Part shown: positions 1 to 64,000 of the stretch, piece after piece
How the letters are laid out: each line of letters opens with the position of its first letter
Position numbering within the stretch: the stretch's first letter is position 1
Source: an uncultured virus (IMG/VR IMGVR_UViG_3300044678_003135)
Lineage: Duplodnaviria; Heunggongvirae; Uroviricota; Caudoviricetes
Reading direction: 5' to 3' (one strand)
Virus record (IMG/VR): IMGVR_UViG_3300044678_003135
DNA: 64,000 nt
Notes under the pieces: generated by a model
Told to the model about the DNA's origin: nothing
Databases searched by the model: none
What the model saw: the letters and a program-made list of their open reading frames with translations, nothing else
Translations under genes and position numbers: made by a program

Positions 1-189
1 ATGTTCGATGCTTTGCTTGCGCGGGTCAAAGCGGAGAAGTTCCCAGGTCCCAACAACCGCACCGACAGCCGCGATGAGCGAATCCAGCGGCTGCTCCAGG
101 AGGCCTACCAGGCCGCGGCCGCCGATCACCGATCTCATGGGAGGAAGCTCCAGCAACGGATCGATGGCCTGCGCGCTCGTTGCTGTTGA
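1..189 (+). CDS. Small head-module protein ending in the LQxRIDxLR helix (may be 5'-truncated)
   Basis: ORF ends LQQRIDGLRARCC and contains RTDS; same motif as neighbouring genes. Confidence 0.6.
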   Translation: MFDALLARVKAEKFPGPNNRTDSRDERIQRLLQEAYQAAAADHRSHGRKLQQRIDGLRARCC

Positions 190-190
190 G

Positions 191-1432
191 ATGAGACACC
201 ACGGCTCGGTGGATTGTGCAGCCCTGCAACACCGGCTTGATGCCCTCAGGCGGAAATGCACCACCGGCTATGGGTGCGGATCGACCTGCATCAGCATCAA
301 GAAGGAGTGCCGGGTCAGTCCCGGCAGCTCGACTGGCAAGCAGCGCATGAAGCGGCTGCTGGCCCTGGCCGCGGGCGAGAAGGTGTCCCAGCAGCCGCGC
401 AGTGGCATCACGATCACGACTGATTCGGACGGAGGAGAGCCTCGACTCAATGGGCTCAAGCCAACACGCAGTCTTGGCAGTGGGGCATTTGGCAAGACCT
501 ACCAGTTCGACACAGAAGACGGGCCGGTGGTGGTGAAGGTCAACGGTCTCACGATGGGCGATCCTGCTGAGAGCAACCCAGGGGTGGGCCTGGCGGAGCA
601 GCGGGAAAACGTGGCTCGGCGAGAGTTCAAGAACCTGCAGCGGGCCCATGCGACCGGACTGGGCCCCGAACCCATCGGCAAGCTCACCCATCTGCCCGAT
701 GGCCGCTGGAGCCTGGCCTACCGAATGCTGCCGGGCTCAAAGCTCACTCCGTCTCACAACACAGTGGAGCTGACCTCTGAAGCTGCCACGTATCTGGCCG
801 ATCCCAAGGCCGCTGCCAGATACGTGGCTGGGGCGCTGCAACTGGCCCGCCGGCAGGCCGACACGGGTCTAATCCATGGCGACTTGCATGGCGGCAACGT
901 ACTGGTGGGCCCTGATGGCACCCCACGCCTGATCGACTGGGGACAGGTGCGCGAAAGCCGCAATCCATGGAATCAGGGCACCCGGAGCCCAGCAATGAAA
1001 GCAACAGACGAGGGCTATGCGCTCATTCCTCTTCTCAGCATGGCCGGACAGGCGCAGCGCCTGCCGGAAGCAGCCAAAGGCGTCTCTGAGCTTGTGGCCA
1101 TTGCCCGAGAAAAGGCAAGAGATGCAGAGATGGCATTCGGCCGCGTCATCGCAGCCCACGACTTGGCCTGGAAGGAAGCCAACGAAGAGAAAGTGGGAGC
1201 CAAGCTGGAGAAGGGTGAGTTCCGTCGGCGGATGGTGGAGGCCAACAGGCTCAAACGAGAGGAGGGGATGCCCTACGACATGGCTCTACGGGATCCCCGT
1301 GTCGGACTGGAGGCCCCCCTGACGCCAGAGGTGCTGGCCCGGGCCGCTGAGGCCCGTGACGCCATCTTTGGCCAGAGTGACCTCAATGAGATGCGGCGCG
1401 AGCTGGATCGCCGTTTTGGGGGCCGAGCATGA
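191..1432 (+). CDS. Protein kinase-like (Ser/Thr or APH-fold) protein with N-terminal Cys-rich module
   Basis: GSGAFG glycine loop, VVVK lysine, HGDLHGGN catalytic loop, IDWG; start set at ATG 191 just after the upstream stop. Confidence 0.85.
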   Translation: MRHHGSVDCAALQHRLDALRRKCTTGYGCGSTCISIKKECRVSPGSSTGKQRMKRLLALAAGEKVSQQPRSGITITTDSDGGEPRLNGLKPTRSLGSGAFGKTYQFDTEDGPVVVKVNGLTMGDPAESNPGVGLAEQRENVARREFKNLQRAHATGLGPEPIGKLTHLPDGRWSLAYRMLPGSKLTPSHNTVELTSEAATYLADPKAAARYVAGALQLARRQADTGLIHGDLHGGNVLVGPDGTPRLIDWGQVRESRNPWNQGTRSPAMKATDEGYALIPLLSMAGQAQRLPEAAKGVSELVAIAREKARDAEMAFGRVIAAHDLAWKEANEEKVGAKLEKGEFRRRMVEANRLKREEGMPYDMALRDPRVGLEAPLTPEVLARAAEARDAIFGQSDLNEMRRELDRRFGGRA

Positions 1433-1620
1433 GACAACCATTCCCCCGTCGCTTTCAGTTGCTTGCGGCTATGAATGAGGCCCGGGGGCGTGGCGACGTG
1501 GCGGCGTTCTACCGGCTGGAGGACGAGCACCTCCGCGAGCTCACCGGCCGGCCTGCTCTCACAACCAATGACAGCCTCCAGCGTCGCATCGACGCCCTGC
1601 GGGCGCGCTGTGGCCCCTGA
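1429..1620 (+). CDS. Small protein ending in NDSLQRRIDALRARC
   Basis: ATGA overlap with the kinase stop; abuts the MuF start; carries the shared helix motif. Confidence 0.7.
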   Translation: MRQPFPRRFQLLAAMNEARGRGDVAAFYRLEDEHLRELTGRPALTTNDSLQRRIDALRARCGP

Positions 1621-3006
1621 ATGGCTGACCGCTCCCTGGATCTGATCGAGCAGCTCGACCAGGAGCTGCGGGGCCTGGAGGACCAGCAGCTGCGGAAGCT
1701 CAAGGGCATCTTCGATGAGGCCCTGCGCCGCACCATCCGCAGCCTGATGGATCGCCTGGAGCGGATCGAGGCCCAGCCCGACTACGACCCGGCCACCACC
1801 CCCGGTGCCTTCCTGGGCTCCACCCCGGATGGCCCGGTGCCGATCACCCCGTTGCAGAAAGATCAGGCCAGCCTCTACCTGCAAGGCCAGCTGGCCCAGG
1901 ACCTGCAGGTGATCATCAACCGCTTCCCGGCCGATCGGGCAGCCAATGCAGCCCTGAACCGTGAGCTCACGGAGCTCTACAACCGGGCCCAAGATCTGGG
2001 GACTGAGTACGCCCTCGAGCTGTCGCGGGACATGCTCCCCCCGGCGGCCGTGCTCAGCAGCCGCCACCCCTCGCTGCAGGACCCCCAGCTGCCACCGGCG
2101 GCACCACCGGCCCCCACCGACGCCCCGGCCCCGGGCAGCCCCTACCAGGAGGGGCAGAGCTTCACCAGGCTCCTGAACCTGGGGGCCGTCATCGCCGCGT
2201 CTGAGCGGGACTTCAAGACCCTCAGCGCCGACTACCGCCGCCAGCGCAACGCCGCAACCTCCGATCGGGTCTGGGCAGCGAAGGACTATTTCTTCCGCTG
2301 GTGGCGCGACTGGGGCGATGCCGTGCAGTTCGAGACCGCCACTCAGATGGCCACCGGCGTCGACAGCCGCGCCCTGGCCCGCAACCTCAAGGCCCGCCTC
2401 CCCCACATCAACGATGCGTTTCGCAACCGGGCCGAGACCGTGGCCCGCACCGAGACCCACATCGCCGCCGGCGAGGCCAGAGAGCGCACCTTCCGCCGCA
2501 TCGGCGTTGGGTTCGTGCGGTACGTGGCCACCGCCGACGATCGGGTCTGCGAGTTCTGCGCACCCCGGATGGGGGCCCTCTATTACGCCGGCAGCGTCAA
2601 AACCCCCATCCATCCCAGATGCAGGTGTGCCCTTTCCCCGATCACCCTGGAGGCGCTGGTGATCCAGAACCAGTTGGCGGCCAACCGCGGCGAGCGCTGG
2701 GAGGATCAGCAGCAGGCACTGGCCGCGGGGACCCGCAGGAAGTACGACGAGGCCAGCACCAGGCCCTGGCGGCCAATCGGCGGCACCGGTGAACCCCGGG
2801 GCCCGCGGGACTACCCCCTGATGGAACGCACCGCCCTGCCGGCCACCACTCCAAGGCCCAACACCGAGAACAACCCCGCCAACGGTGGGGCCAGGCCCTG
2901 GCCATCGGGGGATCCGGTCTGGACCCCCTCCAGGGGCTGGATCAATGCCGCCGCTCGCGAGGCCTACGAGGCCATGGTCAATGAGGTGGCGGAGCTGGAG
3001 GTGTGA
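1621..3006 (+). CDS. Phage head morphogenesis protein (MuF / SPP1 gp7 family)
   Basis: RAETVARTE...ATADDRVCEFC...PIHPRCRC signature of the MuF domain. Confidence 0.9.
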   Translation: MADRSLDLIEQLDQELRGLEDQQLRKLKGIFDEALRRTIRSLMDRLERIEAQPDYDPATTPGAFLGSTPDGPVPITPLQKDQASLYLQGQLAQDLQVIINRFPADRAANAALNRELTELYNRAQDLGTEYALELSRDMLPPAAVLSSRHPSLQDPQLPPAAPPAPTDAPAPGSPYQEGQSFTRLLNLGAVIAASERDFKTLSADYRRQRNAATSDRVWAAKDYFFRWWRDWGDAVQFETATQMATGVDSRALARNLKARLPHINDAFRNRAETVARTETHIAAGEARERTFRRIGVGFVRYVATADDRVCEFCAPRMGALYYAGSVKTPIHPRCRCALSPITLEALVIQNQLAANRGERWEDQQQALAAGTRRKYDEASTRPWRPIGGTGEPRGPRDYPLMERTALPATTPRPNTENNPANGGARPWPSGDPVWTPSRGWINAAAREAYEAMVNEVAELEV

Positions 3007-3292
3007 CAGTCCTGATCTCGGCAGCGGCACCGAACGCTCGGCCGAACTCAGCAAAGGCGTTTTCCGCCTGCTTCACCGTTGCCAGGACCTGGTTCATCTG
3101 CTTGCCGACCGACCGAACAACTTCGGCGTAGCGCCGGATGCGTGCAGAGAACAGCTCCTCAGGCTTCGCAGGCCAGAACTTGTCCCACTGCATCTGGCCC
3201 CAGATGGTGCCGCCTTTGAAGGGGGCAGTGTTGGCCCAGTGGATGCGACCGATTCGGCCTCCGGTGCTGGTGAAGGAAATGAAGGTGACCAT
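2978..3292 (-). CDS. Hypothetical protein
   Basis: ATG ORF downstream of 3349-3837 on the same strand. Confidence 0.5.
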   Translation of the reverse strand: MVTFISFTSTGGRIGRIHWANTAPFKGGTIWGQMQWDKFWPAKPEELFSARIRRYAEVVRSVGKQMNQVLATVKQAENAFAEFGRAFGAAAEIRTVTPPAPPPH

Positions 3293-3348
3293 GGGAAGCG
3301 TGCGATGGGAAGGGGTGCCGGATGGGCTCCGGCGGGCCGTGGTGGTGC

Positions 3349-3837
3349 TCAGGCAACAAGGGCCTTGCGGACCTGGTAGCGGGTGAGCCCCAGTGTGCCG
3401 GCGATCTCCCGCTGGCTGCAGCCCTGAGCGGCGAGACGCCGGACCGAGGGCGGTGCGACGTTGGCGGAGGTGGTGACCGGAGCGGCATCTGGGGCCGGCA
3501 AAAGTTCGGCGCCGTTAGTGATAGCAACGGGTTTCGGCCCCACGGGGGTGGTGACCATTTCCGTGGCGCCAGGAAATTGGTCTGGAGCTGAACCTGTAAG
3601 CCTGGCTTTCAAGTTGCCCCCGGACAACCCCAGCCGGGCCAGGCCGTGGAGCTGGTGCTCCTGGGCCCAGGCCACCAGCTGATGCCAGCGCTCGCCGGCC
3701 ATGAAACCCAGCGTGTAGATCAGGGCCACCACCGCCCCCAGGCGGCGGGCAGCGGCATGGAGCGTCGGGCCCCAGTCGGAGGAAAGGCCCCTGGTGATGG
3801 TCTTCAGATCGGGAGCGGTGATGCAGATCGTGGTCAT
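3349..3837 (-). CDS. Membrane-anchored protein with C-terminal HTH
   Basis: Hydrophobic LGAVVALIYTLGFMAG; C-terminal RRLAAQGCSQREIAGTLGLTRYQVRKAL. Confidence 0.65.
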   Translation of the reverse strand: MTTICITAPDLKTITRGLSSDWGPTLHAAARRLGAVVALIYTLGFMAGERWHQLVAWAQEHQLHGLARLGLSGGNLKARLTGSAPDQFPGATEMVTTPVGPKPVAITNGAELLPAPDAAPVTTSANVAPPSVRRLAAQGCSQREIAGTLGLTRYQVRKALVA

Positions 3838-3941
3838 GGTTCGGTCCTATGAGGGTCCCGGCGGCTGCTCAGAGCCTGCTCAGGGTGGGTTGTAATGCGG
3901 TGCCAGCAGGGCCACTCAGGGCTCTTCTGCTGGATTTGATT

Positions 3942-4016
3942 GCCCCCTAACTGCTGGGGGCGGATCGGCCCGGTTTTGCGCCTATGGCCGGCTGGCGATC
4001 GGGTTGTCTCCCCCGA
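3942..4016 (-). ncRNA. Putative structured 5' leader RNA, copy 1
   Basis: Three predicted hairpins; sequence and layout shared with 61511-61574. Confidence 0.5.
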
Positions 4017-4113
4017 CGCCTGAACCGTACCACAGGCAGCGCTTATGAGACGGTATCTAAGGAAAACGTCGTCAAAGCGCTAGGCTCCGAAACCACTGCA
4101 CCGCAGCCTATCC

Positions 4114-5418
4114 ATGAAGCTCGGCTATGCCCGCGTCTCGAAGGAGGAGCAGGCCGACTCCCTGCCAGCTCAGGTGGCCAGGCTTCGGGCGGCCGGTTGT
4201 GATCGGATCGTGGAGGAGCTGGAGAGCGGTCGGAATGACGATCGCCCCGGCCTGGCGGAAGTGATCCTTGAGGTTCGCTCAGGCCGCGTGGCCGAGCTGG
4301 TGATCACCAGAGCCGATCGGCTGGGCCGCAACGCCGCCTTCGCCGATGAGCTGCTGGCCCTGTGCGGGATCCAAGGGGTCAAGGTCACGGCGATCGACGG
4401 CGGCACCATCGAAGCGGCGTCACCCCAGGGATTCATGCAAGCCCGGATCCTCACCACCATGGCCGAGGTGGAGTCGCGGATGCTGAGCCTGCGGCTGCGG
4501 CGGCAGTTTGAGCAGTACCGCTCCCAGGGCCGCCACCTACGGCGCCGGAAACCGTTTGGGTATCGAGGCGGTGCCAACCACAAGTTGGAGCCCCACCCGG
4601 AGCACTGGCCCCAAGCGTTGAAGGTGTTGGAGAGGTTGCGGCAGTTGGGGAGTTTCTCAGCGGTGATGAGAGAATTGCCGAGCTGGTGCGAGTGGACCCC
4701 GGCGAGCCCAAACCTGCAGGCTTGGTTCTACAACCCCTGCATCAGGGGGCACGTGGGCCACCTACTGCAGAAAGGCAGCGGGAAGAGCTGGAATCAGCAA
4801 TGGGGCGAGATCCACTACGACCAGCACCCGCCGCTGATCGGTGAGGCCGATTGGCAGGAGCTGGCGATGTATCTGCGGCGGCCCAGCAACACCTTTCTGG
4901 GTCGAGGCCGTGAAGCTCGCCATGGGTTGACCGGGTTGCTGAGCTGCGCGGCGTGCGGCCACAGCCTGCGCCGCAACAACTCGGGGAATACGGCGTGGTG
5001 GCGTTGCCGTCACCGGTTGTGCGAGGAGAAAGGCGCCATCCGGGAACCTGATGCCATGCCTCTGGCGGTGGCGGCGTGCGTGGCTGCTGCAGATCGCCTG
5101 GCGGCAGCGTATGCCATGCCCGCCGACGAGGATCCGGCGGTGGCGGCAAAGCGGCGGGATCTGGAGCAACTGGAGGGGCTGGCTAGGCGCAACCCGGCGA
5201 TTGCATCGGCGTGCGTTGCGTTGCGGACGGAGATTGCCAGCCTGATAGGACGGCCGAGGGTGGCACCTGAGTTGGCTGGCTATGCCGAGCGGATCAGCGA
5301 CCCTGAGTTTTTCGCGGGTGCGACACCAGAGGAGCAACGGGCGCTGTTTTCGGCGGTGCTGGAGACCCTGGCGGTGGGTCCAACGGGGGAAGTCCGCGCT
5401 CAGCCGCGTAGCTGGTAA
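4114..5418 (+). CDS. Large serine recombinase (integrase)
   Basis: YARVS catalytic motif, ESG...RPGL, DRLGR, recombinase domain and Zn ribbon LTGLLSCAACG...WRCRHRLC. Confidence 0.95.
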   Translation: MKLGYARVSKEEQADSLPAQVARLRAAGCDRIVEELESGRNDDRPGLAEVILEVRSGRVAELVITRADRLGRNAAFADELLALCGIQGVKVTAIDGGTIEAASPQGFMQARILTTMAEVESRMLSLRLRRQFEQYRSQGRHLRRRKPFGYRGGANHKLEPHPEHWPQALKVLERLRQLGSFSAVMRELPSWCEWTPASPNLQAWFYNPCIRGHVGHLLQKGSGKSWNQQWGEIHYDQHPPLIGEADWQELAMYLRRPSNTFLGRGREARHGLTGLLSCAACGHSLRRNNSGNTAWWRCRHRLCEEKGAIREPDAMPLAVAACVAAADRLAAAYAMPADEDPAVAAKRRDLEQLEGLARRNPAIASACVALRTEIASLIGRPRVAPELAGYAERISDPEFFAGATPEEQRALFSAVLETLAVGPTGEVRAQPRSW

Positions 5419-5445
5419 GGCGACTGGCGATGGCCTCGCGGAGGG

Positions 5446-5748
5446 TCATAGCTGCGTCCGGCCTTGATTGACGGCGCGGATCAGCTGCTCAGGGCATTGC
5501 CTGACGGCTTCGGCCACCATCAGCTGCTGAAACGACGGGTCGCGCATCTCTGCGGACCAGAGGTAGGCATTGTCCGAAAGCCCCACTCGCACGGCGGCGC
5601 GGATGGTCAGGTCGGCGCCCAGGGCCCGGCAGATCGAACCGGCCGTGGCCCAGGCCGCAGTGCCCACGCCGGCATGGGCTGGCGCCGCATGGCAGGCGCC
5701 GAGCGTCAGCAGGGCGGTGGTGATCGCAAAGCGGGAAAACGATGTCAT
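5446..5748 (-). CDS. Exported hypothetical protein
   Basis: Signal-peptide-like MTSFSRFAITTALLTLGACHAAPAHA. Confidence 0.6.
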   Translation of the reverse strand: MTSFSRFAITTALLTLGACHAAPAHAGVGTAAWATAGSICRALGADLTIRAAVRVGLSDNAYLWSAEMRDPSFQQLMVAEAVRQCPEQLIRAVNQGRTQL

Positions 5749-5797
5749 TGATCCGGGTCGGCTCAGGCCGGGGATGGTCGGATCATACCCCCACAGC

Positions 5798-5811
5798 CGA
5801 ACTGATGTATT
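5798..5811. promoter_or_regulatory. LexA-like box (1 mismatch)
   Basis: CGAAC-TGAT-GTATT in a divergent intergenic region. Confidence 0.45.
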
Positions 5812-5844
5812 GTTGTTACGCACTCACAACGTAGCGATCTCAAC

Positions 5845-6093
5845 ATGCCCACACTCCTTCTCCCCGTTCTGCCAAAGCCCGCCTCTCGGCCCCCTGCGCG
5901 GGTTCTACATCCCCAGTTCCGGGCCCGCCGCCCCAAACGATCAGCCCCTGCCCCTTGCTGCAATGCCGGCCTGATTGCCATCTGCCTATCTGGTGTGGCC
6001 CTGGTCGTGGCGCTGGTGGCTTTCTCGATCGTGCGGGACATTGCGGCGCTTAATGGGCCTGCACAGCCCCTGGCCGCGCCGCTTCGCCCGTGA
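5845..6093 (+). CDS. Small membrane protein
   Basis: Single hydrophobic segment LIAICLSGVALVVALVAFSIV. Confidence 0.4.
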   Translation: MPTLLLPVLPKPASRPPARVLHPQFRARRPKRSAPAPCCNAGLIAICLSGVALVVALVAFSIVRDIAALNGPAQPLAAPLRP

Positions 6094-6177
6094 GCTGCGG
6101 CCCCCATGGCAAGGCCCGGTTTTGGCATTGCCAACCAGGGCCATGCCTACCATGAGGGCGATCCAGAGTCGCCATCC

Positions 6178-6471
6178 ATGAACCGTAACGAATGCGCCTA
6201 CGCCGCCCAGCACTTCCTGGCCTTCCTGAAGCAGGTTGGCCCGATCGAGGCGGCATGGGCTATGAACACGGTTCTCGAAACGCTGATGGAGCTGCCTCCA
6301 GGCAATGACCACGTGGCCGCGGCAGAGACGGCCCTTAAAGAGTCGCTGGCGGAGTTTGATGAGCTGGCCCAGGTTGCCAGCAGCGAGCCAGCAGACGGTG
6401 GTGGAGAAGCGCTGCTGGCTGAAGGACTCACACCAGAGCCCACCGCCAAGAAATCCGGCAAGGCCAGCTGA
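6178..6471 (+). CDS. Hypothetical acidic protein
   Basis: ATG ORF with phage-like codon usage leading into the fibre cluster. Confidence 0.55.
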   Translation: MNRNECAYAAQHFLAFLKQVGPIEAAWAMNTVLETLMELPPGNDHVAAAETALKESLAEFDELAQVASSEPADGGGEALLAEGLTPEPTAKKSGKAS

Positions 6472-6508
6472 TTGTGAGGCCTAGCCTGACGCCAGCTGCC
6501 CGCCAGCT

Positions 6509-6862
6509 ATGACACAGCCGCAAATCCTCACGCTCAGCGCGGTCTATGAAGGCACGACGTGGGAAGGAATTAACTCGGTAACGCTGGAGCAGCCGGCCGG
6601 GATCCCGCTGGACCTGACCAATGCGCAGCCGCGCATGGTCTACCGGCGAGTCGGTGAGAACCTGGAGAGGTTGAATCTTGTCGTTGGCGCTGGGATTCAG
6701 ATCACCAATGCCGCAGGTGGCATTTTCCGAATTAACCCGCAAATCCTGCCACTGACGGCAGGAAGCTACTACTGGGAGATCATCCTCACGCAAGCCAACG
6801 GAACGATCATCCCGCTTTTCGCAGGAACACAGGAAATCACCAGGCTTGGGAGGGCGTCGTAA
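6509..6862 (+). CDS. Virion structural adaptor-like beta protein
   Basis: PLDLTNA...GIQITNAAGG...AGSYYWEI pattern typical of phage Ig-like/BppU-like proteins. Confidence 0.6.
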   Translation: MTQPQILTLSAVYEGTTWEGINSVTLEQPAGIPLDLTNAQPRMVYRRVGENLERLNLVVGAGIQITNAAGGIFRINPQILPLTAGSYYWEIILTQANGTIIPLFAGTQEITRLGRAS

Positions 6863-6864
6863 CA

Positions 6865-8205
6865 GTGGATATAACGGCAGTTGTTGTACTGAACGAGACC
6901 CCCCTCCAGGCCACGGTGAACCCGCCGCCTGGGCAAGGCGGTGCGGGCGACGTCGGATCTGGGACCGTGACCAGCGTGGGCCTAGTTGTCCCGACGGGAT
7001 TCTCAGTGAGCGGCTCGCCAGTGACGGTGAGCGGCAACATCACCCTGTCGTTTGCCGCTGGATACAGCCTGCCCTCCAACACCAGCCAGGCCAACTGGGA
7101 CACCGCCTTCAGCGAGCGGCTCCGCTGGGACGGCAGCAGTACGGGGCTGAATGCAGCGACCGCCCGCACCACCCTGGAGCTGGGCACTGCGGCCTTAACC
7201 GCCGCAACCGATTACGCCACGGCAGCGCAGGGAACCAAAGCCGACACGGCGGTTCAACCGGCAGCGCTCACCGCAAAAGCCGACTTGGTGGGCGGCGTGG
7301 TGCCCACCAGCCAGATCCCGGCGGTTGCGGTGGTTCAATACCTTGGCCAAGCGGCCAACCAGTCCGCAATGCTCGCCCTTCGCGGGGAAGGCGGTGACTG
7401 GTGCATCCGAACTGACTCCTACACGGAATGGGTGATCGTCGCCAATAACGGCGCCTCCCTGGCGGACTGGATCCAGCTCCCCACTGGCATTGCACCGGTC
7501 AGCTCGATCAACGGGCAGACCGGCGCTGTCACGCTGGGAACAGGCGACCTTGGCGAGAGCGGCGGCAACCTGTTCTTCACGGCCGCCCGAGCGATCGGCG
7601 CGGCGCTGACCGGATTCACCTCAGGGGCCGGGACCGTTGGCGCGTCGGACTCGATTTTGCAGGCACTGCAGAAGGTCGTCGGGAACATCGCAGAAAGGGC
7701 CTTGGGCGGCCTGATCGGCTCCAGCGGTTTGACCATGGCCACCAACCGCATTGCCGGCCGCGGCACGGCAGGAGTGGGGGCGGTCGAGGAGATCACCCCA
7801 GCCGGCGGGCTTTCGATTCAGAGTGGCAACCTTGTAATGACCGAGGGCATAGTCCTCACCATTTCAAACAATGGGGAAACTGCGGTCCCTCGTAATAACT
7901 ACGAAGAGAAAGCCGTAGATCGGGCTTGCACAGTAATAGGTGTGACTTTTGAATTAAACCCAACAACTGTATCAACCAGCGGCAGCAGCCAGGTGATGCT
8001 GTTTGCCCGCCGCAGTGGGACAAAGACCAATCTTTTGAGCGCCAACGCATCCCTGCCCGTGACCACTGGTATTTATACAAATGTGAGCGGCACCCTCACG
8101 GGCAACCTGACCCTTGTGGCCGGGGATACCGTAGGGGGCGACCTAATCCAGGTCGGCACAGGGGCCACCGGCCTCAAGCTCACTGTTTACGTTCGTTACT
8201 CCTAA
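6865..8205 (+). CDS. Fibre-like virion structural protein
   Basis: Gly/Ala/Thr-rich; GTVTSVGL, DYATAAQGTKADTAVQP, VSSINGQTGAVTL fibre motifs. Confidence 0.75.
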   Translation: MDITAVVVLNETPLQATVNPPPGQGGAGDVGSGTVTSVGLVVPTGFSVSGSPVTVSGNITLSFAAGYSLPSNTSQANWDTAFSERLRWDGSSTGLNAATARTTLELGTAALTAATDYATAAQGTKADTAVQPAALTAKADLVGGVVPTSQIPAVAVVQYLGQAANQSAMLALRGEGGDWCIRTDSYTEWVIVANNGASLADWIQLPTGIAPVSSINGQTGAVTLGTGDLGESGGNLFFTAARAIGAALTGFTSGAGTVGASDSILQALQKVVGNIAERALGGLIGSSGLTMATNRIAGRGTAGVGAVEEITPAGGLSIQSGNLVMTEGIVLTISNNGETAVPRNNYEEKAVDRACTVIGVTFELNPTTVSTSGSSQVMLFARRSGTKTNLLSANASLPVTTGIYTNVSGTLTGNLTLVAGDTVGGDLIQVGTGATGLKLTVYVRYS

Positions 8206-8210
8206 ACACC

Positions 8211-8876
8211 ATGACCCCCATGACCCCCACAGCAACAAATCCCACCACTGGAATTGAGTATTACACCTCAGGACCATTGGATGGCAAAAGCGTTGCCTTG
8301 TTTGTTAATGTAAGCAACGGCAACATTAACAACCCACGCGGTGATCACTGGCCCACCGGCAACGGTGGCGTTCACGATTTCAGCGAAGAATTTTACGAAT
8401 ATGTGCCGTTCGAGGGAGCGCCCTTTGACTCCGAGCTTAGGTTTGTTGATTCCGAAAACAGTGGCCGCTTTCTAAAGCCAGCCGTACCCAAGCCACCAAC
8501 CGGCCACCCTCAGGGGACCTACGAGGAGACCCGTGTGCTCAAGCGGCGCAGTAAAGCTGAGCTGAAAACTTTGGCTAGGGGGTACTGGGAATCTAACAAC
8601 CGTGCGCTTTGGCCGCAAGAGCTTGGATATAATGAAAAATTGGCTTATGCTGAAAAACAGATAGCGGCGCAAAACGATTTGCCTGAATTTATAGCCCTTG
8701 TGGAACGCCACGAAAAACTTCTGGCTGCATCGTTTCATAACGATAGAAGACTAGCTGTAATTTACGCTGCGATTGAAGAGGCTGGGGAAACCGGCAACAT
8801 TGACGATTGGCCCTTTAGCAAAATGCAGGACAACAGTGAAAGCGCTACGGGCTGGGTCAATGGAATTGAGGAGTAA
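8211..8876 (+). CDS. Hypothetical protein, possible fibre chaperone
   Basis: Directly follows the fibre gene; lower GC. Confidence 0.65.
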   Translation: MTPMTPTATNPTTGIEYYTSGPLDGKSVALFVNVSNGNINNPRGDHWPTGNGGVHDFSEEFYEYVPFEGAPFDSELRFVDSENSGRFLKPAVPKPPTGHPQGTYEETRVLKRRSKAELKTLARGYWESNNRALWPQELGYNEKLAYAEKQIAAQNDLPEFIALVERHEKLLAASFHNDRRLAVIYAAIEEAGETGNIDDWPFSKMQDNSESATGWVNGIEE

Positions 8877-8943
8877 TGAACAACGCCTTCCGCCGCCCTG
8901 GATTTCCCCTGCCGCTGGCTCGCCAGATCGGAGGTTGCCAAAA

Positions 8944-9810
8944 GTGATTTACACTTCTAGGCGGCGGGCGCCAACTTTATGGACCCCAACCCAAACTGCC
9001 ACCGAGCTATGGCTTACGCCGTATGACACGGCCACAACTACGATTGCGACAGGGGTATCCCAGATCCGGGACAAGAAGCTGGGGCTTGAGCGCGTTTTCG
9101 ACCAAGCGACTGGCGGGGCTCAGCCAACCATGGGGAATCCGTTAAATGGCAAAAACGGACTAACATTTAACGGAAGCCAATGGCTGACTTCTTCCAGTTC
9201 GGCAGCAACGTGGAATTTTCTGCATACCGCAGCGGGCGCGGGCGCAACTATCGTAGCCGTGTGGAGAGCCGGAAACACCGCAGATCCCAACGCTCTATAC
9301 GGACTACTGGGGAACAACGCCGGGGCGTCAGCCAACCACGGCTTTTCTGTGTTTTTTGATGACAGAGCCCCTGTTGGCCGCAATCTAAGAGCTGGCGCGT
9401 TAATAACAAGAGGAGTAGGCAGCCAAGATGCAGCTGTCAACCTATCAGGGGACAACGCGCACCCGGCTAACACTCCTGTAATTATCACGCATATTGGTGA
9501 CCCCAGCAACGCAACACCTGCGAACAGGTCAATAATTACAGTCAACGGCGGGGCGGAAATTAAAAACAACTCACTCACAAACGCCCCATCTTCGGCAAAT
9601 GCGTCCTTTCTGTTGGATCTCGGGACGCTGGGCAATGGCGCGTCTCGACTCGTAGGCGTTATATGGGAAATCGTCATTCTGCCCCCTGGCACTAGCCTCG
9701 CCACCGTTCAGTTGGTCCAGGGTTATCTTGCCGGCCCGGTCGCCGGATGGAATCTGCAGAGCCTCCTCCCCGTAGGGCACCCCTACAAATCTGCCGCGCC
9801 AACTGGGTAG
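8944..9810 (+). CDS. LamG/concanavalin-like virion protein
   Basis: LWTP...LWL start, NGKNGLTFNGSQWL, GVIWEIVI...VQGYLA..W....LP.GHPYK ending; GTG start inferred. Confidence 0.65.
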   Translation: MIYTSRRRAPTLWTPTQTATELWLTPYDTATTTIATGVSQIRDKKLGLERVFDQATGGAQPTMGNPLNGKNGLTFNGSQWLTSSSSAATWNFLHTAAGAGATIVAVWRAGNTADPNALYGLLGNNAGASANHGFSVFFDDRAPVGRNLRAGALITRGVGSQDAAVNLSGDNAHPANTPVIITHIGDPSNATPANRSIITVNGGAEIKNNSLTNAPSSANASFLLDLGTLGNGASRLVGVIWEIVILPPGTSLATVQLVQGYLAGPVAGWNLQSLLPVGHPYKSAAPTG

Positions 9811-9846
9811 CCCGGCGGCCAACCGTCCCTATCACCATGCCCATAC

Positions 9847-10131
9847 TTGATTCAGAACGCTGCTGGCCCTGTGGATCGACGAACTGAAATGGTGCAGCTG
9901 GCCACTGAGCTGCTGAGTGAACAGATCCGACCGGTGCAGATCGTGTCGATCTCCGATGCCGGTGGTGAGCCCCAAGGTGAGTTCGTATCGAACCGGCAGC
10001 GCTTCATCTTCAGGTTCACCAAGGGCGGCATGGTCACCTATAAGCCCAAGGGCCAAGGTGGCGGCGGCCGGGAGGATAGCGATCTCCAGGCCCGGATTGA
10101 GCGCATCAAAACCCGTCTCGGAGCATCGTGA
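9847..10131 (+). CDS. Small head-module protein, paralogous to the N-terminal domain of 10577-14812
   Basis: Ends REDSDLQARIERIKTRL; shared FRF...G.V.Y.P segment. Confidence 0.65.
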   Translation: MIQNAAGPVDRRTEMVQLATELLSEQIRPVQIVSISDAGGEPQGEFVSNRQRFIFRFTKGGMVTYKPKGQGGGGREDSDLQARIERIKTRLGAS

Positions 10132-10580
10132 TGAACTGGCTCGATGGACTGCTGGATCGCCTCGCCTTAAAGCTGGCGCTCAAGGTCCGCGCCCAGCTGG
10201 ATGGTGCAATTGATGCCGCGCTGGATCAGGCGGAAGACCGGATCGACACGGCCTTCGAGGGGCTTGATGAGCGGCTGCAGGCAGCGGCCACAAAGCGCAT
10301 CGCAGACATGAAGGTGACGCTGGGGCAGGCCCCCCAGTTGCAGCAGCAGATCGAAGCGCTGGAGGCGGCGGGGAAGCCTGCCCTGGCGTTGCAGCCGCAG
10401 ATCGAGGCCATCGGCCCGGAGCGGCTGCAGGTTGCCGCCGAAGCCGCCGGAATGATTCCAGCCAAAGAAATGAAGGCCCAGATCAGCTTTGCAGCCTCTT
10501 CAGCGAGGGCTGCCGCCGCTGACCACCTGCGCAGCCGCTTGACGCCGCCCCGGCCATGGAAGGAGATCCCTGATCGATGA
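10128..10580 (+). CDS. Helical hypothetical protein
   Basis: Overlapping start/stop with both neighbours. Confidence 0.65.
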   Translation: MMNWLDGLLDRLALKLALKVRAQLDGAIDAALDQAEDRIDTAFEGLDERLQAAATKRIADMKVTLGQAPQLQQQIEALEAAGKPALALQPQIEAIGPERLQVAAEAAGMIPAKEMKAQISFAASSARAAAADHLRSRLTPPRPWKEIPDR

Positions 10581-13500
10581 GCCGTCACCAGTCCCTGCTG
10601 GATCGCCTTTCGGCCATTGAGGCTCAGTTTTCCGTGGCCCGCGTCAACAAGGCCCTGGCCCAGCGCCCCGTGGCCCTGCGGCACGACGCCGCCGATCGGG
10701 TCTCCCCGGTGCTGCAGCAGCTGCTGGCCGAGGTGCTCCCCGGCGCCCTGGTGCTCGACTGGCGGCAGGACGGTGCTGCCCATGCCGGGCGGATGGCCGC
10801 CGATGGCCTGGTCTACCGGTTCCGTGTCGATGCGGAAGGCGTTGGCTATCGCCCCGCATGGGAGGGGGTGCTGCAGCGTGGTTGGGAGCTGCGATCGGAT
10901 TCGTTTCTGCAGCTGCGGGCCCCTGTCGCCCGGATGGACTTCCGCCGCACCAGGGCCGGCGGTGGCCAGAAGCGGAAATGCGCCACCGGCTACGGCTGCG
11001 GCAACGCCTGCATCTCCCTCCAGAAGGAGTGCCGGATCGCCCCCCGTTCAGCGATCGGAAAGGGCCGCCTGCGGCGCCTCCAGCAGCTGGCTGCCGCCGG
11101 CAACCAATCAGCTGGCAAAACCGCCAGCCAGGCGCAGGCCTCCCGCGGGGCGGCCGCGGCGGCTCTGCAGAAGGACCGCACCACCCAGCGGGTGCAGAAG
11201 CTGCTCGAGCGGCCGGAGATCGCCGAGTTCCTGCGCACCGGCAAGCTCCCCGCCTCGGCCAACAGCTCCACGGAGCCCGGCACCGTCCGGGAGATGAAGC
11301 CAGGGGAGCTCGCCTTCGATCCCTCCCGCTTCCAGTACAAGATCAATGCCACCGCCACCACCGGCGAGGTGGGCAGCCTGTCGGGGGTGCGCAAGTGGGA
11401 CCCGAACCTTTCCGGCGTGATGTCGGTCTGGAAGGACCCGGCCGACGACAAGGTCTATGTGGTCAACGGGCACAACCGCCTGGCCCTGGCCAACCGCCTG
11501 GGGGCGGAGGCCGTCACCGTGCGCTTCCTCAATGCCGCCACCGCCACCGAGGCCCGGGCAATCGGGGCCCTGCAGAACATCGCCGAAGGGGCCGGCTCCC
11601 CGATGGATGCGGCCAAGTTCTTCCGCGACACCGGCATCAAGAGCCAGCAGGACGTGGAGGCCCGGGGCCTGCCCCTGGGCAGCGGCCAGGCATCCAAGGG
11701 GCTGAGCCTCAGCAAGCTCCCCGGCGACGTGTTCAACGCTGTGGTGCGGGGTGACCTGACGGTGAACCGCGGGGCGATCATTGGCGGCAGTGGCCTCGAT
11801 GACGCCAAGCAGCGGGAGGTGTTCAAGATGATCGGCTCCCGCAAAGCCATCACCGATCAGACCCTGCAGGAGCTGGTGGAGCATGCCGCTGCCAGCTCCC
11901 AACGCACCCAGACCACGATGGATCTCTTCGGAATGAGCCAGGAGGCCAAAGACAACCTGTTCACCCGGGCCAAGCTCTCCGCCGGCCTGAAGGCCAAGAT
12001 CGCCCGGGAGAAGCGCCTCTTCTCCACCGTCAGCAAGGCCAAGGCCGCCACCAGCCTGACCGAGAAGGGGGGGAACGTGATCAACCAGGAGCAGAGCGCC
12101 AAGGTGGCCGGCGAGGCCAGCGAGGCCCTGGGGGTGTTTGAGCGGCTGAAGAGCGCCTCTGGCCCGATCAGTTCCGCCCTCAACCGTGCCGCCGATCGGG
12201 TGGAGGCCGGCGAGGCCGAGGCCACGGTGCGGAAGGAGCTGGAGCGGGATGTCTTCGAGGCGGTGCAGGCTGAGCTGGAAGCGGTGGGGCTGCGCAAGCG
12301 GCCCCGGGCCGACAGCCTGCAGGAACGGATCGATGCCCTGCGGAAGCAATGCAGCACCGGCTATGGCTGCGGGTCGGCTTGCATCAGCTTGCGGAAGGAA
12401 TGTCGCACCACTCCCCGCAGCGCCATCGGGAAGGAGCGCATGAAGCGGCTGCTGGCCCTGGCCCAAGGCGAAATCAAGCCCAAGGGGATAGGTGTGCCTA
12501 AAGCAGCCGAAGCGGCCACCATGGCGGCTGATCTGCAGGGTCGGCGCACCGGCCAAGCTCAGGAGCTGCGATTCCAGCGCCAGGCTGCTCGTCGAGCCAA
12601 GGCTGCTCAAGAGAAACAAACCAATCCCTACCGGCCAACTCCGCAACTTAAGGAGATCGTCACCTTAAAGCCAATGAGCATCGCTGCAGGAGGCGATACA
12701 AACTACGATCCAGCAGTAGAGAAAAGAAAAGCAGCGGGTGGCCTGAAGTATTACCGCACCCAGCGTGGAGGAGCCACCAAGCAAAACTACTTTTTCCGGG
12801 ATCGCCAGGCAGCAGAGCACTGGTACGCAGACCACAACGCTAAAAGTGACGCGGATGCCGAGGAGGGCACCAATAATCGCCGTGGCAACGAGTGGCAGGC
12901 CGAGTACAAGGCCTCCTATGTGGGCAATCGAAACCTTCTGCGAGACACCAGCGACCGCGAAGTGCTGGAGACAGTTGAGTCCTTTGCAGCTGCCGGCACA
13001 GCAACAAGAGGGGGGACCGCAACAGACGTGCGCATCGGTGGCAACAAGCATTCCAGGCCGATTCGAGAGGGCACGTTTGCAAATGGGAACGCATCAGAAG
13101 GCTCACCCCAGCCGGTGCTGACCAACCCCGGCCGCCAGGATCCCGGCCTGGCACCCAAGGCCAAGGAGCAGGGCCTAAACGCCCAGGACGTGACCACCAG
13201 CAAGCAACAGGCCGCCTTCGCCCGGCAGCAGCAGCAGGCCGCCCAGGCCGCCGGGGATCAATCCGGGGCTCAGGCCTGGCGGAAGGAAGAGAGGGCGGTG
13301 GAGCGCGGCCGGCTGGCCACGGCCATCAGCAGCAACAAGCAGAGCCAGAGATCGCTGTTTGGGGTGACCGAATACGACGAAACCATGCCGCTGTTCAAGG
13401 AACAGCCCGCCAGCACCCCCAGCACCGGCGGCAGCCTGGCCGTCCAGTCCGGCGGTGGAGCAGCCGCCCGGCCCACGACGACGGCCCCTGCCTCCAAACC

Positions 13501-14812
13501 CGGCAGCGTCACAGAAGCCCTCAGGCAAACCCTGGGGGCCCTGAAGGCCGCCGACATCCGGCAGATGGGGATGATCGCTGAGCAGCTCTTCGAGGCCGGC
13601 TGGACAATCGACCGCCGCACCCGCTACCGGGGCATGAGCAAGGACCAGGCCCGGGACAAGTTCAAGGCCGAGTTTGCCCAGAAGATGCAGGCCCAGGCCA
13701 GCTCCCCGGAAGCCGCCGCCCGATCCGCGGCAATGCGCAACCGTGCCGGCGCCTCCGGAACGGTCTCTGGTGCCCTGAAGAGCGTGCTCGAAGACATGAA
13801 GGCCCAGGACCAGCGGCTGAACGATCTCCAGCGGCAGACGATCGAGCTGCGCCTGAAGGCAGAGGAACAGTTCGGTGGTGAAGGTGGCGAAGACCCATCG
13901 CTGGGTGGTGGCCGGCCGCGGCGGCGCCTCGGCGGCGGCCGGCGGGATGCTGACATCCTCGAAGCCCGGATCGATGCCCTGCGCCGGAAGTGCAGCACTG
14001 GCTATGGCTGCGGATCCAGCTGCATCTCGATGAGCAAGCAGTGCCGCAAGACCCCCGGAGCCGGCCCCGGCCAGCAGAAGATGCAGCGCATCCTCGCCCT
14101 GGCGGCGCCGGGAAATGCAACGCCGGCCAAGTCGCCGTCTCCGGCAGTGGCGCCTTCACCAAGGCAAACGGCAAGAAGAACCCCGAAGACAGACCCCGAG
14201 AACCTGCTGGACATGCAGAAAAGAGGGCAGGAAAGCCGCGCCAGAATTGCCAAGATCCGCAGCACTGACGAGCAAGCAATAGCGAGAGAAGCCAAGAAGC
14301 TTGGCTTGAGCGATGCGCACCTTGGCGCACTCAGCAATTACACGGCGGATGATAAATATACAGCCATAAACCACTACATGAGAACTGGTAAGGCTAAAAC
14401 GCAATACGATCAGAACTTTAACGAATCCAGAGACAGCGCGGCCATGCTGAAAGATGCGCTGACAAAGCTCCCCGAATACAGGGGGGATACCTTCCGGGGG
14501 ATTGCCATTCCGACGGCAGACGCGGAAAGGATGTTCAAGGTTGGTGGGGTCTTTCGGGACAAGGCCTTTCAGAGCACAAGCAGAGATGAAACGGTTGCAA
14601 AACACTTTGCAGCCGGGGGAGTTACATCTTCAAAAATCACAGCGGTTATTATCACCTACAAAGCGGGGCACGGCGGCCGAGATGTATCCAAGCTATCAGA
14701 GCGAGCGGATGAGCAAGAGGTTATTGTCGGTCCACCGGCAAAGTTCAGGGTGCTATCCGTAACCCCTGGTCCCAAAGGAAAAGGACTGCAGGTTACAGTG
14801 GAACGAATATGA
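10577..14812 (+). CDS. Large multidomain (polyvalent) protein: ParB/Srx-like domain, three Cys-rich modules, C-terminal ADP-ribosyltransferase
   Basis: YVVNGHNRL (ParB-like); YT...Y..IN..., FRG, FQSTS, EQE (R-S-E class ART). Confidence 0.88.
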   Translation: MSRHQSLLDRLSAIEAQFSVARVNKALAQRPVALRHDAADRVSPVLQQLLAEVLPGALVLDWRQDGAAHAGRMAADGLVYRFRVDAEGVGYRPAWEGVLQRGWELRSDSFLQLRAPVARMDFRRTRAGGGQKRKCATGYGCGNACISLQKECRIAPRSAIGKGRLRRLQQLAAAGNQSAGKTASQAQASRGAAAAALQKDRTTQRVQKLLERPEIAEFLRTGKLPASANSSTEPGTVREMKPGELAFDPSRFQYKINATATTGEVGSLSGVRKWDPNLSGVMSVWKDPADDKVYVVNGHNRLALANRLGAEAVTVRFLNAATATEARAIGALQNIAEGAGSPMDAAKFFRDTGIKSQQDVEARGLPLGSGQASKGLSLSKLPGDVFNAVVRGDLTVNRGAIIGGSGLDDAKQREVFKMIGSRKAITDQTLQELVEHAAASSQRTQTTMDLFGMSQEAKDNLFTRAKLSAGLKAKIAREKRLFSTVSKAKAATSLTEKGGNVINQEQSAKVAGEASEALGVFERLKSASGPISSALNRAADRVEAGEAEATVRKELERDVFEAVQAELEAVGLRKRPRADSLQERIDALRKQCSTGYGCGSACISLRKECRTTPRSAIGKERMKRLLALAQGEIKPKGIGVPKAAEAATMAADLQGRRTGQAQELRFQRQAARRAKAAQEKQTNPYRPTPQLKEIVTLKPMSIAAGGDTNYDPAVEKRKAAGGLKYYRTQRGGATKQNYFFRDRQAAEHWYADHNAKSDADAEEGTNNRRGNEWQAEYKASYVGNRNLLRDTSDREVLETVESFAAAGTATRGGTATDVRIGGNKHSRPIREGTFANGNASEGSPQPVLTNPGRQDPGLAPKAKEQGLNAQDVTTSKQQAAFARQQQQAAQAAGDQSGAQAWRKEERAVERGRLATAISSNKQSQRSLFGVTEYDETMPLFKEQPASTPSTGGSLAVQSGGGAAARPTTTAPASKPGSVTEALRQTLGALKAADIRQMGMIAEQLFEAGWTIDRRTRYRGMSKDQARDKFKAEFAQKMQAQASSPEAAARSAAMRNRAGASGTVSGALKSVLEDMKAQDQRLNDLQRQTIELRLKAEEQFGGEGGEDPSLGGGRPRRRLGGGRRDADILEARIDALRRKCSTGYGCGSSCISMSKQCRKTPGAGPGQQKMQRILALAAPGNATPAKSPSPAVAPSPRQTARRTPKTDPENLLDMQKRGQESRARIAKIRSTDEQAIAREAKKLGLSDAHLGALSNYTADDKYTAINHYMRTGKAKTQYDQNFNESRDSAAMLKDALTKLPEYRGDTFRGIAIPTADAERMFKVGGVFRDKAFQSTSRDETVAKHFAAGGVTSSKITAVIITYKAGHGGRDVSKLSERADEQEVIVGPPAKFRVLSVTPGPKGKGLQVTVERI
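12315..12463 (+). repeat. 149-bp direct repeat, copy 1 (encodes the Cys module)
   Basis: Matches 15106-15254 with 4 mismatches by manual comparison. Confidence 0.9.
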
Positions 14813-15006
14813 CTATGAATGCGATGACGGGATCAAGCAAACCTGGCAAAGGCAAAGGGCTTCAAGGCCGAATGCAGGACATTGGTTTTGAGTTTGCAGA
14901 CCCGGAGGGGCAATTCCCCGCCGATCAAAAGGATGCCGAGAGCCAGGCAGCTGAACCCACTGGCTCTACAAAGAAACTGCCATCGTCCACAACGCCTCGC
15001 CGATGA
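14809..15006 (+). CDS. Small protein downstream of the ART domain (immunity candidate)
   Basis: ATGA overlaps at both ends; lower GC like the ART domain. Confidence 0.55.
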   Translation: MTMNAMTGSSKPGKGKGLQGRMQDIGFEFADPEGQFPADQKDAESQAAEPTGSTKKLPSSTTPRR

Positions 15007-15701
15007 CGCCTTTCAGCCCTGCCAGCAGCAATCCCTCAGCCCGCCGCCCCGACGCTGCCCCCATCGACTGGGCCAACGTGGCCGTGGAAACCACCGTGAT
15101 GCTCCGCCTGCAGGAACGGATCGATGCCCTGCGGAAGCAATGCAGCACCGGCTATGGCTGCGGGTCGGCTTGCATCAGCCTGCGGAAGGAATGTCGCACC
15201 ACTCCTCGCAGCGCCATCGGGAAGGAGCGGCTGAAGCGGCTGCTGGCCCTGGCCGGCGGTGGCAAGGTGGCCCAGCGGGGGATCGCACCGGTGCGGGGGA
15301 AGGATGCCGGTGAGCTGGCCGGTGGCATTGCCGCTCGCCGTGGTGAGCTAGCATCCCGGCTGCGCGGAACACGCCAGCAGGCCGAGGTTTCAAGGATGAA
15401 AGCCTATCGCAGGATTTCCGCGTCAGGCCAGGACTTGGCCCGTAGGTGGGCAAGAGCCGGCGAGGCTGCGCGTAGGCGCGGAATAGATAGTTATGCGGGA
15501 CCGCCAAACCGGAAAAAGGCTGAGCGGGCCGCAACGGTAGACGCAGCTGCTCGCGCCTTTAGAGGGGCCATGGCTGGAGCGCCGGGATTGCGATACAGAA
15601 ACGCAATGTCGCAACAAGATACTCAACAGAGAGCCGAAAAAGCATTTAGAGCTCGGCCAAGGTTTAGCACAAGGCAAAGAGTAAAAAAGGGCTGGAGCTA
15701 A
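15003..15701 (+). CDS. Cys-module protein with Arg/Ala-rich basic C-terminus
   Basis: IDWANVAVETTVMLRLQERIDALRKQCSTGYGCGSACISLRKECR. Confidence 0.75.
   Translation: MTPFSPASSNPSARRPDAAPIDWANVAVETTVMLRLQERIDALRKQCSTGYGCGSACISLRKECRTTPRSAIGKERLKRLLALAGGGKVAQRGIAPVRGKDAGELAGGIAARRGELASRLRGTRQQAEVSRMKAYRRISASGQDLARRWARAGEAARRRGIDSYAGPPNRKKAERAATVDAAARAFRGAMAGAPGLRYRNAMSQQDTQQRAEKAFRARPRFSTRQRVKKGWS
15106..15254 (+). repeat. 149-bp direct repeat, copy 2
   Basis: Matches 12315-12463. Confidence 0.9.
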
Positions 15702-15789
15702 CTCATGCCCACCCCCTGATTGAGCACAACGAGAACTTTTCTGCGATTCGCGCGGCAAAGAAAGCGGAAGGACGCTAAACACTAAGGCG

Positions 15790-16011
15790 TCAGGCCTGGG
15801 ATTCTGGCAAACTGCGTGTTTTCCTTTTGCGGGCTGCGTCTGCAGCCTTGCCTTCAGGGGTTTTCTTTCCACACATGGAGCAAAGAGGAAGAAAAAACTG
15901 ACCCCAAGCTTTCCGTCCACACCGTGGGCAGACCGGACAAGGAGGGGCGTCACCATCAACTCGAGCGCGAAACCGTTTTACTCTCTCCCTGGAAGTGTCA
16001 GGCATCGTCAA
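15790..16011 (-). CDS. Small C4 zinc-finger protein
   Basis: CPRCGR...LCSMC; paralogue at 62671-62880. Confidence 0.7.
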   Translation of the reverse strand: MTMPDTSRERVKRFRARVDGDAPPCPVCPRCGRKAWGQFFLPLCSMCGKKTPEGKAADAARKRKTRSLPESQA

Positions 16012-16186
16012 TCTCCACCATGGCGGGCCAGTTGGGCATTAGGGGGTCGTAGGCAGCTTCAAGGGCCTGGCGCAGCTCGGCGCGGGTGACGCGGATCGTG
16101 CCACCATCGGCGCCCCATTCGTGAAAGTGGCCACCGAGGTGCGTGCGGGCCAGAACGTCGTCAACGGTGGGGATGGGCTGGGTCAT
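15998..16186 (-). CDS. Hypothetical protein
   Basis: ATG ORF overlapping the Zn-finger gene start. Confidence 0.55.
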   Translation of the reverse strand: MTQPIPTVDDVLARTHLGGHFHEWGADGGTIRVTRAELRQALEAAYDPLMPNWPAMVEIDDA

Positions 16187-16381
16187 GGTGGGGGTGGTGC
16201 GGTGGGATGAATTGCCGGGCTGTGGCGCCCGGCGGGGGGGGGCAGGCGGCCAGCGGTGAGCACTGGGGCATCCGAACTGTAACGACTGGTGGACACAGCC
16301 GACGGCATGGGCCGAGCCAGTTGATCATCCGTAACAAGTGGCGGAATCTCTAGCCTGTTCCTGATGCCCCGATCCACGACT

Positions 16382-16531
16382 ATGCCCACCCCCGCCACCT
16401 CCGAAGCCCCCCGCAGCGATGGCAAGGCCATCGACTGGGCCAACGTGGCCGTGGAGGTCACCGTGATGCTGCGCTTGCAGGAGGCCCCACCAGTGGCCGC
16501 GGCACGGGGCAAGCGCACCAAGGTCAGCTGA
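16382..16531 (+). CDS. 49-aa peptide paralogous to the N-terminus of 15003-15701 (not in the ORF track)
   Basis: MPTPATSEAPRSDGKAIDWANVAVEVTVMLRLQEAPPVAAARGKRTKVS. Confidence 0.65.
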   Translation: MPTPATSEAPRSDGKAIDWANVAVEVTVMLRLQEAPPVAAARGKRTKVS

Positions 16532-16759
16532 TCAGAGCCCCAGCAGCAGGGCCGGATCAATCGCCAGCAGCAGGCAGATGGATCGCAGCTGGCCAGGGTT
16601 CGGATCACGCTCGCCTGAGCACCACCGGCTGACGGCGCTGCGGTGCACCTCCAGCTGCTCCGCCAGCTGCTGCTGGCTGACGTTCCGCTGTCGCATGATC
16701 ACGCCCAAACGTGCACCCAACAGCCGACGGACCATCGCGTCAGGCAGGAGTGTCGCCAT
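16532..16759 (-). CDS. XRE-family HTH transcriptional regulator
   Basis: SQQQLAEQLEVHRSAVSRWCSGERDP. Confidence 0.9.
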   Translation of the reverse strand: MATLLPDAMVRRLLGARLGVIMRQRNVSQQQLAEQLEVHRSAVSRWCSGERDPNPGQLRSICLLLAIDPALLLGL

Positions 16760-16834
16760 TGTGCGTTTATGGCATCCATGCCTTCAACATAAGGCCGGCG
16801 GCTTCATCTTCCTGGCAGCTCCTGCTATCTGCCG

Positions 16835-18151
16835 GTGCAGTTTCGTTTCGATCGCTCCAGCATTTCGGGCAACTGGGTGGAGACCCCCGAGGGATTCCTG
16901 CGCATTCGCGCCACCTTTGCCCGCACCGGTTGCCAGACCTACAGCAACCCGGATGGCTCGCAGCGTGTCGAGTACCGCCCCGAGTCGGAGGTGGCCCGCC
17001 AAGACAGCTTTCTGTCCCTTGGTGGCCTGCCGGTGACCCTGGAGCACCCGCCCCAGCTGCTCACCCCGGACACGGCCCGGCAGTACCAGCGGGGCGCTTC
17101 CGGCACCCACGTGGTCTACGACAACGGGTTTGTGCACGGCACTGTCGTGCTCACCGACCGTGAGGCGATCGAGGCCGTCAAGCGTGGCGACGCCACCGAG
17201 CTGTCGGTGGGTTACCGCTGCGAATACGACGCCACCCCCGGCGTCGCCCCGGACGGCACCCGTTACGACGGCGTGCAGCGCGCCATCTCTGGCAACCACC
17301 ACGCCATCACCCGCAAGGCCCGGGCGGGGTCGGAGGTGCGCCTGCATTTCGACTCCGCCGACGGCGACGACCCGCCGATCGTCGCGGTTTCTGCCGATCT
17401 CATTCCTTCCTTTGAGGACCCCTCCATGGCCACTTCCAGCCAGCCCGCCACTGATCGCACCGACATGAAGCCCCCCGCCGGCAAAACCGACGCCAAGGCC
17501 AAGGCCAAGGCCGAGGAAGAGATGGACCCTGAAGCCATGGAAGGCGACGACGGCATGGCCGGCGACGACGACCAGGAGAAGGAAGACGGCTACGGCATGG
17601 CCAAGGGCAAGAAGACCCGTGGCGACTCCGCCACCCCCGGCCGCAGCGTGCCCTGGGAGGTCTACAAGGCCACCGTTGATGATCTGGCCGCCTCTGAGTT
17701 GCGCTTCGACAGCCTCTCTGAGCAGCTCGCTGAGCTGGAGCAGCTGGTGGCCGAGCGCACCGATTCTGCTCCGGAGCCCGATCCTGAGCTGATCAATCAG
17801 CTGGTGGCCGAGCGGGTCGACGTGCTGGAGAAGGCCGGTGAGCTCATCGGCAAGCGGGAGCGCCATGACGGCCTCTCTAACCGCGAGGTGATGGTGCTGG
17901 CCCTGGAGGCCGCCGCGGTGCGAATCGATGGCCTCGAGGACCGCAGCGACGAATACATCGCCGCTCGCTTCGATGCCGCGTTCGAGAACGCCGAAAAGAT
18001 CCCCTACGCCCCCAATGCCGCCAACCTGCTGGCCCGCCAGCTGCAGGGCCTCACCACCCCCCGCAGCGATAGCAGCAGCGACGGCATCGCTGCAGCCGCG
18101 GCGGAGCACCGGCAGGCGGTGGCGAATGCCTGGCAGTCCACGGCCGCCTGA
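16835..18151 (+). CDS. DUF2213-family prohead protease with C-terminal scaffold
   Basis: TPEGFL...ARTG.Q.Y, PVTLEHP, ELSVGY, GNHHAI...RAG; acidic and coiled-coil C-terminal half. Confidence 0.88.
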   Translation: MQFRFDRSSISGNWVETPEGFLRIRATFARTGCQTYSNPDGSQRVEYRPESEVARQDSFLSLGGLPVTLEHPPQLLTPDTARQYQRGASGTHVVYDNGFVHGTVVLTDREAIEAVKRGDATELSVGYRCEYDATPGVAPDGTRYDGVQRAISGNHHAITRKARAGSEVRLHFDSADGDDPPIVAVSADLIPSFEDPSMATSSQPATDRTDMKPPAGKTDAKAKAKAEEEMDPEAMEGDDGMAGDDDQEKEDGYGMAKGKKTRGDSATPGRSVPWEVYKATVDDLAASELRFDSLSEQLAELEQLVAERTDSAPEPDPELINQLVAERVDVLEKAGELIGKRERHDGLSNREVMVLALEAAAVRIDGLEDRSDEYIAARFDAAFENAEKIPYAPNAANLLARQLQGLTTPRSDSSSDGIAAAAAEHRQAVANAWQSTAA

Positions 18152-18191
18152 TCCCGTTCCCGCCCTTCCCTGACCCCCTTTCCTTAGAACC

Positions 18192-18755
18192 ATGGCCCAG
18201 ACCTTCACCAATAACGCCGCCACCGTCTTCGCCGGTGTTGGCCGCGACTACCCCATGCAGATGGGCATCGGCCGCATCGGTGAGCTTGCCGACATCAGCA
18301 ACAGCACCATCATCAGCGGCAACAACGAAACGGCCGCCCGGATCCTGTTCGGCATTCCCGTGATCCGGAACGGCTCCGGCGTCCTGCCCAACTCCTGCAC
18401 CCCTGCGGTGGCAGCCTCCACGATCCTGGGCATCACCGTCTTGACCGACGTGCACGAGGTGTCCCATCGCGATGCCGCGACTCCGTATCAGGAGGGCATC
18501 AAGCCCGGCGGTGCGGTCAACATCCTCAAGGTCGGCGCCATCTACCTCGACTGCTGGGAAACCCTCGCCCCCGGCAACGCCCTGCGCTATTTCAAGAGCG
18601 GCAACAACGCGGGCCGCTGGGGCAAAACCGCCAGCACCGGCAACAGCCTCAACTTCTCCGCCGGTGGCTGGGAGATCGAGCGCCCGGCGGCTGCTGGTGG
18701 CCTGGCCATCGTGCGCTTCAACACCCCGGCGGCTCTGGTTGTCACCGCTGACTGA
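18192..18755 (+). CDS. Capsid decoration/cement protein
   Basis: Position between protease and capsid; beta-rich; FGIPV and AVNILKVGAIY motifs. Confidence 0.75.
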   Translation: MAQTFTNNAATVFAGVGRDYPMQMGIGRIGELADISNSTIISGNNETAARILFGIPVIRNGSGVLPNSCTPAVAASTILGITVLTDVHEVSHRDAATPYQEGIKPGGAVNILKVGAIYLDCWETLAPGNALRYFKSGNNAGRWGKTASTGNSLNFSAGGWEIERPAAAGGLAIVRFNTPAALVVTAD

Positions 18756-18810
18756 TCACTCCCCCTAACCCGATCCCCATCACCCCCTGCCCTCCTCCCG
18801 GAGACGACCC

Positions 18811-19743
18811 ATGAGCCACCGCCTGGACAACTACAGCGAGGGAGCGTTCCTCGTCGATCAGCTGCAGCACATCATCCCTGGTGTGCTGCGCAAGCCTTAC
18901 GCCGAAATCGTCTACCCCAAGATCTGCCCCGTCAGCTTCGAGGTGGACCCCGGCGCCACCTCGATCAAGCGCCCCATCTGGGATCGCACCGGCAACTTTG
19001 ATTTGATTTCCGACGCTGCCGACGACCTGCCCCGCTCCGGCGTAAAGGTGGGTGAGATCGTGAACGAGATCCGCGAGTTCGGCGGCGCGTTCGACTACAC
19101 CCAGTCCGAGCTGCTGTCGGCAAAAATGGCCGGCGTGGGCATCACCAGCGAGCGGGCCGATGCGGTGCGCGACGCCTACGAGCGCCGCAACAACATCACC
19201 TGCCTGTTCGGCCGGGCCGGCACCGGCCTGCGCGGCATGCTCAACCACCCCGCCATCGACCGTGTGGTGGTGACCGGGAACTCCTCTGACGCCTGGTTCA
19301 ACGACCCCAACACCACGCCCCAGCAGATGCTCGATCTGCTCAATTTCGGGGTCACGCAAATGCGGGTCAATTCCAAGCAGGTGGAGTCGCCCAACTCGCT
19401 CCTGATGGGTGAATCGGATCACCGGATCGTCTCCACCACCTGCCGCAGCGCCACCGACAACATGACGGTGCTGGAGCTGTTCCTGAAGATGAACCCCGGC
19501 ATCACCAGCGTGGAGCCGATCAACGAGCTCGACCCGGCCAACTCCGGCGGCAACCTCAGCGCCCGCCGGATGCTCTTCTACCGGAAGGATCCGACCAAGG
19601 GGAAGTTCCACATCCCCCTGCCCCTCACCTTCCTCCCCCCCCAGCCGAAGAACCTCAAGTTCATCGTGCCCTCGATGAGCAAGATCGGCGGCTTCATCCC
19701 CGAATTTCCGGTTGCCTTCCTCTACATCGAGGACGGCGGCTGA
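18811..19743 (+). CDS. Major capsid protein (DUF2184 type, HK97 fold)
   Basis: QLQHI...Y.EI, ADDLPR, LFG...GLRGMLNHP; size and position. Confidence 0.88.
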   Translation: MSHRLDNYSEGAFLVDQLQHIIPGVLRKPYAEIVYPKICPVSFEVDPGATSIKRPIWDRTGNFDLISDAADDLPRSGVKVGEIVNEIREFGGAFDYTQSELLSAKMAGVGITSERADAVRDAYERRNNITCLFGRAGTGLRGMLNHPAIDRVVVTGNSSDAWFNDPNTTPQQMLDLLNFGVTQMRVNSKQVESPNSLLMGESDHRIVSTTCRSATDNMTVLELFLKMNPGITSVEPINELDPANSGGNLSARRMLFYRKDPTKGKFHIPLPLTFLPPQPKNLKFIVPSMSKIGGFIPEFPVAFLYIEDGG

Positions 19744-19793
19744 TCACGGCTGATCGGCTTGATTCCCGTGCACCCTTCCCCCATCCGCTCCCT

Positions 19794-20279
19794 ATGACGA
19801 CGACCCATCCCACCAAGCCCGCCACCAAGCCCGAGACCGAAGCCGCACCCCAGGAGGCCATCACCGGCTCCCTGGCGGTGGTCTTCACTCCCGAGCTGAA
19901 TGAGGCCTGCCTGCAGTCCTGCCGTGGGGGCTCCCTGGCTTGGGTGTTTGGCCCGCTGAGCAATCCCACCACGCTGCGCATCAACCCGGGCCTCAATGGC
20001 CCGATCGATCGCAGCCTGTGGGAGCAGGCCAAGGAACGGCCCGACACCCAGGTGCTGATGGGGCGCGGCCTGCTTCAGGAGATCGAGCTCACCGATGGCG
20101 CCACCAACGCCGACGGTGAGCTGACCCTCGGCGCCGTTTCGGTGCCGGTGGCGATCCGCCTGGTCTACGGCTGCCGGAACACCGAGCAGCTGCAGCAATG
20201 GCTCCGCAAGGAGGACCGCCAACAGCTGCGCGAGCGGATCGCGACCCGGATCCAAGAGATCAACGACGGCAAGCCCTGA
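19794..20279 (+). CDS. Head-associated hypothetical protein
   Basis: Follows the capsid gene in the structural operon. Confidence 0.7.
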   Translation: MTTTHPTKPATKPETEAAPQEAITGSLAVVFTPELNEACLQSCRGGSLAWVFGPLSNPTTLRINPGLNGPIDRSLWEQAKERPDTQVLMGRGLLQEIELTDGATNADGELTLGAVSVPVAIRLVYGCRNTEQLQQWLRKEDRQQLRERIATRIQEINDGKP

Positions 20280-20281
20280 CC

Positions 20282-20587
20282 ATGGCCGTGCCCACCCTTC
20301 CTGAGTTCCTCGATCGGTTCCCCGAACTGGCTGTGCACACCCATGCCCAGCTGGAGCAGGCGCTGGCCACCGCCGGCCGCCGCTGTGATGAAACCGTGTG
20401 GGACAACCTCCACGGCGATGGCGTGGGCCTGTTCGCTGCCCACCTCATCGCCTGCCGGGTGCGTGAGGTGGGGGCCCAGGTGGGCCAGGCCGCTGCCTCC
20501 GCCGGCAGTGGCATCGAGGCCACCTACTACGGGCAGCAGTTCGCCGAGCTGCAGTCCTGCCTCCCCCTTTGCGGCTTCGCGATCTGA
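20282..20587 (+). CDS. Head-tail adaptor (DUF4054-like)
   Basis: FLDRFPEL...AAHL...TYYGQQF. Confidence 0.8.
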   Translation: MAVPTLPEFLDRFPELAVHTHAQLEQALATAGRRCDETVWDNLHGDGVGLFAAHLIACRVREVGAQVGQAAASAGSGIEATYYGQQFAELQSCLPLCGFAI

Positions 20588-20991
20588 TGACCACCACCCC
20601 CCAGCCAGCCTCCGCCTACGGCAACCTCGCCAACTCCACCCTGGCGTTTGAGGTTGCTGGTGCGGTGCTGACGGTGGATGCCGACACCGGCAACCAGGTG
20701 GCGGCCACGGAGGTGATCAACTACCTGGCGGCCCTGCGGATCAATCGCTCCCGCTGGGAGAAGCAGGTGGGGGTGGATGAGAGCACCTTCCCCTGCACCG
20801 GCCGGCTGCTGAGCCCCGCCACCCTCGATCCACGCATCGTGAGCGGCAGCAAGGCGGTGGCGGTGATCAATGGCCGCCGGGGCCGCTTTGAGCTGCAGGA
20901 AGACCTGGGGGCTCCCGTGGGTGCCATGCCGCTGCTGCGCCAGCAGATCAACGGCACCTTCCGGGTCACCGGAGGCCGCGGCGATGAATGA
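20587..20991 (+). CDS. Head completion/stopper protein (putative)
   Basis: Synteny; TGATG coupling. Confidence 0.6.
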   Translation: MTTTPQPASAYGNLANSTLAFEVAGAVLTVDADTGNQVAATEVINYLAALRINRSRWEKQVGVDESTFPCTGRLLSPATLDPRIVSGSKAVAVINGRRGRFELQEDLGAPVGAMPLLRQQINGTFRVTGGRGDE

Positions 20992-21439
20992 GCAGCTGCT
21001 GCGCGAGGTGGTGAGTGAGGCCTGGGGGCGTTTCAGCGCCCACGTGGACTCTGAGCTGACCCGGCACATCACCGAACCGAAGTGGGACTGGCCGCGGGGA
21101 GAGAGCCCCAGGGACATCGTCGACACCGGCGACCTGCGGGCTTCGCAAACGATGACGATCGATCCCCGCCCTGGGGTGATGGTCACCAAGTACCGCTGGT
21201 CGGCTCCCTATGCCCCGGCGGTGCATGACGGCGCGGTGTTCAAGGCCACAGATGCTGAGGGCAACCCCAAGACCATGACGGCCCGGCCCTGGACCCGTGA
21301 GCTGATGAAGGACCGCCAGCGGCTGCAGAGCACCTTCCAGTTGCACTTCACCCTGTCGGCCAAACGGCGGGGCCTCGGCGGCAACAACGGCGGCGGGGCC
21401 CCGGCCCCGGCCGTGCCGCCGGCTGGAGGTGCATCGTGA
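20984..21439 (+). CDS. Neck/tail completion protein (HK97 gp10-like)
   Basis: IVDTGDLRAS...YAPAVHDG...ARPW. Confidence 0.75.
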   Translation: MNEQLLREVVSEAWGRFSAHVDSELTRHITEPKWDWPRGESPRDIVDTGDLRASQTMTIDPRPGVMVTKYRWSAPYAPAVHDGAVFKATDAEGNPKTMTARPWTRELMKDRQRLQSTFQLHFTLSAKRRGLGGNNGGGAPAPAVPPAGGAS

Positions 21440-21873
21440 CCCAGGCACGTTGCCAGGTGGAGCTGGGCGCCACCGTCCGCCAGGTGGCCGACGACCTGCG
21501 CGCCCTGTTCGGCCCGCTTCTAGGCCTCTACAAGCGGCCCGAAGGCCCACCAATCCAGGCCTTCTGGACGGTGGGCAAGGGCCAGGTGCGGCCGAGCTAC
21601 ACGGCCACCGGCATCGAGGCGGTGCTCACCAACGCCCCGGAGCGCGAGCTCCTCGGCCGCCCCACCCCGGTGCTGGCAACCATGCGGACCTGGACCCTCA
21701 CCTTTACCCAGTTCGACAGCAGCAGCGATCTGGAGGCTGTGCGGCTGCTGGCGTTTCGCGCCTGGCCGACGGCCCAGCAACGTCACCAGCCCCAGACTGA
21801 TGACAGCTACGAGCGGCTCATCATCGAGCTGCCCGATCCGGTCCTGATCGCCTCGCTGGCCGCTTCCGGTTGA
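21436..21873 (+). CDS. Tail terminator (putative)
   Basis: Synteny immediately before the tail tube gene. Confidence 0.6.
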   Translation: MTQARCQVELGATVRQVADDLRALFGPLLGLYKRPEGPPIQAFWTVGKGQVRPSYTATGIEAVLTNAPERELLGRPTPVLATMRTWTLTFTQFDSSSDLEAVRLLAFRAWPTAQQRHQPQTDDSYERLIIELPDPVLIASLAASG

Positions 21874-21930
21874 TCCAGCAGCCGCCTCTGTTCATCCCCT
21901 CTCGACCCCCGACATTCCAAGGACATCGAC

Positions 21931-22944
21931 ATGACGACCGATTTTGCGATTGGGCAAGGCTTTATCAAGGCGCATCGCAGCATCCTGCTCATGACCCCGC
22001 TGAGGGCCCCCTGCCGCTACTTCCCCGTCCGGGATAGCTCCGGCTTCATCACCCGCCCCACCCTGGACACCGGCGACTGGGCCCGGGAGCTCCAGACCGT
22101 CAAACAGGTGTCCTTCAACGTCGACAACAACGATCGGGAGTTCCGCCTGATCGGTGATGACGGCTGGAGCGACAGCGTGACGACCGGCTCCAAGGTCAGC
22201 GCCAGCTTCGACACCTTCTTCTCCCGGAGCATCGTCCAGGCGGCCACCGGCAACTGCCCCGAGTTCCGCGGCGACTACTCCGAGGAGTTCGCCATCGTCG
22301 AGAAAGCTCGCTACGACACCGACTACGAGGTGTTCGTGGAGATGTTCAAGGAGCTGGGCCGCGCCAGCGGCAGCACCGGCGACTACGTGTACGACTACGC
22401 CGGGTTTAACTGCTGCCTGCGCAACTACAAGGAGCCCCAGGCGGCTGAGGACCTGATCAACGTCACCTTCGACGGCATGAGCCGTGGTCGGGCCGTGTTC
22501 GGTCGCTTCAATGCCGGCGCTTCTCCACTCGCCAGCGGGGCCATCCAATCCGTGATCCTTACCACTGCCCCCTCCAGCGGCACCCGCCGATATGCGGTGG
22601 TGCCGGTCGACAACGGCACGGCGGCAGTGGTCACTGCCAACCAGACCGTCACCTACACCTCCGACGGCACGGCGGCCCTCACCCAGCTGGCCCTGGGTGC
22701 TGCCGATGGCTCCGGCTTCCGCCTCGAGCTGGCCTCCAGCGGCGTCCGCGTCCCGGCGGTGGTCACCCTGGCCTCGAACGTGGTCACGATCAACCCGGTG
22801 GCCGACCTGGCCGCGGCGACCATCTACCGGCTGGTGGTGCGCGATGGGGCGATCACCCAGGCGGTCAACGCCTCCCTGGTGGCCGATGCCGCCGGCATCC
22901 GCCGGCCGCTGGCGGGTTTCTCCACCACCTTCCGCACCGCCTGA
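21931..22944 (+). CDS. Major tail tube protein with C-terminal Ig-like domain
   Basis: DDGWSDSVTTG tube motif; VTINPVADLAAATIYRLVV...FSTTF Big_5-like tail. Confidence 0.8.
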   Translation: MTTDFAIGQGFIKAHRSILLMTPLRAPCRYFPVRDSSGFITRPTLDTGDWARELQTVKQVSFNVDNNDREFRLIGDDGWSDSVTTGSKVSASFDTFFSRSIVQAATGNCPEFRGDYSEEFAIVEKARYDTDYEVFVEMFKELGRASGSTGDYVYDYAGFNCCLRNYKEPQAAEDLINVTFDGMSRGRAVFGRFNAGASPLASGAIQSVILTTAPSSGTRRYAVVPVDNGTAAVVTANQTVTYTSDGTAALTQLALGAADGSGFRLELASSGVRVPAVVTLASNVVTINPVADLAAATIYRLVVRDGAITQAVNASLVADAAGIRRPLAGFSTTFRTA

Positions 22945-22973
22945 TCCTGATCAGGGCAACAGGGGCAACATCG

Positions 22974-22994
22974 GGGGCCTGCGGGCCCCTTTTT
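22974..22994 (+). terminator. Rho-independent terminator
   Basis: GGGGCC-TGCG-GGCCCC-TTTTT after the tail tube stop. Confidence 0.85.
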
Positions 22995-23025
22995 CGTGGC
23001 GTCATGCCTTCCTGAGGCTTGGTTA

Positions 23026-23391
23026 TCAGATCCCCAACGCTTTAGCTCTAAGCTTTTCGGCTTCCTCGGAAGTTATAAGGTTCTGGTTTTTCATGGAGTC
23101 TATCTTGGATAGCTTCGCCTCAAGCTGATCCAGGCTGCTTGACTGGACTAAATCAAGCGAGTTGCTTGATTCATTCTCTTCCTGGATTTCTCTAAGCTGC
23201 TCCGCAGTTGCCACAGGAGTTGATGCTGCCATCAGGACGTAAACGATGATTCCTACGACATAAAAACCGCCAAGCACGAAAACAATTCTGTAGGCCAGAG
23301 CATTCCCTCTTCCGCAGGCCTCAAGACCTTTGCAAACGCCTGAGAAGACTGCCCCCTGACGAACTCTATAAAGCTTGGTCGAAGAAGCCAT
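23026..23391 (-). CDS. PspC-domain membrane protein with C-terminal SHOCT-like helix pair (moron)
   Basis: KLYR...GAVFSGVCKGL...RIVFV...GIIVYVLM; NLITSEEAEKLRAKAL; low GC. Confidence 0.85.
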   Translation of the reverse strand: MASSTKLYRVRQGAVFSGVCKGLEACGRGNALAYRIVFVLGGFYVVGIIVYVLMAASTPVATAEQLREIQEENESSNSLDLVQSSSLDQLEAKLSKIDSMKNQNLITSEEAEKLRAKALGI

Positions 23392-23629
23392 CGATCGTAG
23401 CGGGAAAAATTGGCCAGGAACTTAACACAAGACTCAATCTTGCGCGGTACAGGCCTGCAGCCGTGAAGCAGCTGATCTCGCCGAGCCTGGCCGCGGCTGG
23501 GGGCCACAGCCCTCGCCTCCCGTACTCTTGCACCGGGGGGAAGGGTCTGCCCTACCCGCAAGGCGGGCGCCGGGAGTGGTGCCATCTGTCGCCACTTGTG
23601 CTCGGTACTGAGGGCCCTCCCCCCACCTC

Positions 23630-23654
23630 TTGACAAAAGGCGAACTGTTGTACC
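23630..23654 (+). promoter_or_regulatory. -35 TTGACA plus cyanobacterial-type LexA box upstream of the antirepressor-like gene
   Basis: TTGACA 23630-35; CGAACTGTTGTACC 23641-54 (reverse complement GGTAC-AAC-AGTTCG fits RGTACNNNDGTWCB). Confidence 0.65.
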
Positions 23655-23715
23655 GTAACAACACCTGGTGGCAGCACTGGGCAACAGATCCGCCCGCTTC
23701 GAGCGGGAGTCATCG

Positions 23716-24690
23716 ATGAATAGCAGCCTCACCCCCAAGGGGATGGAGTCCCGCACCTGGAATGGTGTGGGCATCTTGCGTCGGCCCCTCGACGGCTACG
23801 TGAACGCCACAGCCATGTGCAAGGCCTACGGACGGCAGTGGTCCCACTACATGGAGAATGCCCGGACATCCCAGTATCTGCAAGCGTTGTCGAGCCAGTA
23901 TCTGCAAGCGTTGTCGAGGTCCCTCGGAATTCCGAGGGACCTCCTGACCCAGTCGATCACGACCGGCCCGAACGATCTGCGCGGCACCTGGGTCCACCCC
24001 CGCATCGCGGTGGACCTGGCCCGGTGGCTGCACCCTGAGTTTGCCGTGATGATGGACGGCTGGTTCCTGGAGAGCTTCACGCCCAAGCTCGCCGCCGATC
24101 CCAACCCGGCCCCGGCGGCCCTGCCCCCGAAGCAGCGTGAGCTGCTGGAGTACCAGGTCGGCGGCCCTGGCATCAACGTCCTCGGCGCCACCGCCTTCTC
24201 TGAGCCGCTGACCCAGATCCTCGACGCCTACACCACCCAGACGGAAGCCGAGCAGGAGGCACTGCCCCAACCTGAGCGCTGCCGTTCCCTGCGCTACCCC
24301 CGCCCTGCCGCCAAGCACTTCCTTGAATGGTTCGTCGCTGAGCACGGCCAGCTGGTGATCTCCCCCGCCCCTATCGGCATCCCTGTCGGAGCGGTGGCAT
24401 GCCCTCCCCGGCCACCGGCCCCGCCGGCACCCGCGCCGCAGCCCCCACGCAACGATCAGGCCTGGGCCATGCCCCAGCAGCGCTTCAATCGCGGCGACCT
24501 CATCACCGGCCCCGAGCTGGCCCACCTCCTGCACCTCGAAGCCCACACCATCAACAAGTGGGCCGCTGCCAAGCCGATCGGAGCAGAACGCGACGGCTGG
24601 CGCCTCATCGGCCGCGGCAAGCTCTCCGCCGGAAAGCTGTGCAGCACCTATCCCCCGGGCTGTGCCAGCTGGCTGTTCATGAAGCTCTGA
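23716..24690 (+). CDS. KilA-N domain protein (antirepressor-like)
   Basis: DGYVNATAMCKA...GTWVHPRIAVDLARWLHPEF; the start could alternatively be GTG 23668. Confidence 0.88.
   Translation: MNSSLTPKGMESRTWNGVGILRRPLDGYVNATAMCKAYGRQWSHYMENARTSQYLQALSSQYLQALSRSLGIPRDLLTQSITTGPNDLRGTWVHPRIAVDLARWLHPEFAVMMDGWFLESFTPKLAADPNPAPAALPPKQRELLEYQVGGPGINVLGATAFSEPLTQILDAYTTQTEAEQEALPQPERCRSLRYPRPAAKHFLEWFVAEHGQLVISPAPIGIPVGAVACPPRPPAPPAPAPQPPRNDQAWAMPQQRFNRGDLITGPELAHLLHLEAHTINKWAAAKPIGAERDGWRLIGRGKLSAGKLCSTYPPGCASWLFMKL
23871..23918 (+). repeat. Perfect 24-bp tandem duplication in KilA-N
   Basis: ccagtatctgcaagcgttgtcgag x2 (SQYLQALS x2). Confidence 0.95.
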
Positions 24691-24753
24691 GCCTCACTGC
24701 CGCCACGGCCCGGGCCCTGCGCCTGGGCCACCCCATCCCCTTGCACGCTCTCC

Positions 24754-25074
24754 ATGCCCGTTCTTCCTCTCTGGTCTTCCCCTCCTCCTGACGAGTGGGA
24801 TGCCGCCATGCGCGCCGAGCTGAAGGTGCTCCGCTCCACCATCCTCCGAGTGGGCCTGCTGGCTGCCGGCATGGCCTGCTCCCCTGAAGAGCGGTTTCGG
24901 CTCCAGCTGCTGGCCCACCAGGATCCCGAGGGCATCACAACGGCCAACATGATGGAGCTCGACATCCAGATGCTGCAGCTCACCCGAGACGTGGCCGTCT
25001 ACGCCCAGGCGGCTGTCAGCAAGGCCGCGGCGGCTCCAGATGATCCGCGCCGGCAGGAGGGAGCACAGACTTGA
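24754..25074 (+). CDS. Hypothetical protein
   Basis: ATG ORF with typical codon usage. Confidence 0.5.
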   Translation: MPVLPLWSSPPPDEWDAAMRAELKVLRSTILRVGLLAAGMACSPEERFRLQLLAHQDPEGITTANMMELDIQMLQLTRDVAVYAQAAVSKAAAAPDDPRRQEGAQT

Positions 25075-25094
25075 GGCACCACTGATCGCTAGCT

Positions 25095-25343
25095 GTGCAT
25101 CACCGCCTGCTGCTGACCCCGATGCAAAACGTGGTGGCGATCGACTGCCGCGCCCCTGACGCTGGCGGCGAGGTGTCGGTGGGCATGCTGGTGATCGAAG
25201 CCGGCACCAGTGATACAGAGGTACTGGTGACCCCACCCACGGGCGGTAATGAGTTCTGGATGTCGCTGCCTGAGGGTGTTCTGAATCAAGGCCAGCGCTA
25301 CGTTGGGTTCCAGATCCGTGCAGCCCTTCGGCCTGTTTCATGA
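25095..25343 (+). CDS. Small tail-region protein
   Basis: ATGA overlap with the chaperone gene. Confidence 0.6.
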   Translation: MHHRLLLTPMQNVVAIDCRAPDAGGEVSVGMLVIEAGTSDTEVLVTPPTGGNEFWMSLPEGVLNQGQRYVGFQIRAALRPVS

Positions 25344-25957
25344 CCTTCAGCAGCCGCCTTTTGGCGTCGTTCCGCACCGGTCACAAAATCATCGGCGGCA
25401 AGTTCCGCCTCGCGGTCTACGGCAAGGTGCTCCAGGGGGAAGCGGAGCTCCTCGAGCAGCACGATCGGGAGCGCTGCGTCAGCGTTGGCGCCTTCTACCA
25501 GCTGGCCGATGGCATCGCCAAGGAGACGGGGATGCCCCTGGAGGAGGTGGACAAGCTGATCCAGAACATGACCGCTGCGGTGGATCCAGGAAATCCTGAT
25601 TCCGTCAAAGGCGCGCTGCAGTCCTTTGGGCTGCTCTCCACCGATCAGGGCCGGCTGCACAACTTCCTCGCCAGCCAAACCCTGCTGGGTGATCAGAAGA
25701 AGGCCCAGGTCCATAGGGTGCTGATCGGCCGCGGCGAGGGGATGGACCCCGAAAGCCTGGAGTGGGTGAAGCTGAGGCCCGATTTGTGGGGTGCGGAGGA
25801 CACCGCTCAGCTGCCGACCGATCTGATCAATGAGATCCAGCAGTTCCTCCTCGATGAGAAAGCGGCGATGCTGGCCGCGGGAAAGCCTCAGGCACCGGCG
25901 AAGAGGCCCCGTCGAGCGCCGAAGAGCTCACCCGCAGCGAGCACCGCGACCGAATAG
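25340..25957 (+). CDS. Tail assembly chaperone (lambda gpG-like)
   Basis: Upstream of the tape measure; contains the slippery G-GGA-AAG. Confidence 0.8.
   Translation: MTFSSRLLASFRTGHKIIGGKFRLAVYGKVLQGEAELLEQHDRERCVSVGAFYQLADGIAKETGMPLEEVDKLIQNMTAAVDPGNPDSVKGALQSFGLLSTDQGRLHNFLASQTLLGDQKKAQVHRVLIGRGEGMDPESLEWVKLRPDLWGAEDTAQLPTDLINEIQQFLLDEKAAMLAAGKPQAPAKRPRRAPKSSPAASTATE
25879..25885 (+). other. -1 programmed ribosomal frameshift site GGGAAAG
   Basis: Read G GGA AAG in the chaperone frame; the -1 frame is open from 25879 to the stop at 26370. Confidence 0.85.
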
Positions 25958-26370
25958 AGGCCTACCTCAAGACACCCCCAACCGACTGGGATGAGATCCA
26001 GCTGGTGCTCACCAGCGGCCTGACACTGGATCCGCGCTGGCATGCCGAGCGGCTGCCGTTCCAGCCGGTGGATGCCGTGCTTAAGGCCTACCACTGGGCC
26101 CTGAAGGAGAAGGCGAAGCGCACCAACGAAATGAGCACCACCATGGCCCGGCTGGCGGAGATGGTGGAGATTGCCGCCTTCCCAGGGTTGGGCAACAAGG
26201 CCCGGGGCCAGGACGCCTTCCTGCCCTTCAAGCTCATCGACGCCCCGGGCAAGAACGCCCGGATCACTGAGGAGACGGCCAAGGTGATCCGCTGGCTGAT
26301 CAGCAATGGGCAGATGCCCCAGCGGGTGCTGGTGCTGGCCCTGGCGGAGCTGGATCGCAGCGGGTTCTGA
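25879..26370 (+). CDS. Frameshifted extension of the tail chaperone (gpT-like)
   Basis: Same frame as track ORF 26005-26370; open back to the slippery site. Confidence 0.8.
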   Translation, partial: GKASGTGEEAPSSAEELTRSEHRDRIEAYLKTPPTDWDEIQLVLTSGLTLDPRWHAERLPFQPVDAVLKAYHWALKEKAKRTNEMSTTMARLAEMVEIAAFPGLGNKARGQDAFLPFKLIDAPGKNARITEETAKVIRWLISNGQMPQRVLVLALAELDRSGF

Positions 26371-26413
26371 AGATCACGGGCCCAGACTGACCCCAAGCAG
26401 GGATAAACAGGGT

Positions 26414-29400
26414 TTGACCCAGAGCGGTGGCGGCGGCGAGTACAGCCTTGGCACAGCCACGCTGACCCTGCGCGGCGACATGCAGCCGCTGGAGCGGGAC
26501 CTGGCGCGCATGCGGCAGGTGATCGCCGACATGGAGAAGCGGGGCACCAACATCCCCGCCCCCAACATCCCGCCGCCGCCGCCGGAGACACAGCGCGGCT
26601 ACGAGGGGCTCCTCAAGACCCTGGAGCAGCTGCGGCGCGGCATGCAGGGCGATGGGGAAGCGTTCAAAGCGCTGCAGGAGCAGCTCCGTGGTGCGGGCCA
26701 GGCAGCTGGCGCCGCTGGTGGTGCTGGTGGCTTTGGCGGTGCTGGCGACGCCTTGGGCGGCCTGCTGGGCATGGCCGGCAAGGCGATCCCGATGCTGGGC
26801 CAGCTGGGCCTGGCGGCCACCGGCATCCAGTCGATCTTCGGGGGGATGGCCGGGGCGATCAATGCCGTGCTGGGCCCTTTGCAGCAGCTATCGGCAGAGG
26901 CCGGCCGGCTCAACAAACAAGTGGCGGAGGCTGGGATTTTTGCGGCGCAATCGTTCGCGATCCTCGGCCCGGACGGGAAGTTGGTGGAGGGCACCGCCCG
27001 CCAGATGCAAATGGTGCGCGGCGCCATCCTCAAGGAATACAAGGGGATCCAGCAGGAGGTGGCCAACATCTCCGGCGCGACAGCTGGGGAGATCTATGAG
27101 GGCTTCAACATCGTCCTCAGCAACATCAGCAGCCTGGGCGCCAAAGGCACCACGGAGAACGCCGCCAAGTTGGCCACCAGGATTGCCGCCGGCATGAACA
27201 CTCTTGGCGTGCCTGGCTACCAGCTGCGGGGTGAGGTGAATGCCCTGATGATGGGCAACATCGGGCCTGACGCGATGCTGGCCAAGAAGCTGGGCATCAG
27301 CGGGGATGACGTTCGGCAGCAGCAGGCGCAGGGCACCTACTACGACTTCCTGATGGGGAAGCTGCAGAAGCTCTACGAAGGGCAGAAAGTCCTGGCTCTC
27401 TCGCTGGCAAACGTCAAGTCCAATTTCGACGACGTGAACCAGGCGATCTCTTCCGAGGCCGGCCAGCCGCTGGAGCGGGACACGGCGACGATGATGCAGT
27501 CGATCCTGGTCACGTTCAAGAATCTGCAGGGGAGCTTTACCGGATTCTTTAAGTCGATCGCGGAAGCGGTGGGGCCGGTGATCAAGCTCTTCGGCCCGGT
27601 GGTGTCAATCCTGACCTCGATCGGTGCGGCGGCCTCCTCGGTCGGGCAGATCATCATGGATGTGGTCGGGACGGTCACGGCCGTGGTTGGCGGTGGCCTG
27701 ATGCCAATCCTCACCGCAGTGGCGCGGACAGGTGAACTGATCGCTCGCGTGGTGGGGCTGGTGGCGGAAGCCATTGGAGCCGTGATCAACCCGATCAAGG
27801 CGCTTTTTAACGTGGGAGGCGACACGCAAACCGCCGCCGTGTCGAGCTTCTTCGATCAGATGTTCACCGGTCTGGACAAAGTGAGCGGCGCCATCGATTC
27901 GTTTAATCAGAAATGGGCGGCGATGGTGCTCAACACCAACCTGGCGGCCGTGCGGGCAAACATGAAGCTGACCGGCAAGTCCGAGGAGGAGATCCAGGCG
28001 GCTTTAAACGACATCCGGGACCGCTACAAGCCCCAGAGCGGCCTCACGGAAGAGGTGCAGCTGCGCAGCCTCAAGGTGCCTGGTGCAACCCTGGATCGGA
28101 TTGAGGCCAGAGACCAACGGCTTGGCTTTGGATCGGCACGTGCCCTGGCCATCTCCAAAGAATGGGCAGACATCAAGCAGAAGGCCTATCAGAACGAGAT
28201 CAAGAGCCTGGAGCAGGGCCTCACCTTGATGAACAAACAGCGGGAGGTGGCTGAGGCGATGAGCGCCGTGGCGGCTGCCCGGCGCGCCCTGCTGGCCCGC
28301 AGCTACGAGCTGGGGGTGCAGGTGGCAGCATCCCCCGAGGCCAAGGCCGCGGCCGAAACCCGCCTGGCGGATGTGAAGCTCCGGCAGGAGAAGGAAGCGA
28401 TCGCCGAACGGCGCGGGATCCTCCAGACCGAGCGGGAGCTCCAGCAGCGGCAGATGCTGATCCAGCAGACCCAGATCAAGATCCAGCAGGAGCAGCTCAA
28501 GATCCAGGTGGCTGAGGCCGAAGCGGAGCGGGAGCGGGTGCGAACGGATACCCAGGCATTCCTGAAAGCCAGGGGCAACACATCTCCCCGCAGCCCGGAA
28601 TGGATGGCCATGACCACTCAGCTCAACAAGCTGGCGGCGGAGCAGACCTTGAACAATGCCAAGGTGGACGGGAGCAGAAAAGCCCTGCACCTTGCCTTCC
28701 AGGCCGAGGCCCAACTGGGCACCATCAACGGCCTGGAGGCGCAACGTTTAGGGCTGCAGGAGCAGCAGCTCGATATTCAGGGCCAGACGGCGCAGTACAC
28801 CAGGGAGCAGCAGGCCCTGATGGCACAGATCAGCGCCGCAGAGCAGAAGATCACCAACGAGCTCACCAGGGCCACCAACATCCAGAACGAGAAGAAGCAG
28901 AAGCTGGAAGCGCAAACCGAAGAGATCAACCGCCAGCTGAAGCTCCAGGATCAGCAGGGCCGGATGGAGAAGGCCCGGGCCGATCTCGCCGCCACCCGGG
29001 CAAAGGCTGAGGTGCAGGCGGCGCAGCGGCTCGAGGAGGTGCAGGCGGCGCAGGAGCGGGCCCGCAATGGTGGCGGCACGGCGTCGGTGATCGAGGCCCA
29101 GATCGCGGCGGCCGCGGCCGGCGTGACGGGAATGGAGACCGCGGCCGAGGTGCAGAAGCGGCTGTATGACGCTCGGGACGCGCAGATGACCCGTGAGCAT
29201 GCGCTGCAGCAGCGCCAGCTGGAGGTGCAGCAGATGCGGGAGAAGAGCGAGGTGCGGATTCAGGAGCTGCAGCTGCGAGGCCAGCAGGTTGCTCTGGCGA
29301 TCGAGAAAGCCCGGCTGGTCGCCGATCTTGGCCGGTTGGGGCTGAGCCAGAAGCGGGATGCCCTGAGCCCGCAGCTGGCGGGGGCCAGCAGTGTGCCGGG

Positions 29401-31114
29401 GCTGCCTGGAACGCCGACTGGGATGACGGCCAACATCTTGCCCGGAACCAAAGGCGGCCCGAACTGGAACGAGGGGGTGGGCTACGGCCGCGGCCGGTTG
29501 CATGCCGGGCAGGATCTGGGGACGGATCCCAACGATCCGGTGGCGGCGCGGATGAATGGAGTGATTGAGCAGGCCTACGCCAAGGGGTTTGGCAAGGCTG
29601 GCGGTGCTGTCGTGATCAAGTATCAGGACGGGTCCAAAGGCACCTATGGCCATGTGAATCCACTGGTTGCCCAGGGGCAGAGCGTGTCGGCTGGTCAGCT
29701 CATTGCGAGGGTGACACCAGACGGAAACAACAGCCACTTGCATTACGAGCTGAGGAACGCTCAGGGCCAGCTGAACTTCAATCCAGGTGCAGCAATCCGT
29801 GCGGGCATGGCGGCGGGAGGACGCCCAGCGGCTGCCGCAGTGCCTGCGTCGGCAATCCGGGCGACCAACCTGGGCGGTGGAGGTGCTGCAGCTGGCGTGA
29901 GCGGCGGTCCGGTAACCAGCACCGCCAACCAAGAGCAGGGATTGCAGCAGGCACTGCAGGACAACACTCGGGTTCAAGGGGAAGTTGCCCAGGCCCTTAA
30001 GGACTTCGGGGAATACCAGAAGACGATCGGTAATGCTCAGTCGCTGGAGACAGAAAACCTCACCGAGCAGCAGCTGGCGGAGCGGGCCCAGTTCGAGTTT
30101 GAGCAGCGCAAGGCCCTCTTGACGGCCGAGGTGATGAAGACCTCCCAGGGCCAGCTGGGGCTGGCGGCTGGCGATGCGGTGAGCGGCAGCATCAGCGGCA
30201 GCCTGTCTGGCGCGATGCAGGCACTCTTAAACGGTGGTGACGTGAAGCAGGCGGTGTCGGGCGCTCTGGCGCAGGCCGGCCAGGGGCTGATGCAGGCCAC
30301 CATGGATGCCCTGCTGAACCCCCTGCTGGCAGAGCTGCAGAAAGGGATCTTCAAGACCGTCACCGGGGTGGATGTAGAAGCGCTGGCGTTGCAAAAGGCT
30401 GGAACCGATCTCACGGCCGCGGCTATCGAGCTGATGAGAGCCGGCACTGTTCTGGCCGGCAACGGCGGCACCGAGGCCGCGGCGATGAACTTCGCCTCCA
30501 ACCCCTTCGCCTCCAACCCCTTCGCCATTGCGGGCAAGCTCCTTGGTGGTGTTGGGGGCTTTTCCGGTGCCATGAACCTGGACTTCGGCATCCCTGCCCT
30601 GACCGGAATCCCAGATTTCTCCAGCGCCTTCACCCCTGGCCTGGCCGGCGGTGGAACTATGAAGTACGGCCTCGACTACCTGGTGGGTGAAAAGGGCGCC
30701 GAGATCGTGCGGTTCAACAAAGACGGCGGCCGGGTCTACTCCAACCGTGCCCTCACCCAGGCCCTTGGCGTGCCGTTCCAGCGGGCACCAGGCGGTGGGG
30801 CTGCCGTGGCCGATGGTGACAGCCTTGGGGTGCCGTTCAAGGCGGCCGGCTTTGCTGGTGGGATCCCCTTCCTCAAGGCTGGCCCCGGTGGCGCCCCCGG
30901 CAGCACCGGCAGCCCCGGCGGATCGGCGGCCGCCATGCCTCGATCCGCCCCAATCCGCCTCAGCGTCGAAAGCCAGGTCATCAACGGCGTGGAGTACGCC
31001 ACCATCGAGCAGCTGCGGGAGGCCTCGGCGGCGGCGGCCCAGGCCGGCCGGGATTCGGCCTACGACGGCATGCGCAACAACCCCTCCATTCAGCGCTCGC
31101 TGGGGATGCGCTGA
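26414..31114 (+). CDS. Tape measure protein with M23 peptidase domain
   Basis: ~1570 aa Ala/Gln-rich coiled coil; HAGQD...YGHV...HLHYE; LVGEKGAE; TTG start inferred. Confidence 0.9.
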   Translation: MTQSGGGGEYSLGTATLTLRGDMQPLERDLARMRQVIADMEKRGTNIPAPNIPPPPPETQRGYEGLLKTLEQLRRGMQGDGEAFKALQEQLRGAGQAAGAAGGAGGFGGAGDALGGLLGMAGKAIPMLGQLGLAATGIQSIFGGMAGAINAVLGPLQQLSAEAGRLNKQVAEAGIFAAQSFAILGPDGKLVEGTARQMQMVRGAILKEYKGIQQEVANISGATAGEIYEGFNIVLSNISSLGAKGTTENAAKLATRIAAGMNTLGVPGYQLRGEVNALMMGNIGPDAMLAKKLGISGDDVRQQQAQGTYYDFLMGKLQKLYEGQKVLALSLANVKSNFDDVNQAISSEAGQPLERDTATMMQSILVTFKNLQGSFTGFFKSIAEAVGPVIKLFGPVVSILTSIGAAASSVGQIIMDVVGTVTAVVGGGLMPILTAVARTGELIARVVGLVAEAIGAVINPIKALFNVGGDTQTAAVSSFFDQMFTGLDKVSGAIDSFNQKWAAMVLNTNLAAVRANMKLTGKSEEEIQAALNDIRDRYKPQSGLTEEVQLRSLKVPGATLDRIEARDQRLGFGSARALAISKEWADIKQKAYQNEIKSLEQGLTLMNKQREVAEAMSAVAAARRALLARSYELGVQVAASPEAKAAAETRLADVKLRQEKEAIAERRGILQTERELQQRQMLIQQTQIKIQQEQLKIQVAEAEAERERVRTDTQAFLKARGNTSPRSPEWMAMTTQLNKLAAEQTLNNAKVDGSRKALHLAFQAEAQLGTINGLEAQRLGLQEQQLDIQGQTAQYTREQQALMAQISAAEQKITNELTRATNIQNEKKQKLEAQTEEINRQLKLQDQQGRMEKARADLAATRAKAEVQAAQRLEEVQAAQERARNGGGTASVIEAQIAAAAAGVTGMETAAEVQKRLYDARDAQMTREHALQQRQLEVQQMREKSEVRIQELQLRGQQVALAIEKARLVADLGRLGLSQKRDALSPQLAGASSVPGLPGTPTGMTANILPGTKGGPNWNEGVGYGRGRLHAGQDLGTDPNDPVAARMNGVIEQAYAKGFGKAGGAVVIKYQDGSKGTYGHVNPLVAQGQSVSAGQLIARVTPDGNNSHLHYELRNAQGQLNFNPGAAIRAGMAAGGRPAAAAVPASAIRATNLGGGGAAAGVSGGPVTSTANQEQGLQQALQDNTRVQGEVAQALKDFGEYQKTIGNAQSLETENLTEQQLAERAQFEFEQRKALLTAEVMKTSQGQLGLAAGDAVSGSISGSLSGAMQALLNGGDVKQAVSGALAQAGQGLMQATMDALLNPLLAELQKGIFKTVTGVDVEALALQKAGTDLTAAAIELMRAGTVLAGNGGTEAAAMNFASNPFASNPFAIAGKLLGGVGGFSGAMNLDFGIPALTGIPDFSSAFTPGLAGGGTMKYGLDYLVGEKGAEIVRFNKDGGRVYSNRALTQALGVPFQRAPGGGAAVADGDSLGVPFKAAGFAGGIPFLKAGPGGAPGSTGSPGGSAAAMPRSAPIRLSVESQVINGVEYATIEQLREASAAAAQAGRDSAYDGMRNNPSIQRSLGMR

Positions 31115-31578
31115 TGATCGCCATCTGCGCCTACATCAGCTTCCAGGCCGCTGGTGTGCCGGTGCCTGGCTATGCCTGGCAGAACCTGTTCACCGGCCAG
31201 ACCCGCACCTATGACGGCCGCTCCCACGTGTTTCAGGCCTTTCGGATTTCAGACTCGGCCGGTGCCCGCGGCGGTGACCGCTCCCAGGGCCGGCTGGCAC
31301 TGAACCGCAACCAGCTGGCCCTGAACGTGCTAGCCGAGGCCCGTGCCAACCAGTGGAAGATCCGCGCCGATGTCGTCCTCTGCGATGTTGCCGCCGGCAG
31401 TGACGTGCGCCTGCTGTCGCGGCACCTATGGCGGCTGGGCCCGATCGAGCGGCGGGAGATCATCACCGTCACCCTCACCTCTCCCCTGGATGCGCTCCGC
31501 GGCGATGCGCCGCGCCGAAGGCTGACCGAGGCGCTGGTGGGGCAGGTGCCCGACACCGGCCAGATCTTCCTCACCTGA
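31114..31578 (+). CDS. Minor tail protein (gpL-like position)
   Basis: Synteny after the tape measure; LTSPLDA...PRRRL. Confidence 0.65.
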   Translation: MIAICAYISFQAAGVPVPGYAWQNLFTGQTRTYDGRSHVFQAFRISDSAGARGGDRSQGRLALNRNQLALNVLAEARANQWKIRADVVLCDVAAGSDVRLLSRHLWRLGPIERREIITVTLTSPLDALRGDAPRRRLTEALVGQVPDTGQIFLT

Positions 31579-32018
31579 TGGCCATGCCGCACGCCAACCA
31601 GGCCGCACCCTGGATTCGCTATCTGGGGCTGCCCTACCGGTGGGGGGGGGATCCGGATCGCCATGGCGGCACCGACTGCCTGCGCCTCACCATGGCCGTG
31701 CTGGATCTCTACGACGCGCCCCGGCCGGCGCTGATCAAGCGCGAGTGGTATGAGGCCGCCGGCCGGGGCCGCTGGAAGCCGCTGCTCGAGGAGCTTGCCG
31801 CCGGCAGCAGCACAGTGCCCGGAGCTATGCCGCTGGATGTGGCGTTGCTGGCTGGCGGCGCCCCGATCGCCCTGGGGGTGTGCGTGGCTGGAGGGGTGCT
31901 CACCACTTGTCAGGGGCAGGGCGTGCACTGGCGGCCGCTGGCCGCCTGCCGCGTGCGCCGCTGGTTTCGCTTCCTGCCGTCAGCCGTCACCGTTCCCGCG
32001 CCCATCTTGATCCTGTGA
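31578..32018 (+). CDS. NlpC/P60-like tail tip assembly protein (gpK-like)
   Basis: YLGLPYRWGG...GTDC. Confidence 0.75.
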   Translation: MAMPHANQAAPWIRYLGLPYRWGGDPDRHGGTDCLRLTMAVLDLYDAPRPALIKREWYEAAGRGRWKPLLEELAAGSSTVPGAMPLDVALLAGGAPIALGVCVAGGVLTTCQGQGVHWRPLAACRVRRWFRFLPSAVTVPAPILIL

Positions 32019-35000
32019 CGCGACACCCCCGCCCCCTGCCAGGTGATGCCTACCTGGCGCAGCTGCTCGGCTGGAGCGAAGACCAGCTGCTGCACTACCA
32101 GCTGGAACGTCAGCAGGCCGCGGCATTCGAGCTAACGCGGAATCCACCGATCGCCACCTGCGAATCCGGCACCCTGGCTGCGGTCTCGCTGGCCGTCAGC
32201 ATCCTGTCGGCCGGTTACACCATCGTTTCCGCCCTGCTGGCGCCCAAGGGGCAGCCCGGCCGGGTCATCAGCAGTCAGCAACAGGGCGAGACCATCGTTG
32301 ATGGCGCTCGCTATTCCCCCCGGCCTGGCTTCGATTCGCTGCAGGAGGTAGCAAGGCTTGGCAGCCTGATTCCGATCACCTTTGCCAGGCGGGAGTACCT
32401 GCCGGCCCAGAACGGAAGGCCCGCGGGTTGGTACGGCGGCTGCCGCGTCGATCTTGGCCTGGTCTGGTCCCGGATGACCAGCCTGGGTGGTTCGCAGCTG
32501 TTCAGCGGGGTCTACGTGCTCGGCGAAGGGCCGATGGCGGAGATTGATCCGGCCGGTTTTGCGCTGGGCAACAACCTCTTGCTCTCCTACGACCTGGGCA
32601 GCGCTGAAGCCAATGAGGCCGCGGCTCGCGTCACCCTCTACAGCCGCCTGAACGGGGGACGGATTCGATCCAGCGACCGCATCGCCGGTCGCCTGGCGGC
32701 CAACGACATCGGCAATCTGGAAAACGCTGGTGCCGCTGATGTCTTTCAGGTGCGCAGCACCGGCGGCGTCATCCGTCCTGACGCCTGTGCAGCCTCCCGG
32801 CCCAGCAACTCCACGACCTGTGGCCTCTACGCCACCATGGGCAATGGCCTGGGGTTGCGGACCAACCCACAGTTGCGCCCCACCAGGCAATTCGCGACAA
32901 AGCCTGAGGGCAGCAGTGGCGCTCAGAAGATCGATCCGGCCGACGATCCGGTGGCACTGGGCGCCGTGTGGAAGGGCCGCCTGATGTGGGCGGGTCGTTG
33001 TGGCATCGTGGCGACATCAAATGGCAATACAGATGGGAACATCAGTCTCAGCGCAGGCGATACGTTTGATTATCTGCTCTCTAACACCACGGATGCCAAC
33101 ACCAAACTACGGTTTGATAGCAACAACACCGACATTGGCAGTGGCGATGCCTTTCACGTCGAAACTGGCACCGATGTAGCCGCAACAATCAGTGGTCGTC
33201 AACGATCGATCGATGATGGCTTAGTGCTGGGTGAAATCTATAAATGTGGTAGTTGCTTGGCAGTATTGCAGCAACGCATTCCCGCGGACGAAACATTCTC
33301 GTCTGATGCTGACAACCAACCGGTCGGCAATGGGCAACCGATCACAGCACGCTTTCGCGTCATAAGAGCTGGTGTTGTCACTAAATCATCAGGACAAGAC
33401 ATCAACCCATCCTCCACAGGAACAACGGCCTATCCCGCCCGAGTGGATGTGTCCAATGGCTGGAGCTGGACTTCATCCGTGGTTGACCCTGGGCCCCGCT
33501 ATTCCAGCGGCACCAGCAGGGGGCATCTCCATCGCTGCGCCGTGGCTGATTTCACGCTGAACAAGCCGGCCAGGGTGATCGAGATCGGTCTGCGCAGCAC
33601 GGTGGGCATTCGAGGCAGCGGCTTTGCCAACCTCAGGCAGGCGCCAACGCTGACCGAGATCAACCGCCTGGCCGGCGGTGAACGAGAAGGGCAGACGCTG
33701 GGGTCAGGGAGCAAGATCGGGATCGCTGTCTATCAGGGTGGCGCCAGAAGTTTCGTAGAAGAGCGCTACAGCTTCATCCGTATCAGCTACCGGCCCGAGG
33801 GTGCCGCCACATTTGTGGAGCTGCCCTCCATCTACGGCGTGCGCGGGCTGACCCAGCAGGCGCAGTACAACAGCCTGCAGCTGGAGCTCCCTGCTGGCAG
33901 CCGTTGCGCACAGGTACGGCTCGAACCGCTTTCTGGCTGGGAGATCCGCTCGGGCACCGCTGCTGGTCAGCTGGTGGTGCTCGATAGCCGCACGGCCACC
34001 CTGCAGACCGTGGTGGATGGCACCTGCACCGTTCGCTATGCCGGCGAGGCACCCTTCACCAGAACGGCTGATCGCTTCGCTCTGAAGTCGATTGAGCCTG
34101 AACAGGATCTGGGCCTTGGCTGGACCGATGGCACGGCAATGACCGACCCTTGGGGGAAGGTGGCGGAGGCGTTTGTTTACGAGGAGATCCAGAGCACGGC
34201 CAGCCAACGGCCTGAGCACGAAATCGCCTACATCAACATCATCCAGACCAACGCCACCACACCCACCTACGACGGCATTGCCGGGGTGGGCATGAACATC
34301 CGCTCAGCCCTGGAGCTTCAGAGCGTCAACCAGCTGTCAGCGCAGGTGATTGGCGGCCACATTTGTTCCCGCTACATCGAGGCCAACGAAGGGCCGACCC
34401 ATCTGCTGCCAGACATCTTCAGCCGGCTGGCGCTGAGCCCTGTCTTTGGCGCCGGGCAGGACGTGAGCGCCGAGCAGATCAATGCCGCCAGCTTCCTGGC
34501 GTCGGCGCAGTGGTGTTTCGACCGTCGCTACTTCTTCGATGGCACCCTGCCTCAGCCGGAAAACCTGCGGCAGTGGGCGGCCGATCAGGCGGGGCTGCAT
34601 CTGCTGGCCTTCTATGAGCTCAATGGACAGTTCTATTTCAAGCCGGCGCTGAGCTTCAATCCGGTGCCGATCGTGGACCTGTTCACCGCTGCAAACATCA
34701 AGGCGGGAACCTTCCAGAGCACCACCAGCGACGACGACCAGCGCCGACCGATCCAGGTCAGCGGGCTGTACCGAGAAGAACGCAGCAACAACGACCTGCT
34801 CTCTCCCGGTGTGTTCTCGACCGTGCGGGAGATCACGATTCGTGAGGCCTCGGGCAGCGACAGCGATCCGGTGGAACAGCTGGACATGAAGGCCAGCTGC
34901 ACCAACCGCTGGCATTTGATTGATGCGGCCAAGTATTTGATCCGCTGGAGACGGCTGGTGGGCGATCCGATCAGCTTCGAGACCACCTATGCCGGCATGC

Positions 35001-35401
35001 TGCGGCCCGTCGCGCCGGAGGATCACATCGCCGTGGCCTACGACGAAACGCTCGAAGACCTCTACAGCAACGGCGCCGTGATGCCCGATGGCACCCTGGT
35101 GGCCTCTGAGCCGCTGAGCGACGGCAGCTATGAGGTGCTGGCCTGGGATGGCACCACCCCGCCGGGCCCCACGATCCAGTCGCTGGTGGTGACAGAAGGC
35201 GGCACCAGGGGCAACCTGCTGGGCTCCCAGTGGACCCGCACCGCCCCCCCCCAGGTGCGCACCTATCGGGTGATGCGCGTCAACCCCACCGATGACGGCC
35301 GCCAACGGATCGAGGCGGTGCTGATGCCCACCGATGAGGATGGCCGCTTGCTGCTTTCCCTAGACTGGGATGAGCCCACCGCCTGGGTGATCCGCGGCTG
35401 A
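32015..35401 (+). CDS. Tail tip / central fibre protein (gpJ-like)
   Basis: ~1130 aa after the gpK-like gene; GFDSLQEVARLGSLIP, FFDG, GQFYFKP. Confidence 0.8.
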   Translation: MTRHPRPLPGDAYLAQLLGWSEDQLLHYQLERQQAAAFELTRNPPIATCESGTLAAVSLAVSILSAGYTIVSALLAPKGQPGRVISSQQQGETIVDGARYSPRPGFDSLQEVARLGSLIPITFARREYLPAQNGRPAGWYGGCRVDLGLVWSRMTSLGGSQLFSGVYVLGEGPMAEIDPAGFALGNNLLLSYDLGSAEANEAAARVTLYSRLNGGRIRSSDRIAGRLAANDIGNLENAGAADVFQVRSTGGVIRPDACAASRPSNSTTCGLYATMGNGLGLRTNPQLRPTRQFATKPEGSSGAQKIDPADDPVALGAVWKGRLMWAGRCGIVATSNGNTDGNISLSAGDTFDYLLSNTTDANTKLRFDSNNTDIGSGDAFHVETGTDVAATISGRQRSIDDGLVLGEIYKCGSCLAVLQQRIPADETFSSDADNQPVGNGQPITARFRVIRAGVVTKSSGQDINPSSTGTTAYPARVDVSNGWSWTSSVVDPGPRYSSGTSRGHLHRCAVADFTLNKPARVIEIGLRSTVGIRGSGFANLRQAPTLTEINRLAGGEREGQTLGSGSKIGIAVYQGGARSFVEERYSFIRISYRPEGAATFVELPSIYGVRGLTQQAQYNSLQLELPAGSRCAQVRLEPLSGWEIRSGTAAGQLVVLDSRTATLQTVVDGTCTVRYAGEAPFTRTADRFALKSIEPEQDLGLGWTDGTAMTDPWGKVAEAFVYEEIQSTASQRPEHEIAYINIIQTNATTPTYDGIAGVGMNIRSALELQSVNQLSAQVIGGHICSRYIEANEGPTHLLPDIFSRLALSPVFGAGQDVSAEQINAASFLASAQWCFDRRYFFDGTLPQPENLRQWAADQAGLHLLAFYELNGQFYFKPALSFNPVPIVDLFTAANIKAGTFQSTTSDDDQRRPIQVSGLYREERSNNDLLSPGVFSTVREITIREASGSDSDPVEQLDMKASCTNRWHLIDAAKYLIRWRRLVGDPISFETTYAGMLRPVAPEDHIAVAYDETLEDLYSNGAVMPDGTLVASEPLSDGSYEVLAWDGTTPPGPTIQSLVVTEGGTRGNLLGSQWTRTAPPQVRTYRVMRVNPTDDGRQRIEAVLMPTDEDGRLLLSLDWDEPTAWVIRG

Positions 35402-35814
35402 TGGCGATGCTCCCCAACCCTTGCAATTTGATGTCACTTCCTCCCCCGTCCCACCTTTTCACAGCTGGAAACATTCAGGACGGCAGCTTCCAAAACGACC
35501 GCGACAAAGGTGAGGGAATCTGGTTTACAACCCCAGTCGTTGAAGGCCTCCGGCCTATCGGACTTGGATCACACATCCTTGTCGCTTACGAAGAAGGTCT
35601 GGTGGAATCTGTTGATTGCAAACCCCGGAGTTTTCAGGTGCGCTCGATTCTCACTTTCAACGGCATGCAACGGATCAACGCTCTCCCTGTCCCTGAGCCT
35701 GTGATAGGGGAGATCCGCTGGAAAGGCACTGTCGTGGCCAGGCTCAAGAGCATTGTGACCGCTCAGTTTTCTGAGCTGCCCAAACCTTGGCGGCGTCGAC
35801 AGTTCGGGGACTGA
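35401..35814 (+). CDS. Miniature paralogue of the tail tip protein C-terminus
   Basis: Three collinear blocks similar to the gpJ-like C-terminus; TGATG coupled at both ends. Confidence 0.7.
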   Translation: MAMLPNPCNLMSLPPPSHLFTAGNIQDGSFQNDRDKGEGIWFTTPVVEGLRPIGLGSHILVAYEEGLVESVDCKPRSFQVRSILTFNGMQRINALPVPEPVIGEIRWKGTVVARLKSIVTAQFSELPKPWRRRQFGD

Positions 35815-36233
35815 TGCCGATCCTCTTCCCGGCCATCGAGCCGACCAACTTCGCGTTCGTCATGCCCCGCCATCCGGTCACCAGCGCGGTGTCGGAAGCC
35901 GGCATCGAAGACCATCGGCTGTGGGGCACCGTCGCCGTTGGTGGAGCGCTCGAGCTGGAGTTCCGCAACATCAACACCGATCGAGCCACCGAGATTCTGA
36001 CCACCTTCCGCCAGAGCTACTCCGGCGTGCTGCCCCTGACGCTGCCCGACATCCTTTTCGCCGGGGTGTCGTTAGGTCACAAGGCCTTCATCGAGTCGGT
36101 CACCACCGGCGCCGGCCTGCGCTGGTTCTGGCCCCTCGGACAAGGCGCCCCCACCCCGCGGACTTCTCACACCTACCGCCACCGCTGCACCCTGCCGGTG
36201 CAGCTGCAGGCCCGGCTGCAGAACAGCCCCTAG
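35814..36233 (+). CDS. Distal-tail-like protein
   Basis: FPAIEP...LELEFRNI; position in the tail operon. Confidence 0.65.
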   Translation: MPILFPAIEPTNFAFVMPRHPVTSAVSEAGIEDHRLWGTVAVGGALELEFRNINTDRATEILTTFRQSYSGVLPLTLPDILFAGVSLGHKAFIESVTTGAGLRWFWPLGQGAPTPRTSHTYRHRCTLPVQLQARLQNSP

Positions 36234-36289
36234 AGCCTGGGCCGCTGCCCCTGCCTAGTCTCCTGATGTGGCCATGAGCTGAATCAGGG

Positions 36290-36688
36290 ATGGGCGTCCG
36301 GAATACAACCCAGAGCGACGTGTATTGGAACGGCTCGCTGGTGGGCAAGATCACGGACGTCAGTGTCTCCGTCTCCCGCGACATCCTGCCCACCACCGGA
36401 GTGGGCCAGGTCGCCAGCACCAGCACCAAGGGGATGCGCGAATCGCAGATCAGCTGCACCCTGCTCTACGACCCGGACAACGCCCCAGCGGTGTCGATGG
36501 CGAACAGCATCTGGGACGACAGCGACGATGTCGACACCCTCCGCGTTGTCACCCGTCGGGGGTCGACCCGCGGCGACTTCACCATGGACGTACTCTCCGC
36601 CTCCCTGGGCACCCCGGTGCGGGTGCGGGAGCTGATCTCCTGCTCCCTCTCCCTCACCGTCAACGGCGATATGAGCGGCCGGTTCTGA
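36290..36688 (+). CDS. Tail-tube-fold minor protein
   Basis: GKITDVSVSVSRD.L.TT...G.R....CTLLYD. Confidence 0.65.
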   Translation: MGVRNTTQSDVYWNGSLVGKITDVSVSVSRDILPTTGVGQVASTSTKGMRESQISCTLLYDPDNAPAVSMANSIWDDSDDVDTLRVVTRRGSTRGDFTMDVLSASLGTPVRVRELISCSLSLTVNGDMSGRF

Positions 36689-36691
36689 GCC

Positions 36692-37774
36692 ATGGCGATC
36701 GACGGCGAGATCGGCACCCTCACCCTCAGCCGCAGCTGGCCGCGGCCGGTGGTGCTCACCGATGACCTACTCGATGCCCCCGGCAGCGTGGTGCGGCTGC
36801 GGCTGGAGGAGCCCTACTTTCTCAACGGCGATCAGGTGCTCCTCACCGCCCCCTTGGGCGTGCCGTTCGATGTGCTTGGCACCGGTTACGCCAACTGTCC
36901 CGACGGCCACAGCTTCTGGGGGGATGCCGCCTCCAGCGGCCCGGCCACCCTGCACCGCATCGGCGCCGATCCGCCCTTCTGGGGCCCTGACGACAACGCA
37001 ACGTTCTGGGAGCACTCCGGCACCGTCGGCCTGAGCCAGCAGGCCACGGTCTACATCCACCAGGATGCCCTGGAGCGCGCCACCTTCTACAGCCTTGAGG
37101 TGGGTGCGGTGAACGGCGGCGAGCTCAGCCGCCTGCCCCTTCGCCTGGTGGGATTCGATCGGCTCATCCTCAGCGTGGCGAGCGATCGCGCCGGCTATGC
37201 CGAGGCCCTGCTGGCCCTGGCCCTCACCATCCCCCGCCCTGAGGGGGGTGAGGCGGCGTTGGAAGACATCGTGCCGGCCCTGCCGCCGGTGATCCGGGAC
37301 GCGGGGGCCGCGGCGGATGAGCGGGGCTGGAAGCGGCAGGCGGATCTTTCCGGCTGGGAGGTGGAGACCGACACCACGGCCCTCGACCAAGGGGCGATCG
37401 GCGAGGCCTTCGGGGCGGTCCTCGCCGGCCAGGTGCGGGGCGCCGGGAGCTTCTCCGGAGAGCTCAGCAACACCTACGACCCTGGCGTCAGCCCCAGCTC
37501 GGCCATGCTCCGCCTCGACACGCTCACCAAGAAGGGGGCCACCGGCACCATCCGCCTGTTGGTGGCCGACGGGCCCCGGGGCCATTCCAACGGCCACGGT
37601 TTCATCCGGGAGGAGTGCCTCTTCTATGAGCTGGACATCCTCCTGACCAACGTGCGCCTCTCCACCCAGGCCGGCGAAACCAAGAAGATCCGTGGCCAGT
37701 TCGCTTCAATCGGCGACGTCCGCTTCGTCATCGCTGATCGAACTCATCCATTGTCAGCAATGAGCCAGCCCTAA
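36692..37774 (+). CDS. Tail structural protein
   Basis: C-terminal tube-like segment WEVETD...LD...IGEAF; synteny. Confidence 0.65.
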   Translation: MAIDGEIGTLTLSRSWPRPVVLTDDLLDAPGSVVRLRLEEPYFLNGDQVLLTAPLGVPFDVLGTGYANCPDGHSFWGDAASSGPATLHRIGADPPFWGPDDNATFWEHSGTVGLSQQATVYIHQDALERATFYSLEVGAVNGGELSRLPLRLVGFDRLILSVASDRAGYAEALLALALTIPRPEGGEAALEDIVPALPPVIRDAGAAADERGWKRQADLSGWEVETDTTALDQGAIGEAFGAVLAGQVRGAGSFSGELSNTYDPGVSPSSAMLRLDTLTKKGATGTIRLLVADGPRGHSNGHGFIREECLFYELDILLTNVRLSTQAGETKKIRGQFASIGDVRFVIADRTHPLSAMSQP

Positions 37775-37797
37775 CCTGACGGCAGCAGCAGCAGCAC

Positions 37798-40700
37798 ATG
37801 GCCCGGATCAGTCTTGCGAATGCCCTTACCGGCATCCGTAACGCTTTCGGACCCGGCGGGCAGCTCCGCGCCAAGGACCAGCTGGCTGCGGTGGTGGATG
37901 CCCTGCTGCAGATGGCAGGCAACGCCAATATCGCCCCGGGCAACACCGAGCCGGCCGATCCGCTCAACAGCCCGTTCACCATCTACGTCAACCCGTACAC
38001 CGGTAGCGATCGCTTCGTTGGTGGTTCCTACAACTGGTTCGAGGAGCCCGGCGGGGCCACCGATGAGGCCAAGATCGCCGCGAAGCTGAAGCGGTTGGAA
38101 AATCAGCGGCTCACCTGCGGCTACAGCATAAAGAGGCCCTTCCGCACCATCAACCGCGCAGCGATCGAGATCGTTGCGATGACCAGCAAGAGCTTCTTCA
38201 CAATCAACTCAGAAGAGGCGAACGTCGACTGCCCATCGGTGGAGCTGAGCCCGGGCACGCACATTCTCTATAACGACCCTGGTAATTCCAGCTACGCCAT
38301 CCCGGTGACGGAATGGCCGGCGGCCGGCTTCGATCCAACCCCCAACCACCTGATCGCCTTTAACCCCAACAGCGGCGGCATCGTGTTGCCCCGCTACGCC
38401 ACGGCGAGCGCTCCCCTCAGCCTGCGGCAAACCACCGTCCGCCCCTCCTACGTGCCGGCCGCGGCGGATGAGGCCGCCGACTACAGCAACCGGGTGGCAA
38501 TCCTCAAGATCACATCAACCAGCTACGTCTACGGGTTCACATTCCGGGATCAGTTCCGTGCCAGCAGCAGTCACCACCTGCTGGACTGCTTTCACAACGC
38601 GAGCCAGGCGGATCTGGATCAGCTGTACACCAAGGTGCGCACCGCCATGGGCGGGGCCAACAACAGCGGCAACCTCTCCAATGCCCTGGCGGTCACCCGG
38701 CTGTCCGAATGGCAGACGGTGGGAGCGATCAGCGGCAACCCATCCGAGGCTTGGGACACGGTCAAGGGAGCGAGCCCGTACATCTACAACTGCTCCCTGC
38801 GCACCGAATGGGGCATGTCGGGCGTGTTCTGGGATGGTGCTCGCCTGGCTGGCCTCAAGAGCCTGGTGGCGGCGCAATTCACCGGCATCAGCCAGCAGCG
38901 TGACCTGAGCTGCTGGGAGATCTACCGCTCCGGCGCCTGGCGCGCCCCGGTCAACTACCAGGAGCTGATCGACAGCGAATCCGACGACGTGCGCATGAAG
39001 CCACGTCGGATGAGCCGCCACATCAGCCTGATTAACGATGCCTTTGGCCAGCTGGTGTCGATCTTTGCCATCGGTGCAGGCCGCCACCACTTCGCCGACA
39101 GCGGCGCCCAGATGGAGTTCAGCAACTCCACCAGCAACTTTGGCGGTTGCGTTGCGGTGGCCAAGGGTTACCAGAGCGCCAGCGTGGCCCTGGATAGCAA
39201 TTGGAACCTGCGGCGCCTCAGGGTGGCCCGCAGTGTGGCCGATCAGACCGGCAACATCCGCCGCATCCCGCTGGGCCTTGTCTCGGCCATCTCCGGCAGC
39301 ACCATCACCCTGCAGGAGCCCCTGGCCGTGGGGGCCGATCCGGGGGTGCCGGCAGTGCTGGCGGCTGGTGGTTACAGCCTGGCCGCGGGCACCCTGATCT
39401 GGATCGAAAACCCCAACGGCGTTGATTGGAGGGCCACCCTCCAAGCGAACGCCTGGAGCGGCGCCACACCCACCGCCATTGCCATCACGGCCGCCGCCGC
39501 CCAGGCCGGCACTGGTGAAGCGATCGGAACTGATGGCGGTGTCTCGCTCGCCGTCGGCCGCCGGGTCTACGTTCGTCGGCTCATTGATACCCGCTCGACG
39601 GCGCAGCGGCGGGTGACGCTCAAGCTGGCCAACACCACCAGCGCAAGGGTGCCGCTGCGCAATTCGATCATCCAGACCCGTCCTGGCGTTACAGGCGGTG
39701 GCATCAGCCGTGCCCTAGCCCCTGGCGGCGCCGAGGTGCTGGCCGTCACCCAAACCAACGCCATCCCGGCGGAAGGCAGCGGTGTGGTGCTCTCGGCAGA
39801 GGTCACGCTCCGCCGTTGCTGCCCTGATGAGGTGTACACCGCCGGGGTCTTTTACCGCCAAGGCCAGACGGTGAAGTACGGATCCAAGCACTTCACAGCA
39901 AAGAGCACCTTCACATCCAGCGGCAGCGTCCCGAATGCTGACCTGTGGCAGCAGAGCTACGTCCAGCAGGAGAGCTCCTACAACGCCGAGGACCCCACCA
40001 CGCTGGAAGGACCGGTTCTGATTTTTGATACCGACACCGACGCTTCCAGCGATCAGACCGCTACCTGCGGGATCAACTGGAGCACCGTCTACACCGCCAG
40101 CGGCAGCGTGCGCGATCAACTGCGCAGCGCCACCGACTACCGGGGCGCCCTGGCGCTGCTGCTGGCGCTGGGCTTCACCAGCACCGCTGCTCATGCCGCC
40201 CTGGTGCCGCGCACCGAGGCCAGCCGTGAGCTGGATCCAGCAAACGCCACCCATTTCCCCACGGCACCCAGCGGTGGTGCTGCCAGCGAACGCGCCAACT
40301 GGGCACTGGAGTTCAGGCAGCCGTCGTTCATTCAGCTGCTGGGTCAAAACCTCAACGGCGTGGGCTTCTGGAACTACTCCCGAGCCTTGCCTCGCGCTCG
40401 CCGCCAGATGAGTGCCCTCAACGAGTTCAATGCCAACTTCGCCCCGGAGCAGGGCGGCCGGGTGGAGGTGAAGGGGATCAACAAGGATGGTTATGAGGTC
40501 ACCAACCAGGGGCTGGTCAGCACCGACACCGGAGAGGTGGTGTCGGTCGAGGGAATCGGCGCCGAAGGCGATCAATCGCTGCCAACCCAATTCAATGACC
40601 TCGCGGTCGAGAACCTCACCATCACCGGCACCCTGGACGTCAGCGGGGTGGTGGCCCTGGACGGTGGCGAGTCGTTAGCGATGCAGACCAACCGCTACGG

Positions 40701-42399
40701 CACCGGCGTGCTGGCTGATGCCGCCGCGCTGCGCAGTAGCAATACGATCGCTGGCGCCAATGATACTGAACTTAATGCCAGCCTTGACACCAGGCCGGAG
40801 CTTGTCACCCTGCCGGGGTTGAATTACTGGGCTAGGCAGGCCGGCGTCGTCACTCGCAGGACTGGGGTTGCAGTTCTCTACGTGGTCCCAGATAACGCCG
40901 TCAATGCCTCAACGTACAACTTCAACGGAGTCAACGCGACCCTCACCAGGGAGCCCAATCGAGCGGGCGCGGATCTGTTTGATAATCCTCCAACATCAAG
41001 GGCTAACGCTGTCTTATTCTCACGCGCCGCCGAATACGCAAACGCAATCTTTAGCACTGAAGAAACGGTTGAATACCGACTAGCCAATGGTCCCTATTGG
41101 ACCAATGTTAGCTTTAATCACATCGCTAACATAGTTGGCGCCTTGAATGAGTTTCCAGAAGCCAATACAGTTGCAAACTGGACGACGGCAGCAACTAAGC
41201 CAACCACTGACGTTAAAGCCTTGCATGATGCAAATGCTCCGTTTAGGTGCCCGTGCTTTGCTTCTGTTATTGCGATTGGGCAATATACGACGAATGGCTG
41301 GTCCGGCTCTTCCTTCCCTACCAGGCTAACATTTAACCAGCCTGGATCAGTCCGAGGGGTTGGCTGGCTATCTACAGCTAGGACGCTGGCCGACACGGCT
41401 AACTATCCTGGCTCCATATACGGGCCGTTAGCTGGCTACCGGAGCAGCGGCATCACCTTTGCAGCTTTTGTGGACGCTTGTATCAATGGTTTAGTTCCCA
41501 CTGGGCATGAGTTCGATACAATAGTAAGCAAAGAGTTTGTTGACGCAAGAAATGGACAAGTCAGCATTGCTGACACATTTATTGGTTCCCAGAGCCCAGG
41601 TAGAGCAACGAAAGGATTCGGGGATCCGTACGCCTTGATTAAGATGAGCGGCTCTGGTGGCATAAATCTTTCTGGTATTTATTTAATCGGAAATGCTCGC
41701 CTAGCCTCAGGCGACCTTCCGCTTTCAACTGCGAAAGGGGTAACGATTCTCAGTTCGCTGGTGTACGGAACGCAGCATAGTCAGAACCTTATCGGAGGGT
41801 ATGACTCGTATTTCGGATCAGCGCTTACAGCCACGATCACTTTTGCTGCGCGATACAGGACAAACCGCAGCGCATCTGGAGAGTGGCAGGCTAATTATGA
41901 TACTAATTGCATCCACGTTTTGGACGACAACGGAGAGTATGGCTTGATGGCAAACAGGGCGTCAGCTACGGCAAATAGGGGAGCTACAATGGAGGCGATT
42001 ATTGGCGACTTTAACCCCGGCTCATCGTTAGATCTTGCCGGTTTTAGCCGAATTGTTGAAGAATACACCAGAGCAAACCAGTTCGCTGGCGTAGCTGGAG
42101 TCTTCGGCAACGCACCAGGAGAAACGAAGGGTCCATGGGGGCTCAGCCCAATTCCCAACGATGCCTTAGTGCTTCGCCCTGTGAGCTTGGATAACGCAGT
42201 ATGGCGATCTGCGATTACTGGCGCAAAGGTAACCTCTGATGTTACCCTTGGCCCCACCCCTGGCGGTGCGCAAGAGTCCTACACGCTAACAAGCTCCAAT
42301 GCTCACAACATCAGAGCACAAGCGTTCTTTAGGGGCGTCAACGTCAATAACAATGTAACCGTTGGCGGCACCCTTTACTCTAACCGCTTTTTCGTCTAA
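37798..42399 (+). CDS. Large tail fibre/spike protein
   Basis: 1533 aa; IYVNPYTGSD...RPFRTI pectate-lyase-like start; lower-GC C-terminal ~500 aa. Confidence 0.8.
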   Translation: MARISLANALTGIRNAFGPGGQLRAKDQLAAVVDALLQMAGNANIAPGNTEPADPLNSPFTIYVNPYTGSDRFVGGSYNWFEEPGGATDEAKIAAKLKRLENQRLTCGYSIKRPFRTINRAAIEIVAMTSKSFFTINSEEANVDCPSVELSPGTHILYNDPGNSSYAIPVTEWPAAGFDPTPNHLIAFNPNSGGIVLPRYATASAPLSLRQTTVRPSYVPAAADEAADYSNRVAILKITSTSYVYGFTFRDQFRASSSHHLLDCFHNASQADLDQLYTKVRTAMGGANNSGNLSNALAVTRLSEWQTVGAISGNPSEAWDTVKGASPYIYNCSLRTEWGMSGVFWDGARLAGLKSLVAAQFTGISQQRDLSCWEIYRSGAWRAPVNYQELIDSESDDVRMKPRRMSRHISLINDAFGQLVSIFAIGAGRHHFADSGAQMEFSNSTSNFGGCVAVAKGYQSASVALDSNWNLRRLRVARSVADQTGNIRRIPLGLVSAISGSTITLQEPLAVGADPGVPAVLAAGGYSLAAGTLIWIENPNGVDWRATLQANAWSGATPTAIAITAAAAQAGTGEAIGTDGGVSLAVGRRVYVRRLIDTRSTAQRRVTLKLANTTSARVPLRNSIIQTRPGVTGGGISRALAPGGAEVLAVTQTNAIPAEGSGVVLSAEVTLRRCCPDEVYTAGVFYRQGQTVKYGSKHFTAKSTFTSSGSVPNADLWQQSYVQQESSYNAEDPTTLEGPVLIFDTDTDASSDQTATCGINWSTVYTASGSVRDQLRSATDYRGALALLLALGFTSTAAHAALVPRTEASRELDPANATHFPTAPSGGAASERANWALEFRQPSFIQLLGQNLNGVGFWNYSRALPRARRQMSALNEFNANFAPEQGGRVEVKGINKDGYEVTNQGLVSTDTGEVVSVEGIGAEGDQSLPTQFNDLAVENLTITGTLDVSGVVALDGGESLAMQTNRYGTGVLADAAALRSSNTIAGANDTELNASLDTRPELVTLPGLNYWARQAGVVTRRTGVAVLYVVPDNAVNASTYNFNGVNATLTREPNRAGADLFDNPPTSRANAVLFSRAAEYANAIFSTEETVEYRLANGPYWTNVSFNHIANIVGALNEFPEANTVANWTTAATKPTTDVKALHDANAPFRCPCFASVIAIGQYTTNGWSGSSFPTRLTFNQPGSVRGVGWLSTARTLADTANYPGSIYGPLAGYRSSGITFAAFVDACINGLVPTGHEFDTIVSKEFVDARNGQVSIADTFIGSQSPGRATKGFGDPYALIKMSGSGGINLSGIYLIGNARLASGDLPLSTAKGVTILSSLVYGTQHSQNLIGGYDSYFGSALTATITFAARYRTNRSASGEWQANYDTNCIHVLDDNGEYGLMANRASATANRGATMEAIIGDFNPGSSLDLAGFSRIVEEYTRANQFAGVAGVFGNAPGETKGPWGLSPIPNDALVLRPVSLDNAVWRSAITGAKVTSDVTLGPTPGGAQESYTLTSSNAHNIRAQAFFRGVNVNNNVTVGGTLYSNRFFV

Positions 42400-42809
42400 T
42401 GATCTACCCCACCACCCCTCCCGCAGTCGGCCCCAATCAAGAGGCAATTCCCGCCTTGCCGGTCCGCGTTGACGGTCGGCTCACGCAACAATGGGAGATC
42501 ATCGACAAGCCGGTTGATCCGGCAGTCCGCGTTCCCTATCAAATCCTGTACACGCTGCTGCTCACTTCTTCGGCCTACGCGGGCTTCCTAAGCCGAGCCA
42601 AGGCCCCTGAAGCGCCGCCTGCGATGGGGGTTGCGATGACCGAACTCTCAGACGCTTTGGCACAGGCCCGGTTTGGGACTCCGATCGTGCCCGCTTTGCA
42701 GGCGGCGTTAGCGTCAGTGCTCTCTGTAGGCGGATTCACCCCAACTGAGCTAGCCAGTATTCAGGCGATTCTTGTGACCGCTGGGCTGGATGCGGTCTTT
42801 GATCTGTGA
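42399..42809 (+). CDS. Tail fibre-associated protein/chaperone
   Basis: Coupled to the fibre stop; LTQQWEI motif. Confidence 0.6.
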   Translation: MIYPTTPPAVGPNQEAIPALPVRVDGRLTQQWEIIDKPVDPAVRVPYQILYTLLLTSSAYAGFLSRAKAPEAPPAMGVAMTELSDALAQARFGTPIVPALQAALASVLSVGGFTPTELASIQAILVTAGLDAVFDL

Positions 42810-42849
42810 CGGCCGGCCTAGCCTTTGGATACCCAGAACCAGAGGATCC

Positions 42850-43227
42850 GTGTTCTCCCTAGAGCAACTAGCACTCCTCGTTGGGGGCGCCATCCTGCAA
42901 TGGATAGGAAGCATGGTTGCCGATCGCGCCAAAAAAGCGGACGACATCGACAAAAGCCTTGCGACGGAAGACACCAAATTGCGCGACAAGGTGGCAGAGC
43001 TTGACAAAACAAGTTCTACAGCCATCGCAACGCTGGCCGCAGGCATGGAACACCTTGTCGTTGGAGTTGATGGTATTCGCAAAGACATGCGAGAGCATCG
43101 CGATGTTGTATTCATGCGCTTTGAGCGCAATGAAAACGAAATTAAAGAGGTAAGGAATATGGTTTCACAGTCAGACCTTCGGCTTCAGGCTATTCAGCTA
43201 CAGTTGAGTGAGGTAAAAGGGCAATGA
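42850..43227 (+). CDS. Membrane-anchored coiled-coil protein (lysis module)
   Basis: N-terminal hydrophobic helix, then coiled coil. Confidence 0.55.
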   Translation: MFSLEQLALLVGGAILQWIGSMVADRAKKADDIDKSLATEDTKLRDKVAELDKTSSTAIATLAAGMEHLVVGVDGIRKDMREHRDVVFMRFERNENEIKEVRNMVSQSDLRLQAIQLQLSEVKGQ

Positions 43228-43496
43228 GCAAGGTTTTCATCATCCCCACCGCCGTCTGGCTGGCCCTGGCGGGTCTGGCCTTTACCGTGCGCTGTGAGCT
43301 GTCCCCAACGCTTCCTGGTGGCTGGCCCACGTGCTGGGTGATCGGCGGCAGCGTGGCCGGCGTGCCGTTTTTCAAAAGGATGGCGGAAAGATCCGGTTTC
43401 GTGGAGGGCTACAACACCTACAACCCGGCATTGCGCCGTAAGGGGGAGGACTCAAATCCCACCCAGGCCATCACCGCCACCAACCCCATCCTCTAA
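43224..43496 (+). CDS. Holin candidate
   Basis: Two hydrophobic segments; upstream of the lysin. Confidence 0.5.
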   Translation: MSKVFIIPTAVWLALAGLAFTVRCELSPTLPGGWPTCWVIGGSVAGVPFFKRMAERSGFVEGYNTYNPALRRKGEDSNPTQAITATNPIL

Positions 43497-43509
43497 ACCA
43501 TTGATCGGA

Positions 43510-43803
43510 ATGCTGCTTAAGCCATTGATCCCCTGGCTTCTGCGCCGGCTGCTCAGCCTGCTGCTGCACGCCCTGGGCCGTGATCTGTGCCGGCGACTGC
43601 CGCAGGTGTTTGCGCTGATCGACGAGCAGATCATCCCCTCGATGCAGCGCGGCACCCGAGCCACCGACATGGTGTTTTTCACCTCGGTTCAGCGTGTTGT
43701 CCACCGGGATCCCAGCGACATGGAGCTGCGTGTTCTGCAGCTGCTGTTTGATCCATCCATTGCCGCTGAGCACCAGCAACCCACCACCACAGCAGACGAA
43801 TGA
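43510..43803 (+). CDS. Hypothetical protein (lysis module)
   Basis: ATGA overlap with the lysin. Confidence 0.6.
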   Translation: MLLKPLIPWLLRRLLSLLLHALGRDLCRRLPQVFALIDEQIIPSMQRGTRATDMVFFTSVQRVVHRDPSDMELRVLQLLFDPSIAAEHQQPTTTADE

Positions 43804-44522
43804 CTCTCTCCCTCATGCGTTACGCCATCCACACGGTGGCGGGCCATCCTGGCCATGAAGCCTTCTGGCGAGCTGTTGAAGCGATGCTCACGCCAGAGCA
43901 GCTTCAACGGCTCGGCGATGGGGGCGACATCCGCAAAAGCACCTGGCTCAAAACCGCCACCAGGCCAGCAACCCAGGGCCCATGGGAGAGGGAGATCACG
44001 GCCTGCCGGCCTCTCCTGGATCTGATCTACCGCCACGAAGCTGGCGGCTTTGCCAGCCCCTACGAGGCCTACAACCGTGGCAGCGCCGGCGACAGTCTCG
44101 GCAAGCCCTGGCCTGGCGGCCTCCAGAACCTCACCATCGGCCAGATCAAAACCCTGCAGCAAACCGGCAAGCTCTTTGCCGTCGGTGCCCCCCAGCTGAT
44201 CCCTTCCACCCTGCTCGAGCAGCAAGCGCTGGCCGGTCTTTCTGATGCGGATCTGTTCAGTGCCGTGAACCAGGATCGGCTGACCACCGCCATCCTGCTG
44301 CGGGGCAAGCGACCCATGTTGGCCCGGTTCCTCCTCCAGGGCACCAACCAGGCCGCCGCGATTGACGACCTGGCCTTTGAGTGGGCCAGCCTGCCCAACA
44401 GCCAGGGCCAGGGCTGGTATGACGGCGACAAGGGCGGGAACAAGGCCCACGGCAGCCTGGCCGCTGTGATCGGCGCGCTGCAGGCCTCCAGAGCCCGGGT
44501 GCTGAGCCCAGCTAAGGCCTGA
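43800..44522 (+). CDS. Lysozyme-like endolysin
   Basis: LLDLIYRHE...Y.AYN, AVGAPQLIPSTL, NQDRL, LAFEWASLP...Y...GGNKA. Confidence 0.82.
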   Translation: MTLSLMRYAIHTVAGHPGHEAFWRAVEAMLTPEQLQRLGDGGDIRKSTWLKTATRPATQGPWEREITACRPLLDLIYRHEAGGFASPYEAYNRGSAGDSLGKPWPGGLQNLTIGQIKTLQQTGKLFAVGAPQLIPSTLLEQQALAGLSDADLFSAVNQDRLTTAILLRGKRPMLARFLLQGTNQAAAIDDLAFEWASLPNSQGQGWYDGDKGGNKAHGSLAAVIGALQASRARVLSPAKA

Positions 44523-45296
44523 TCAGTACCGCCAGACATCTGCGGGCCGGGCACCGGCACCGGGCACGAAGCGGCCGCCATTGCGGCGATCCAAGTGGAT
44601 GAAGCCACGATCGCGGCCGTCACCAAAGCCACCGGTCCAGCGCACGATCAGCCAGTCGTAGAGGGCCTGCAGAGGCAGGCCGATCGGGTAGATGTCGATC
44701 GCCATCCCGGTCACGTGGAAGCTATTGTGCACACCGCCCACCTCCCTGTTGATCGGCTCCGGCCGGTAGAAGCTGGTCATCCCCAACGGGCGGCCCCAGG
44801 CCTGCCGGATCGATTGGAACTCTGCCGCCGTGCCCAGGATCCGGGGGATCACCGAGCTCTGGGCCGACGGTCGCCGCCGCCGATCAAACTGCAGCACCTC
44901 CCCCACCGTCAGGTTTGGCGTCACCAGAGCGTCGAAGTCGCTCCAGTCGATCATTCCCGGCTGCAGGAGCAGCGGTGCTGGAGGGGCCGCCGCCGGCGCC
45001 TTGGCCTGCAACCGCCTGAAGTGGGGGGCGTAGGCGTGCCACTGGCCGGCGCCATGGCCCAGCTCCACCAGCTCATGGGCCTGCCCTGGCAGCTCTGTGC
45101 TGGCAATCACCGGCATCTTGTGCCCCGCAGGCACCATGACCTTCTGCTCCTCAGGCAGATCGGCCGCAGCAGCCGTGCTTTTCTTCAGCCAGGTGTCCTG
45201 CACGGCCTGGAAGGTGAAGATCACCGGCTTCTGCGGTGTCTCGATCGCTTTGCCTTCAGGAGCGGCCGCGGCGGGCTTGGAGCTGGTTGGCGGCAT
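44523..45296 (-). CDS. Peptidase M15 family cell-wall peptidase
   Basis: TSFYRP...NREVGG..NSFH..GMAIDI...GFIHLD. Confidence 0.88.
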   Translation of the reverse strand: MPPTSSKPAAAAPEGKAIETPQKPVIFTFQAVQDTWLKKSTAAAADLPEEQKVMVPAGHKMPVIASTELPGQAHELVELGHGAGQWHAYAPHFRRLQAKAPAAAPPAPLLLQPGMIDWSDFDALVTPNLTVGEVLQFDRRRRPSAQSSVIPRILGTAAEFQSIRQAWGRPLGMTSFYRPEPINREVGGVHNSFHVTGMAIDIYPIGLPLQALYDWLIVRWTGGFGDGRDRGFIHLDRRNGGRFVPGAGARPADVWRY

Positions 45297-45606
45297 TGCG
45301 AAGCGTGGATGAACCTGGCTTCAGTGTGGGCCTGCTTCCCGTGGCTCCCATACCCGTGGCTGATTGCTGAATGGCGGCAGCGATGCGCCACTGCCGTTGC
45401 CGGTGATTTCTTGCTCAACAGGCGCGGGCATCGGCAAGCGCGGATACTGCCAGGATCCATCGGAGTTCTGGCGAACCGTTGAGCCCGCTGGGATGTCGGG
45501 GCTTAGGGGGGTGTGGGTGGTCATCGGCGAAGACTCCAAATAAGTAGGCAGGTAGGGACTAGAAAAATCGCGTTCATCGCAACATCGGCCCAGGTGGTGT
45601 GTTCCG

Positions 45607-46140
45607 TCACGACTCCCCCACCGCCGCAGGATCGGGCCGGCTGTAATCAAAGCGCCACCAGCAGACGCCAGTTCGTTGGTCTCTGTTGTGGATATTTTCA
45701 CGGCAAGCGATGGGCCATCCGTTGCTGTTGAAAAAAATCACCGCCAGCTCATTCATGCCCATATCGAAATAGATGTGCTGCTTGCGGCACCAGCCGCTGC
45801 AGGGTGTGGTGGCCACCCGCTCAGGAATCGGCAGGGTGGTGGTGGCGTCGATGATCTGCCGGTCGTGCTGATCAACGATCAGCTGCAGCGACCCCGGCGG
45901 GAAGCGCCGGCCCTCTTCGGGGATGTAGATGCCTGGAAAGGGTGCGTGGAGAGTGAAATCCCCATCATTGATCGTGATCTGCTGCAGGGCCTCCGGTTCA
46001 TGTGGAGCACGCATCAGCAGCACCGAACTACCGTTGTAAATCAGTCGCCGCTCCTGGCCCGCTTCGGAGGGATTTGAGTTCCTGACGGAGATCCACTCGA
46101 TCCCGTTGAGCACGCCTTTCCCGACGCGAGGTCTGCCCAT
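45607..46140 (-). CDS. Hypothetical protein
   Basis: ATG ORF in the leftward operon. Confidence 0.5.
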   Translation of the reverse strand: MGRPRVGKGVLNGIEWISVRNSNPSEAGQERRLIYNGSSVLLMRAPHEPEALQQITINDGDFTLHAPFPGIYIPEEGRRFPPGSLQLIVDQHDRQIIDATTTLPIPERVATTPCSGWCRKQHIYFDMGMNELAVIFFNSNGWPIACRENIHNRDQRTGVCWWRFDYSRPDPAAVGES

Positions 46141-46639
46141 GCTGTTTCGATCCAACGGCGAACGGGTCAGCCAGGGTTTGAGGATGTGATGGTTGGGGTC
46201 CAGGGCCACACCAGCGAGTTGCAGCACCGGCGGGGTGTCCGCTGAAACGGTCAGATCTGCCAGATCTGCGACTCTCGATGAGGTCTGCAATGAGCGCGAG
46301 CCAGTAGGGGGTGCCATCGAAGATGTGTGCGTCGGAGAGGGGGATAAGAACCCAACCGGAGAGCTGGGCGAGCATGGTCTTGGTGATGTCCCTGGTGATG
46401 CCACTGCCTGTGGAGTGCCCCCCGGGCCGCCAGATGCCGCCGTTGACCTCGACGGCCACCTGCGCATCAGGCCAGGCAAAGTCAGCGCGGAAGCGATCTC
46501 TACGCGACCTCAGCCCTTCCTGCTTCTGGTACGAGGCCCAGGTGTCCCACACGGGCAGGATGAACTCTCGCTGGAAAGGCAGGCCGGGGCAAGAGATCAG
46601 CCACTGGTTGGCAAAGGCTTCTTCCAGATGACTTGGCAT
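46028..46639 (-). CDS. PD-(D/E)xK endonuclease (Vsr/DUF559-like)
   Basis: SHLEEAF...FRADFAWP...VAVEVNGG.W...H...D..K...AQ..GW. Confidence 0.8.
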   Translation of the reverse strand: MPSHLEEAFANQWLISCPGLPFQREFILPVWDTWASYQKQEGLRSRRDRFRADFAWPDAQVAVEVNGGIWRPGGHSTGSGITRDITKTMLAQLSGWVLIPLSDAHIFDGTPYWLALIADLIESRRSGRSDRFSGHPAGAATRWCGPGPQPSHPQTLADPFAVGSKQHGQTSRRERRAQRDRVDLRQELKSLRSGPGAATDLQR

Positions 46640-46967
46640 TGGCCTCGGTGCAATCGATCGCGAAGGGGAAGGGGCGAATCCAAACCAACACCGCGCCGGT
46701 CATCGGGTCACGTGGCCGGTTGGCGTGGCAAAGGGCCATCACCCGCAGCAATGAATGGATGGAATCAGGTTCGGTCTGCTGGAGCTCGTTGTGGCAGGCG
46801 CCGAGGGCGGCCTCGATGACCCATAGCAAGCTCTTGAAATCGTTGGCCTGGAGCTGATCAGGGCAGCACGGCTGCATCTGCTGCAGGCCATAGCCGCGCT
46901 GCAGGTGGAGGCTGCCATCGGCGAACAGGGCAAACCCTGTGATGGGTTGATCGTTGGGTGAATCCAT
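46500..46967 (-). CDS. Hypothetical protein
   Basis: ATG ORF; long 3' overlap with the nuclease gene lowers confidence in its end. Confidence 0.45.
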   Translation of the reverse strand: MDSPNDQPITGFALFADGSLHLQRGYGLQQMQPCCPDQLQANDFKSLLWVIEAALGACHNELQQTEPDSIHSLLRVMALCHANRPRDPMTGAVLVWIRPFPFAIDCTEANAKSSGRSLCQPVADLLPRPAFPARVHPARVGHLGLVPEAGRAEVA

Positions 46968-47000
46968 GGCTGCAATGCAGTGGGGAGGGGTTGATGCAGA

Positions 47001-47405
47001 TCAAGCGCTGGTCTTGTCGGTGCGATCCGTTGCTATTGCAGGGCCAACCCGTGGGCGCATGGGGATGACGCCCAGTTCCAGCTCCCGCTGGTTGGGGTCT
47101 CTGCGGCTGAGGCCTCGCTGGCTCGCGTTGTAGAACCAGATGCTGGATTCCCTGGGCGGCTTGGGTGCTTTCATGACCACCTCGTCGCGGACGACCAGGC
47201 GGTTTTCGTGCCCCAGCTGCGTCACGGTCACCTTCAGGGTGATGGTGCCGGTGCCACCGTTGGCCAGCACTGCCTCGCTGACCTTGGAGAGGGCGTCGGA
47301 CAGCTCGGTGTGGGTGCGTCCGTCGCGTTGGGAGAAGAGGAACTGTCCGAAGGGCGAGGCCTCCAGGGCTTCTTCCATATCGGTGTCCATGGGCTCGGCG
47401 TTCAT
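47001..47405 (-). CDS. Conserved phage protein partnering DUF2303
   Basis: ELSDAL..V..AV...G..G.ITLKV...LSRRDPNQ. Confidence 0.75.
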   Translation of the reverse strand: MNAEPMDTDMEEALEASPFGQFLFSQRDGRTHTELSDALSKVSEAVLANGGTGTITLKVTVTQLGHENRLVVRDEVVMKAPKPPRESSIWFYNASQRGLSRRDPNQRELELGVIPMRPRVGPAIATDRTDKTSA

Positions 47406-47484
47406 GGTGAGATGGGGGGGGTGGATCAGGTTCAGTTCTCCGGAAATCCCGGATGGCTCGATTTGATGGGGTGGTTGGGAGAGT

Positions 47485-48348
47485 TCAGACCTTCCCGTAG
47501 AAGACGGGCATCCCCAACAGGTTGGAGACCTCGTCGACCACTTCCTTAAAGGCGTGCTCGATCGCCATCTCCGGGTCCACCAGCAGGACAGAAAGCCTCA
47601 CGGCGGCGTCCACAATCCGGTAGCGGAGGCGAGCCTTCACGGCATAGGCCTTGCCGTACTTGAACAACGGCATGGCGACGGTGAGCACCTCGGGGATGGA
47701 AATGTCAGCGCGCTCGCCGGCGGTGGCGTTGATCTGCTCCTCCCGCTTCAGCTTGATAGCCCCACTGGAAAGCCGAACGGCGCTGCTGAAATCGACGGTG
47801 GACTTGGCGTTGAAGGTCTGGGCGATCTCCAGGATCGTGGCGGCATCTGGGCTGGAGAAGGTCTCCAGGCTCATCTCACAAAACTCGGCGAAATCTTGCT
47901 GCGCCATGTACGTGCCGCTGGCCTCCGCCCACCGCTTCGCCTCGGAACTGACGATCAGCTTCAGGTCGGCGTAGACCATGCCCCATTCTTTAGGCTGTGC
48001 GTCGAAGATCAGCCGAATGGTCTCCCTGGCTTCATCAGCAATGCAAAGGGCCCTGCTGCGCCTGGGCCGGTAGGCATCATCATCGAGGGCGTCGGGGTCG
48101 TTGTCGAAGACGCTCAGCACGTAGGACGTGAAGCTTTGGATGCTGTGGAAGGCGTAATTGGCCTGAGGTCTGAGCCGCTCCCAGCCGGCGGCATTCAGCA
48201 CCTCAGGCTTGGTCAGGTCGATGGTTTTGAAACCATCCACGGTGCGGACGACATAGACGCTGCCGGGGTGGAGCTCCACGGGCTCCACACCCAGCAGGGT
48301 CTGCTCGATGACGGCGTCAGCCACGGTTCTGGTCGTCGGTTCGCTCAT
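47485..48348 (-). CDS. DUF2303 (YfdQ-like) protein
   Basis: QQDFAEF.E...PDAATILE...SAVRLSSG...ARLRYRI. Confidence 0.85.
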   Translation of the reverse strand: MSEPTTRTVADAVIEQTLLGVEPVELHPGSVYVVRTVDGFKTIDLTKPEVLNAAGWERLRPQANYAFHSIQSFTSYVLSVFDNDPDALDDDAYRPRRSRALCIADEARETIRLIFDAQPKEWGMVYADLKLIVSSEAKRWAEASGTYMAQQDFAEFCEMSLETFSSPDAATILEIAQTFNAKSTVDFSSAVRLSSGAIKLKREEQINATAGERADISIPEVLTVAMPLFKYGKAYAVKARLRYRIVDAAVRLSVLLVDPEMAIEHAFKEVVDEVSNLLGMPVFYGKV

Positions 48349-48609
48349 GGGGATGGGGATGGAAAGGGGAACAAAAGGGAAAACAGGTTGTGTTGCTGCA
48401 AATGGCCTTGGTCCGGTCCTGTCGGGTGCAGTCGCCCTGGAGCCAACCGGATCCCTCGATGGGGCCCGTTACTTGAGAGAGGCCAGGCAGCGTCCACCGC
48501 GTGGTCCGAGCAGTGGGCTGGCATCACCTGGGAGGCCACAACACGCGCAAGCGCGGCAGCACCAGCAGCAGGGCCTAGGGGCCCCGTGCTGGGGAGAGGC
48601 TGGTAGAGG

Positions 48610-49644
48610 TCATGGCGCGTTGCCTTGTGATGCTGCCGCGGCGTTCTTGGCCAGCTGATCAGCGGCCAGGAGCTTCGCCTCGATCTCCTGGGACCGCTCG
48701 GGGGTGATGGCCGGATCCGTCAGCTCCTGCTCAAGGGCGCGGCGATCGTCCTTGCTGATCCACCCGGGCGGAGGCCCCTGACGAACTGCGGCGGATGGGG
48801 CGCGCTGGGTGGCGCCTGCTGGGCCTGCAGCGGAACGGGAAGGTGTCGTGACCGTACGCACAGGCTGCTGCTGTGGGTCCCTGCTTTGCCTTGCCTGGCG
48901 GGGCTGTGTGTCGTTTGCTGCGTTGAAATCGTCATCCCTTTCAGCGGCAAGGCCTAGGACCATCTGCAGGGCCAACCGGCGGCAGGTGGTGAGCCCAGCG
49001 GCATGGGCCTGGCCGCGGCGATCGATTTCGCCTTCAACAGCCTCCTTGATGAAAAGGGGGACGGGGCCGCTGGAGATGCAGCCGCCGCCGGAGTGGACCA
49101 GGTAGCCAGTGACCACTGGAGTGCCGTTGTCGTCCAGCTCCTGGCGGGTGAGCGGGAACAAACCCATGGCGCCGGCGGTCTGGCCGGTGGCGATCACGCT
49201 GGCGAGATCGGCGTAGCCGTAGGAGATGGTCCCGCCTTTTTTGGTGGTGTACTCCGCCTGGCGGTTTTCGACAAGGCGCGGCTCTGTTGCGTGCCATGCT
49301 GCGAGTGCAGCGAACAGCTGCATCTGCTGTTCGCATTCCGGTTCGTAGTTGAGGAACTCGATCAACCGCCGCCGCTGGTCGTCCTTAAAAACTTGGTCTT
49401 GGCGGCTTGTCTGGTCGTGTTGAGCCTGAGCCTCGGCCAGCACCTGGATCTCTGAGCGGAGCTGGGCAATCACGGCCGCCTGGTTGCGAATCTGCTGGTC
49501 GTGACTGCCGATCTGCTGGTTGGCGCGGTGGGCGAAGTCCTCCAGGGCCCTGTGGGAGAGCTGTGGACTGGCCGCGGCCGGCGCCCCGGAGGCAGGCGGT
49601 GGAGGCTGCGGCGATGGCGCCCCTGACTGGGTACTGGAATCCAT
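48610..49644 (-). CDS. ERF-family single-strand annealing protein
   Basis: YGYADLASV...LVHSGG...T.CRRLAL..VLGLAAE.DDD. Confidence 0.82.
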   Translation of the reverse strand: MDSSTQSGAPSPQPPPPASGAPAAASPQLSHRALEDFAHRANQQIGSHDQQIRNQAAVIAQLRSEIQVLAEAQAQHDQTSRQDQVFKDDQRRRLIEFLNYEPECEQQMQLFAALAAWHATEPRLVENRQAEYTTKKGGTISYGYADLASVIATGQTAGAMGLFPLTRQELDDNGTPVVTGYLVHSGGGCISSGPVPLFIKEAVEGEIDRRGQAHAAGLTTCRRLALQMVLGLAAERDDDFNAANDTQPRQARQSRDPQQQPVRTVTTPSRSAAGPAGATQRAPSAAVRQGPPPGWISKDDRRALEQELTDPAITPERSQEIEAKLLAADQLAKNAAAASQGNAP

Positions 49645-49702
49645 TCGAGCCGTTGCGAGAGAGGTTGGTAGTGCATCGGTTACGCTGCACCGAGTCACTC
49701 AC

Positions 49703-49716
49703 CGAACACTAGCACC
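49703..49716. promoter_or_regulatory. LexA-like box (1 mismatch) upstream of ERF
   Basis: CGAAC-ACTA-GCACC. Confidence 0.5.
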
Positions 49717-49730
49717 ATTGTGACTTCGTA

Positions 49731-50009
49731 ATGTCGTCGGTTCATGCCGTCGTGAATCAAGTCCCTAACGGCCCTCCTGGCTGCGTCATGGCTACCAGCG
49801 AAGGGGTTCTCTCTGTAACAGTTCTTCATGCTACGGCCGCCGACCTTTTCTGGCGACAGCGGCAGGTGCTGACAGAAGCCTTCAGCTGCAGTGCATTGCG
49901 CCTACTGCTGATCAGGCCAGAAAACAGCAGCGCTGAGCCGATCCAGATGGAATGGAGCCGCCCGCCGGATCCCAGGCCACTAAACGATCCACCGATCAGT
50001 CGACACTGA
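49731..50009 (+). CDS. Hypothetical protein
   Basis: ATG ORF divergent from ERF. Confidence 0.4.
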   Translation: MSSVHAVVNQVPNGPPGCVMATSEGVLSVTVLHATAADLFWRQRQVLTEAFSCSALRLLLIRPENSSAEPIQMEWSRPPDPRPLNDPPISRH

Positions 50010-50919
50010 TCGCCGTTTCTGGCCCCTGCTGCTTGGCTGAGGCCTTTGCAGGCTGCTGCGTCTTTCGATCTTCCAGGCGCTGCAGCAGCACCTGGGTGGC
50101 GAGCTGCTCACCTTCTACCTGCTCAGGCCCCCAGGTTTCCGTGCCAAGCAGCACCTGCCGGAGAAACTTCTGCCGCTCAGGCTCCTTGCCTGGATAGAGC
50201 TCGACGATCTGGGCCCAGTCATCAACGATGTCCAAGCCAGCGGCGCTGGCGGCCTGGCGCAGCGTGCGGCCTGAGATGCACTCTGGAGGCCTCTGTTGCT
50301 CTGCTGCGGCCTTCTTTTTGACGAGCGGCTCTGGGGTGAGGCGACCGATGGCAATGGACAGCAGCTCTTCGGGCCCAAAAATTCCCTGCTGATCGCGCAG
50401 CACGTGCGCGCTGGCGACGCAGTCCCGGAGCCGCTCATCTGTCGGTGCCGCTTGCTTGCCAGCCTGCACGCCCGCGACCCATTCGTTCAGCCGCCCCAGC
50501 TCCAGGAAAAACGTGCTGGCCAGAATGCGGCTCTTGCGCCGCAGGAACAGGTTGAGGCCACTCGAATGCAGGCGGCTGCTCAGGCCTACATCCCGCCAAC
50601 CGGCGACGTCATCTGCGGGCTCAGAAGCTGGCGTTCCGATCGCCTCCCAGACATGGCCGCGGTGGTTGACCCATTGGCCGGCTTGCAGAGGCATGCCAGC
50701 GACCCACTCCAGGATCGGTTCAGAGGATCGCGCCAGCAGGGCCAGCTCAGCAAGCCGTGAGGTGACCGCCAGGCTCCAGCCGTTGTGGTCCAGCCACTGC
50801 TCGATCAACGAGCGCAAGACCTCGCGGCCGCTTCCCTCAGTGATCAGCCAATGGCCTCGAGCAGCAGGGGTGAGGGGCTCTGACCCTGACGGCCGCGACA
50901 GTTGCTGCTGCTGATCCAT
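49996..50919 (-). CDS. Repressor-like protein with inserted CBM5/12-like module
   Basis: LRSLIEQWLDHNGWS...[WVAG...GQWVNHRGHVWEA...EP...W]...LHSSGL; divergent from the replication gene. Confidence 0.6.
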   Translation of the reverse strand: MDQQQQLSRPSGSEPLTPAARGHWLITEGSGREVLRSLIEQWLDHNGWSLAVTSRLAELALLARSSEPILEWVAGMPLQAGQWVNHRGHVWEAIGTPASEPADDVAGWRDVGLSSRLHSSGLNLFLRRKSRILASTFFLELGRLNEWVAGVQAGKQAAPTDERLRDCVASAHVLRDQQGIFGPEELLSIAIGRLTPEPLVKKKAAAEQQRPPECISGRTLRQAASAAGLDIVDDWAQIVELYPGKEPERQKFLRQVLLGTETWGPEQVEGEQLATQVLLQRLEDRKTQQPAKASAKQQGPETAISVD

Positions 50920-50963
50920 GGGTGCTCTGAGGCGTGAGGGCCGGCTACGGGTCCATCTGGAGC

Positions 50964-50977
50964 CGAACATAAGTCCT
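50964..50977. promoter_or_regulatory. LexA-like box (1 mismatch)
   Basis: CGAAC-ATAA-GTCCT, ~45 bp upstream of the repressor-like gene. Confidence 0.5.
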
Positions 50978-51298
50978 AGGCGAAATCACGCCGCCACCCT
51001 ACGAAGCGCACTCGCAACAACCACATAACGCCATGCAGCAGATGCGCGGCAACGGTGCGGAAGCAGATTTGAGACAGCACTGGTCCATACCATCTCGAAT
51101 CCGCTACGGTCCAGATCTGTTGGTCGGTTTCCCGCAAACAACAAAGGCCCCGCCGAGGCGGAGCCAGTGTTGCCCTTGCGGGCTGCGACCACCGGGCACG
51201 CTCCCCAGCAGGACCAATGGCCGCAACAGGGCAATCCTACTGCAACAGCCGCGATTCGCAGGCTCCAGGGAGTGGAACCATCCACTTCAGATCCTGAC

Positions 51299-52582
51299 AT
51301 GCCAACCAAAGATTTCAGCGGTGAGTTGCACCGCCCTCTGTTTGCACAGATTCCGCTCGACTTGCTGAGCAGCTGTGCACAGATAGGGCGCAGGAGGTTG
51401 GTATTCGTCTATGCCTGGCTCTGGTTTTACGCCGGCCAAGCAGATAACGCATTTCCTTCAGTACCTCGGCTCGCCCTGGAGTGCGGCATGAAGGAACGGG
51501 ACATCCGCACTGCACTTTCGACCCTTCTTCATGAGGGTTGGATCATCAAAGCGGGCGCCGGACCGGGCGGGACAAACCGGTATCGGGTCCGGATGGCAAC
51601 AGGCCGCAAAAAGCGAACCGCGAAACCCATTGCAGTGCAGCGCAAGTCAGCACACCCCCTCCCCCCAGAGGGGAGTCCCCCCCAGGGGCCCCCCCCTCCC
51701 CCTGGAGGGGACTCCCCTGGAAGGGGACCCCTCCCCCCAGAGGGGACTCCCCCTGGGGGGGACCCAATCAATAAACCTCTAAACGAAGAACAAGAAATCC
51801 AAGAAGGGTTAATTGATTACTCCAGTACATATATCCACCAACGCGAGGCGAAAATCGATGCCACGGCGCCAACGGTCACGACGGCCGAGCCCGTCGCGAC
51901 AGCGGTCGAGATCGTGATAGCCTCAGCTCACAACGACGCTCCCCAGCGCCATGCCCAACCGGCAACCCAGCCCCCAGCTACCGCTTCAGCCCTGCCCGAC
52001 TGCGCCCACCCGCACCGCCAGCTGCTGCGCGAGTGGTGGCTCAGGCGCCGCAGCAAGCACCCCGCCGCGGCCAACGAGCTCAGCGCCAAAGACATCAGGG
52101 CGATCCTCCACGCCGACGCCCTGGGGATCCTCCAGCCGTTCCTCGAACACGCCGCCGCCAGCGGCTGCAAATCCCTTGCCACCGACTACCGCCGTCGCTG
52201 CGAGCAGCTTCGCGCCGGCCCTGCAGCCGCTGAGGCCTTCGACACCCTCCGCAGCGCCTACCTGGCGGCTCCCCGTCGGGTCACCTGTCAATCTCTGCCC
52301 GCTGCCCAGAGAGAGTTTTCTGCCGTGCTGGCTGAGGGCCACACCGCCGAGCAGCTGGTAGCGGCCCTGGCCGCTGAAATCCGCGCTCAGGACCAGCAGC
52401 ACGCCTCCACGGGTTTTGCCCCATCCCTGCCTGACATGGCTCGCTGGCTGAAGGAGAGGAGGTTCGCCGCCTACCTGCAGCAGAACCAGCCCGTCGCCCC
52501 CGCCGCCTTCGAGGCCCCGATCGATCCAGAAACCGGCGCCCCTGACCCCTTCGCCTACCACCGTCACATCACAGGCCAATGA
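51299..52582 (+). CDS. Phage replication initiator (N-terminal winged HTH)
   Basis: FAQIP...VYAWL...AFPSVPRLALECGM...AL..L...GWI...NRY; C-terminal PD.ARWL...RF. Confidence 0.85.
   Translation: MPTKDFSGELHRPLFAQIPLDLLSSCAQIGRRRLVFVYAWLWFYAGQADNAFPSVPRLALECGMKERDIRTALSTLLHEGWIIKAGAGPGGTNRYRVRMATGRKKRTAKPIAVQRKSAHPLPPEGSPPQGPPPPPGGDSPGRGPLPPEGTPPGGDPINKPLNEEQEIQEGLIDYSSTYIHQREAKIDATAPTVTTAEPVATAVEIVIASAHNDAPQRHAQPATQPPATASALPDCAHPHRQLLREWWLRRRSKHPAAANELSAKDIRAILHADALGILQPFLEHAAASGCKSLATDYRRRCEQLRAGPAAAEAFDTLRSAYLAAPRRVTCQSLPAAQREFSAVLAEGHTAEQLVAALAAEIRAQDQQHASTGFAPSLPDMARWLKERRFAAYLQQNQPVAPAAFEAPIDPETGAPDPFAYHRHITGQ
51654..51840. repeat. Iteron-like repeats plus AT-rich tract (putative replication origin)
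   Basis: Three ~36-bp units CCCCTCCCCC(CAG/TGG)AGGGGA.TCCCC...GGGG followed by an A/T-rich stretch. Confidence 0.75.
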
Positions 52583-53037
52583 CGCTCACGCTCCCCTCAG
52601 CTCCAGCACCTGAGCCGCTAGCGCCGCACAAGCGCCGCCCAGCCGCCGGCCCCGCTTTCGTCCTGCCTGGTTTCGCGTGTTTCGCCTGCTCGGACACCGG
52701 CATCGTGGGCAACTCCGACCGGGCGATCAACGAGTTCATCCCCGACTACGACTCTTGGTCTGATCCGGCGATCATCTGCTGCTGCAATGCGGCCTACCCC
52801 AGGGAAGGCCGCGGCGGCTTTCGCGATTCCGCCGGCCCTCGCCGTCTTGAGACCGCGGCCGGGCCTCGCATGGTGGGCTGTGAGCTGGATCAGCAGGCCA
52901 TCGAGGCCATTCACCGAAATCGCCGCCAGCGTGCCTTTGCTGAAGTTCAGTTCACCGCTGAGCAGGCTCGCCAGTTGAAGGCCAACTACCAGGCCGCGGC
53001 CGCCGGCCTGTTGCCCTCCATGCCCGGGAGCCTCTGA
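52579..53037 (+). CDS. Zn-binding protein coupled to the replication initiator
   Basis: CFACSDTG...CCC. Confidence 0.7.
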   Translation: MTLTLPSAPAPEPLAPHKRRPAAGPAFVLPGFACFACSDTGIVGNSDRAINEFIPDYDSWSDPAIICCCNAAYPREGRGGFRDSAGPRRLETAAGPRMVGCELDQQAIEAIHRNRRQRAFAEVQFTAEQARQLKANYQAAAAGLLPSMPGSL

Positions 53038-53372
53038 TGGCCACCCACATCGCCCCCGCCCGCCCGCTGCCCCCTATCGGCGCCGTGCTGCTGTGCCAGG
53101 AGCTTGGCTCCACTGCCTATCCCGTCACGGTCGAGCGGCACCTGGGCCGCTACTTCTTTGCCGGTGGTCACCCCTTCCACGTCTACTACGACTGGAAGGT
53201 GGGCACCACCAGCCACACCTGGCGCACGGCCGCGGCCATGGTCTGGCTTGCCAGCCCTGAAGAGCGGGCTTCTCTGGAGAAGCTCCAGGCAGAGCTGGCC
53301 ACGGCTTCTGGGGCCCCCTGGCAGCCCCCCGCGTCACCGGTTGGCCCTCCAGAGCCCCCCGAGAACTGGTAA
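53037..53372 (+). CDS. Hypothetical protein
   Basis: TGATG coupling. Confidence 0.6.
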   Translation: MATHIAPARPLPPIGAVLLCQELGSTAYPVTVERHLGRYFFAGGHPFHVYYDWKVGTTSHTWRTAAAMVWLASPEERASLEKLQAELATASGAPWQPPASPVGPPEPPENW

Positions 53373-53540
53373 CCCCCTGCTCCCCACCCCAATGCTCATT
53401 TTCTGCCGAACCCGAGAAGTGCACCCCTGCGGTGCCCGTTGGCGCAAGCCGCTCCCCTTTGGGTGGGAGATCCGCTGGCAATGCCCCAACCGCCCCATCG
53501 TCGCCGTGCCTCGTCATGGTTGCTGGAGGCAGACAACGTC

Positions 53541-54218
53541 ATGGTGAGCAGCCTGTTCCGACCTGAACCCACCACCTGGCTACCAGCCCAGGAGCTGCCC
53601 GTTCAACCGGCCGCGGCCGGTGGCTACATCACCTCCAGCGGGGAGGAGCTGTTCTCCGCCAGTGGCATTCTCGACCGGGTCTATCCCCATCGTGCCCTGC
53701 AGCTGGCCCGCAACCCGGTGGTGCTGCGCGCCTGCGTTGCCTATGCCAACAGTCTCCACAACCCGGATGTGAGCGCAGCAGGGCCCTGGTCGCCCGCTGT
53801 GGCGCCGTTCACCGATCAGCTCAGCACCATCGCCCCGCTGATCGGTCATCCCTTCTGGGCCAACCTGGAGGCGCTGGCAGCACCGATCCATGTGCGTCAC
53901 CGTCGCCTGCCCCTGGGCGCCACCGCTGAACTGCTGGTCCGTTTTTCCAATGGCGGGGACATCGGTATCGGTCTCTGCCAAAGCGCTGCCAGCGATCAGC
54001 TCGACCCGATACGAGTTGCCGCCGAAGTTGGAGCGGCGATCGCCCTGCTGGGCGACAGCTGCACCTGGTGGCCGCGGCGTGCGTTCGTCTTGTTTTGCAG
54101 TCCTGAGCGCACCACGGTGGAAATGATCGATGTGGATAAGGCCCTGGCCTGCTGGATCGATGCGATCGACGCCTACCGCTTCATGGCCAGAACCATGAAC
54201 TGGGAGGTGCGGTTTTGA
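53541..54218 (+). CDS. Hypothetical protein, possibly a degenerate PD-(D/E)xK exonuclease
   Basis: Y...GEELFSASGIL N-terminus; catalytic acids not evident. Confidence 0.5.
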   Translation: MVSSLFRPEPTTWLPAQELPVQPAAAGGYITSSGEELFSASGILDRVYPHRALQLARNPVVLRACVAYANSLHNPDVSAAGPWSPAVAPFTDQLSTIAPLIGHPFWANLEALAAPIHVRHRRLPLGATAELLVRFSNGGDIGIGLCQSAASDQLDPIRVAAEVGAAIALLGDSCTWWPRRAFVLFCSPERTTVEMIDVDKALACWIDAIDAYRFMARTMNWEVRF

Positions 54219-54469
54219 GCCCCTCGAAGCCGCGGCCGCCCATGGTGCAGGTGTGGGTCTGGTTTGTGGGCCAGGCTGAGTGGAAGCGGATGCAGATGCA
54301 GGAGATCGATCTCCACCTGATCGGCTCCCCCACGGCGCTGATCACCGTGGAGGGCGATGGATTCCTTGCCACGCCCATGCCGGGCTGGCGAGTGACCCGG
54401 GAGCGGCCTGGACATGGTGGCCCACCTCCCCTGGCCAGCGCATCGATGGGGAGGCCTGAAGATGGCTGA
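54215..54469 (+). CDS. Hypothetical protein
   Basis: Overlap-coupled ORF. Confidence 0.5.
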   Translation: MSPSKPRPPMVQVWVWFVGQAEWKRMQMQEIDLHLIGSPTALITVEGDGFLATPMPGWRVTRERPGHGGPPPLASASMGRPEDG

Positions 54470-54737
54470 GGGAATCGTCGCCTGGCCGAGGCTGCAGCAG
54501 CCCAATCCGTTGGCCGCGGCCCGTGAGCAGCTGGACGCAGCTGTCGCCTACCTGCTGGAAGCAGCCACCGCCGAGGTGAGCGGGGATGTCCTGCTCCGCA
54601 AGGCCCTGGCCGATGGCCAGCAGATGGAGCGCCGGCGCGTGATGGCCCTGTTGCTAGATCGCCTGGAGCAGTACCCCCGGCCCTCTGACACCCGCCGCAT
54701 GCTTCTGCTCGACCTGCTGGAGGACGTGAAGGGATGA
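54462..54737 (+). CDS. Hypothetical protein
   Basis: GGAGG RBS; coupled to the next gene. Confidence 0.6.
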   Translation: MAEGIVAWPRLQQPNPLAAAREQLDAAVAYLLEAATAEVSGDVLLRKALADGQQMERRRVMALLLDRLEQYPRPSDTRRMLLLDLLEDVKG

Positions 54738-55117
54738 GATCTGGATCGTTCGATGAGCCCCAGGGTGAAGCACGTAAGTCGGCCGAGTCAGCTCAGAAGC
54801 CCCGTCTCGAGCTGGTGCCCTGGGCCGCCGTGACCGACATCGCTGAAGTGCTGACGTTCGGCGCGGCCAAGTACGAAGCGAACAACTGGTGCAGAGGCGC
54901 GCGCTGGGGCCGCTATTTCGCCGCCCTACTCCGGCATCTGTTCGCCTGGTGGCGCGGCGAAGAGCTGGATCCGGAGAGTGGGCTGAGCCACCTGGCCCAT
55001 GCCGGCTGCTGCCTGATGTTCCTAATGGAGTACCGCCGCAACGGCTGGGGCACTGACGATCGCTTCAAGGTCCCTGATGCAGAGCCGTTCCAGAAGCACG
55101 ATGGGGTGAAGGGATGA
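54734..55117 (+). CDS. dATP/dGTP diphosphohydrolase domain protein (DUF5664-like)
   Basis: KPRLELVP...VLTFGAAKY..NNW...RHL..W..GE..DPESGLSHLAHA. Confidence 0.85.
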   Translation: MRSGSFDEPQGEARKSAESAQKPRLELVPWAAVTDIAEVLTFGAAKYEANNWCRGARWGRYFAALLRHLFAWWRGEELDPESGLSHLAHAGCCLMFLMEYRRNGWGTDDRFKVPDAEPFQKHDGVKG

Positions 55118-55641
55118 GCACCACCACCACCCGCCTGCCCCTGGCCACCGCTGATGAAGTGGCCGCCCAGGTGCTGGAGCTGCTGAAGCCTCATTGCGAG
55201 CGGATCGACATCGCCGGCAGCATCCGCCGCCGGCGGCCCACCATCGGCGACCTGGAGATCGTTTGCATCCCCAAGCCCTACGACCCCTCTCCCCTGTTCT
55301 GCTCTGGCATCGCCACCGTGGTGAACCAGTGGGAGAAGGTGAAAGGCGAGCTGCCCTGCCGCTACACCCAGCGGGTCCTGCCCTGGCACGGGATGAAGCT
55401 CGATCTGTTCATGCCTCACCCTGACGGCTACGGCCTTCAGCTGGCGATCAGGACCGGTTCGGCCGATTGGTGCCGCACCGTGCTGGCACCGGCTTGGGTT
55501 CGTGCCGGCTATCGCTCTGAAGGTGGGTTGCTGCGCCGGAGCAGCGACGGGGCCATCTGCCCCACACCCACTGAAGAGGCACTGTTCCGGATGATCGGAA
55601 TACCTTGGGTTGATCCCACCGCACGGGAGGTAAGGCCATGA
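55114..55641 (+). CDS. Minimal family X DNA polymerase-like nucleotidyltransferase
   Basis: IAGSIRR...GDLEIV, KLDLF, RTGS, TEEALF..IG.PW..P..RE. Confidence 0.85.
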   Translation: MSTTTTRLPLATADEVAAQVLELLKPHCERIDIAGSIRRRRPTIGDLEIVCIPKPYDPSPLFCSGIATVVNQWEKVKGELPCRYTQRVLPWHGMKLDLFMPHPDGYGLQLAIRTGSADWCRTVLAPAWVRAGYRSEGGLLRRSSDGAICPTPTEEALFRMIGIPWVDPTAREVRP

Positions 55642-55907
55642 GCCTCTGGCTGGAAAATGAACTGAGACGCCGTGCCTTTTTGACTGCAGGTCGCCGCATG
55701 GGCACGGTGCGGGCCATGGCCCTGCTCAGGCAGGATCTGGAGCGTGTCGACAACTTGGAAGAGATGCGCCGTGCGGAGATCCTGTCCCCGCGGCCTCTCC
55801 CGTCCTTCCTGGTGATCGATGAGGTGGGCCCCCCGCATTCCTCGGCCCCTGGCCCCACCCCTCGCTTTGCGCAATTGTCCTGCCTCCGGCGTCAGCGGTC
55901 CCGATGA
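55638..55907 (+). CDS. Hypothetical protein
   Basis: ATGA coupling with GGAGG RBS. Confidence 0.45.
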   Translation: MSLWLENELRRRAFLTAGRRMGTVRAMALLRQDLERVDNLEEMRRAEILSPRPLPSFLVIDEVGPPHSSAPGPTPRFAQLSCLRRQRSR

Positions 55908-56767
55908 GCCGGGTGACTCGGGGGGAGGGAGTGAACTGGCCACAGTCCTCGATCAACTGGGTTTTGCTGGGGATCCATCAGCAGTGGATCAACAAAGCGC
56001 CGCCCGAAGAGCTGGACTCTGACCCGTTCGCCATCCCAGACGATCTTTCGGCAGAAGTAGACGGCCACCATCCGCCACTGGTGTGAGGTGGCTCCCTCCC
56101 AGGCCCCCCAGCTGCTGAACGTCCTCCCCCAGCAGTTGCGCTCAGGGTCCAACGGCTCCCCAACCTGGTCCCAGACCAGCTGCATTCGGGCTGCCATCGT
56201 CGGATAGCCCATCCGTGGCAGGCCCGCTTCATGGAGCTCCCTCCTCAGCTTCAGGAAGTCCTCCAGCTTTTGCAGCCACTGCTGCTCCCGCTGCCGCTGT
56301 ATCGGCGTGCGGTGCTCGCATAGCCGGACCAGCTCCGGCAGCCGCCGCTGCAGGGCCTCAAACACCGCCCGCTTGATGGCCGCGGCCTGCACCCAGCTCC
56401 GCTTGCCACTGGGCAGCCGGCAGACCGGGCAAGACCAGCGATAGGGTTTGCCACAGGCCCCGCAACGGTCAGGCCGCTTCATCCTGCGCCCGCAGCGGCA
56501 AAGCATCAGGCCATCGAACAACTCTGGCCCGTTGGATTGGTAGTTCGCTTGTATCAGTCGCTGAGCCAGCGCCAGATCAACAGGATCAGCAATGTGCGAT
56601 CCGATCTGCTTCCACCACCACCTCATCTGCCATTTGGTGAGCCCAAGTCTTTTACCTGCAGATGACCAGTGAAATCCTGACTTCATCAGGGTTTGCAGCC
56701 GTGATGCGGCATCCACGGGTGGTGTTCCGCCCGGATTGATCTCACCGCAGGATGTGCGGAAAGTCAT
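55892..56767 (-). CDS. Serine-integrase C-terminal-like protein lacking the catalytic domain
   Basis: FDGLMLCRCGRRM...WSCPVC Zn ribbon; WEGATSHQWRMV; collinear with the C-half of 4114-5418. Confidence 0.6.
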   Translation of the reverse strand: MTFRTSCGEINPGGTPPVDAASRLQTLMKSGFHWSSAGKRLGLTKWQMRWWWKQIGSHIADPVDLALAQRLIQANYQSNGPELFDGLMLCRCGRRMKRPDRCGACGKPYRWSCPVCRLPSGKRSWVQAAAIKRAVFEALQRRLPELVRLCEHRTPIQRQREQQWLQKLEDFLKLRRELHEAGLPRMGYPTMAARMQLVWDQVGEPLDPERNCWGRTFSSWGAWEGATSHQWRMVAVYFCRKIVWDGERVRVQLFGRRFVDPLLMDPQQNPVDRGLWPVHSLPPSHPAHRDR

Positions 56768-56843
56768 CGCTGTGTGATGCCGCATCAATGACTGAGTATG
56801 TACTGGTTCGGCTACGTTGTGCGATAGCTCTGCTTCTGCACGC

Positions 56844-57494
56844 ATGGCCAAACGCCGCACCCCTCTGGCAGCAGTCACCGCCCCGACCGAGACCACGCTG
56901 GAGGCACTGCTCCAAGACCCCAAGAACGCCCGGCGCCGCACCCAGCGCAGCACCGGGATGATCGAGCGCTCGCTGCGCGAGTTTGGGGCTGCCCGCTCCC
57001 TGGTGGTGGATGAAACCGGCATGATCATCGCCGGCAATGGCACCGCCGAGGCAGCCGCCGCCATCGGCATCGAGCGGGTGCTGGTGATCCCGGCCGATGG
57101 CCGCACCTTGGTGGCGGTGCAGCGGACAGATCTTTCCCCAGCACAAAAGGCGGAATATGGAGTGGCGGACAACCGCTCCAGTGACACCTCGGAGTTCAAC
57201 GGCGCGGCGCTGGCGGCCCTGCTGGAGGACCATGCGGAGCTGGACCTGAGCCCGTGGTTCACGGACGACGAGTTCAAGGCCCTGGTCGACGGGATCGATG
57301 AGCTCCCGGATCCACCAGCGCCCCCGGAAACTTCTCCGGGCCTGACGGTCCAGCTGGTGTTTCCTGACCAGGAGGCCCTGGTGGAGTTCCAGCAGCTGAT
57401 GGGCCGCCTGGCGGAGGCGCTGCCGGAGGAGGAGAGCACCGAAGCCCGCCTGGCCCGTGCTGTGGAGGCCCTGCTGGCCCACCGGGGCCGCTGA
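56844..57494 (+). CDS. ParB-like N-terminal domain protein
   Basis: DPKNARR...SLREFG...LVVDE...IIAGNG...ADNR. Confidence 0.85.
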   Translation: MAKRRTPLAAVTAPTETTLEALLQDPKNARRRTQRSTGMIERSLREFGAARSLVVDETGMIIAGNGTAEAAAAIGIERVLVIPADGRTLVAVQRTDLSPAQKAEYGVADNRSSDTSEFNGAALAALLEDHAELDLSPWFTDDEFKALVDGIDELPDPPAPPETSPGLTVQLVFPDQEALVEFQQLMGRLAEALPEEESTEARLARAVEALLAHRGR

Positions 57495-57497
57495 GCC

Positions 57498-58346
57498 GTG
57501 GCAGGCACCGCCTACCGCCCTGCTCTGCCCGCGGCGCCCCCACCAGCTCGCCGCGGCAGCGACATGAGCCTGAAGGAGCATGAGCGGATCTATGCCCTCC
57601 ACCAGCAGGGTGTCCCAGCCCGTGAGATCGCGGTCGAGGTGGGGCGGAGCCTTAGCTGCATCTACGCGAGCCTCGCCGATTCGCGCCGGAGCCGTGGGGA
57701 GGTGCTTAGGTTTCGGGGTTTCACCAACCACCTCCAGGCCGGTGGAGATGGGATCGTCACCCAGAAGCCCCGGCTCCCGGTGGCGGTGGTGGTGCACCGC
57801 TACTTGGCCGAGGAGAGCATCGAGGCCCTGGCCAGCAGCTATGAGGTGAGCCGTGCGGCGATTCGCAGCCTGCTGGTGACGGCCGGCGTCACCATCCGGG
57901 CGCAGAGGCGCAGCGTCACCGACGGCTACCGGCTATGGACTCCGGAGGAGAGCTCCACCTGCCTGCGGTTGCGGGCGCTGGGCCATGACGCCTCCGTCAT
58001 CGGGCAGATGATCAATCGCAGCACCCTGGCGGTGCGCTCCTGGCTGCAGGAGCACGATCGCCCCAACCATTCGGCCCGGATGGTCGAGAGGGCTCGCCGC
58101 CGCCGCGGTGAGCTTCTCCCGGAGGAGGTGCGATCGGATGAGGTGCTCGAGCAGCTGCGCAAGTGCTGGATCGAGGGCCAGACCGTTGCCGCCATGGCCC
58201 GGGAGTTCGCCATCCCAGCCGCCATCGTTTCCGGTGCCCTGAAGCGATCTGGGATCCTGGTGAAACGTGGCCCCAAACCCAACCCGATTGCGCCAGGCCG
58301 CGGCCGCCCTGCCACCCCGCGGAATGCCGTTGTTACAGGTTCCTAA
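57498..58346 (+). CDS. Multi-HTH DNA-binding protein
   Basis: Four HTH-like repeats (e.g. GVPAREIAVEVGRS, SIEALASSYEVSRAAIRSLL). Confidence 0.7.
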   Translation: MAGTAYRPALPAAPPPARRGSDMSLKEHERIYALHQQGVPAREIAVEVGRSLSCIYASLADSRRSRGEVLRFRGFTNHLQAGGDGIVTQKPRLPVAVVVHRYLAEESIEALASSYEVSRAAIRSLLVTAGVTIRAQRRSVTDGYRLWTPEESSTCLRLRALGHDASVIGQMINRSTLAVRSWLQEHDRPNHSARMVERARRRRGELLPEEVRSDEVLEQLRKCWIEGQTVAAMAREFAIPAAIVSGALKRSGILVKRGPKPNPIAPGRGRPATPRNAVVTGS

Positions 58347-58349
58347 CCT

Positions 58350-58838
58350 TTGAGCAGGAGGAACCCCGGGGTGGCGAAAAAGAAAGCCGGGGCCAGCCCA
58401 AAGCCTGCGCGAGATCGCACCCTCTCCAGGGCGGCAGAACGCAACTACCGGGTGCATGCTCTGTTGGGCATGGCGGTGAAGCAGGGCTTCGGGCCGAAGG
58501 ATCTGATGGACGTGGCTATTCGGGGCTGGCGGGTCAGCCCTGCCGTTGCCTCGAAGCTGGTCGGCGAGGCCTATGAACTGGCGATCACCAGCACCAGCCT
58601 CTACGACAAGCTGCGCCTGTCTTCCATCCAGCTTTGCCGGATGGAAGACCTCCTGAAGAAGGCCATCACCAGCAAGCAGCTGGGCGTTGCCCTGGGGGTG
58701 AACCGCGAGATCAACCAACTGATCCTCACCATCGAGAAGTTCGAGAAGGCGCTGGAGGAGGCTGGCGACGGCGGCGCTGGGGCTGAACCCCTGAGCCCAG
58801 AGGAGCAGGAGGCCGAGGACCGGGCCGGTGATTTCTGA
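58350..58838 (+). CDS. Terminase small subunit (putative)
   Basis: Helical protein directly upstream of and coupled to the large subunit. Confidence 0.65.
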   Translation: MSRRNPGVAKKKAGASPKPARDRTLSRAAERNYRVHALLGMAVKQGFGPKDLMDVAIRGWRVSPAVASKLVGEAYELAITSTSLYDKLRLSSIQLCRMEDLLKKAITSKQLGVALGVNREINQLILTIEKFEKALEEAGDGGAGAEPLSPEEQEAEDRAGDF

Positions 58839-60394
58839 TGGACTGGGACGACGAGGCCTGGGCTGAATACGACGCGCAGCTCCGCACCCAGACCTCCTGC
58901 TACAGCTGGCCCCGAACGGGTCCCGCCGGGCTGCACATCCCTCGGAAGCAGCCGGTTCTTCGGCCTCTGCTGCAATACGCCCCTCGCCGGGGGCTGTTCT
59001 CCCAGGCCCAAAGGGTTCAGCCATGGGACCAGCTCCCGAAGCGCTGGCCCGACTTCGCCGCCCGAACCTATATCGCCTCCCAGGGCAAGTACCTGCGCTT
59101 CAAGCCTTGGGACTACCAGCTGGACCTGATCCGCACGATCCGGGGCCACCAGAACACCTACGTCAACAAGAGCCGCCAGACCGGTGTTTCCGAGACGATC
59201 ATCAGCTACATGCTTCAGCAGGCCATCCAACGGCCGGCGTGGGTCGGGATCATCTTCTCCAAGACCGGGGAGGACGCAAGCGAGCTGGCGGCACGGATCA
59301 AGGGACAGGCCGCCTCCCTGGGCTCCGCCTGCCCTCCCCTGCCGAAGGACAGCGCCCGGAAGCTGGTCTTTCAGGGCCGCGGCAGCCTGCACTTCCTGCC
59401 CCCCACTGAGCGGGCCGCCCGAGGCATCCCCAGCGCCTCCATGGTGCTCTTCGATGAGGGGGCCTTCATCGAGAAGCTCGCCGGCATCGAGACCGGTGCC
59501 ATGCCCACCCTTTCCCTGCTGGGGGCCCGGGCCAGGGCCGTGTGGGTCTCCACTCCCAACGGCCGGAGCGGCCGGTTCTACGAGCACTGGAGCACCGACC
59601 ACGGCGAGGTGCAGGTTGGCGATGCGTTCGTCAACGACATCCCCACGCTGCGCTGTTCCCCCGACGGCCAGTTCGCCAAGGTCGCCATCCACTGGAGCCA
59701 GCACCCGATCTATTCGCTGGATCCGGACTATCCAGAAAACACCCGCCGCAAGTTCCAGCTCACCCAGCAGCGCTACCGGCAGGAGTTCGAGCTCGACTTC
59801 GCCGCCACTGACGCGGAGGTCTACCCGCATCACTTGATCGAAGCGGCAGAGGCCATCGGCGGCCTGCAGCTGGCCACCAGGGGCCACAGCTACGTGATCG
59901 GGATCGACCCGAATGGCAGTGGCGGCGACGAATGGGTCACCACCGTGCTCGACATCACCTCCAACCCCTGGCAGGTGGTGGCCCGTTTCAACGACGCCCG
60001 GCGCAGCCGCGACTACGGCCTGCAGCGCACCGCCCGCCTGATCGACGAGTACAACCCCGAGATGGTGGCGATCGAGAACAACGGCGTCGGGGCCAACGTG
60101 GGTGAGGCCCTGTCGATCCTGCGGCCCGGGGTGCCGATCGAAGAGTTCGCCACCTCCAAGCCCTCCAAGATCCGCATGACCGATCGGGTCCTGCTGCTGC
60201 TGGAGCAAGGCGAGCTGGGAATCCCCCCCGACGACATCTACGGCAAGCAGATGCGCACCTTCCGCCAGGGGGCCGACGGCACCCGCGAAGCCGCGGCCGG
60301 CTGCCACGACGACGCCGTGATGAGCCTTGCTGCAGCTTGTGAAGCCGGCGCCCGAACCCGGCCGATGATGGCCGAATGGGTCAAGATGGTGTGA
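58838..60394 (+). CDS. Terminase large subunit
   Basis: KSRQTG, VLFDEGAF Walker B, STPNG, IGIDP nuclease, HDDAVMSLA. Confidence 0.95.
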   Translation: MDWDDEAWAEYDAQLRTQTSCYSWPRTGPAGLHIPRKQPVLRPLLQYAPRRGLFSQAQRVQPWDQLPKRWPDFAARTYIASQGKYLRFKPWDYQLDLIRTIRGHQNTYVNKSRQTGVSETIISYMLQQAIQRPAWVGIIFSKTGEDASELAARIKGQAASLGSACPPLPKDSARKLVFQGRGSLHFLPPTERAARGIPSASMVLFDEGAFIEKLAGIETGAMPTLSLLGARARAVWVSTPNGRSGRFYEHWSTDHGEVQVGDAFVNDIPTLRCSPDGQFAKVAIHWSQHPIYSLDPDYPENTRRKFQLTQQRYRQEFELDFAATDAEVYPHHLIEAAEAIGGLQLATRGHSYVIGIDPNGSGGDEWVTTVLDITSNPWQVVARFNDARRSRDYGLQRTARLIDEYNPEMVAIENNGVGANVGEALSILRPGVPIEEFATSKPSKIRMTDRVLLLLEQGELGIPPDDIYGKQMRTFRQGADGTREAAAGCHDDAVMSLAAACEAGARTRPMMAEWVKMV

Positions 60395-60614
60395 ACCCAG
60401 AACATCAGTACCTGATGATGCCCCTCTTCCGCCCCACAGACTGCGCGGCAGTCGGCGGGCCGACGATCAGCCGTGTCCAAGGCTGCATCAACGACGAGAT
60501 GAAGGAGTGCGTGGTCTGCGGCAATGACGCGGTGCACGATATGACCGAACACTCCTTCTTCGGTTTTCCCGGCTCCTGCCCTTATGGGCCCCCGAAAGAG
60601 GAGGAATGCGAGCC

Positions 60615-60878
60615 ATGACCGTCATCGTCGACGCGCCGAACTGCGGCACCGCCAGCAACAACCACTGGAAGGTCACGCGGCTGGATGAGCCCGGCCGGAT
60701 CCCCGGCCTGATCCGGTTTCACATGCAGACGCGCACCGCCACCCGCCTGGATCAGGTCGCGCAATGGCTGCCCGAGGGCCGCTGGGCTGCCGGCCGCTGG
60801 AGGCCCGATCCGCCGACCGTGCCGAAGTGGCTCATCGCCAGGGTCGAGGCCGCCCTGCAGCAGGGGGTGGGGCAGTGA
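60615..60878 (+). CDS. Hypothetical protein
   Basis: GAGGAGGA RBS upstream; phage-like codon usage. Confidence 0.55.
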   Translation: MTVIVDAPNCGTASNNHWKVTRLDEPGRIPGLIRFHMQTRTATRLDQVAQWLPEGRWAAGRWRPDPPTVPKWLIARVEAALQQGVGQ

Positions 60879-60917
60879 CCACCACCAAGGAGCGCCCGAT
60901 CCTGTGTAAGGAGTTTT

Positions 60918-61145
60918 GTGGCTGAACCCCTCTCCCCTCGCGCCCAGAAAGTGCTTGATGCCATGGGCCGGAGTTACGACCATGAGGAGACTCGACGTGC
61001 CCTGGCCGCGGCCGTGATCCGCGCCCTGGTCGAAGAATGCGCCTACACCACCCGCTACCACTCCGAGAACAGCGAGCTCAACGAGATGGTCATCGATGAA
61101 GCCGACGCCCTCGCCATCGCCGCCGAGTTGGAGGGGCAGCCATGA
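60918..61145 (+). CDS. Hypothetical phage protein
   Basis: TAAGGAG RBS; LSPRAQKVLDA...LAIAAELE. Confidence 0.65.
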   Translation: MAEPLSPRAQKVLDAMGRSYDHEETRRALAAAVIRALVEECAYTTRYHSENSELNEMVIDEADALAIAAELEGQP

Positions 61146-61450
61146 CCCTCCTGGACGTTCACCACGGATTGCTGACCGCCAGCGCCGTGGTGCAGGCATT
61201 CACCGGAATTGTGGTGCGGCTCTGGCTGGCCTGCCTTGCCTGGCACATGCTTTTCGGCTCCGGCCTTAAGTGGAGAGGGTTCCGTCGACCCCAGCTTCAC
61301 GGGAAGCCCGTGATGGCGGTTCGGGTCTCGGTGTCGTTCTTCCCTGAAGCCGGCAAGTTCAGGAGGTTGCCCTTGATCCCAAGGCGCGAGCCCTACGAGT
61401 GGATGTGGTGCTGGATGTGGTTCCAGGTCAGGTGGGACTGGATCACATGA
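61142..61450 (+). CDS. Hypothetical protein
   Basis: ATGA coupling. Confidence 0.45.
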   Translation: MTLLDVHHGLLTASAVVQAFTGIVVRLWLACLAWHMLFGSGLKWRGFRRPQLHGKPVMAVRVSVSFFPEAGKFRRLPLIPRREPYEWMWCWMWFQVRWDWIT

Positions 61451-61510
61451 CCTGCCCACACCTCGACGCCGCCCCGCCCGTCCTGCTACTTGTGCGTTAC
61501 AGTATGGGCA

Positions 61511-61574
61511 TCGGGGAGAGACAACCCCGCTAGGCGCCACCCACGCGCCGATCCGCCCCCAGTAGTCCGGGGGC
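61511..61574 (+). ncRNA. Putative structured 5' leader RNA, copy 2
   Basis: Shared with 3942-4016 (minus strand); preceded by TACAGT at the same 7-nt spacing. Confidence 0.5.
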
Positions 61575-61604
61575 ACACAAAGCATTCCCCATCGCTCCCC
61601 AGCC

Positions 61605-61901
61605 ATGACTGCCACCCCCGACATTGAAGTTCTTTGTTCTGACTATTGCAACAAAGCAACGTTTTGTGGCCTAACGGAAAAAGGCAAAAAAGCAATCAAG
61701 GAGGCTAAGTCAGTGTTTGATTTTGTTTTATGCGCTGATCGTAGTTCAAGATATGGCTTAACCCCGCACGATATTGTTGTTGGCAAGCATTACGAAGCTG
61801 AGCTTTGGAACTGGCTTCAAGCCAGAGCTTGCGTAAGGGGGCCACAGCTTGAGTATTGCTACGACGAAGACGGCAAGCCTCTTACGGCCTTTGCCACCTG
61901 A
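61605..61901 (+). CDS. Small low-GC cassette gene
   Basis: Preceded by CGCTCCCCAGCCATG. Confidence 0.65.
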   Translation: MTATPDIEVLCSDYCNKATFCGLTEKGKKAIKEAKSVFDFVLCADRSSRYGLTPHDIVVGKHYEAELWNWLQARACVRGPQLEYCYDEDGKPLTAFAT

Positions 61902-61953
61902 CCCCCACGGCCCGCTTAAGCCCACCAAGCACCCTTCCCACCGCTCCCCAGCC

Positions 61954-62103
61954 ATGTTCCGCTACGAAATCTCCTTCACTCTCCCTGGATCAACCCGCCT
62001 CATAGTTGAGGTCAAGGAATCAAACGCACCATGGGAGGCCACCGACCAGGTCCGGGCTGAGTACGGCGCCGACATCAAAATCATGCAAACCCGTTGCCTC
62101 TGA
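61954..62103 (+). CDS. Small cassette gene (49 aa)
   Basis: Preceded by the same CGCTCCCCAGCCATG. Confidence 0.6.
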   Translation: MFRYEISFTLPGSTRLIVEVKESNAPWEATDQVRAEYGADIKIMQTRCL

Positions 62104-62165
62104 TGCCTGACCCCCCCCGGCCCGCCGGGGCTTTCCCGGCAACTCATTCCACTACATTCAAACCA

Positions 62166-62420
62166 ATGGACCTTTCCAAGAACATGCAATCCGAAACTGA
62201 CATGGGCAGGTGGACGCTTGAAAATAACCTCGCGGTCTACAGGCATTGGCACGGGAGGGAAGACCGTTACAACCGACCCGGGCTGGAAGCGGCCATCCTA
62301 AACGTAAAAAACAATCGTAACTCTTACGCAACTTATGAAGCCTATGAACGGGATTGGTTTCATTTTGAGAGGGGCCTAGGCCTTTTCAGGGCCGCCGAAG
62401 CTGCGCATCAAGCCACCTAG
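62166..62420 (+). CDS. Small low-GC cassette gene
   Basis: ATG after a hairpin element shared with 16202-16247. Confidence 0.6.
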   Translation: MDLSKNMQSETDMGRWTLENNLAVYRHWHGREDRYNRPGLEAAILNVKNNRNSYATYEAYERDWFHFERGLGLFRAAEAAHQAT

Positions 62421-62447
62421 CCCCCACCACCCACCGCACGCACCGTC

Positions 62448-62678
62448 ATGGCAAACCGGCCTGATACTTCAACCGTCTCCGAATGGATCGTTGCAACTGA
62501 TCTGCATGCCGCGACCGATCAGCTGGCGGCAGCCTTTCGCCCCGTTGGCATTGCAGCCCGTCGCGCTGCGGCCAGACTTGAGCCGCTGTATCGCCTAATT
62601 ATTCAAGCCGAGCGAGGTAGCCCCATCGGCCGCAAACGGCGCGCACGCCGCGCCAGGGGCCGCCGCCGCCATGCCTGA
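62448..62678 (+). CDS. Small basic protein
   Basis: Arg-rich C-terminus; overlaps the Zn-finger start. Confidence 0.55.
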   Translation: MANRPDTSTVSEWIVATDLHAATDQLAAAFRPVGIAARRAAARLEPLYRLIIQAERGSPIGRKRRARRARGRRRHA

Positions 62679-62880
62679 CTCCACCAAATGGGCCCGTTAC
62701 CGGGCCCGGCTGGTCGGCAACCTTCCCCCAGTGCCGCTGTGCCCCACGTGCGGCCGAAAGATCCGTGGTGCGGGCCGTGATGGCCTCTGCTCCCGCTGCT
62801 GGGCCGCTACGCCTGCCGGTCGAGAAGACCTCAGGCAGCGAGTTGCTCGCTCTCGTCGGCGAGCTGCAGGGGGGAGCTGA
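62671..62880 (+). CDS. Small C4 zinc-finger protein
   Basis: CPTCGR...LCSRC; paralogue at 15790-16011. Confidence 0.7.
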   Translation: MPDSTKWARYRARLVGNLPPVPLCPTCGRKIRGAGRDGLCSRCWAATPAGREDLRQRVARSRRRAAGGS

Positions 62881-63313
62881 GCAGTTTCCACCGCTTCGCC
62901 AGCAGCGGCCGGTGGCCAGCCAGAAAGTTGCGCACCGTGTTGAACGGGATCCCCTTGGCTGAAGCGAAGGCCCGCTCCTGGCCGACGATGATCTCCTGCG
63001 CCCGCCCACCCGCTTGATCCCTCAGCCGCCACCTAGGCGCCTCGATGTCGTTGGGCTGGTCATCGGCGGAGCGCTTCACCCACCAGATCCAGGTGCCCCC
63101 CCCGTTGCCCCGGGTCACCCGCCGCAGCAGGCCCTGCCGCTCCAGCCGGGACAAGCAACGGTTCAGGGTCGCCCGCTCGCTGCCCAGCTGTTCCGCCAGA
63201 TCGGTGAGCGTTGGCCACCACCCGGGCACCAGCTGCTCGATCTGCACCAGCGTCATTGCCTGCTCCGCCCGCAGCTCGCGCCGCAGCTTCGCCAGGTAGG
63301 CGGGTTGCATCAT
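62831..63313 (-). CDS. Winged-HTH (MarR-like) protein
   Basis: TLTDLAEQLGSERATLNRCLSRLERQGLLRR. Confidence 0.75.
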   Translation of the reverse strand: MMQPAYLAKLRRELRAEQAMTLVQIEQLVPGWWPTLTDLAEQLGSERATLNRCLSRLERQGLLRRVTRGNGGGTWIWWVKRSADDQPNDIEAPRWRLRDQAGGRAQEIIVGQERAFASAKGIPFNTVRNFLAGHRPLLAKRWKLLSSPLQLADESEQLAA

Positions 63314-63723
63314 CGCTTCAGACAGAACCACCACGGCCGCCAGGCGCGCTTGGCCTGCCCCCCCTCGCTGCGCCCTCCTGCTGGCCCCAGGGCGGCGGCC
63401 ACCTCCAGCTCCATGATTCGCCGGTGGGCTTTCTCCACGGTCCGTTGAAGAATTGCCTGCTCTCGGGCCAGCAGCAGTGCCTGGTGCAGCACGGCCTCAG
63501 GATTGCGCCTGGTTGCTACGGGGGAGATCGAGATGGCCGGGCCCTGCTGCTGATCTGCCCGAGCTGTGGCCGCAATGCCCGCGTGCTGCATCGCCCTCCG
63601 GCAAAGGGCTGGGGTTGCTGGAGCTGCACCCCCGTTTCGCGTCGTTCCCATCGCCGGCCAGGTGCCCGAGCCGGGCAACCGAAGCCCCACAGCTGGAGGC
63701 GCCATCAGATCGCTGCCCAGCAA
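63310..63723 (-). CDS. Hypothetical protein
   Basis: Stop overlaps the HTH gene start. Confidence 0.4.
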   Translation of the reverse strand: MLGSDLMAPPAVGLRLPGSGTWPAMGTTRNGGAAPATPALCRRAMQHAGIAATARADQQQGPAISISPVATRRNPEAVLHQALLLAREQAILQRTVEKAHRRIMELEVAAALGPAGGRSEGGQAKRAWRPWWFCLKR

Positions 63724-64000
63724 CGCCGCTGTGCCGATCTGCTGGGGCTGTACTGGCCACCGCGGGCTTTGTTCTGGTCGACCGCCGACCTATTGGCGAT
63801 GCCGCGCCGCCCTGGGTCTCCCCGGATCAGCCGGCCGCGGGCCGTTGCTTTGGCCCTGCGCCTGACCGCGCTGGAGACGTTGCGCTGGTCTATGCCCTGG
63901 CCAGCTCTGCTGACCCGCTTCGCGGAACGACAACTGGGGTATCAATCACCGGAGGAAACGGGAGAGTTTCGGAAGCAGCAGGCCACCGCGAGAGGGCTTC

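Follow-up and report, generated by a model that had tools for sequence, protein, structure and literature searches.

A repeated four-cysteine cassette as probable leader of protease-released cargo in a tailed phage and its relatives

Five copies of the pattern C-x5-CG-x2-CI-x5-C occur in the window, the whole 64,000-nt stretch of uncultured-virus DNA analysed here, and each belongs to a cassette of ~40 residues: an R-x-D site, a basic linker, a ~20-residue four-Cys module and, usually, an amphipathic helix. It is reasonably likely that this cassette is the mature N-terminal leader of internal cargo released by the head-maturation protease, and also the unit at which cargo is swapped. The copies, with first Cys at 257, 10979, 12350, 13991 and 15141 exactly as given in an earlier note, form a single 149-nt repeat family (61-100% identity to the reference copy) with invariant C, T, GYGCG, CIS, K, CR, P, G, R and LA. 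Not one of 100 block-shuffled windows contained the loose pattern, which the real window has 5 times. That the module is unnamed and reusable, heading interchangeable enzymes, is borne out: there is no Pfam or NCBIfam match, and only two PHROG families match it. Its further description as an 'address label' stands as to reuse, lack of a name and virion association (in a relative), but zinc and a single capsid or portal target are doubtful. The features are as follows.

1..189, + strand: final 62 codons of a module-LPD1 gene that begins upstream, with an R-x-D helix (RIDG at 157) and a truncated module at the end; contig L011 carries the complete 727-aa frame, module at its start, with LPD1
191..1432, + strand: module-led protein kinase (APH/RIO-like), pI 9.5 (Pfam APH E 3e-9, RIO1 3e-7; catalytic motifs at 476, 527, 875, 932)
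233..376, + strand: cassette 1, R-L-D-A site (233), basic linker, four-Cys module (257-313), amphipathic helix (sequence pattern)
1429..1620, + strand: 63-aa ORF with R-x-D helix and one Cys at its end, relic or helix-only cassette (ORF list, repeat families D8, D10)
1621..3006, + strand: stand-alone MuF minor head protein (Pfam Phage_Mu_F); only the MuF domain matched, no fused enzyme detected, 0 R-x-D
9847..10131, + strand: 94-aa ORF ending in R-E-D-S and an LQxRI-type helix, without Cys module (ORF list, motif check)
10577..14812, + strand: 1,411-aa polyprotein, a leader with four R-x-D and then three module-led units (ORF list)
10931..11098, + strand: cassette 2, R-M-D-F site, basic linker, module (10979-11035), helix (sequence pattern)
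11240..12310, + strand: ParB/Srx-like cargo, VNGHNRL at 11462, helical tail (phrog_21 E 1e-50; no Pfam match; 225 homologues, one called ParB-like by its source)
12305..12469, + strand: cassette 3, R-A-D-S and R-I-D-A sites, module (12350-12406), helix (sequence pattern)
12470..13954, + strand: cargo 3, unknown domain and low-complexity basic segments (no Pfam or NCBIfam match; 12 homologues of 12620-13000, mostly related polyproteins)
13940..14110, + strand: cassette 4, R-R-D-A and R-I-D-A sites, module (13991-14047), helix (sequence pattern)
14240..14761, + strand: R-S-E (ExE) ADP-ribosyltransferase (ART) cargo (Pfam ART E 6e-10, ADPrib_exo_Tox 6e-9; motifs at 14477, 14567, 14705)
15003..15701, + strand: cassette 5 (R-I-D-A 15117, module 15141-15197) and a very basic tail, pI 11.6; duplicate of cassette 3
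15038..15115, + strand: 78-nt direct repeat copy A, 81% to copy B, abutting cassette 5 (repeat family D12)
16364..16531, + strand: 55-aa ORF containing repeat copy B (16405-16482) (repeat family; comparison with relative P0156)
16835..18151, + strand: DUF2213 head-maturation protease/scaffold (Pfam DUF2213 E 6e-39; phrog_530)
18192..18755, + strand: capsid cement protein, Pam3 gp6 / E217 gp24 type (family match)
18811..19743, + strand: major capsid protein (PF09950), R-L-D at residues 4-6 (family match)

Every window copy has R-x-D ahead of it, a motif missed in the earlier note, and the long ORF 10577-14812 is therefore read as a cleavable polyprotein, with units of about 49, 59 and 30 kDa, each of pI about 10. 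Since copies 2-4 lie inside this one ORF, the five tagged genes that had been claimed are three, though the five modules are real. Copy 5 arose by recent duplication of copy 3 (96.6% nt identity). A sixth full copy opens the gene whose final 62 codons are window 1-189, as seen in L011, which matches window 1-5702 at 100% identity and links this region with the portal. Portal and protease do flank the tagged genes, but among these are also a serine recombinase gene and tail/virion-protein genes (4114-9810). The third domain, described as low-GC, is mildly so (0.57-0.60 vs ~0.68); the ART is lower (0.51). Copy 2 lacks the upstream LQxRIDAL-type helix, as had been noticed, but still has R-x-D (RMDF, 10931). 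The cargo motifs proved intact for the kinase (GSGAFG, VVVKV, HGDLHGGN, IDWG), the ParB-like domain (VNGHNRL) and the ART (R...STS...ExE). For the small ORFs after the kinase (1429-1620) and the ART (14809-15006) there was no family match, and no immunity gene was identified.

R-x-D lies at most 22 aa upstream of 86 of the 109 modules in 43 polyproteins, compared with 151 of 2,322 background windows (6.5%); 23 modules are without it. The modal gap to the hairpin, which is C-terminal to the site, is 5 residues, and 213 of 229 linkers carry a net positive charge. The window's DUF2213 protease/scaffold has 14 R-x-D where 3.0 are expected, and across 11 DUF2213 proteins R.D ranks first among gapped pairs (109 vs 32.7 expected). 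In PaV-LD and CL131 the motif is likewise enriched in the scaffold and present at the capsid N-terminus. The genome of phage TLS encodes the same protease and capsid families (DUF2213 and PF09950), and its capsid protein has the Edman N-terminus ASDMGIW (TLS/SPN3US papers, PMC11447400, PMC10052503). In the TLS capsid sequence this directly follows K-N-D, and the cut is K-N-D/A; the TLS paper itself, in the text available, surmised a different site, AYE. In the window system, as in TLS and SPN3US, cleavage would follow a motif of three residues, the last of them acidic; unlike those phages, it has Cys-led cargo, which the accessible parts of those papers do not describe. On this comparative evidence R-x-D is probably the cut site of the DUF2213 protease, and tagged proteins are quite likely cut there, the TLS capsid protein being the measured precedent.

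The upstream motif changes to [DE]-F/Y in phages with another, S-CBWM1-type, protease. Records with R-x-D have DUF2213 in 14 of 17 and the S-CBWM1-type protease in 0 of 17, while the remaining 34 have them in 0 and 16 respectively; these records were hand-picked, with few lineages and many fragments, and [DE]-F/Y was counted in the very sequences that had served to define it. In front of a second, two-Cys hairpin type there is R-x-D in 10/10 DUF2213-type cases and [YL]-[DE]-F-T in 8/8 S-CBWM1-type cases.

That tagged proteins are virion-borne is highly probable, judging from relatives. CL131 ORF044, 045, 047 and 048 carry the module and all four are among the 23 virion proteins, of 149, detected by LC-MS/MS (Table S5), a method blind to inside versus outside. 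Per 100 aa, ORF045 gave 27.2 spectra and the capsid protein 27.7; the five-module ORF048 gave 9.7 and the portal 7.7. The 4/4 is less striking than 23/149 implies, because the tagged genes are inside a structural block (ORF030-049) of which 17 of 20 genes were detected. S-CBWM1 has 4 protein kinases. Its APH-, ChoK- and RIO-like kinases start with the module 4-5 residues after Met and are named virion-associated (PMC10665884 citing Xu 2018; second-hand); the PknB-like kinase is without module and absent from the virion-associated kinases named in the available text of PMC10665884. S-CBWM1 NMNAT, also given there as virion-associated, starts D-F-T-R followed by the two-Cys hairpin type. The GenBank start of two of the three tagged kinases is placed downstream of the module. 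The presence of tagged proteins in relatives' virions suggests that the tag probably helps to load or deliver cargo; injection of the cargo into the cell is likely, and a requirement for the hairpin in loading or retention somewhat likely.

A module profile search matched 1,603 clusters, phage and cellular together. In cyanophages the cargo behind the module includes kinases, ARTs and ParB-like, zincin, lipase and DnaJ domains; lipase/cutinase-like or LRAT-like cargos are numerous, and zeta-toxin-like cargo is also present. The cultured phages with the tag are CL131, PaV-LD and S-CBWM1; in the last its copies are scattered in the genome. Of 44 distant phage-type loci, only 24 have a head or packaging gene within the fetched flank. 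The module is common to phages with DUF2213/PF09950 heads and phages with S-CBWM1-type heads, and is also found after Mu-type portal fusions (9 fusions, 11/11 modules behind a site-like motif). Because unrelated heads share the module and portal fusions need no loading label, its binding to one specific capsid or portal protein, which the earlier note offered beside DNA binding, is doubtful. Neither is it the sole route, since ParB-like cargo, elsewhere fused to MuF or a Mu-type portal, occurs in MuF fusions without any module.

Homologues lying mostly outside head modules would refute the earlier note's idea, and in part this is what was found: small secreted proteins of bacteria widely carry the Cys core (a script assigned 77 of 81 genome-contig loci to secreted cellular proteins, and inspection by eye the remaining 4). 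These CxxGKxCGxxCI proteins, for which no family name was found, have the identical four-Cys core, often in tandem or right after the signal-peptide cut. Unlike the phage tag, they come with a signal peptide, often four extra Cys, R-x-D ahead in 3/81 and no phage-type enzyme cargo, and are near head genes in 1/23. Such homologues, the lipase/cutinase-like and LRAT-like cargos and Cys covariation compatible with disulfides would suit a module that is a disulfide-stabilised adhesion or decoration domain, with cargo on the virion surface or acting on the host envelope, and mass spectrometry gives no protein location. An exterior position is nonetheless improbable: kinase, ART, zeta-toxin-like and ParB-like domains depend on ATP, NAD or DNA, the upstream motif is that repeated in the internal protease/scaffold, and portal C-termini face the capsid interior.

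Module copies are only ~20-35% identical, yet the four Cys are invariant. Cys1 and Cys3 are lost as a pair (523 with both, 63 with neither, 0 mixed), the 63 variants keeping only C2 and C4. This paired loss favours disulfides over the zinc that had been thought probable; a disulfide rather than Zn is quite likely, and the hairpin disulfides would probably be C1-C3 and C2-C4. In four-Cys zinc fingers or ribbons all four Cys are jointly required, usually as CxxC pairs. The tag's C-x5-C-x3-C-x6-C spacing and the 63 natural C2/C4-only variants speak against such a fold. The NCLDV 2-cysteine adaptor and basic adaptor domains, which we take to be functional analogues only, gave no Pfam match at E <= 0.1 on the window's module-bearing proteins.

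As in T4 IPI-III and Alt with their CTS (PMC9026906, in the text available), a short shared N-terminal element stands on unrelated basic cargo, with prohead protease processing, here probable, at a P3-x-acid motif and an Arg-specific ART among the cargo; virions of relatives (CL131, 4/4), like those of T4, contain basic, diverse cargo. Unlike the T4 signal, which is cut off, the shared folded element here follows the site and would stay on the cargo; the units are chained in polyproteins, and the heads are DUF2213/PF09950 or S-CBWM1-type, not gp21/gp23. The T4 targeting sequence is a cleaved 10-residue propeptide (PMC9026906), and a removable propeptide ending in R-x-D (the LQxRIDA helix or longer acidic leaders) might similarly target the capsid, with the hairpin active only once the cut is made, whether in tethering DNA, leading ejection or helping to cross the envelope. 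The helix-only ORFs (1429-1620, 9847-10131) would fit, as would the nine portal fusions, already head-attached and yet with a site-like motif ahead of all their modules. It is unlikely, though, given that leaders upstream of R-x-D show no conservation between the window, PaV-LD and CL131, and that the S-CBWM1 kinases, which like many relatives lack a propeptide and open with M-x(2-4)-Cys, are nevertheless reported in virions (PMC10665884).

With the hairpin itself as leader, cassette proteins would join prohead assembly late in infection; their presence is shown for relatives' virions and their location would be internal. The DUF2213 protease would then cut after R-x-D, as the TLS precedent suggests, giving separate basic units that start with linker and hairpin. 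As a handle shared by all cargo, the hairpin would bring it into the head or retain it inside, and guide its exit with the DNA, by binding something common to unrelated heads (DNA or an internal protein core) and most likely not one capsid protein. In the host, kinase, ART and ParB-like units would, to judge from their families, modify targets early. A broader proposal is tentative and rather doubtful: that a pilot grammar of own-protease site, basic linker and disulfide hairpin (at least two unrelated types) is common to unrelated cyanophage heads, the 40-residue element alone being enough to load any fused protein and guide it to the cytoplasm of the cyanobacterium, locked by oxidation in the free virion and released by reduction in the cell.

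Polyvalent proteins (Iyer et al. 2017, PMC5512222; PMC9503650) are, in the descriptions available, also multi-effector polypeptides in a late-gene context, predicted to be packaged and injected, and draw on the same domain pool (LPD1, zincin peptidase, ART-PolyVal, InPase, ParB-like). ORF 10577-14812 agrees in having ParB-like, unknown and ART units ahead of the protease and capsid genes. Relatives have zincin, InPase and, below cut-off, ART-PolyVal, and LPD1 is in the upstream gene of a near-identical contig; the window polyprotein has none of these. In contrast to polyvalent proteins as there described, only the present system has the repeated Cys leader and R-x-D punctuation; its ART is of R-S-E type and its ParB-like domain did not match the ddrB-ParB model. 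MuF- and portal-fused effectors (presumably the 'polymorphic MuF toxins') share the head-module location and, elsewhere, the same ParB-like cargo, whereas the window MuF is alone and the cargo genes have the 40-residue cassette instead of a MuF domain. The S-CBWM1 virion kinases (PMC10665884) are likewise APH/ChoK/RIO-like and module-bearing, and the available text mentions no loading signal for them.

How phages besides T4 pick non-structural proteins to pack and inject is a largely open question, on which the tag bears by supplying a mutable 40-residue candidate and three cultured phages, two of which (CL131; S-CBWM1, second-hand) have tagged proteins in published virion proteomes, in the parts available. 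It offers an explanation for kinase entry into cyanophage particles, is a search handle marking unknown domains as probable early effectors, and provides a further case on which to try the cutting rule of the large DUF2213 protease family. Should the tag suffice for loading, it would serve as a means of delivering proteins into cyanobacteria.

Comparison of orthologues places swaps, deletions and duplications at the cassette, with cassette 3 as the main cargo-swap junction; in contig L001 (99.6% identity) the stretch 15116-16429, including copy 5, is missing. The comparison shows conserved cassette DNA to be the crossover point for cargo exchange, duplication and deletion. These events, and the strongly basic character of every tagged window unit (pI 9.5-11.6), would also be expected of a conserved spacer and recombination box that has no targeting role, the basic charge of the cargo alone driving loading. 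This is very improbable, as the invariance of four Cys at such low identity, their strict paired loss and true N-terminal use in distant phages point to selection on a folded structure. In relative P0156, the peptide of the 55-aa ORF sits directly behind the module.

All five copies of the four-Cys module claimed for the window are present where they had been placed (first Cys at 257, 10979, 12350, 13991 and 15141); their alignment has 18 of 57 columns invariant, and 100 shuffles yielded 0. The kinase, ParB-type and R-S-E ADP-ribosyltransferase (ART) cargos have their motifs intact. Three of the five modules share a single 1,411-aa frame. Copy 5 is 96.6% identical in DNA to copy 3. A contig otherwise 99.6% identical to the window (L001) is without the stretch 15116-16429, and the alignment of another (L002) breaks at 13983, directly before copy 4, and resumes at 16386. 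Orthologues that share 82-95% identity in the ParB-like part mostly align no farther than about 100 residues past where the second module starts, and in two the ParB-like part and cassette are joined directly to the ART. By orthologue comparison the cassette is the point of crossover at which cargo is exchanged, independently of its role in the protein. Single-sequence fold prediction for the ParB-like domain gave a pLDDT of 44. The portal of cyanophage CL131 was considered as a carrier of the same ParB-like domain, a reading that was rejected (E 1.8).

The earlier note did not recognise the module as a named family, and there are indeed 0 matches in Pfam and NCBIfam. PHROG families phrog_33618 (unknown) and phrog_16619 (minor head protein) match it. 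By sequence the best PDB match has E 0.8; in the ESM Atlas the window module is without a usable match, and a secreted homologue led to unnamed clusters under 0.9 only. No account of the module was found in the non-subscription literature searched. At E ≤ 0.001 a profile built from 43 copies finds 1,603 clusters. The best 150 of these comprise 43 polyproteins of at least 600 aa with at least two modules, 41 short proteins whose N-terminus is hydrophobic and 66 that are neither, and from these class counts the family is drawn as two populations: a cellular one of small secreted proteins and a phage one in which the module heads cargo. Among the matches listed, 81 genome-contig loci have a full module; a script assigned 77 of these to the secreted type, and inspection by eye put the remaining 4 there too. 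Synteny with head genes is strong at close loci (a head or packaging gene in the fetched flank at 51 of 56) but weaker at distant phage-type loci (24/44); for cellular-type loci in viral contigs the figure is 1/23.

The secreted bacterial family (L215-L334 among the contigs; proteins P0042, P0084 and P0003), apparently unnamed, has four- and eight-Cys core versions in many phyla, and is sometimes fused to YHYH, SNase or SH3 domains. Three proteins (P0093, P0095, P0117) and one contig (L144) present basic proteins with tandem modules straight after Met and no signal peptide; these possibly stem from other virus groups.

A scan of 94 cargo segments matched kinases, R-S-E ARTs, a PARP-like ART, LPD1, zincins, DnaJ, HNH, alpha/beta hydrolases, GNAT and zeta toxin, many segments giving no match, and further module-bearing proteins have LRAT-like, PI-kinase-like and InPase domains. 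In CL131 ORF048 (L058:11182-16617) and proteins P0006, P0007 and P0013, several cargos consist of hydrophobic helices plus lipase/cutinase-like or LRAT-like domains, a composition suggesting that they may act on host membranes. The search of 50,697 phage records turned up the cargo-type module in 7 genes of PaV-LD, 4 genes of CL131 (8 modules in all) and 4 of S-CBWM1; since the cultured phages found with it are cyanophages only, we infer a cyanobacterial host for the window phage. In 401 cyanobacterial genomes, a search of low sensitivity, the profile gave 2 weak matches and the pattern 2; one is of the secreted type and the rest resemble chance or a pseudogene. Microbacterium phage portals matched weakly (E 3), as did Pinkberry virus (E 1).

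The module had been thought probably zinc-bound. With copies anchored on C2 and C4 and the third position restricted to C, W, F or Y, 523 distinct copies retain C1 together with C3, 63 lack the pair (with W, F or Y standing in for C3) and 0 have just one. Considered with the secreted homologues, this joint loss speaks for disulfides C1-C3 and C2-C4 rather than a zinc site. The two-Cys form, G-x-x-C-G-x-x-[WFY]-I-x5-C, shares polyproteins with the four-Cys form (proteins P0004, P0077 and P0107, contigs L022, L051 and L054, and others). From an alignment of 43 copies, AlphaFold2 predicts a short hairpin with a helix (pLDDT 71.6, pTM 0.34). Compared with 48,161 chains this model has no fold match, and it is too small to imply a new fold.

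The proposed protease site, R-x-D, lies 5-13 residues upstream of every window module. In the best 150 of the 1,603 clusters it precedes 86 of 109 modules of the 43 polyproteins vs 151 of 2,322 background windows, 3 of 81 in secreted proteins and 12 of 89 in the remainder. Across 11 DUF2213 protease/scaffold proteins no gapped pair is more enriched than R.D (109 vs 32.7 expected), the window protein having it 14 times vs 3.0 expected, and R-x-D is also found at the capsid N-terminus in the window, PaV-LD and CL131. The T4 and SPN3US proteases cleave behind similar three-residue motifs (PMC9026906 for T4; PMC11447400 and PMC10052503 for SPN3US and TLS). The T1-like phage TLS encodes DUF2213 and PF09950, and the Edman sequence of its capsid protein (L368:7088-7330), ASDMGIW, maps directly behind K-N-D, at residue 28; a different cleavage site, AYE, is surmised in the TLS paper.

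The motif appears to change with the protease. This was compared at 52 hand-picked loci, one per contig, of which 51 were searched; they represent few lineages. In this hand-picked set of few lineages, DUF2213 is found in 14 of 17 R-x-D records and the S-CBWM1-type protease in 0 of 17 (the three without a DUF2213 match are 7-48% complete), and the 34 non-R-x-D records have DUF2213 in 0 and the S-CBWM1-type protease in 16. In the latter protease F.E is enriched (74 vs 26.8). All 11 modules of 9 Mu-portal fusions are preceded by [LIVM]-[DE]-[FY]-[RKAN] vs 0 of 305 background windows, the motif having been defined on those same sequences. A second, unrelated hairpin with two Cys, C-x-R-[PA]-D-G-x-x-Y-G-T-x-G-x-C-[RK]-K-G, occupies the same slot as the module. 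It mirrors the switch, being preceded by R-x-D in 10/10 cases from DUF2213 phages and by [YL]-[DE]-F-T in 8/8 of the S-CBWM1 type, again from few lineages. The window has none; the loci of this second hairpin are:

L369:21654, the S-CBWM1 NMNAT
L059:18142, in S-CBWM1
L044:8202, on contig L044
L051:12290, on contig L051
L054:8912, on contig L054
Contigs L099, L136, L150 and L157

In CsCl-purified CL131 particles 23 of 149 proteins were found, ORF044, 045, 047 and 048 among them (PMC6293099, Table S5). These are the module-bearing proteins of that phage, a 4/4 to be read against the 17 of 20 genes of that block that were detected in virions. ORF045 yielded about as many spectra per 100 aa as the capsid protein (27.2 vs 27.7). 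It has an acidic leader, R-Q-D-A, the module and an Ala/Lys-rich tail, a design resembling that of window copy 5. According to PMC10665884, citing Xu 2018, an NMNAT-like protein was detected in S-CBWM1 virions along with the APH, ChoK and Rio2 kinases. Three of the phage's four protein kinases, the APH, ChoK and RIO ones, start with the module, and the PknB-like one lacks it; the phage's NMNAT is without this module and starts with L-D-F-T-R and the other, two-Cys hairpin. GenBank starts for the ChoK-like and RIO-like kinases (L059:14989-15867, L061:15360-16322) fall downstream of the module, although an in-frame ATG stands immediately in front of it; this annotation may be the reason why the module escaped notice. 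In PaV-LD, GenBank labels, as annotation only, ORF081R a virion structural protein and ORF085R a minor virion protein.

Three settings place the module at what is presumed to be the mature N-terminus: behind R-x-D, behind the motif of another protease and a few residues past Met. As the S-CBWM1 kinases have it without a propeptide, their sequences suggest that the module alone could suffice for loading. It had been proposed as an address label; one for a specific capsid partner is argued against by its use with unrelated capsid and scaffold families. It is also found behind portal fusions, and portal-fused cargo needs no label for loading. Where the same ParB-like cargo is fused to MuF, the module is missing. 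MuF presumably keeps cargo together with the DNA or core and guides it out. The presence of the module in portal fusions and its absence from MuF fusions of the same cargo suggest, by analogy, that it may take a MuF-like role, holding cargo to DNA or core and leading it out. The cassette system works like the internal-protein system of T4 and its cargo draws on the domain pool of phage polyvalent proteins; by their defining tests, however, the cassette is not a T4 targeting sequence and the window system is not one of MuF toxins.

The window covers most of a circular phage genome of about 69 kb. Contig L011 matches 59761-63511 at 99.7% and 1-5702 at 100% identity, and in between holds the portal and a module-LPD1 gene. 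The head genes encode the DUF2213 protease/scaffold, a cement protein of the Pam3 type and a PF09950 capsid protein; among solved structures, the best relative of the last is PDB 8hdt. A serine recombinase of the large type, with resolvase and zinc-ribbon parts, is encoded within the head region at 4114-5418; the phage may be temperate or the gene an inserted element. Between MuF and the polyprotein, 6509-9810 has genes of tail or virion type, which match PHROG families for minor tail or structural virion proteins. A 1,602-aa tail-region protein with an M23 peptidase domain (26306-31114) is probably the tape measure, and a KilA-N gene (23668-24690) lies among the tail genes. Three G/C-rich repeats of ~37 nt at 51656-51765, within the replication-initiator gene (51167-52582), are possible origin iterons. 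A stand-alone ParB-like gene (56817-57494) lies upstream of the terminase.

Follow-up and report, generated by a model that had tools for sequence, protein, structure and literature searches.

A modular pseudoknot RNA at the predicted heads of early transcription units in tailed phages of probable picocyanobacterial hosts

The window analyzed here, 64,000 nt in length, comprises bases 1 to 64,000 of a 64,923-nt virus contig. Its genome contains genes for a serine integrase, terminase, portal, major capsid, and tail proteins, and the source is therefore a temperate tailed phage. The element described below also occurs in genome records of Cyanobium or Aphanothece, suggesting a freshwater picocyanobacterium as the host. 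Among the virion genes lie a kinase-like gene (347 to 1432, plus strand) and a gene (23716 to 24690, plus strand) with an N terminus matching BstA-like and regulator PHROGs. Two copies of a leader element were found where the initial annotation had placed them, copy 1 at 3942 to 4029 on the minus strand and copy 2 at 61498 to 61574 on the plus strand, each with its hexamer (TACGGT and TACAGT, respectively), GAGACAA hairpin, and GCCGATCCGCCCCCAGYAGT..GGGGGC segment. A 16-mer shared by the two copies had no other exact match in the window, and blastn aligned them with 26 of 29 positions identical (E = 3e-4). A covariance model of the family scored copy 2 at 37.7 bits (E = 7.6e-8); copy 1 belongs to the model by construction and thus has no independent score. 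No third copy reaching E 0.17 was detected in the window with this model. The copies do lie on opposite strands, but the wide separation originally noted applies only to a linear genome. If the genome is circular, they are about 7.4 kb apart and face each other across the junction; a terminal repeat that would prove circularity was not found.

Copy 1, read along the minus strand, starts with the predicted -10 hexamer TACGGT (4024 to 4029), for which homologues have TATAAT, TACTAT, TATGAT, or TACAGT in the same register. A 5'-end hairpin with a GAGACAA loop, variable in the family, follows at 4000 to 4015, and then domain A, an H-type pseudoknot, at 3966 to 3997. Within domain A, helix S1 pairs 3997-3994 with 3982-3979 and helix S2 pairs 3990-3986 with 3970-3966, leaving loops L1 (3993-3991), L2 (3985-3983), and L3 (3978-3971, with AAACCG). 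A 4-nt junction (3962 to 3965) connects S2 to hairpin C (3942 to 3961), which has a 6-bp stem and the loop AGCAGUUA with an internal G-Y pair. An accessory hairpin, F, with a CUGAG loop (3903 to 3933, minus strand) is common to some relatives; in L011, L025, L038, and L145, it likewise occupies the stretch that separates the module from the first gene, and an F-like hairpin was seen in an L158 leader lacking the module. A transcript whose start lies at or before 4020 might fold with a longer 5' hairpin that captures the first strand of S1 (4020 to 3994, minus strand); a start near 4017 would exclude this extension in copy 1. The copy 1 cassette adjoins the serine integrase gene (4114 to 5418, plus strand), which diverges from the copy 1 promoter, and consists of two genes. 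The first (3349 to 3837, minus strand) encodes 162 aa with a hydrophobic N-terminal half and an HTH-like C terminus, FaeA-like below the cutoff. The second (2978 to 3292, minus strand) encodes 104 aa of no family and converges head-on with a head-morphogenesis gene (1621 to 3006, plus strand).

Copy 2, on the plus strand, has a predicted -10 hexamer TACAGT (61498 to 61503) and a 5'-end hairpin with the GAGACAA loop (61512 to 61529). S1 is absent, and the pseudoknot is replaced by domain B, a 5-bp hairpin with a CACCCAC loop (61533 to 61549), followed by the junction and hairpin C with the loop AGUAGUCC (61550 to 61574). A C/A-rich leader without a Shine-Dalgarno sequence (61575 to 61607) leads up to an ATG at 61605. 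The cassette contains five small open reading frames (ORFs; 61605 to 62871), ends head-on against 62831 to 63313 (minus strand), and has an Arg-rich Cys4 protein encoded by its last ORF (62671 to 62871). Another small Arg-rich Cys4 gene lies at about 15790 to 16010 on the minus strand; the first copy, which was the one tested, had no PHROG match, and such genes are usually last in early cassettes. Three small genes of the window are preceded by a pyrimidine-rich start context that ends in CCATG and has no Shine-Dalgarno sequence (61593 to 61607 and 61932 to 61956 on the plus strand and near 3314 on the minus strand).

The description of a conserved structured leader proved correct as to the repeat itself, but the anatomy was reversed, with the conserved and variable parts exchanged. 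The GAGACAA hairpin, taken to be the conserved part, had this loop in just 14 of 62 distinct upstream regions. The supposedly variable middle of copy 1 is instead the best-conserved part of the family, forming the pseudoknot with CGCC at 3997 to 3994, and that of copy 2 is a different, near-invariant hairpin.

A search pattern built from the middle of copy 1 retrieved 51 viral loci and three cellular contigs, containing 37 distinct cores. The family core was found to consist of domain A, the 4-nt junction, and hairpin C with an AGYAGU loop. When the junction and C served as the pattern, 43 loci were obtained, of which 42 had domain A upstream and one was a clone of copy 2; this pattern is unable to match B copies with a GACC junction. 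Pairing holds in 98.7% of the cells across the 37 cores, and in each helix at least one pair is altered on both sides. Since the copy 1 pattern had fixed many stem bases, metagenomes were also scanned with a stem-blind pattern that fixed loop bases only. Of its 44 matches, which include near-identical contigs, 35 were paired family members, with S1 complete (4/4) in 35, S2 (5/5) in 34, and C (6/6) in 33, while the other 9 were not paired throughout and were attributed to chance. In a second pairing set of 26 sequences, hand-picked for diversity, 98.8% of the cells pair and both partners vary in 6 of 16 pairs, although one of the six counts only through the shifted register of L200. Where one side alone changes in this set, the result is a G-U wobble, compatible with the sense strand only. 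L200 itself retains S1, the A-rich loop, and C, with an S2 that is unrelated in sequence yet complementary. Because S1 crosses S2, domain A is an H-type pseudoknot, a topology that energy minimization is unable to show.

All three helices of A plus C were therefore found to covary among homologues, the check proposed in the initial annotation. The functional structured RNA behind a promoter that it envisaged is upheld by compensatory changes in every one of these helices, by the sense-only wobbles, and by the hexamer enrichment given below. By our own estimate, the existence of a real structured RNA is near certain. Scans anchored on GAGACAA and on B gave 3 family members among 10 matches and 4 among 18, respectively, and a dedicated scan for further variants of the L200 type gave none. 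The Rfam search suggested at the outset matched no family: with Rfam 15 at the gathering threshold, there were no matches in the window or in 20 related loci, and L050 gave chance matches alone at E values up to 10. With ARAGORN, the window and 56 of 57 loci were free of tRNA calls; the remaining locus, L050, gave one antisense call over the element, which was taken as an artifact. No description of the RNA was found in the published literature searched, mostly outside subscription papers, and five motif strings had no match in the six supplementary files of PMC10690425 that were searched. The RNA family is uncatalogued and in that respect new, and its fold is of a known kind.

Copy 2 represents a second natural type of the module, with the simple hairpin B in place of A. 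The B-plus-C arrangement also occurs in L005, L120, L126, L145, L162, and the cultured cyanophage S-2L. Derivation of copy 2 by mere deletion from an L005-like tandem was considered but is not the whole story, as B plus C recurs in these six others. B is near-invariant, so that its stem is proposed from folding and not from covariation. Arrays with two to four copies of hairpin C occur in S-2L (B-C-C-B-C), L126 (B-C-C-C), L162 (B-C-C-C-A-C), and L005 (B-C-A-C); their C stems have been swapped or replaced, but the loop is kept. Every form shares a core in which a helix is followed by the junction and hairpin C.

Of 64 distinct loci, 45 have a YAnnnT hexamer located 22 to 32 nt before the module, whereas such a hexamer occurs in 27% of random windows. 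The usual place of the module thus appears to be the head of a predicted early transcription unit, with start sites predicted from sequence. The element is probably transcribed; three metatranscriptome contig sets span neither copy, but contigs cannot reveal starts, and a hole in coverage proves nothing about the element. Nine of the 10 promoter-distal loci inspected have the module after a first gene of 57 aa, and in every locus inspected it is on the sense strand. The next ORF fell into 30 blastp clusters among 61 distinct loci. An ATG was found 20 to 40 nt after C in 47 of 66 loci and first occurred more than 55 nt from C in the other 19; a Shine-Dalgarno-like motif was seen in 4 of the 66. 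A U-tract after C, as in an intrinsic terminator, was found in only 2 of 64 loci, and the 20 nt after C averaged 82% C+A. The unit that contains the module in L138 and L150 has no ORF, and another promoter-like site comes after it.

Several other features were observed around the module. L138, L150, L168, L199, and L200 have longer ORF-free leaders with more shared motifs, and in L150, which belongs to a phage of lower GC content, the sequence runs on into DUF7249 and DUF7222 genes. In L022-L065 and others, a conserved box, ACAATCTGTGAAC, lies 100 to 110 nt upstream of the module; it recurs before tandem early promoters every 600 to 900 nt in relatives, and its pattern had no match in the genome of the window. 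L025, L145, L154, and L158 have a divergent promoter-like site on the opposite strand, ∼140 nt upstream of the promoter, which precedes another conserved multihairpin leader. In L033, L042, and L204, a C-stem hairpin with the loop AGCGACAC directly follows the stop codon of the first gene and sits before the same C/A-rich leader as the module.

Among 12 carrier genomes, which include that of S-2L, no protein was common to more than seven by blastp, which may miss small proteins. One module match was obtained in 19 of 25 carrier records; the six second matches comprised one full copy, one array, two C-like hairpins with another loop, and two that resembled chance. Several single-match carriers have tandem promoters of one class, and the close relatives L279 and L284 have the same promoter box and Arg-rich Cys4 gene without the module. 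With a Cys4 query seeded from module carriers, 65 related viral loci were identified. The RNA was found at 21 of all 65 by the model and at 18 of the 53 with at least 3 kb upstream, being absent from the other 35. The Cys4 protein is present in 8 of the 12 carriers and in 8 of the 10 genomes with A plus C, often last in the cassette; its gene was not found in S-2L, G142, G143, or G146, of which G143 and G146 are incomplete.

The best explanation, to which we assign a rough probability of one in three, is that both copies are a modular RNA serving as a decoy that ties up a conserved host RNA-binding protein, the partner being predicted. Of the functions offered in the initial annotation, a protein-binding leader is accordingly the one that the evidence favors. 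The strong early promoter would yield many RNA copies soon after phage entry, and the RNA would fold during synthesis. The rigid upstream helix (A, B, or another C) and the 4-nt junction would then present the AGYAGU hairpin to the protein, with each added hairpin offering the protein a further site. A host ribonuclease, or some other RNA-binding protein that limits phage growth, is the predicted target. This reading follows from the single copy per genome, arbitrary neighbors, gain and loss in close relatives, occurrence in unrelated phages, and multiplication that preserves the loop. One copy despite tandem promoters of the same class suits a diffusible product, and relatives with the same box and Cys4 gene but no module make the module look like optional cargo. 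There is precedent in phage PhiTE, in which, according to PMC3475682, pseudo-ToxI pseudoknot repeats expand to block ToxN. By analogy with that portrayal of pseudo-ToxI, the module is best explained as cargo RNA that would bind a host protein.

Searches for the counterpart in hosts gave no host RNA that might be mimicked; the model matched 5 of 125 host-genus genomes, and the four contexts inspected are phage-like. No C arrays were present among the 19 pattern matches listed from 401 host-family genomes. ToxN, the one type III toxin family covered, was over the cutoff in 0 of 301, and there was no model match near seven AbiF loci. Counting against a decoy, the module never has its own terminator, is always in the sense orientation near the 5' end, and has an ATG soon after it, placement that suits a cis element. 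Given this constant sense and 5'-proximal position, together with the likeness to put described below, the cis readings come close behind, which limits the decoy to the probability stated. We tentatively envisage a new class of phage anti-host RNAs, assembled from exchangeable modules, in which a put-like pseudoknot scaffold presents a repeatable AGYAGU hairpin that neutralizes a conserved cyanobacterial protein; such RNAs would be traded between unrelated phages much as anti-defense genes are. In such a class, the protein might possibly be a defense or decay ribonuclease or RNA polymerase itself.

The alternative closest in structure is a put-like cis element, in which the nascent RNA binds the zinc-binding domain of the host RNA polymerase and suppresses pausing or termination. 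The helices of domain A follow the same order as those of putL stem I, the topology of which (PMC9378689) domain A shares. With putL, putR, and homologue sequences taken from records, S2 (CGGCN/NGCCG) was compared with CGGCG/CGUCG of put and is identical to it in L153, and L3 shares UAAACC with five putL homologues, although AAACCG was fixed by the search patterns in all but the model search. The stem I arrangement of duplex, second helix, and AAAC strand was found in type A only, with the triplex presumed. A post hoc descriptor matched five HK022 sites, putL and putR included; with AAAC required in L3, it matched putL alone in HK022 and copy 1 alone in this genome, with 0 to 0.03 matches per shuffled genome. 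The two positions of the module, promoter-proximal and after a first 57-aa gene, mirror those of putL and putR. Cyanobium RpoC1 keeps zinc-domain residues K74-R77, a conservation that does not itself show binding. Weak U-tail hairpins downstream showed a mild excess in the sense direction (41 versus 25 antisense in 54 loci), and G136 has a co-oriented run of 7 kb. The structural basis of the annotated put-like antiterminator is thus real, but several put features are missing, and the gene layout fits poorly. Neither putL nor putR was among 14 HK022 matches of the family model at E values up to 10, although this model omits S1 and cannot score it. G35 of put, which pairs with A9 at the stem junction and is G in putL, putR, and six homologues, corresponds to an A after S2 in all 37 cores and all 26 diverse sequences. 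The long stem II with its conserved internal loop is absent, a 20-nt hairpin taking its place. Type B lacks S1, deletion of which inactivates put according to the same paper, and S2 is replaced wholesale in L200. PK1 of the Escherichia coli tmRNA has a similar S2 and A-rich loop, so the likeness is partly generic. Neither cassette of the window has a U-tract terminator. Ten genomes were mapped. In G126, G130, G134, G139, and G142, the cassette spans 1.4 to 2.7 kb and stops at a terminator or at an operon running the other way; G141 has the same short layout as the window; two genomes are truncated at contig ends; and the genes of G136 and G143 run on in the same orientation. Most cassettes examined are short, without internal U-tract terminators. 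Rho was over the cutoff in none of three hosts. We consider a put-like activity unlikely.

A posttranscriptional cis element, blocking 5'-3' decay by RNase J or recruiting S1 and the 30S subunit to leaders without a Shine-Dalgarno sequence, seems no less doubtful. RNase J was over the cutoff in all three hosts, and viral pseudoknots can stop RNase J1, as reported in PMC5760640, and a 5' pseudoknot assists S1 standby in tisB (PMC7708055). The ATG at 20 to 40 nt in 47 of 66 loci and the rarity of Shine-Dalgarno-like motifs (4/66) agree with such a role, as do C-like stems with another loop before internal genes in L033, L042, and L204. However, the module usually occurs once per genome, yet sister promoters drive similar genes without it; 19 of 66 loci have their first ATG beyond 55 nt; and a mechanical block needs no loop sequence preserved across swapped stems. 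An Aca-like operator, an RNA to which a small phage regulator encoded in the cassette would bind so as to reduce expression of early anti-defense genes, appears slightly less likely still. The layout resembles that of acr-aca operons in PMC13551039 (promoter box, RNA motif behind the start, diverse small genes, and regulator), where only about 40% of aca1 operons have their motif. HTH-bearing genes often follow the module, and the Cys4 protein, often last and present in 8 of 10 genomes with A plus C, would be a candidate regulator. No single candidate covers all carriers, however; 35 of 53 Cys4 loci lack the RNA even with a query seeded from carriers, the RNA is conserved far more than the Cys4 protein, and the structure leaves the start codon uncovered. 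A ligand-sensing riboswitch or self-cleaving ribozyme might be suggested by the compact pseudoknot and invariant loop bases, but it is very improbable in view of the lack of an Rfam match, 30 unrelated downstream gene clusters, and no terminator or platform for Shine-Dalgarno sequestration. In a comparison with the layout of the pistol ribozyme, no helix for a pistol-type P2 was seen by inspection. Three further ideas were rejected: a tmRNA mimic, as no similar segment was seen in the two-piece tmRNA of hosts; a CRISPR-repeat mimic, conceived from the layout of type I-E repeats, which was without Rfam support; and a REP-like DNA palindrome, as copies are rare, lie on the sense strand without exception, and contain G-U wobbles.

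Characterized examples of phage RNAs that target host machinery with no help from a phage protein are few; they include put and pseudo-ToxI, and also RNA anti-CRISPRs. The module has a covariation-supported fold common to phages with little else shared, and its array in the cultured cyanophage S-2L makes it directly testable. The decoy reading, if true, would point to an unrecognized RNA-sensitive defense or decay step in picocyanobacteria. If the activity were instead put-like, control of polymerase by RNA alone would reach past the lambdoid phages of enterobacteria and into hosts for which the search for Rho was negative.

Among known systems, the exoribonuclease-resistant RNAs (PMC5760640) may resemble the module in having a compact pseudoknot upstream of the RNA to be protected, and the host has RNase J; they are known from eukaryotic RNA viruses. 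PK1 of the E. coli tmRNA also folds as an H-type pseudoknot, in which S2 reads CGGUU/AGCCG and loop 3 is rich in A, but the module has no tRNA-like domain or tag frame. The Aca1 and Aca2 5'-UTR motifs (PMC13551039) are conserved RNAs behind an early-operon start with a small regulator; the module differs in having a pseudoknot, no universal cognate protein, and no acr genes identified, and the main text of that paper mentions neither cyanobacteria nor pseudoknots. PhiTE pseudo-ToxI and ToxI (PMC3475682) are also small phage-encoded pseudoknot RNAs with repeats expanded in some phages, whereas the module arrays repeat C and B and not pseudoknot A, and ToxN and a matching host RNA were not found. 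HK022 putL and putR (PMC9378689) differ from the module in L1 and L2 (2 and 0 nt, compared with 3 and 3 nt); the module further lacks the U28 bulge and has a short, tandem-repeating hairpin C, short cassettes, and a cyanobacterial host. On the same source, put and the module are both phage early-leader RNAs with a 5' duplex, a 5-bp helix, and an AAAC strand in that order, with S2 and UAAACC nearly or fully identical, and both are located behind the promoter or the first short gene.
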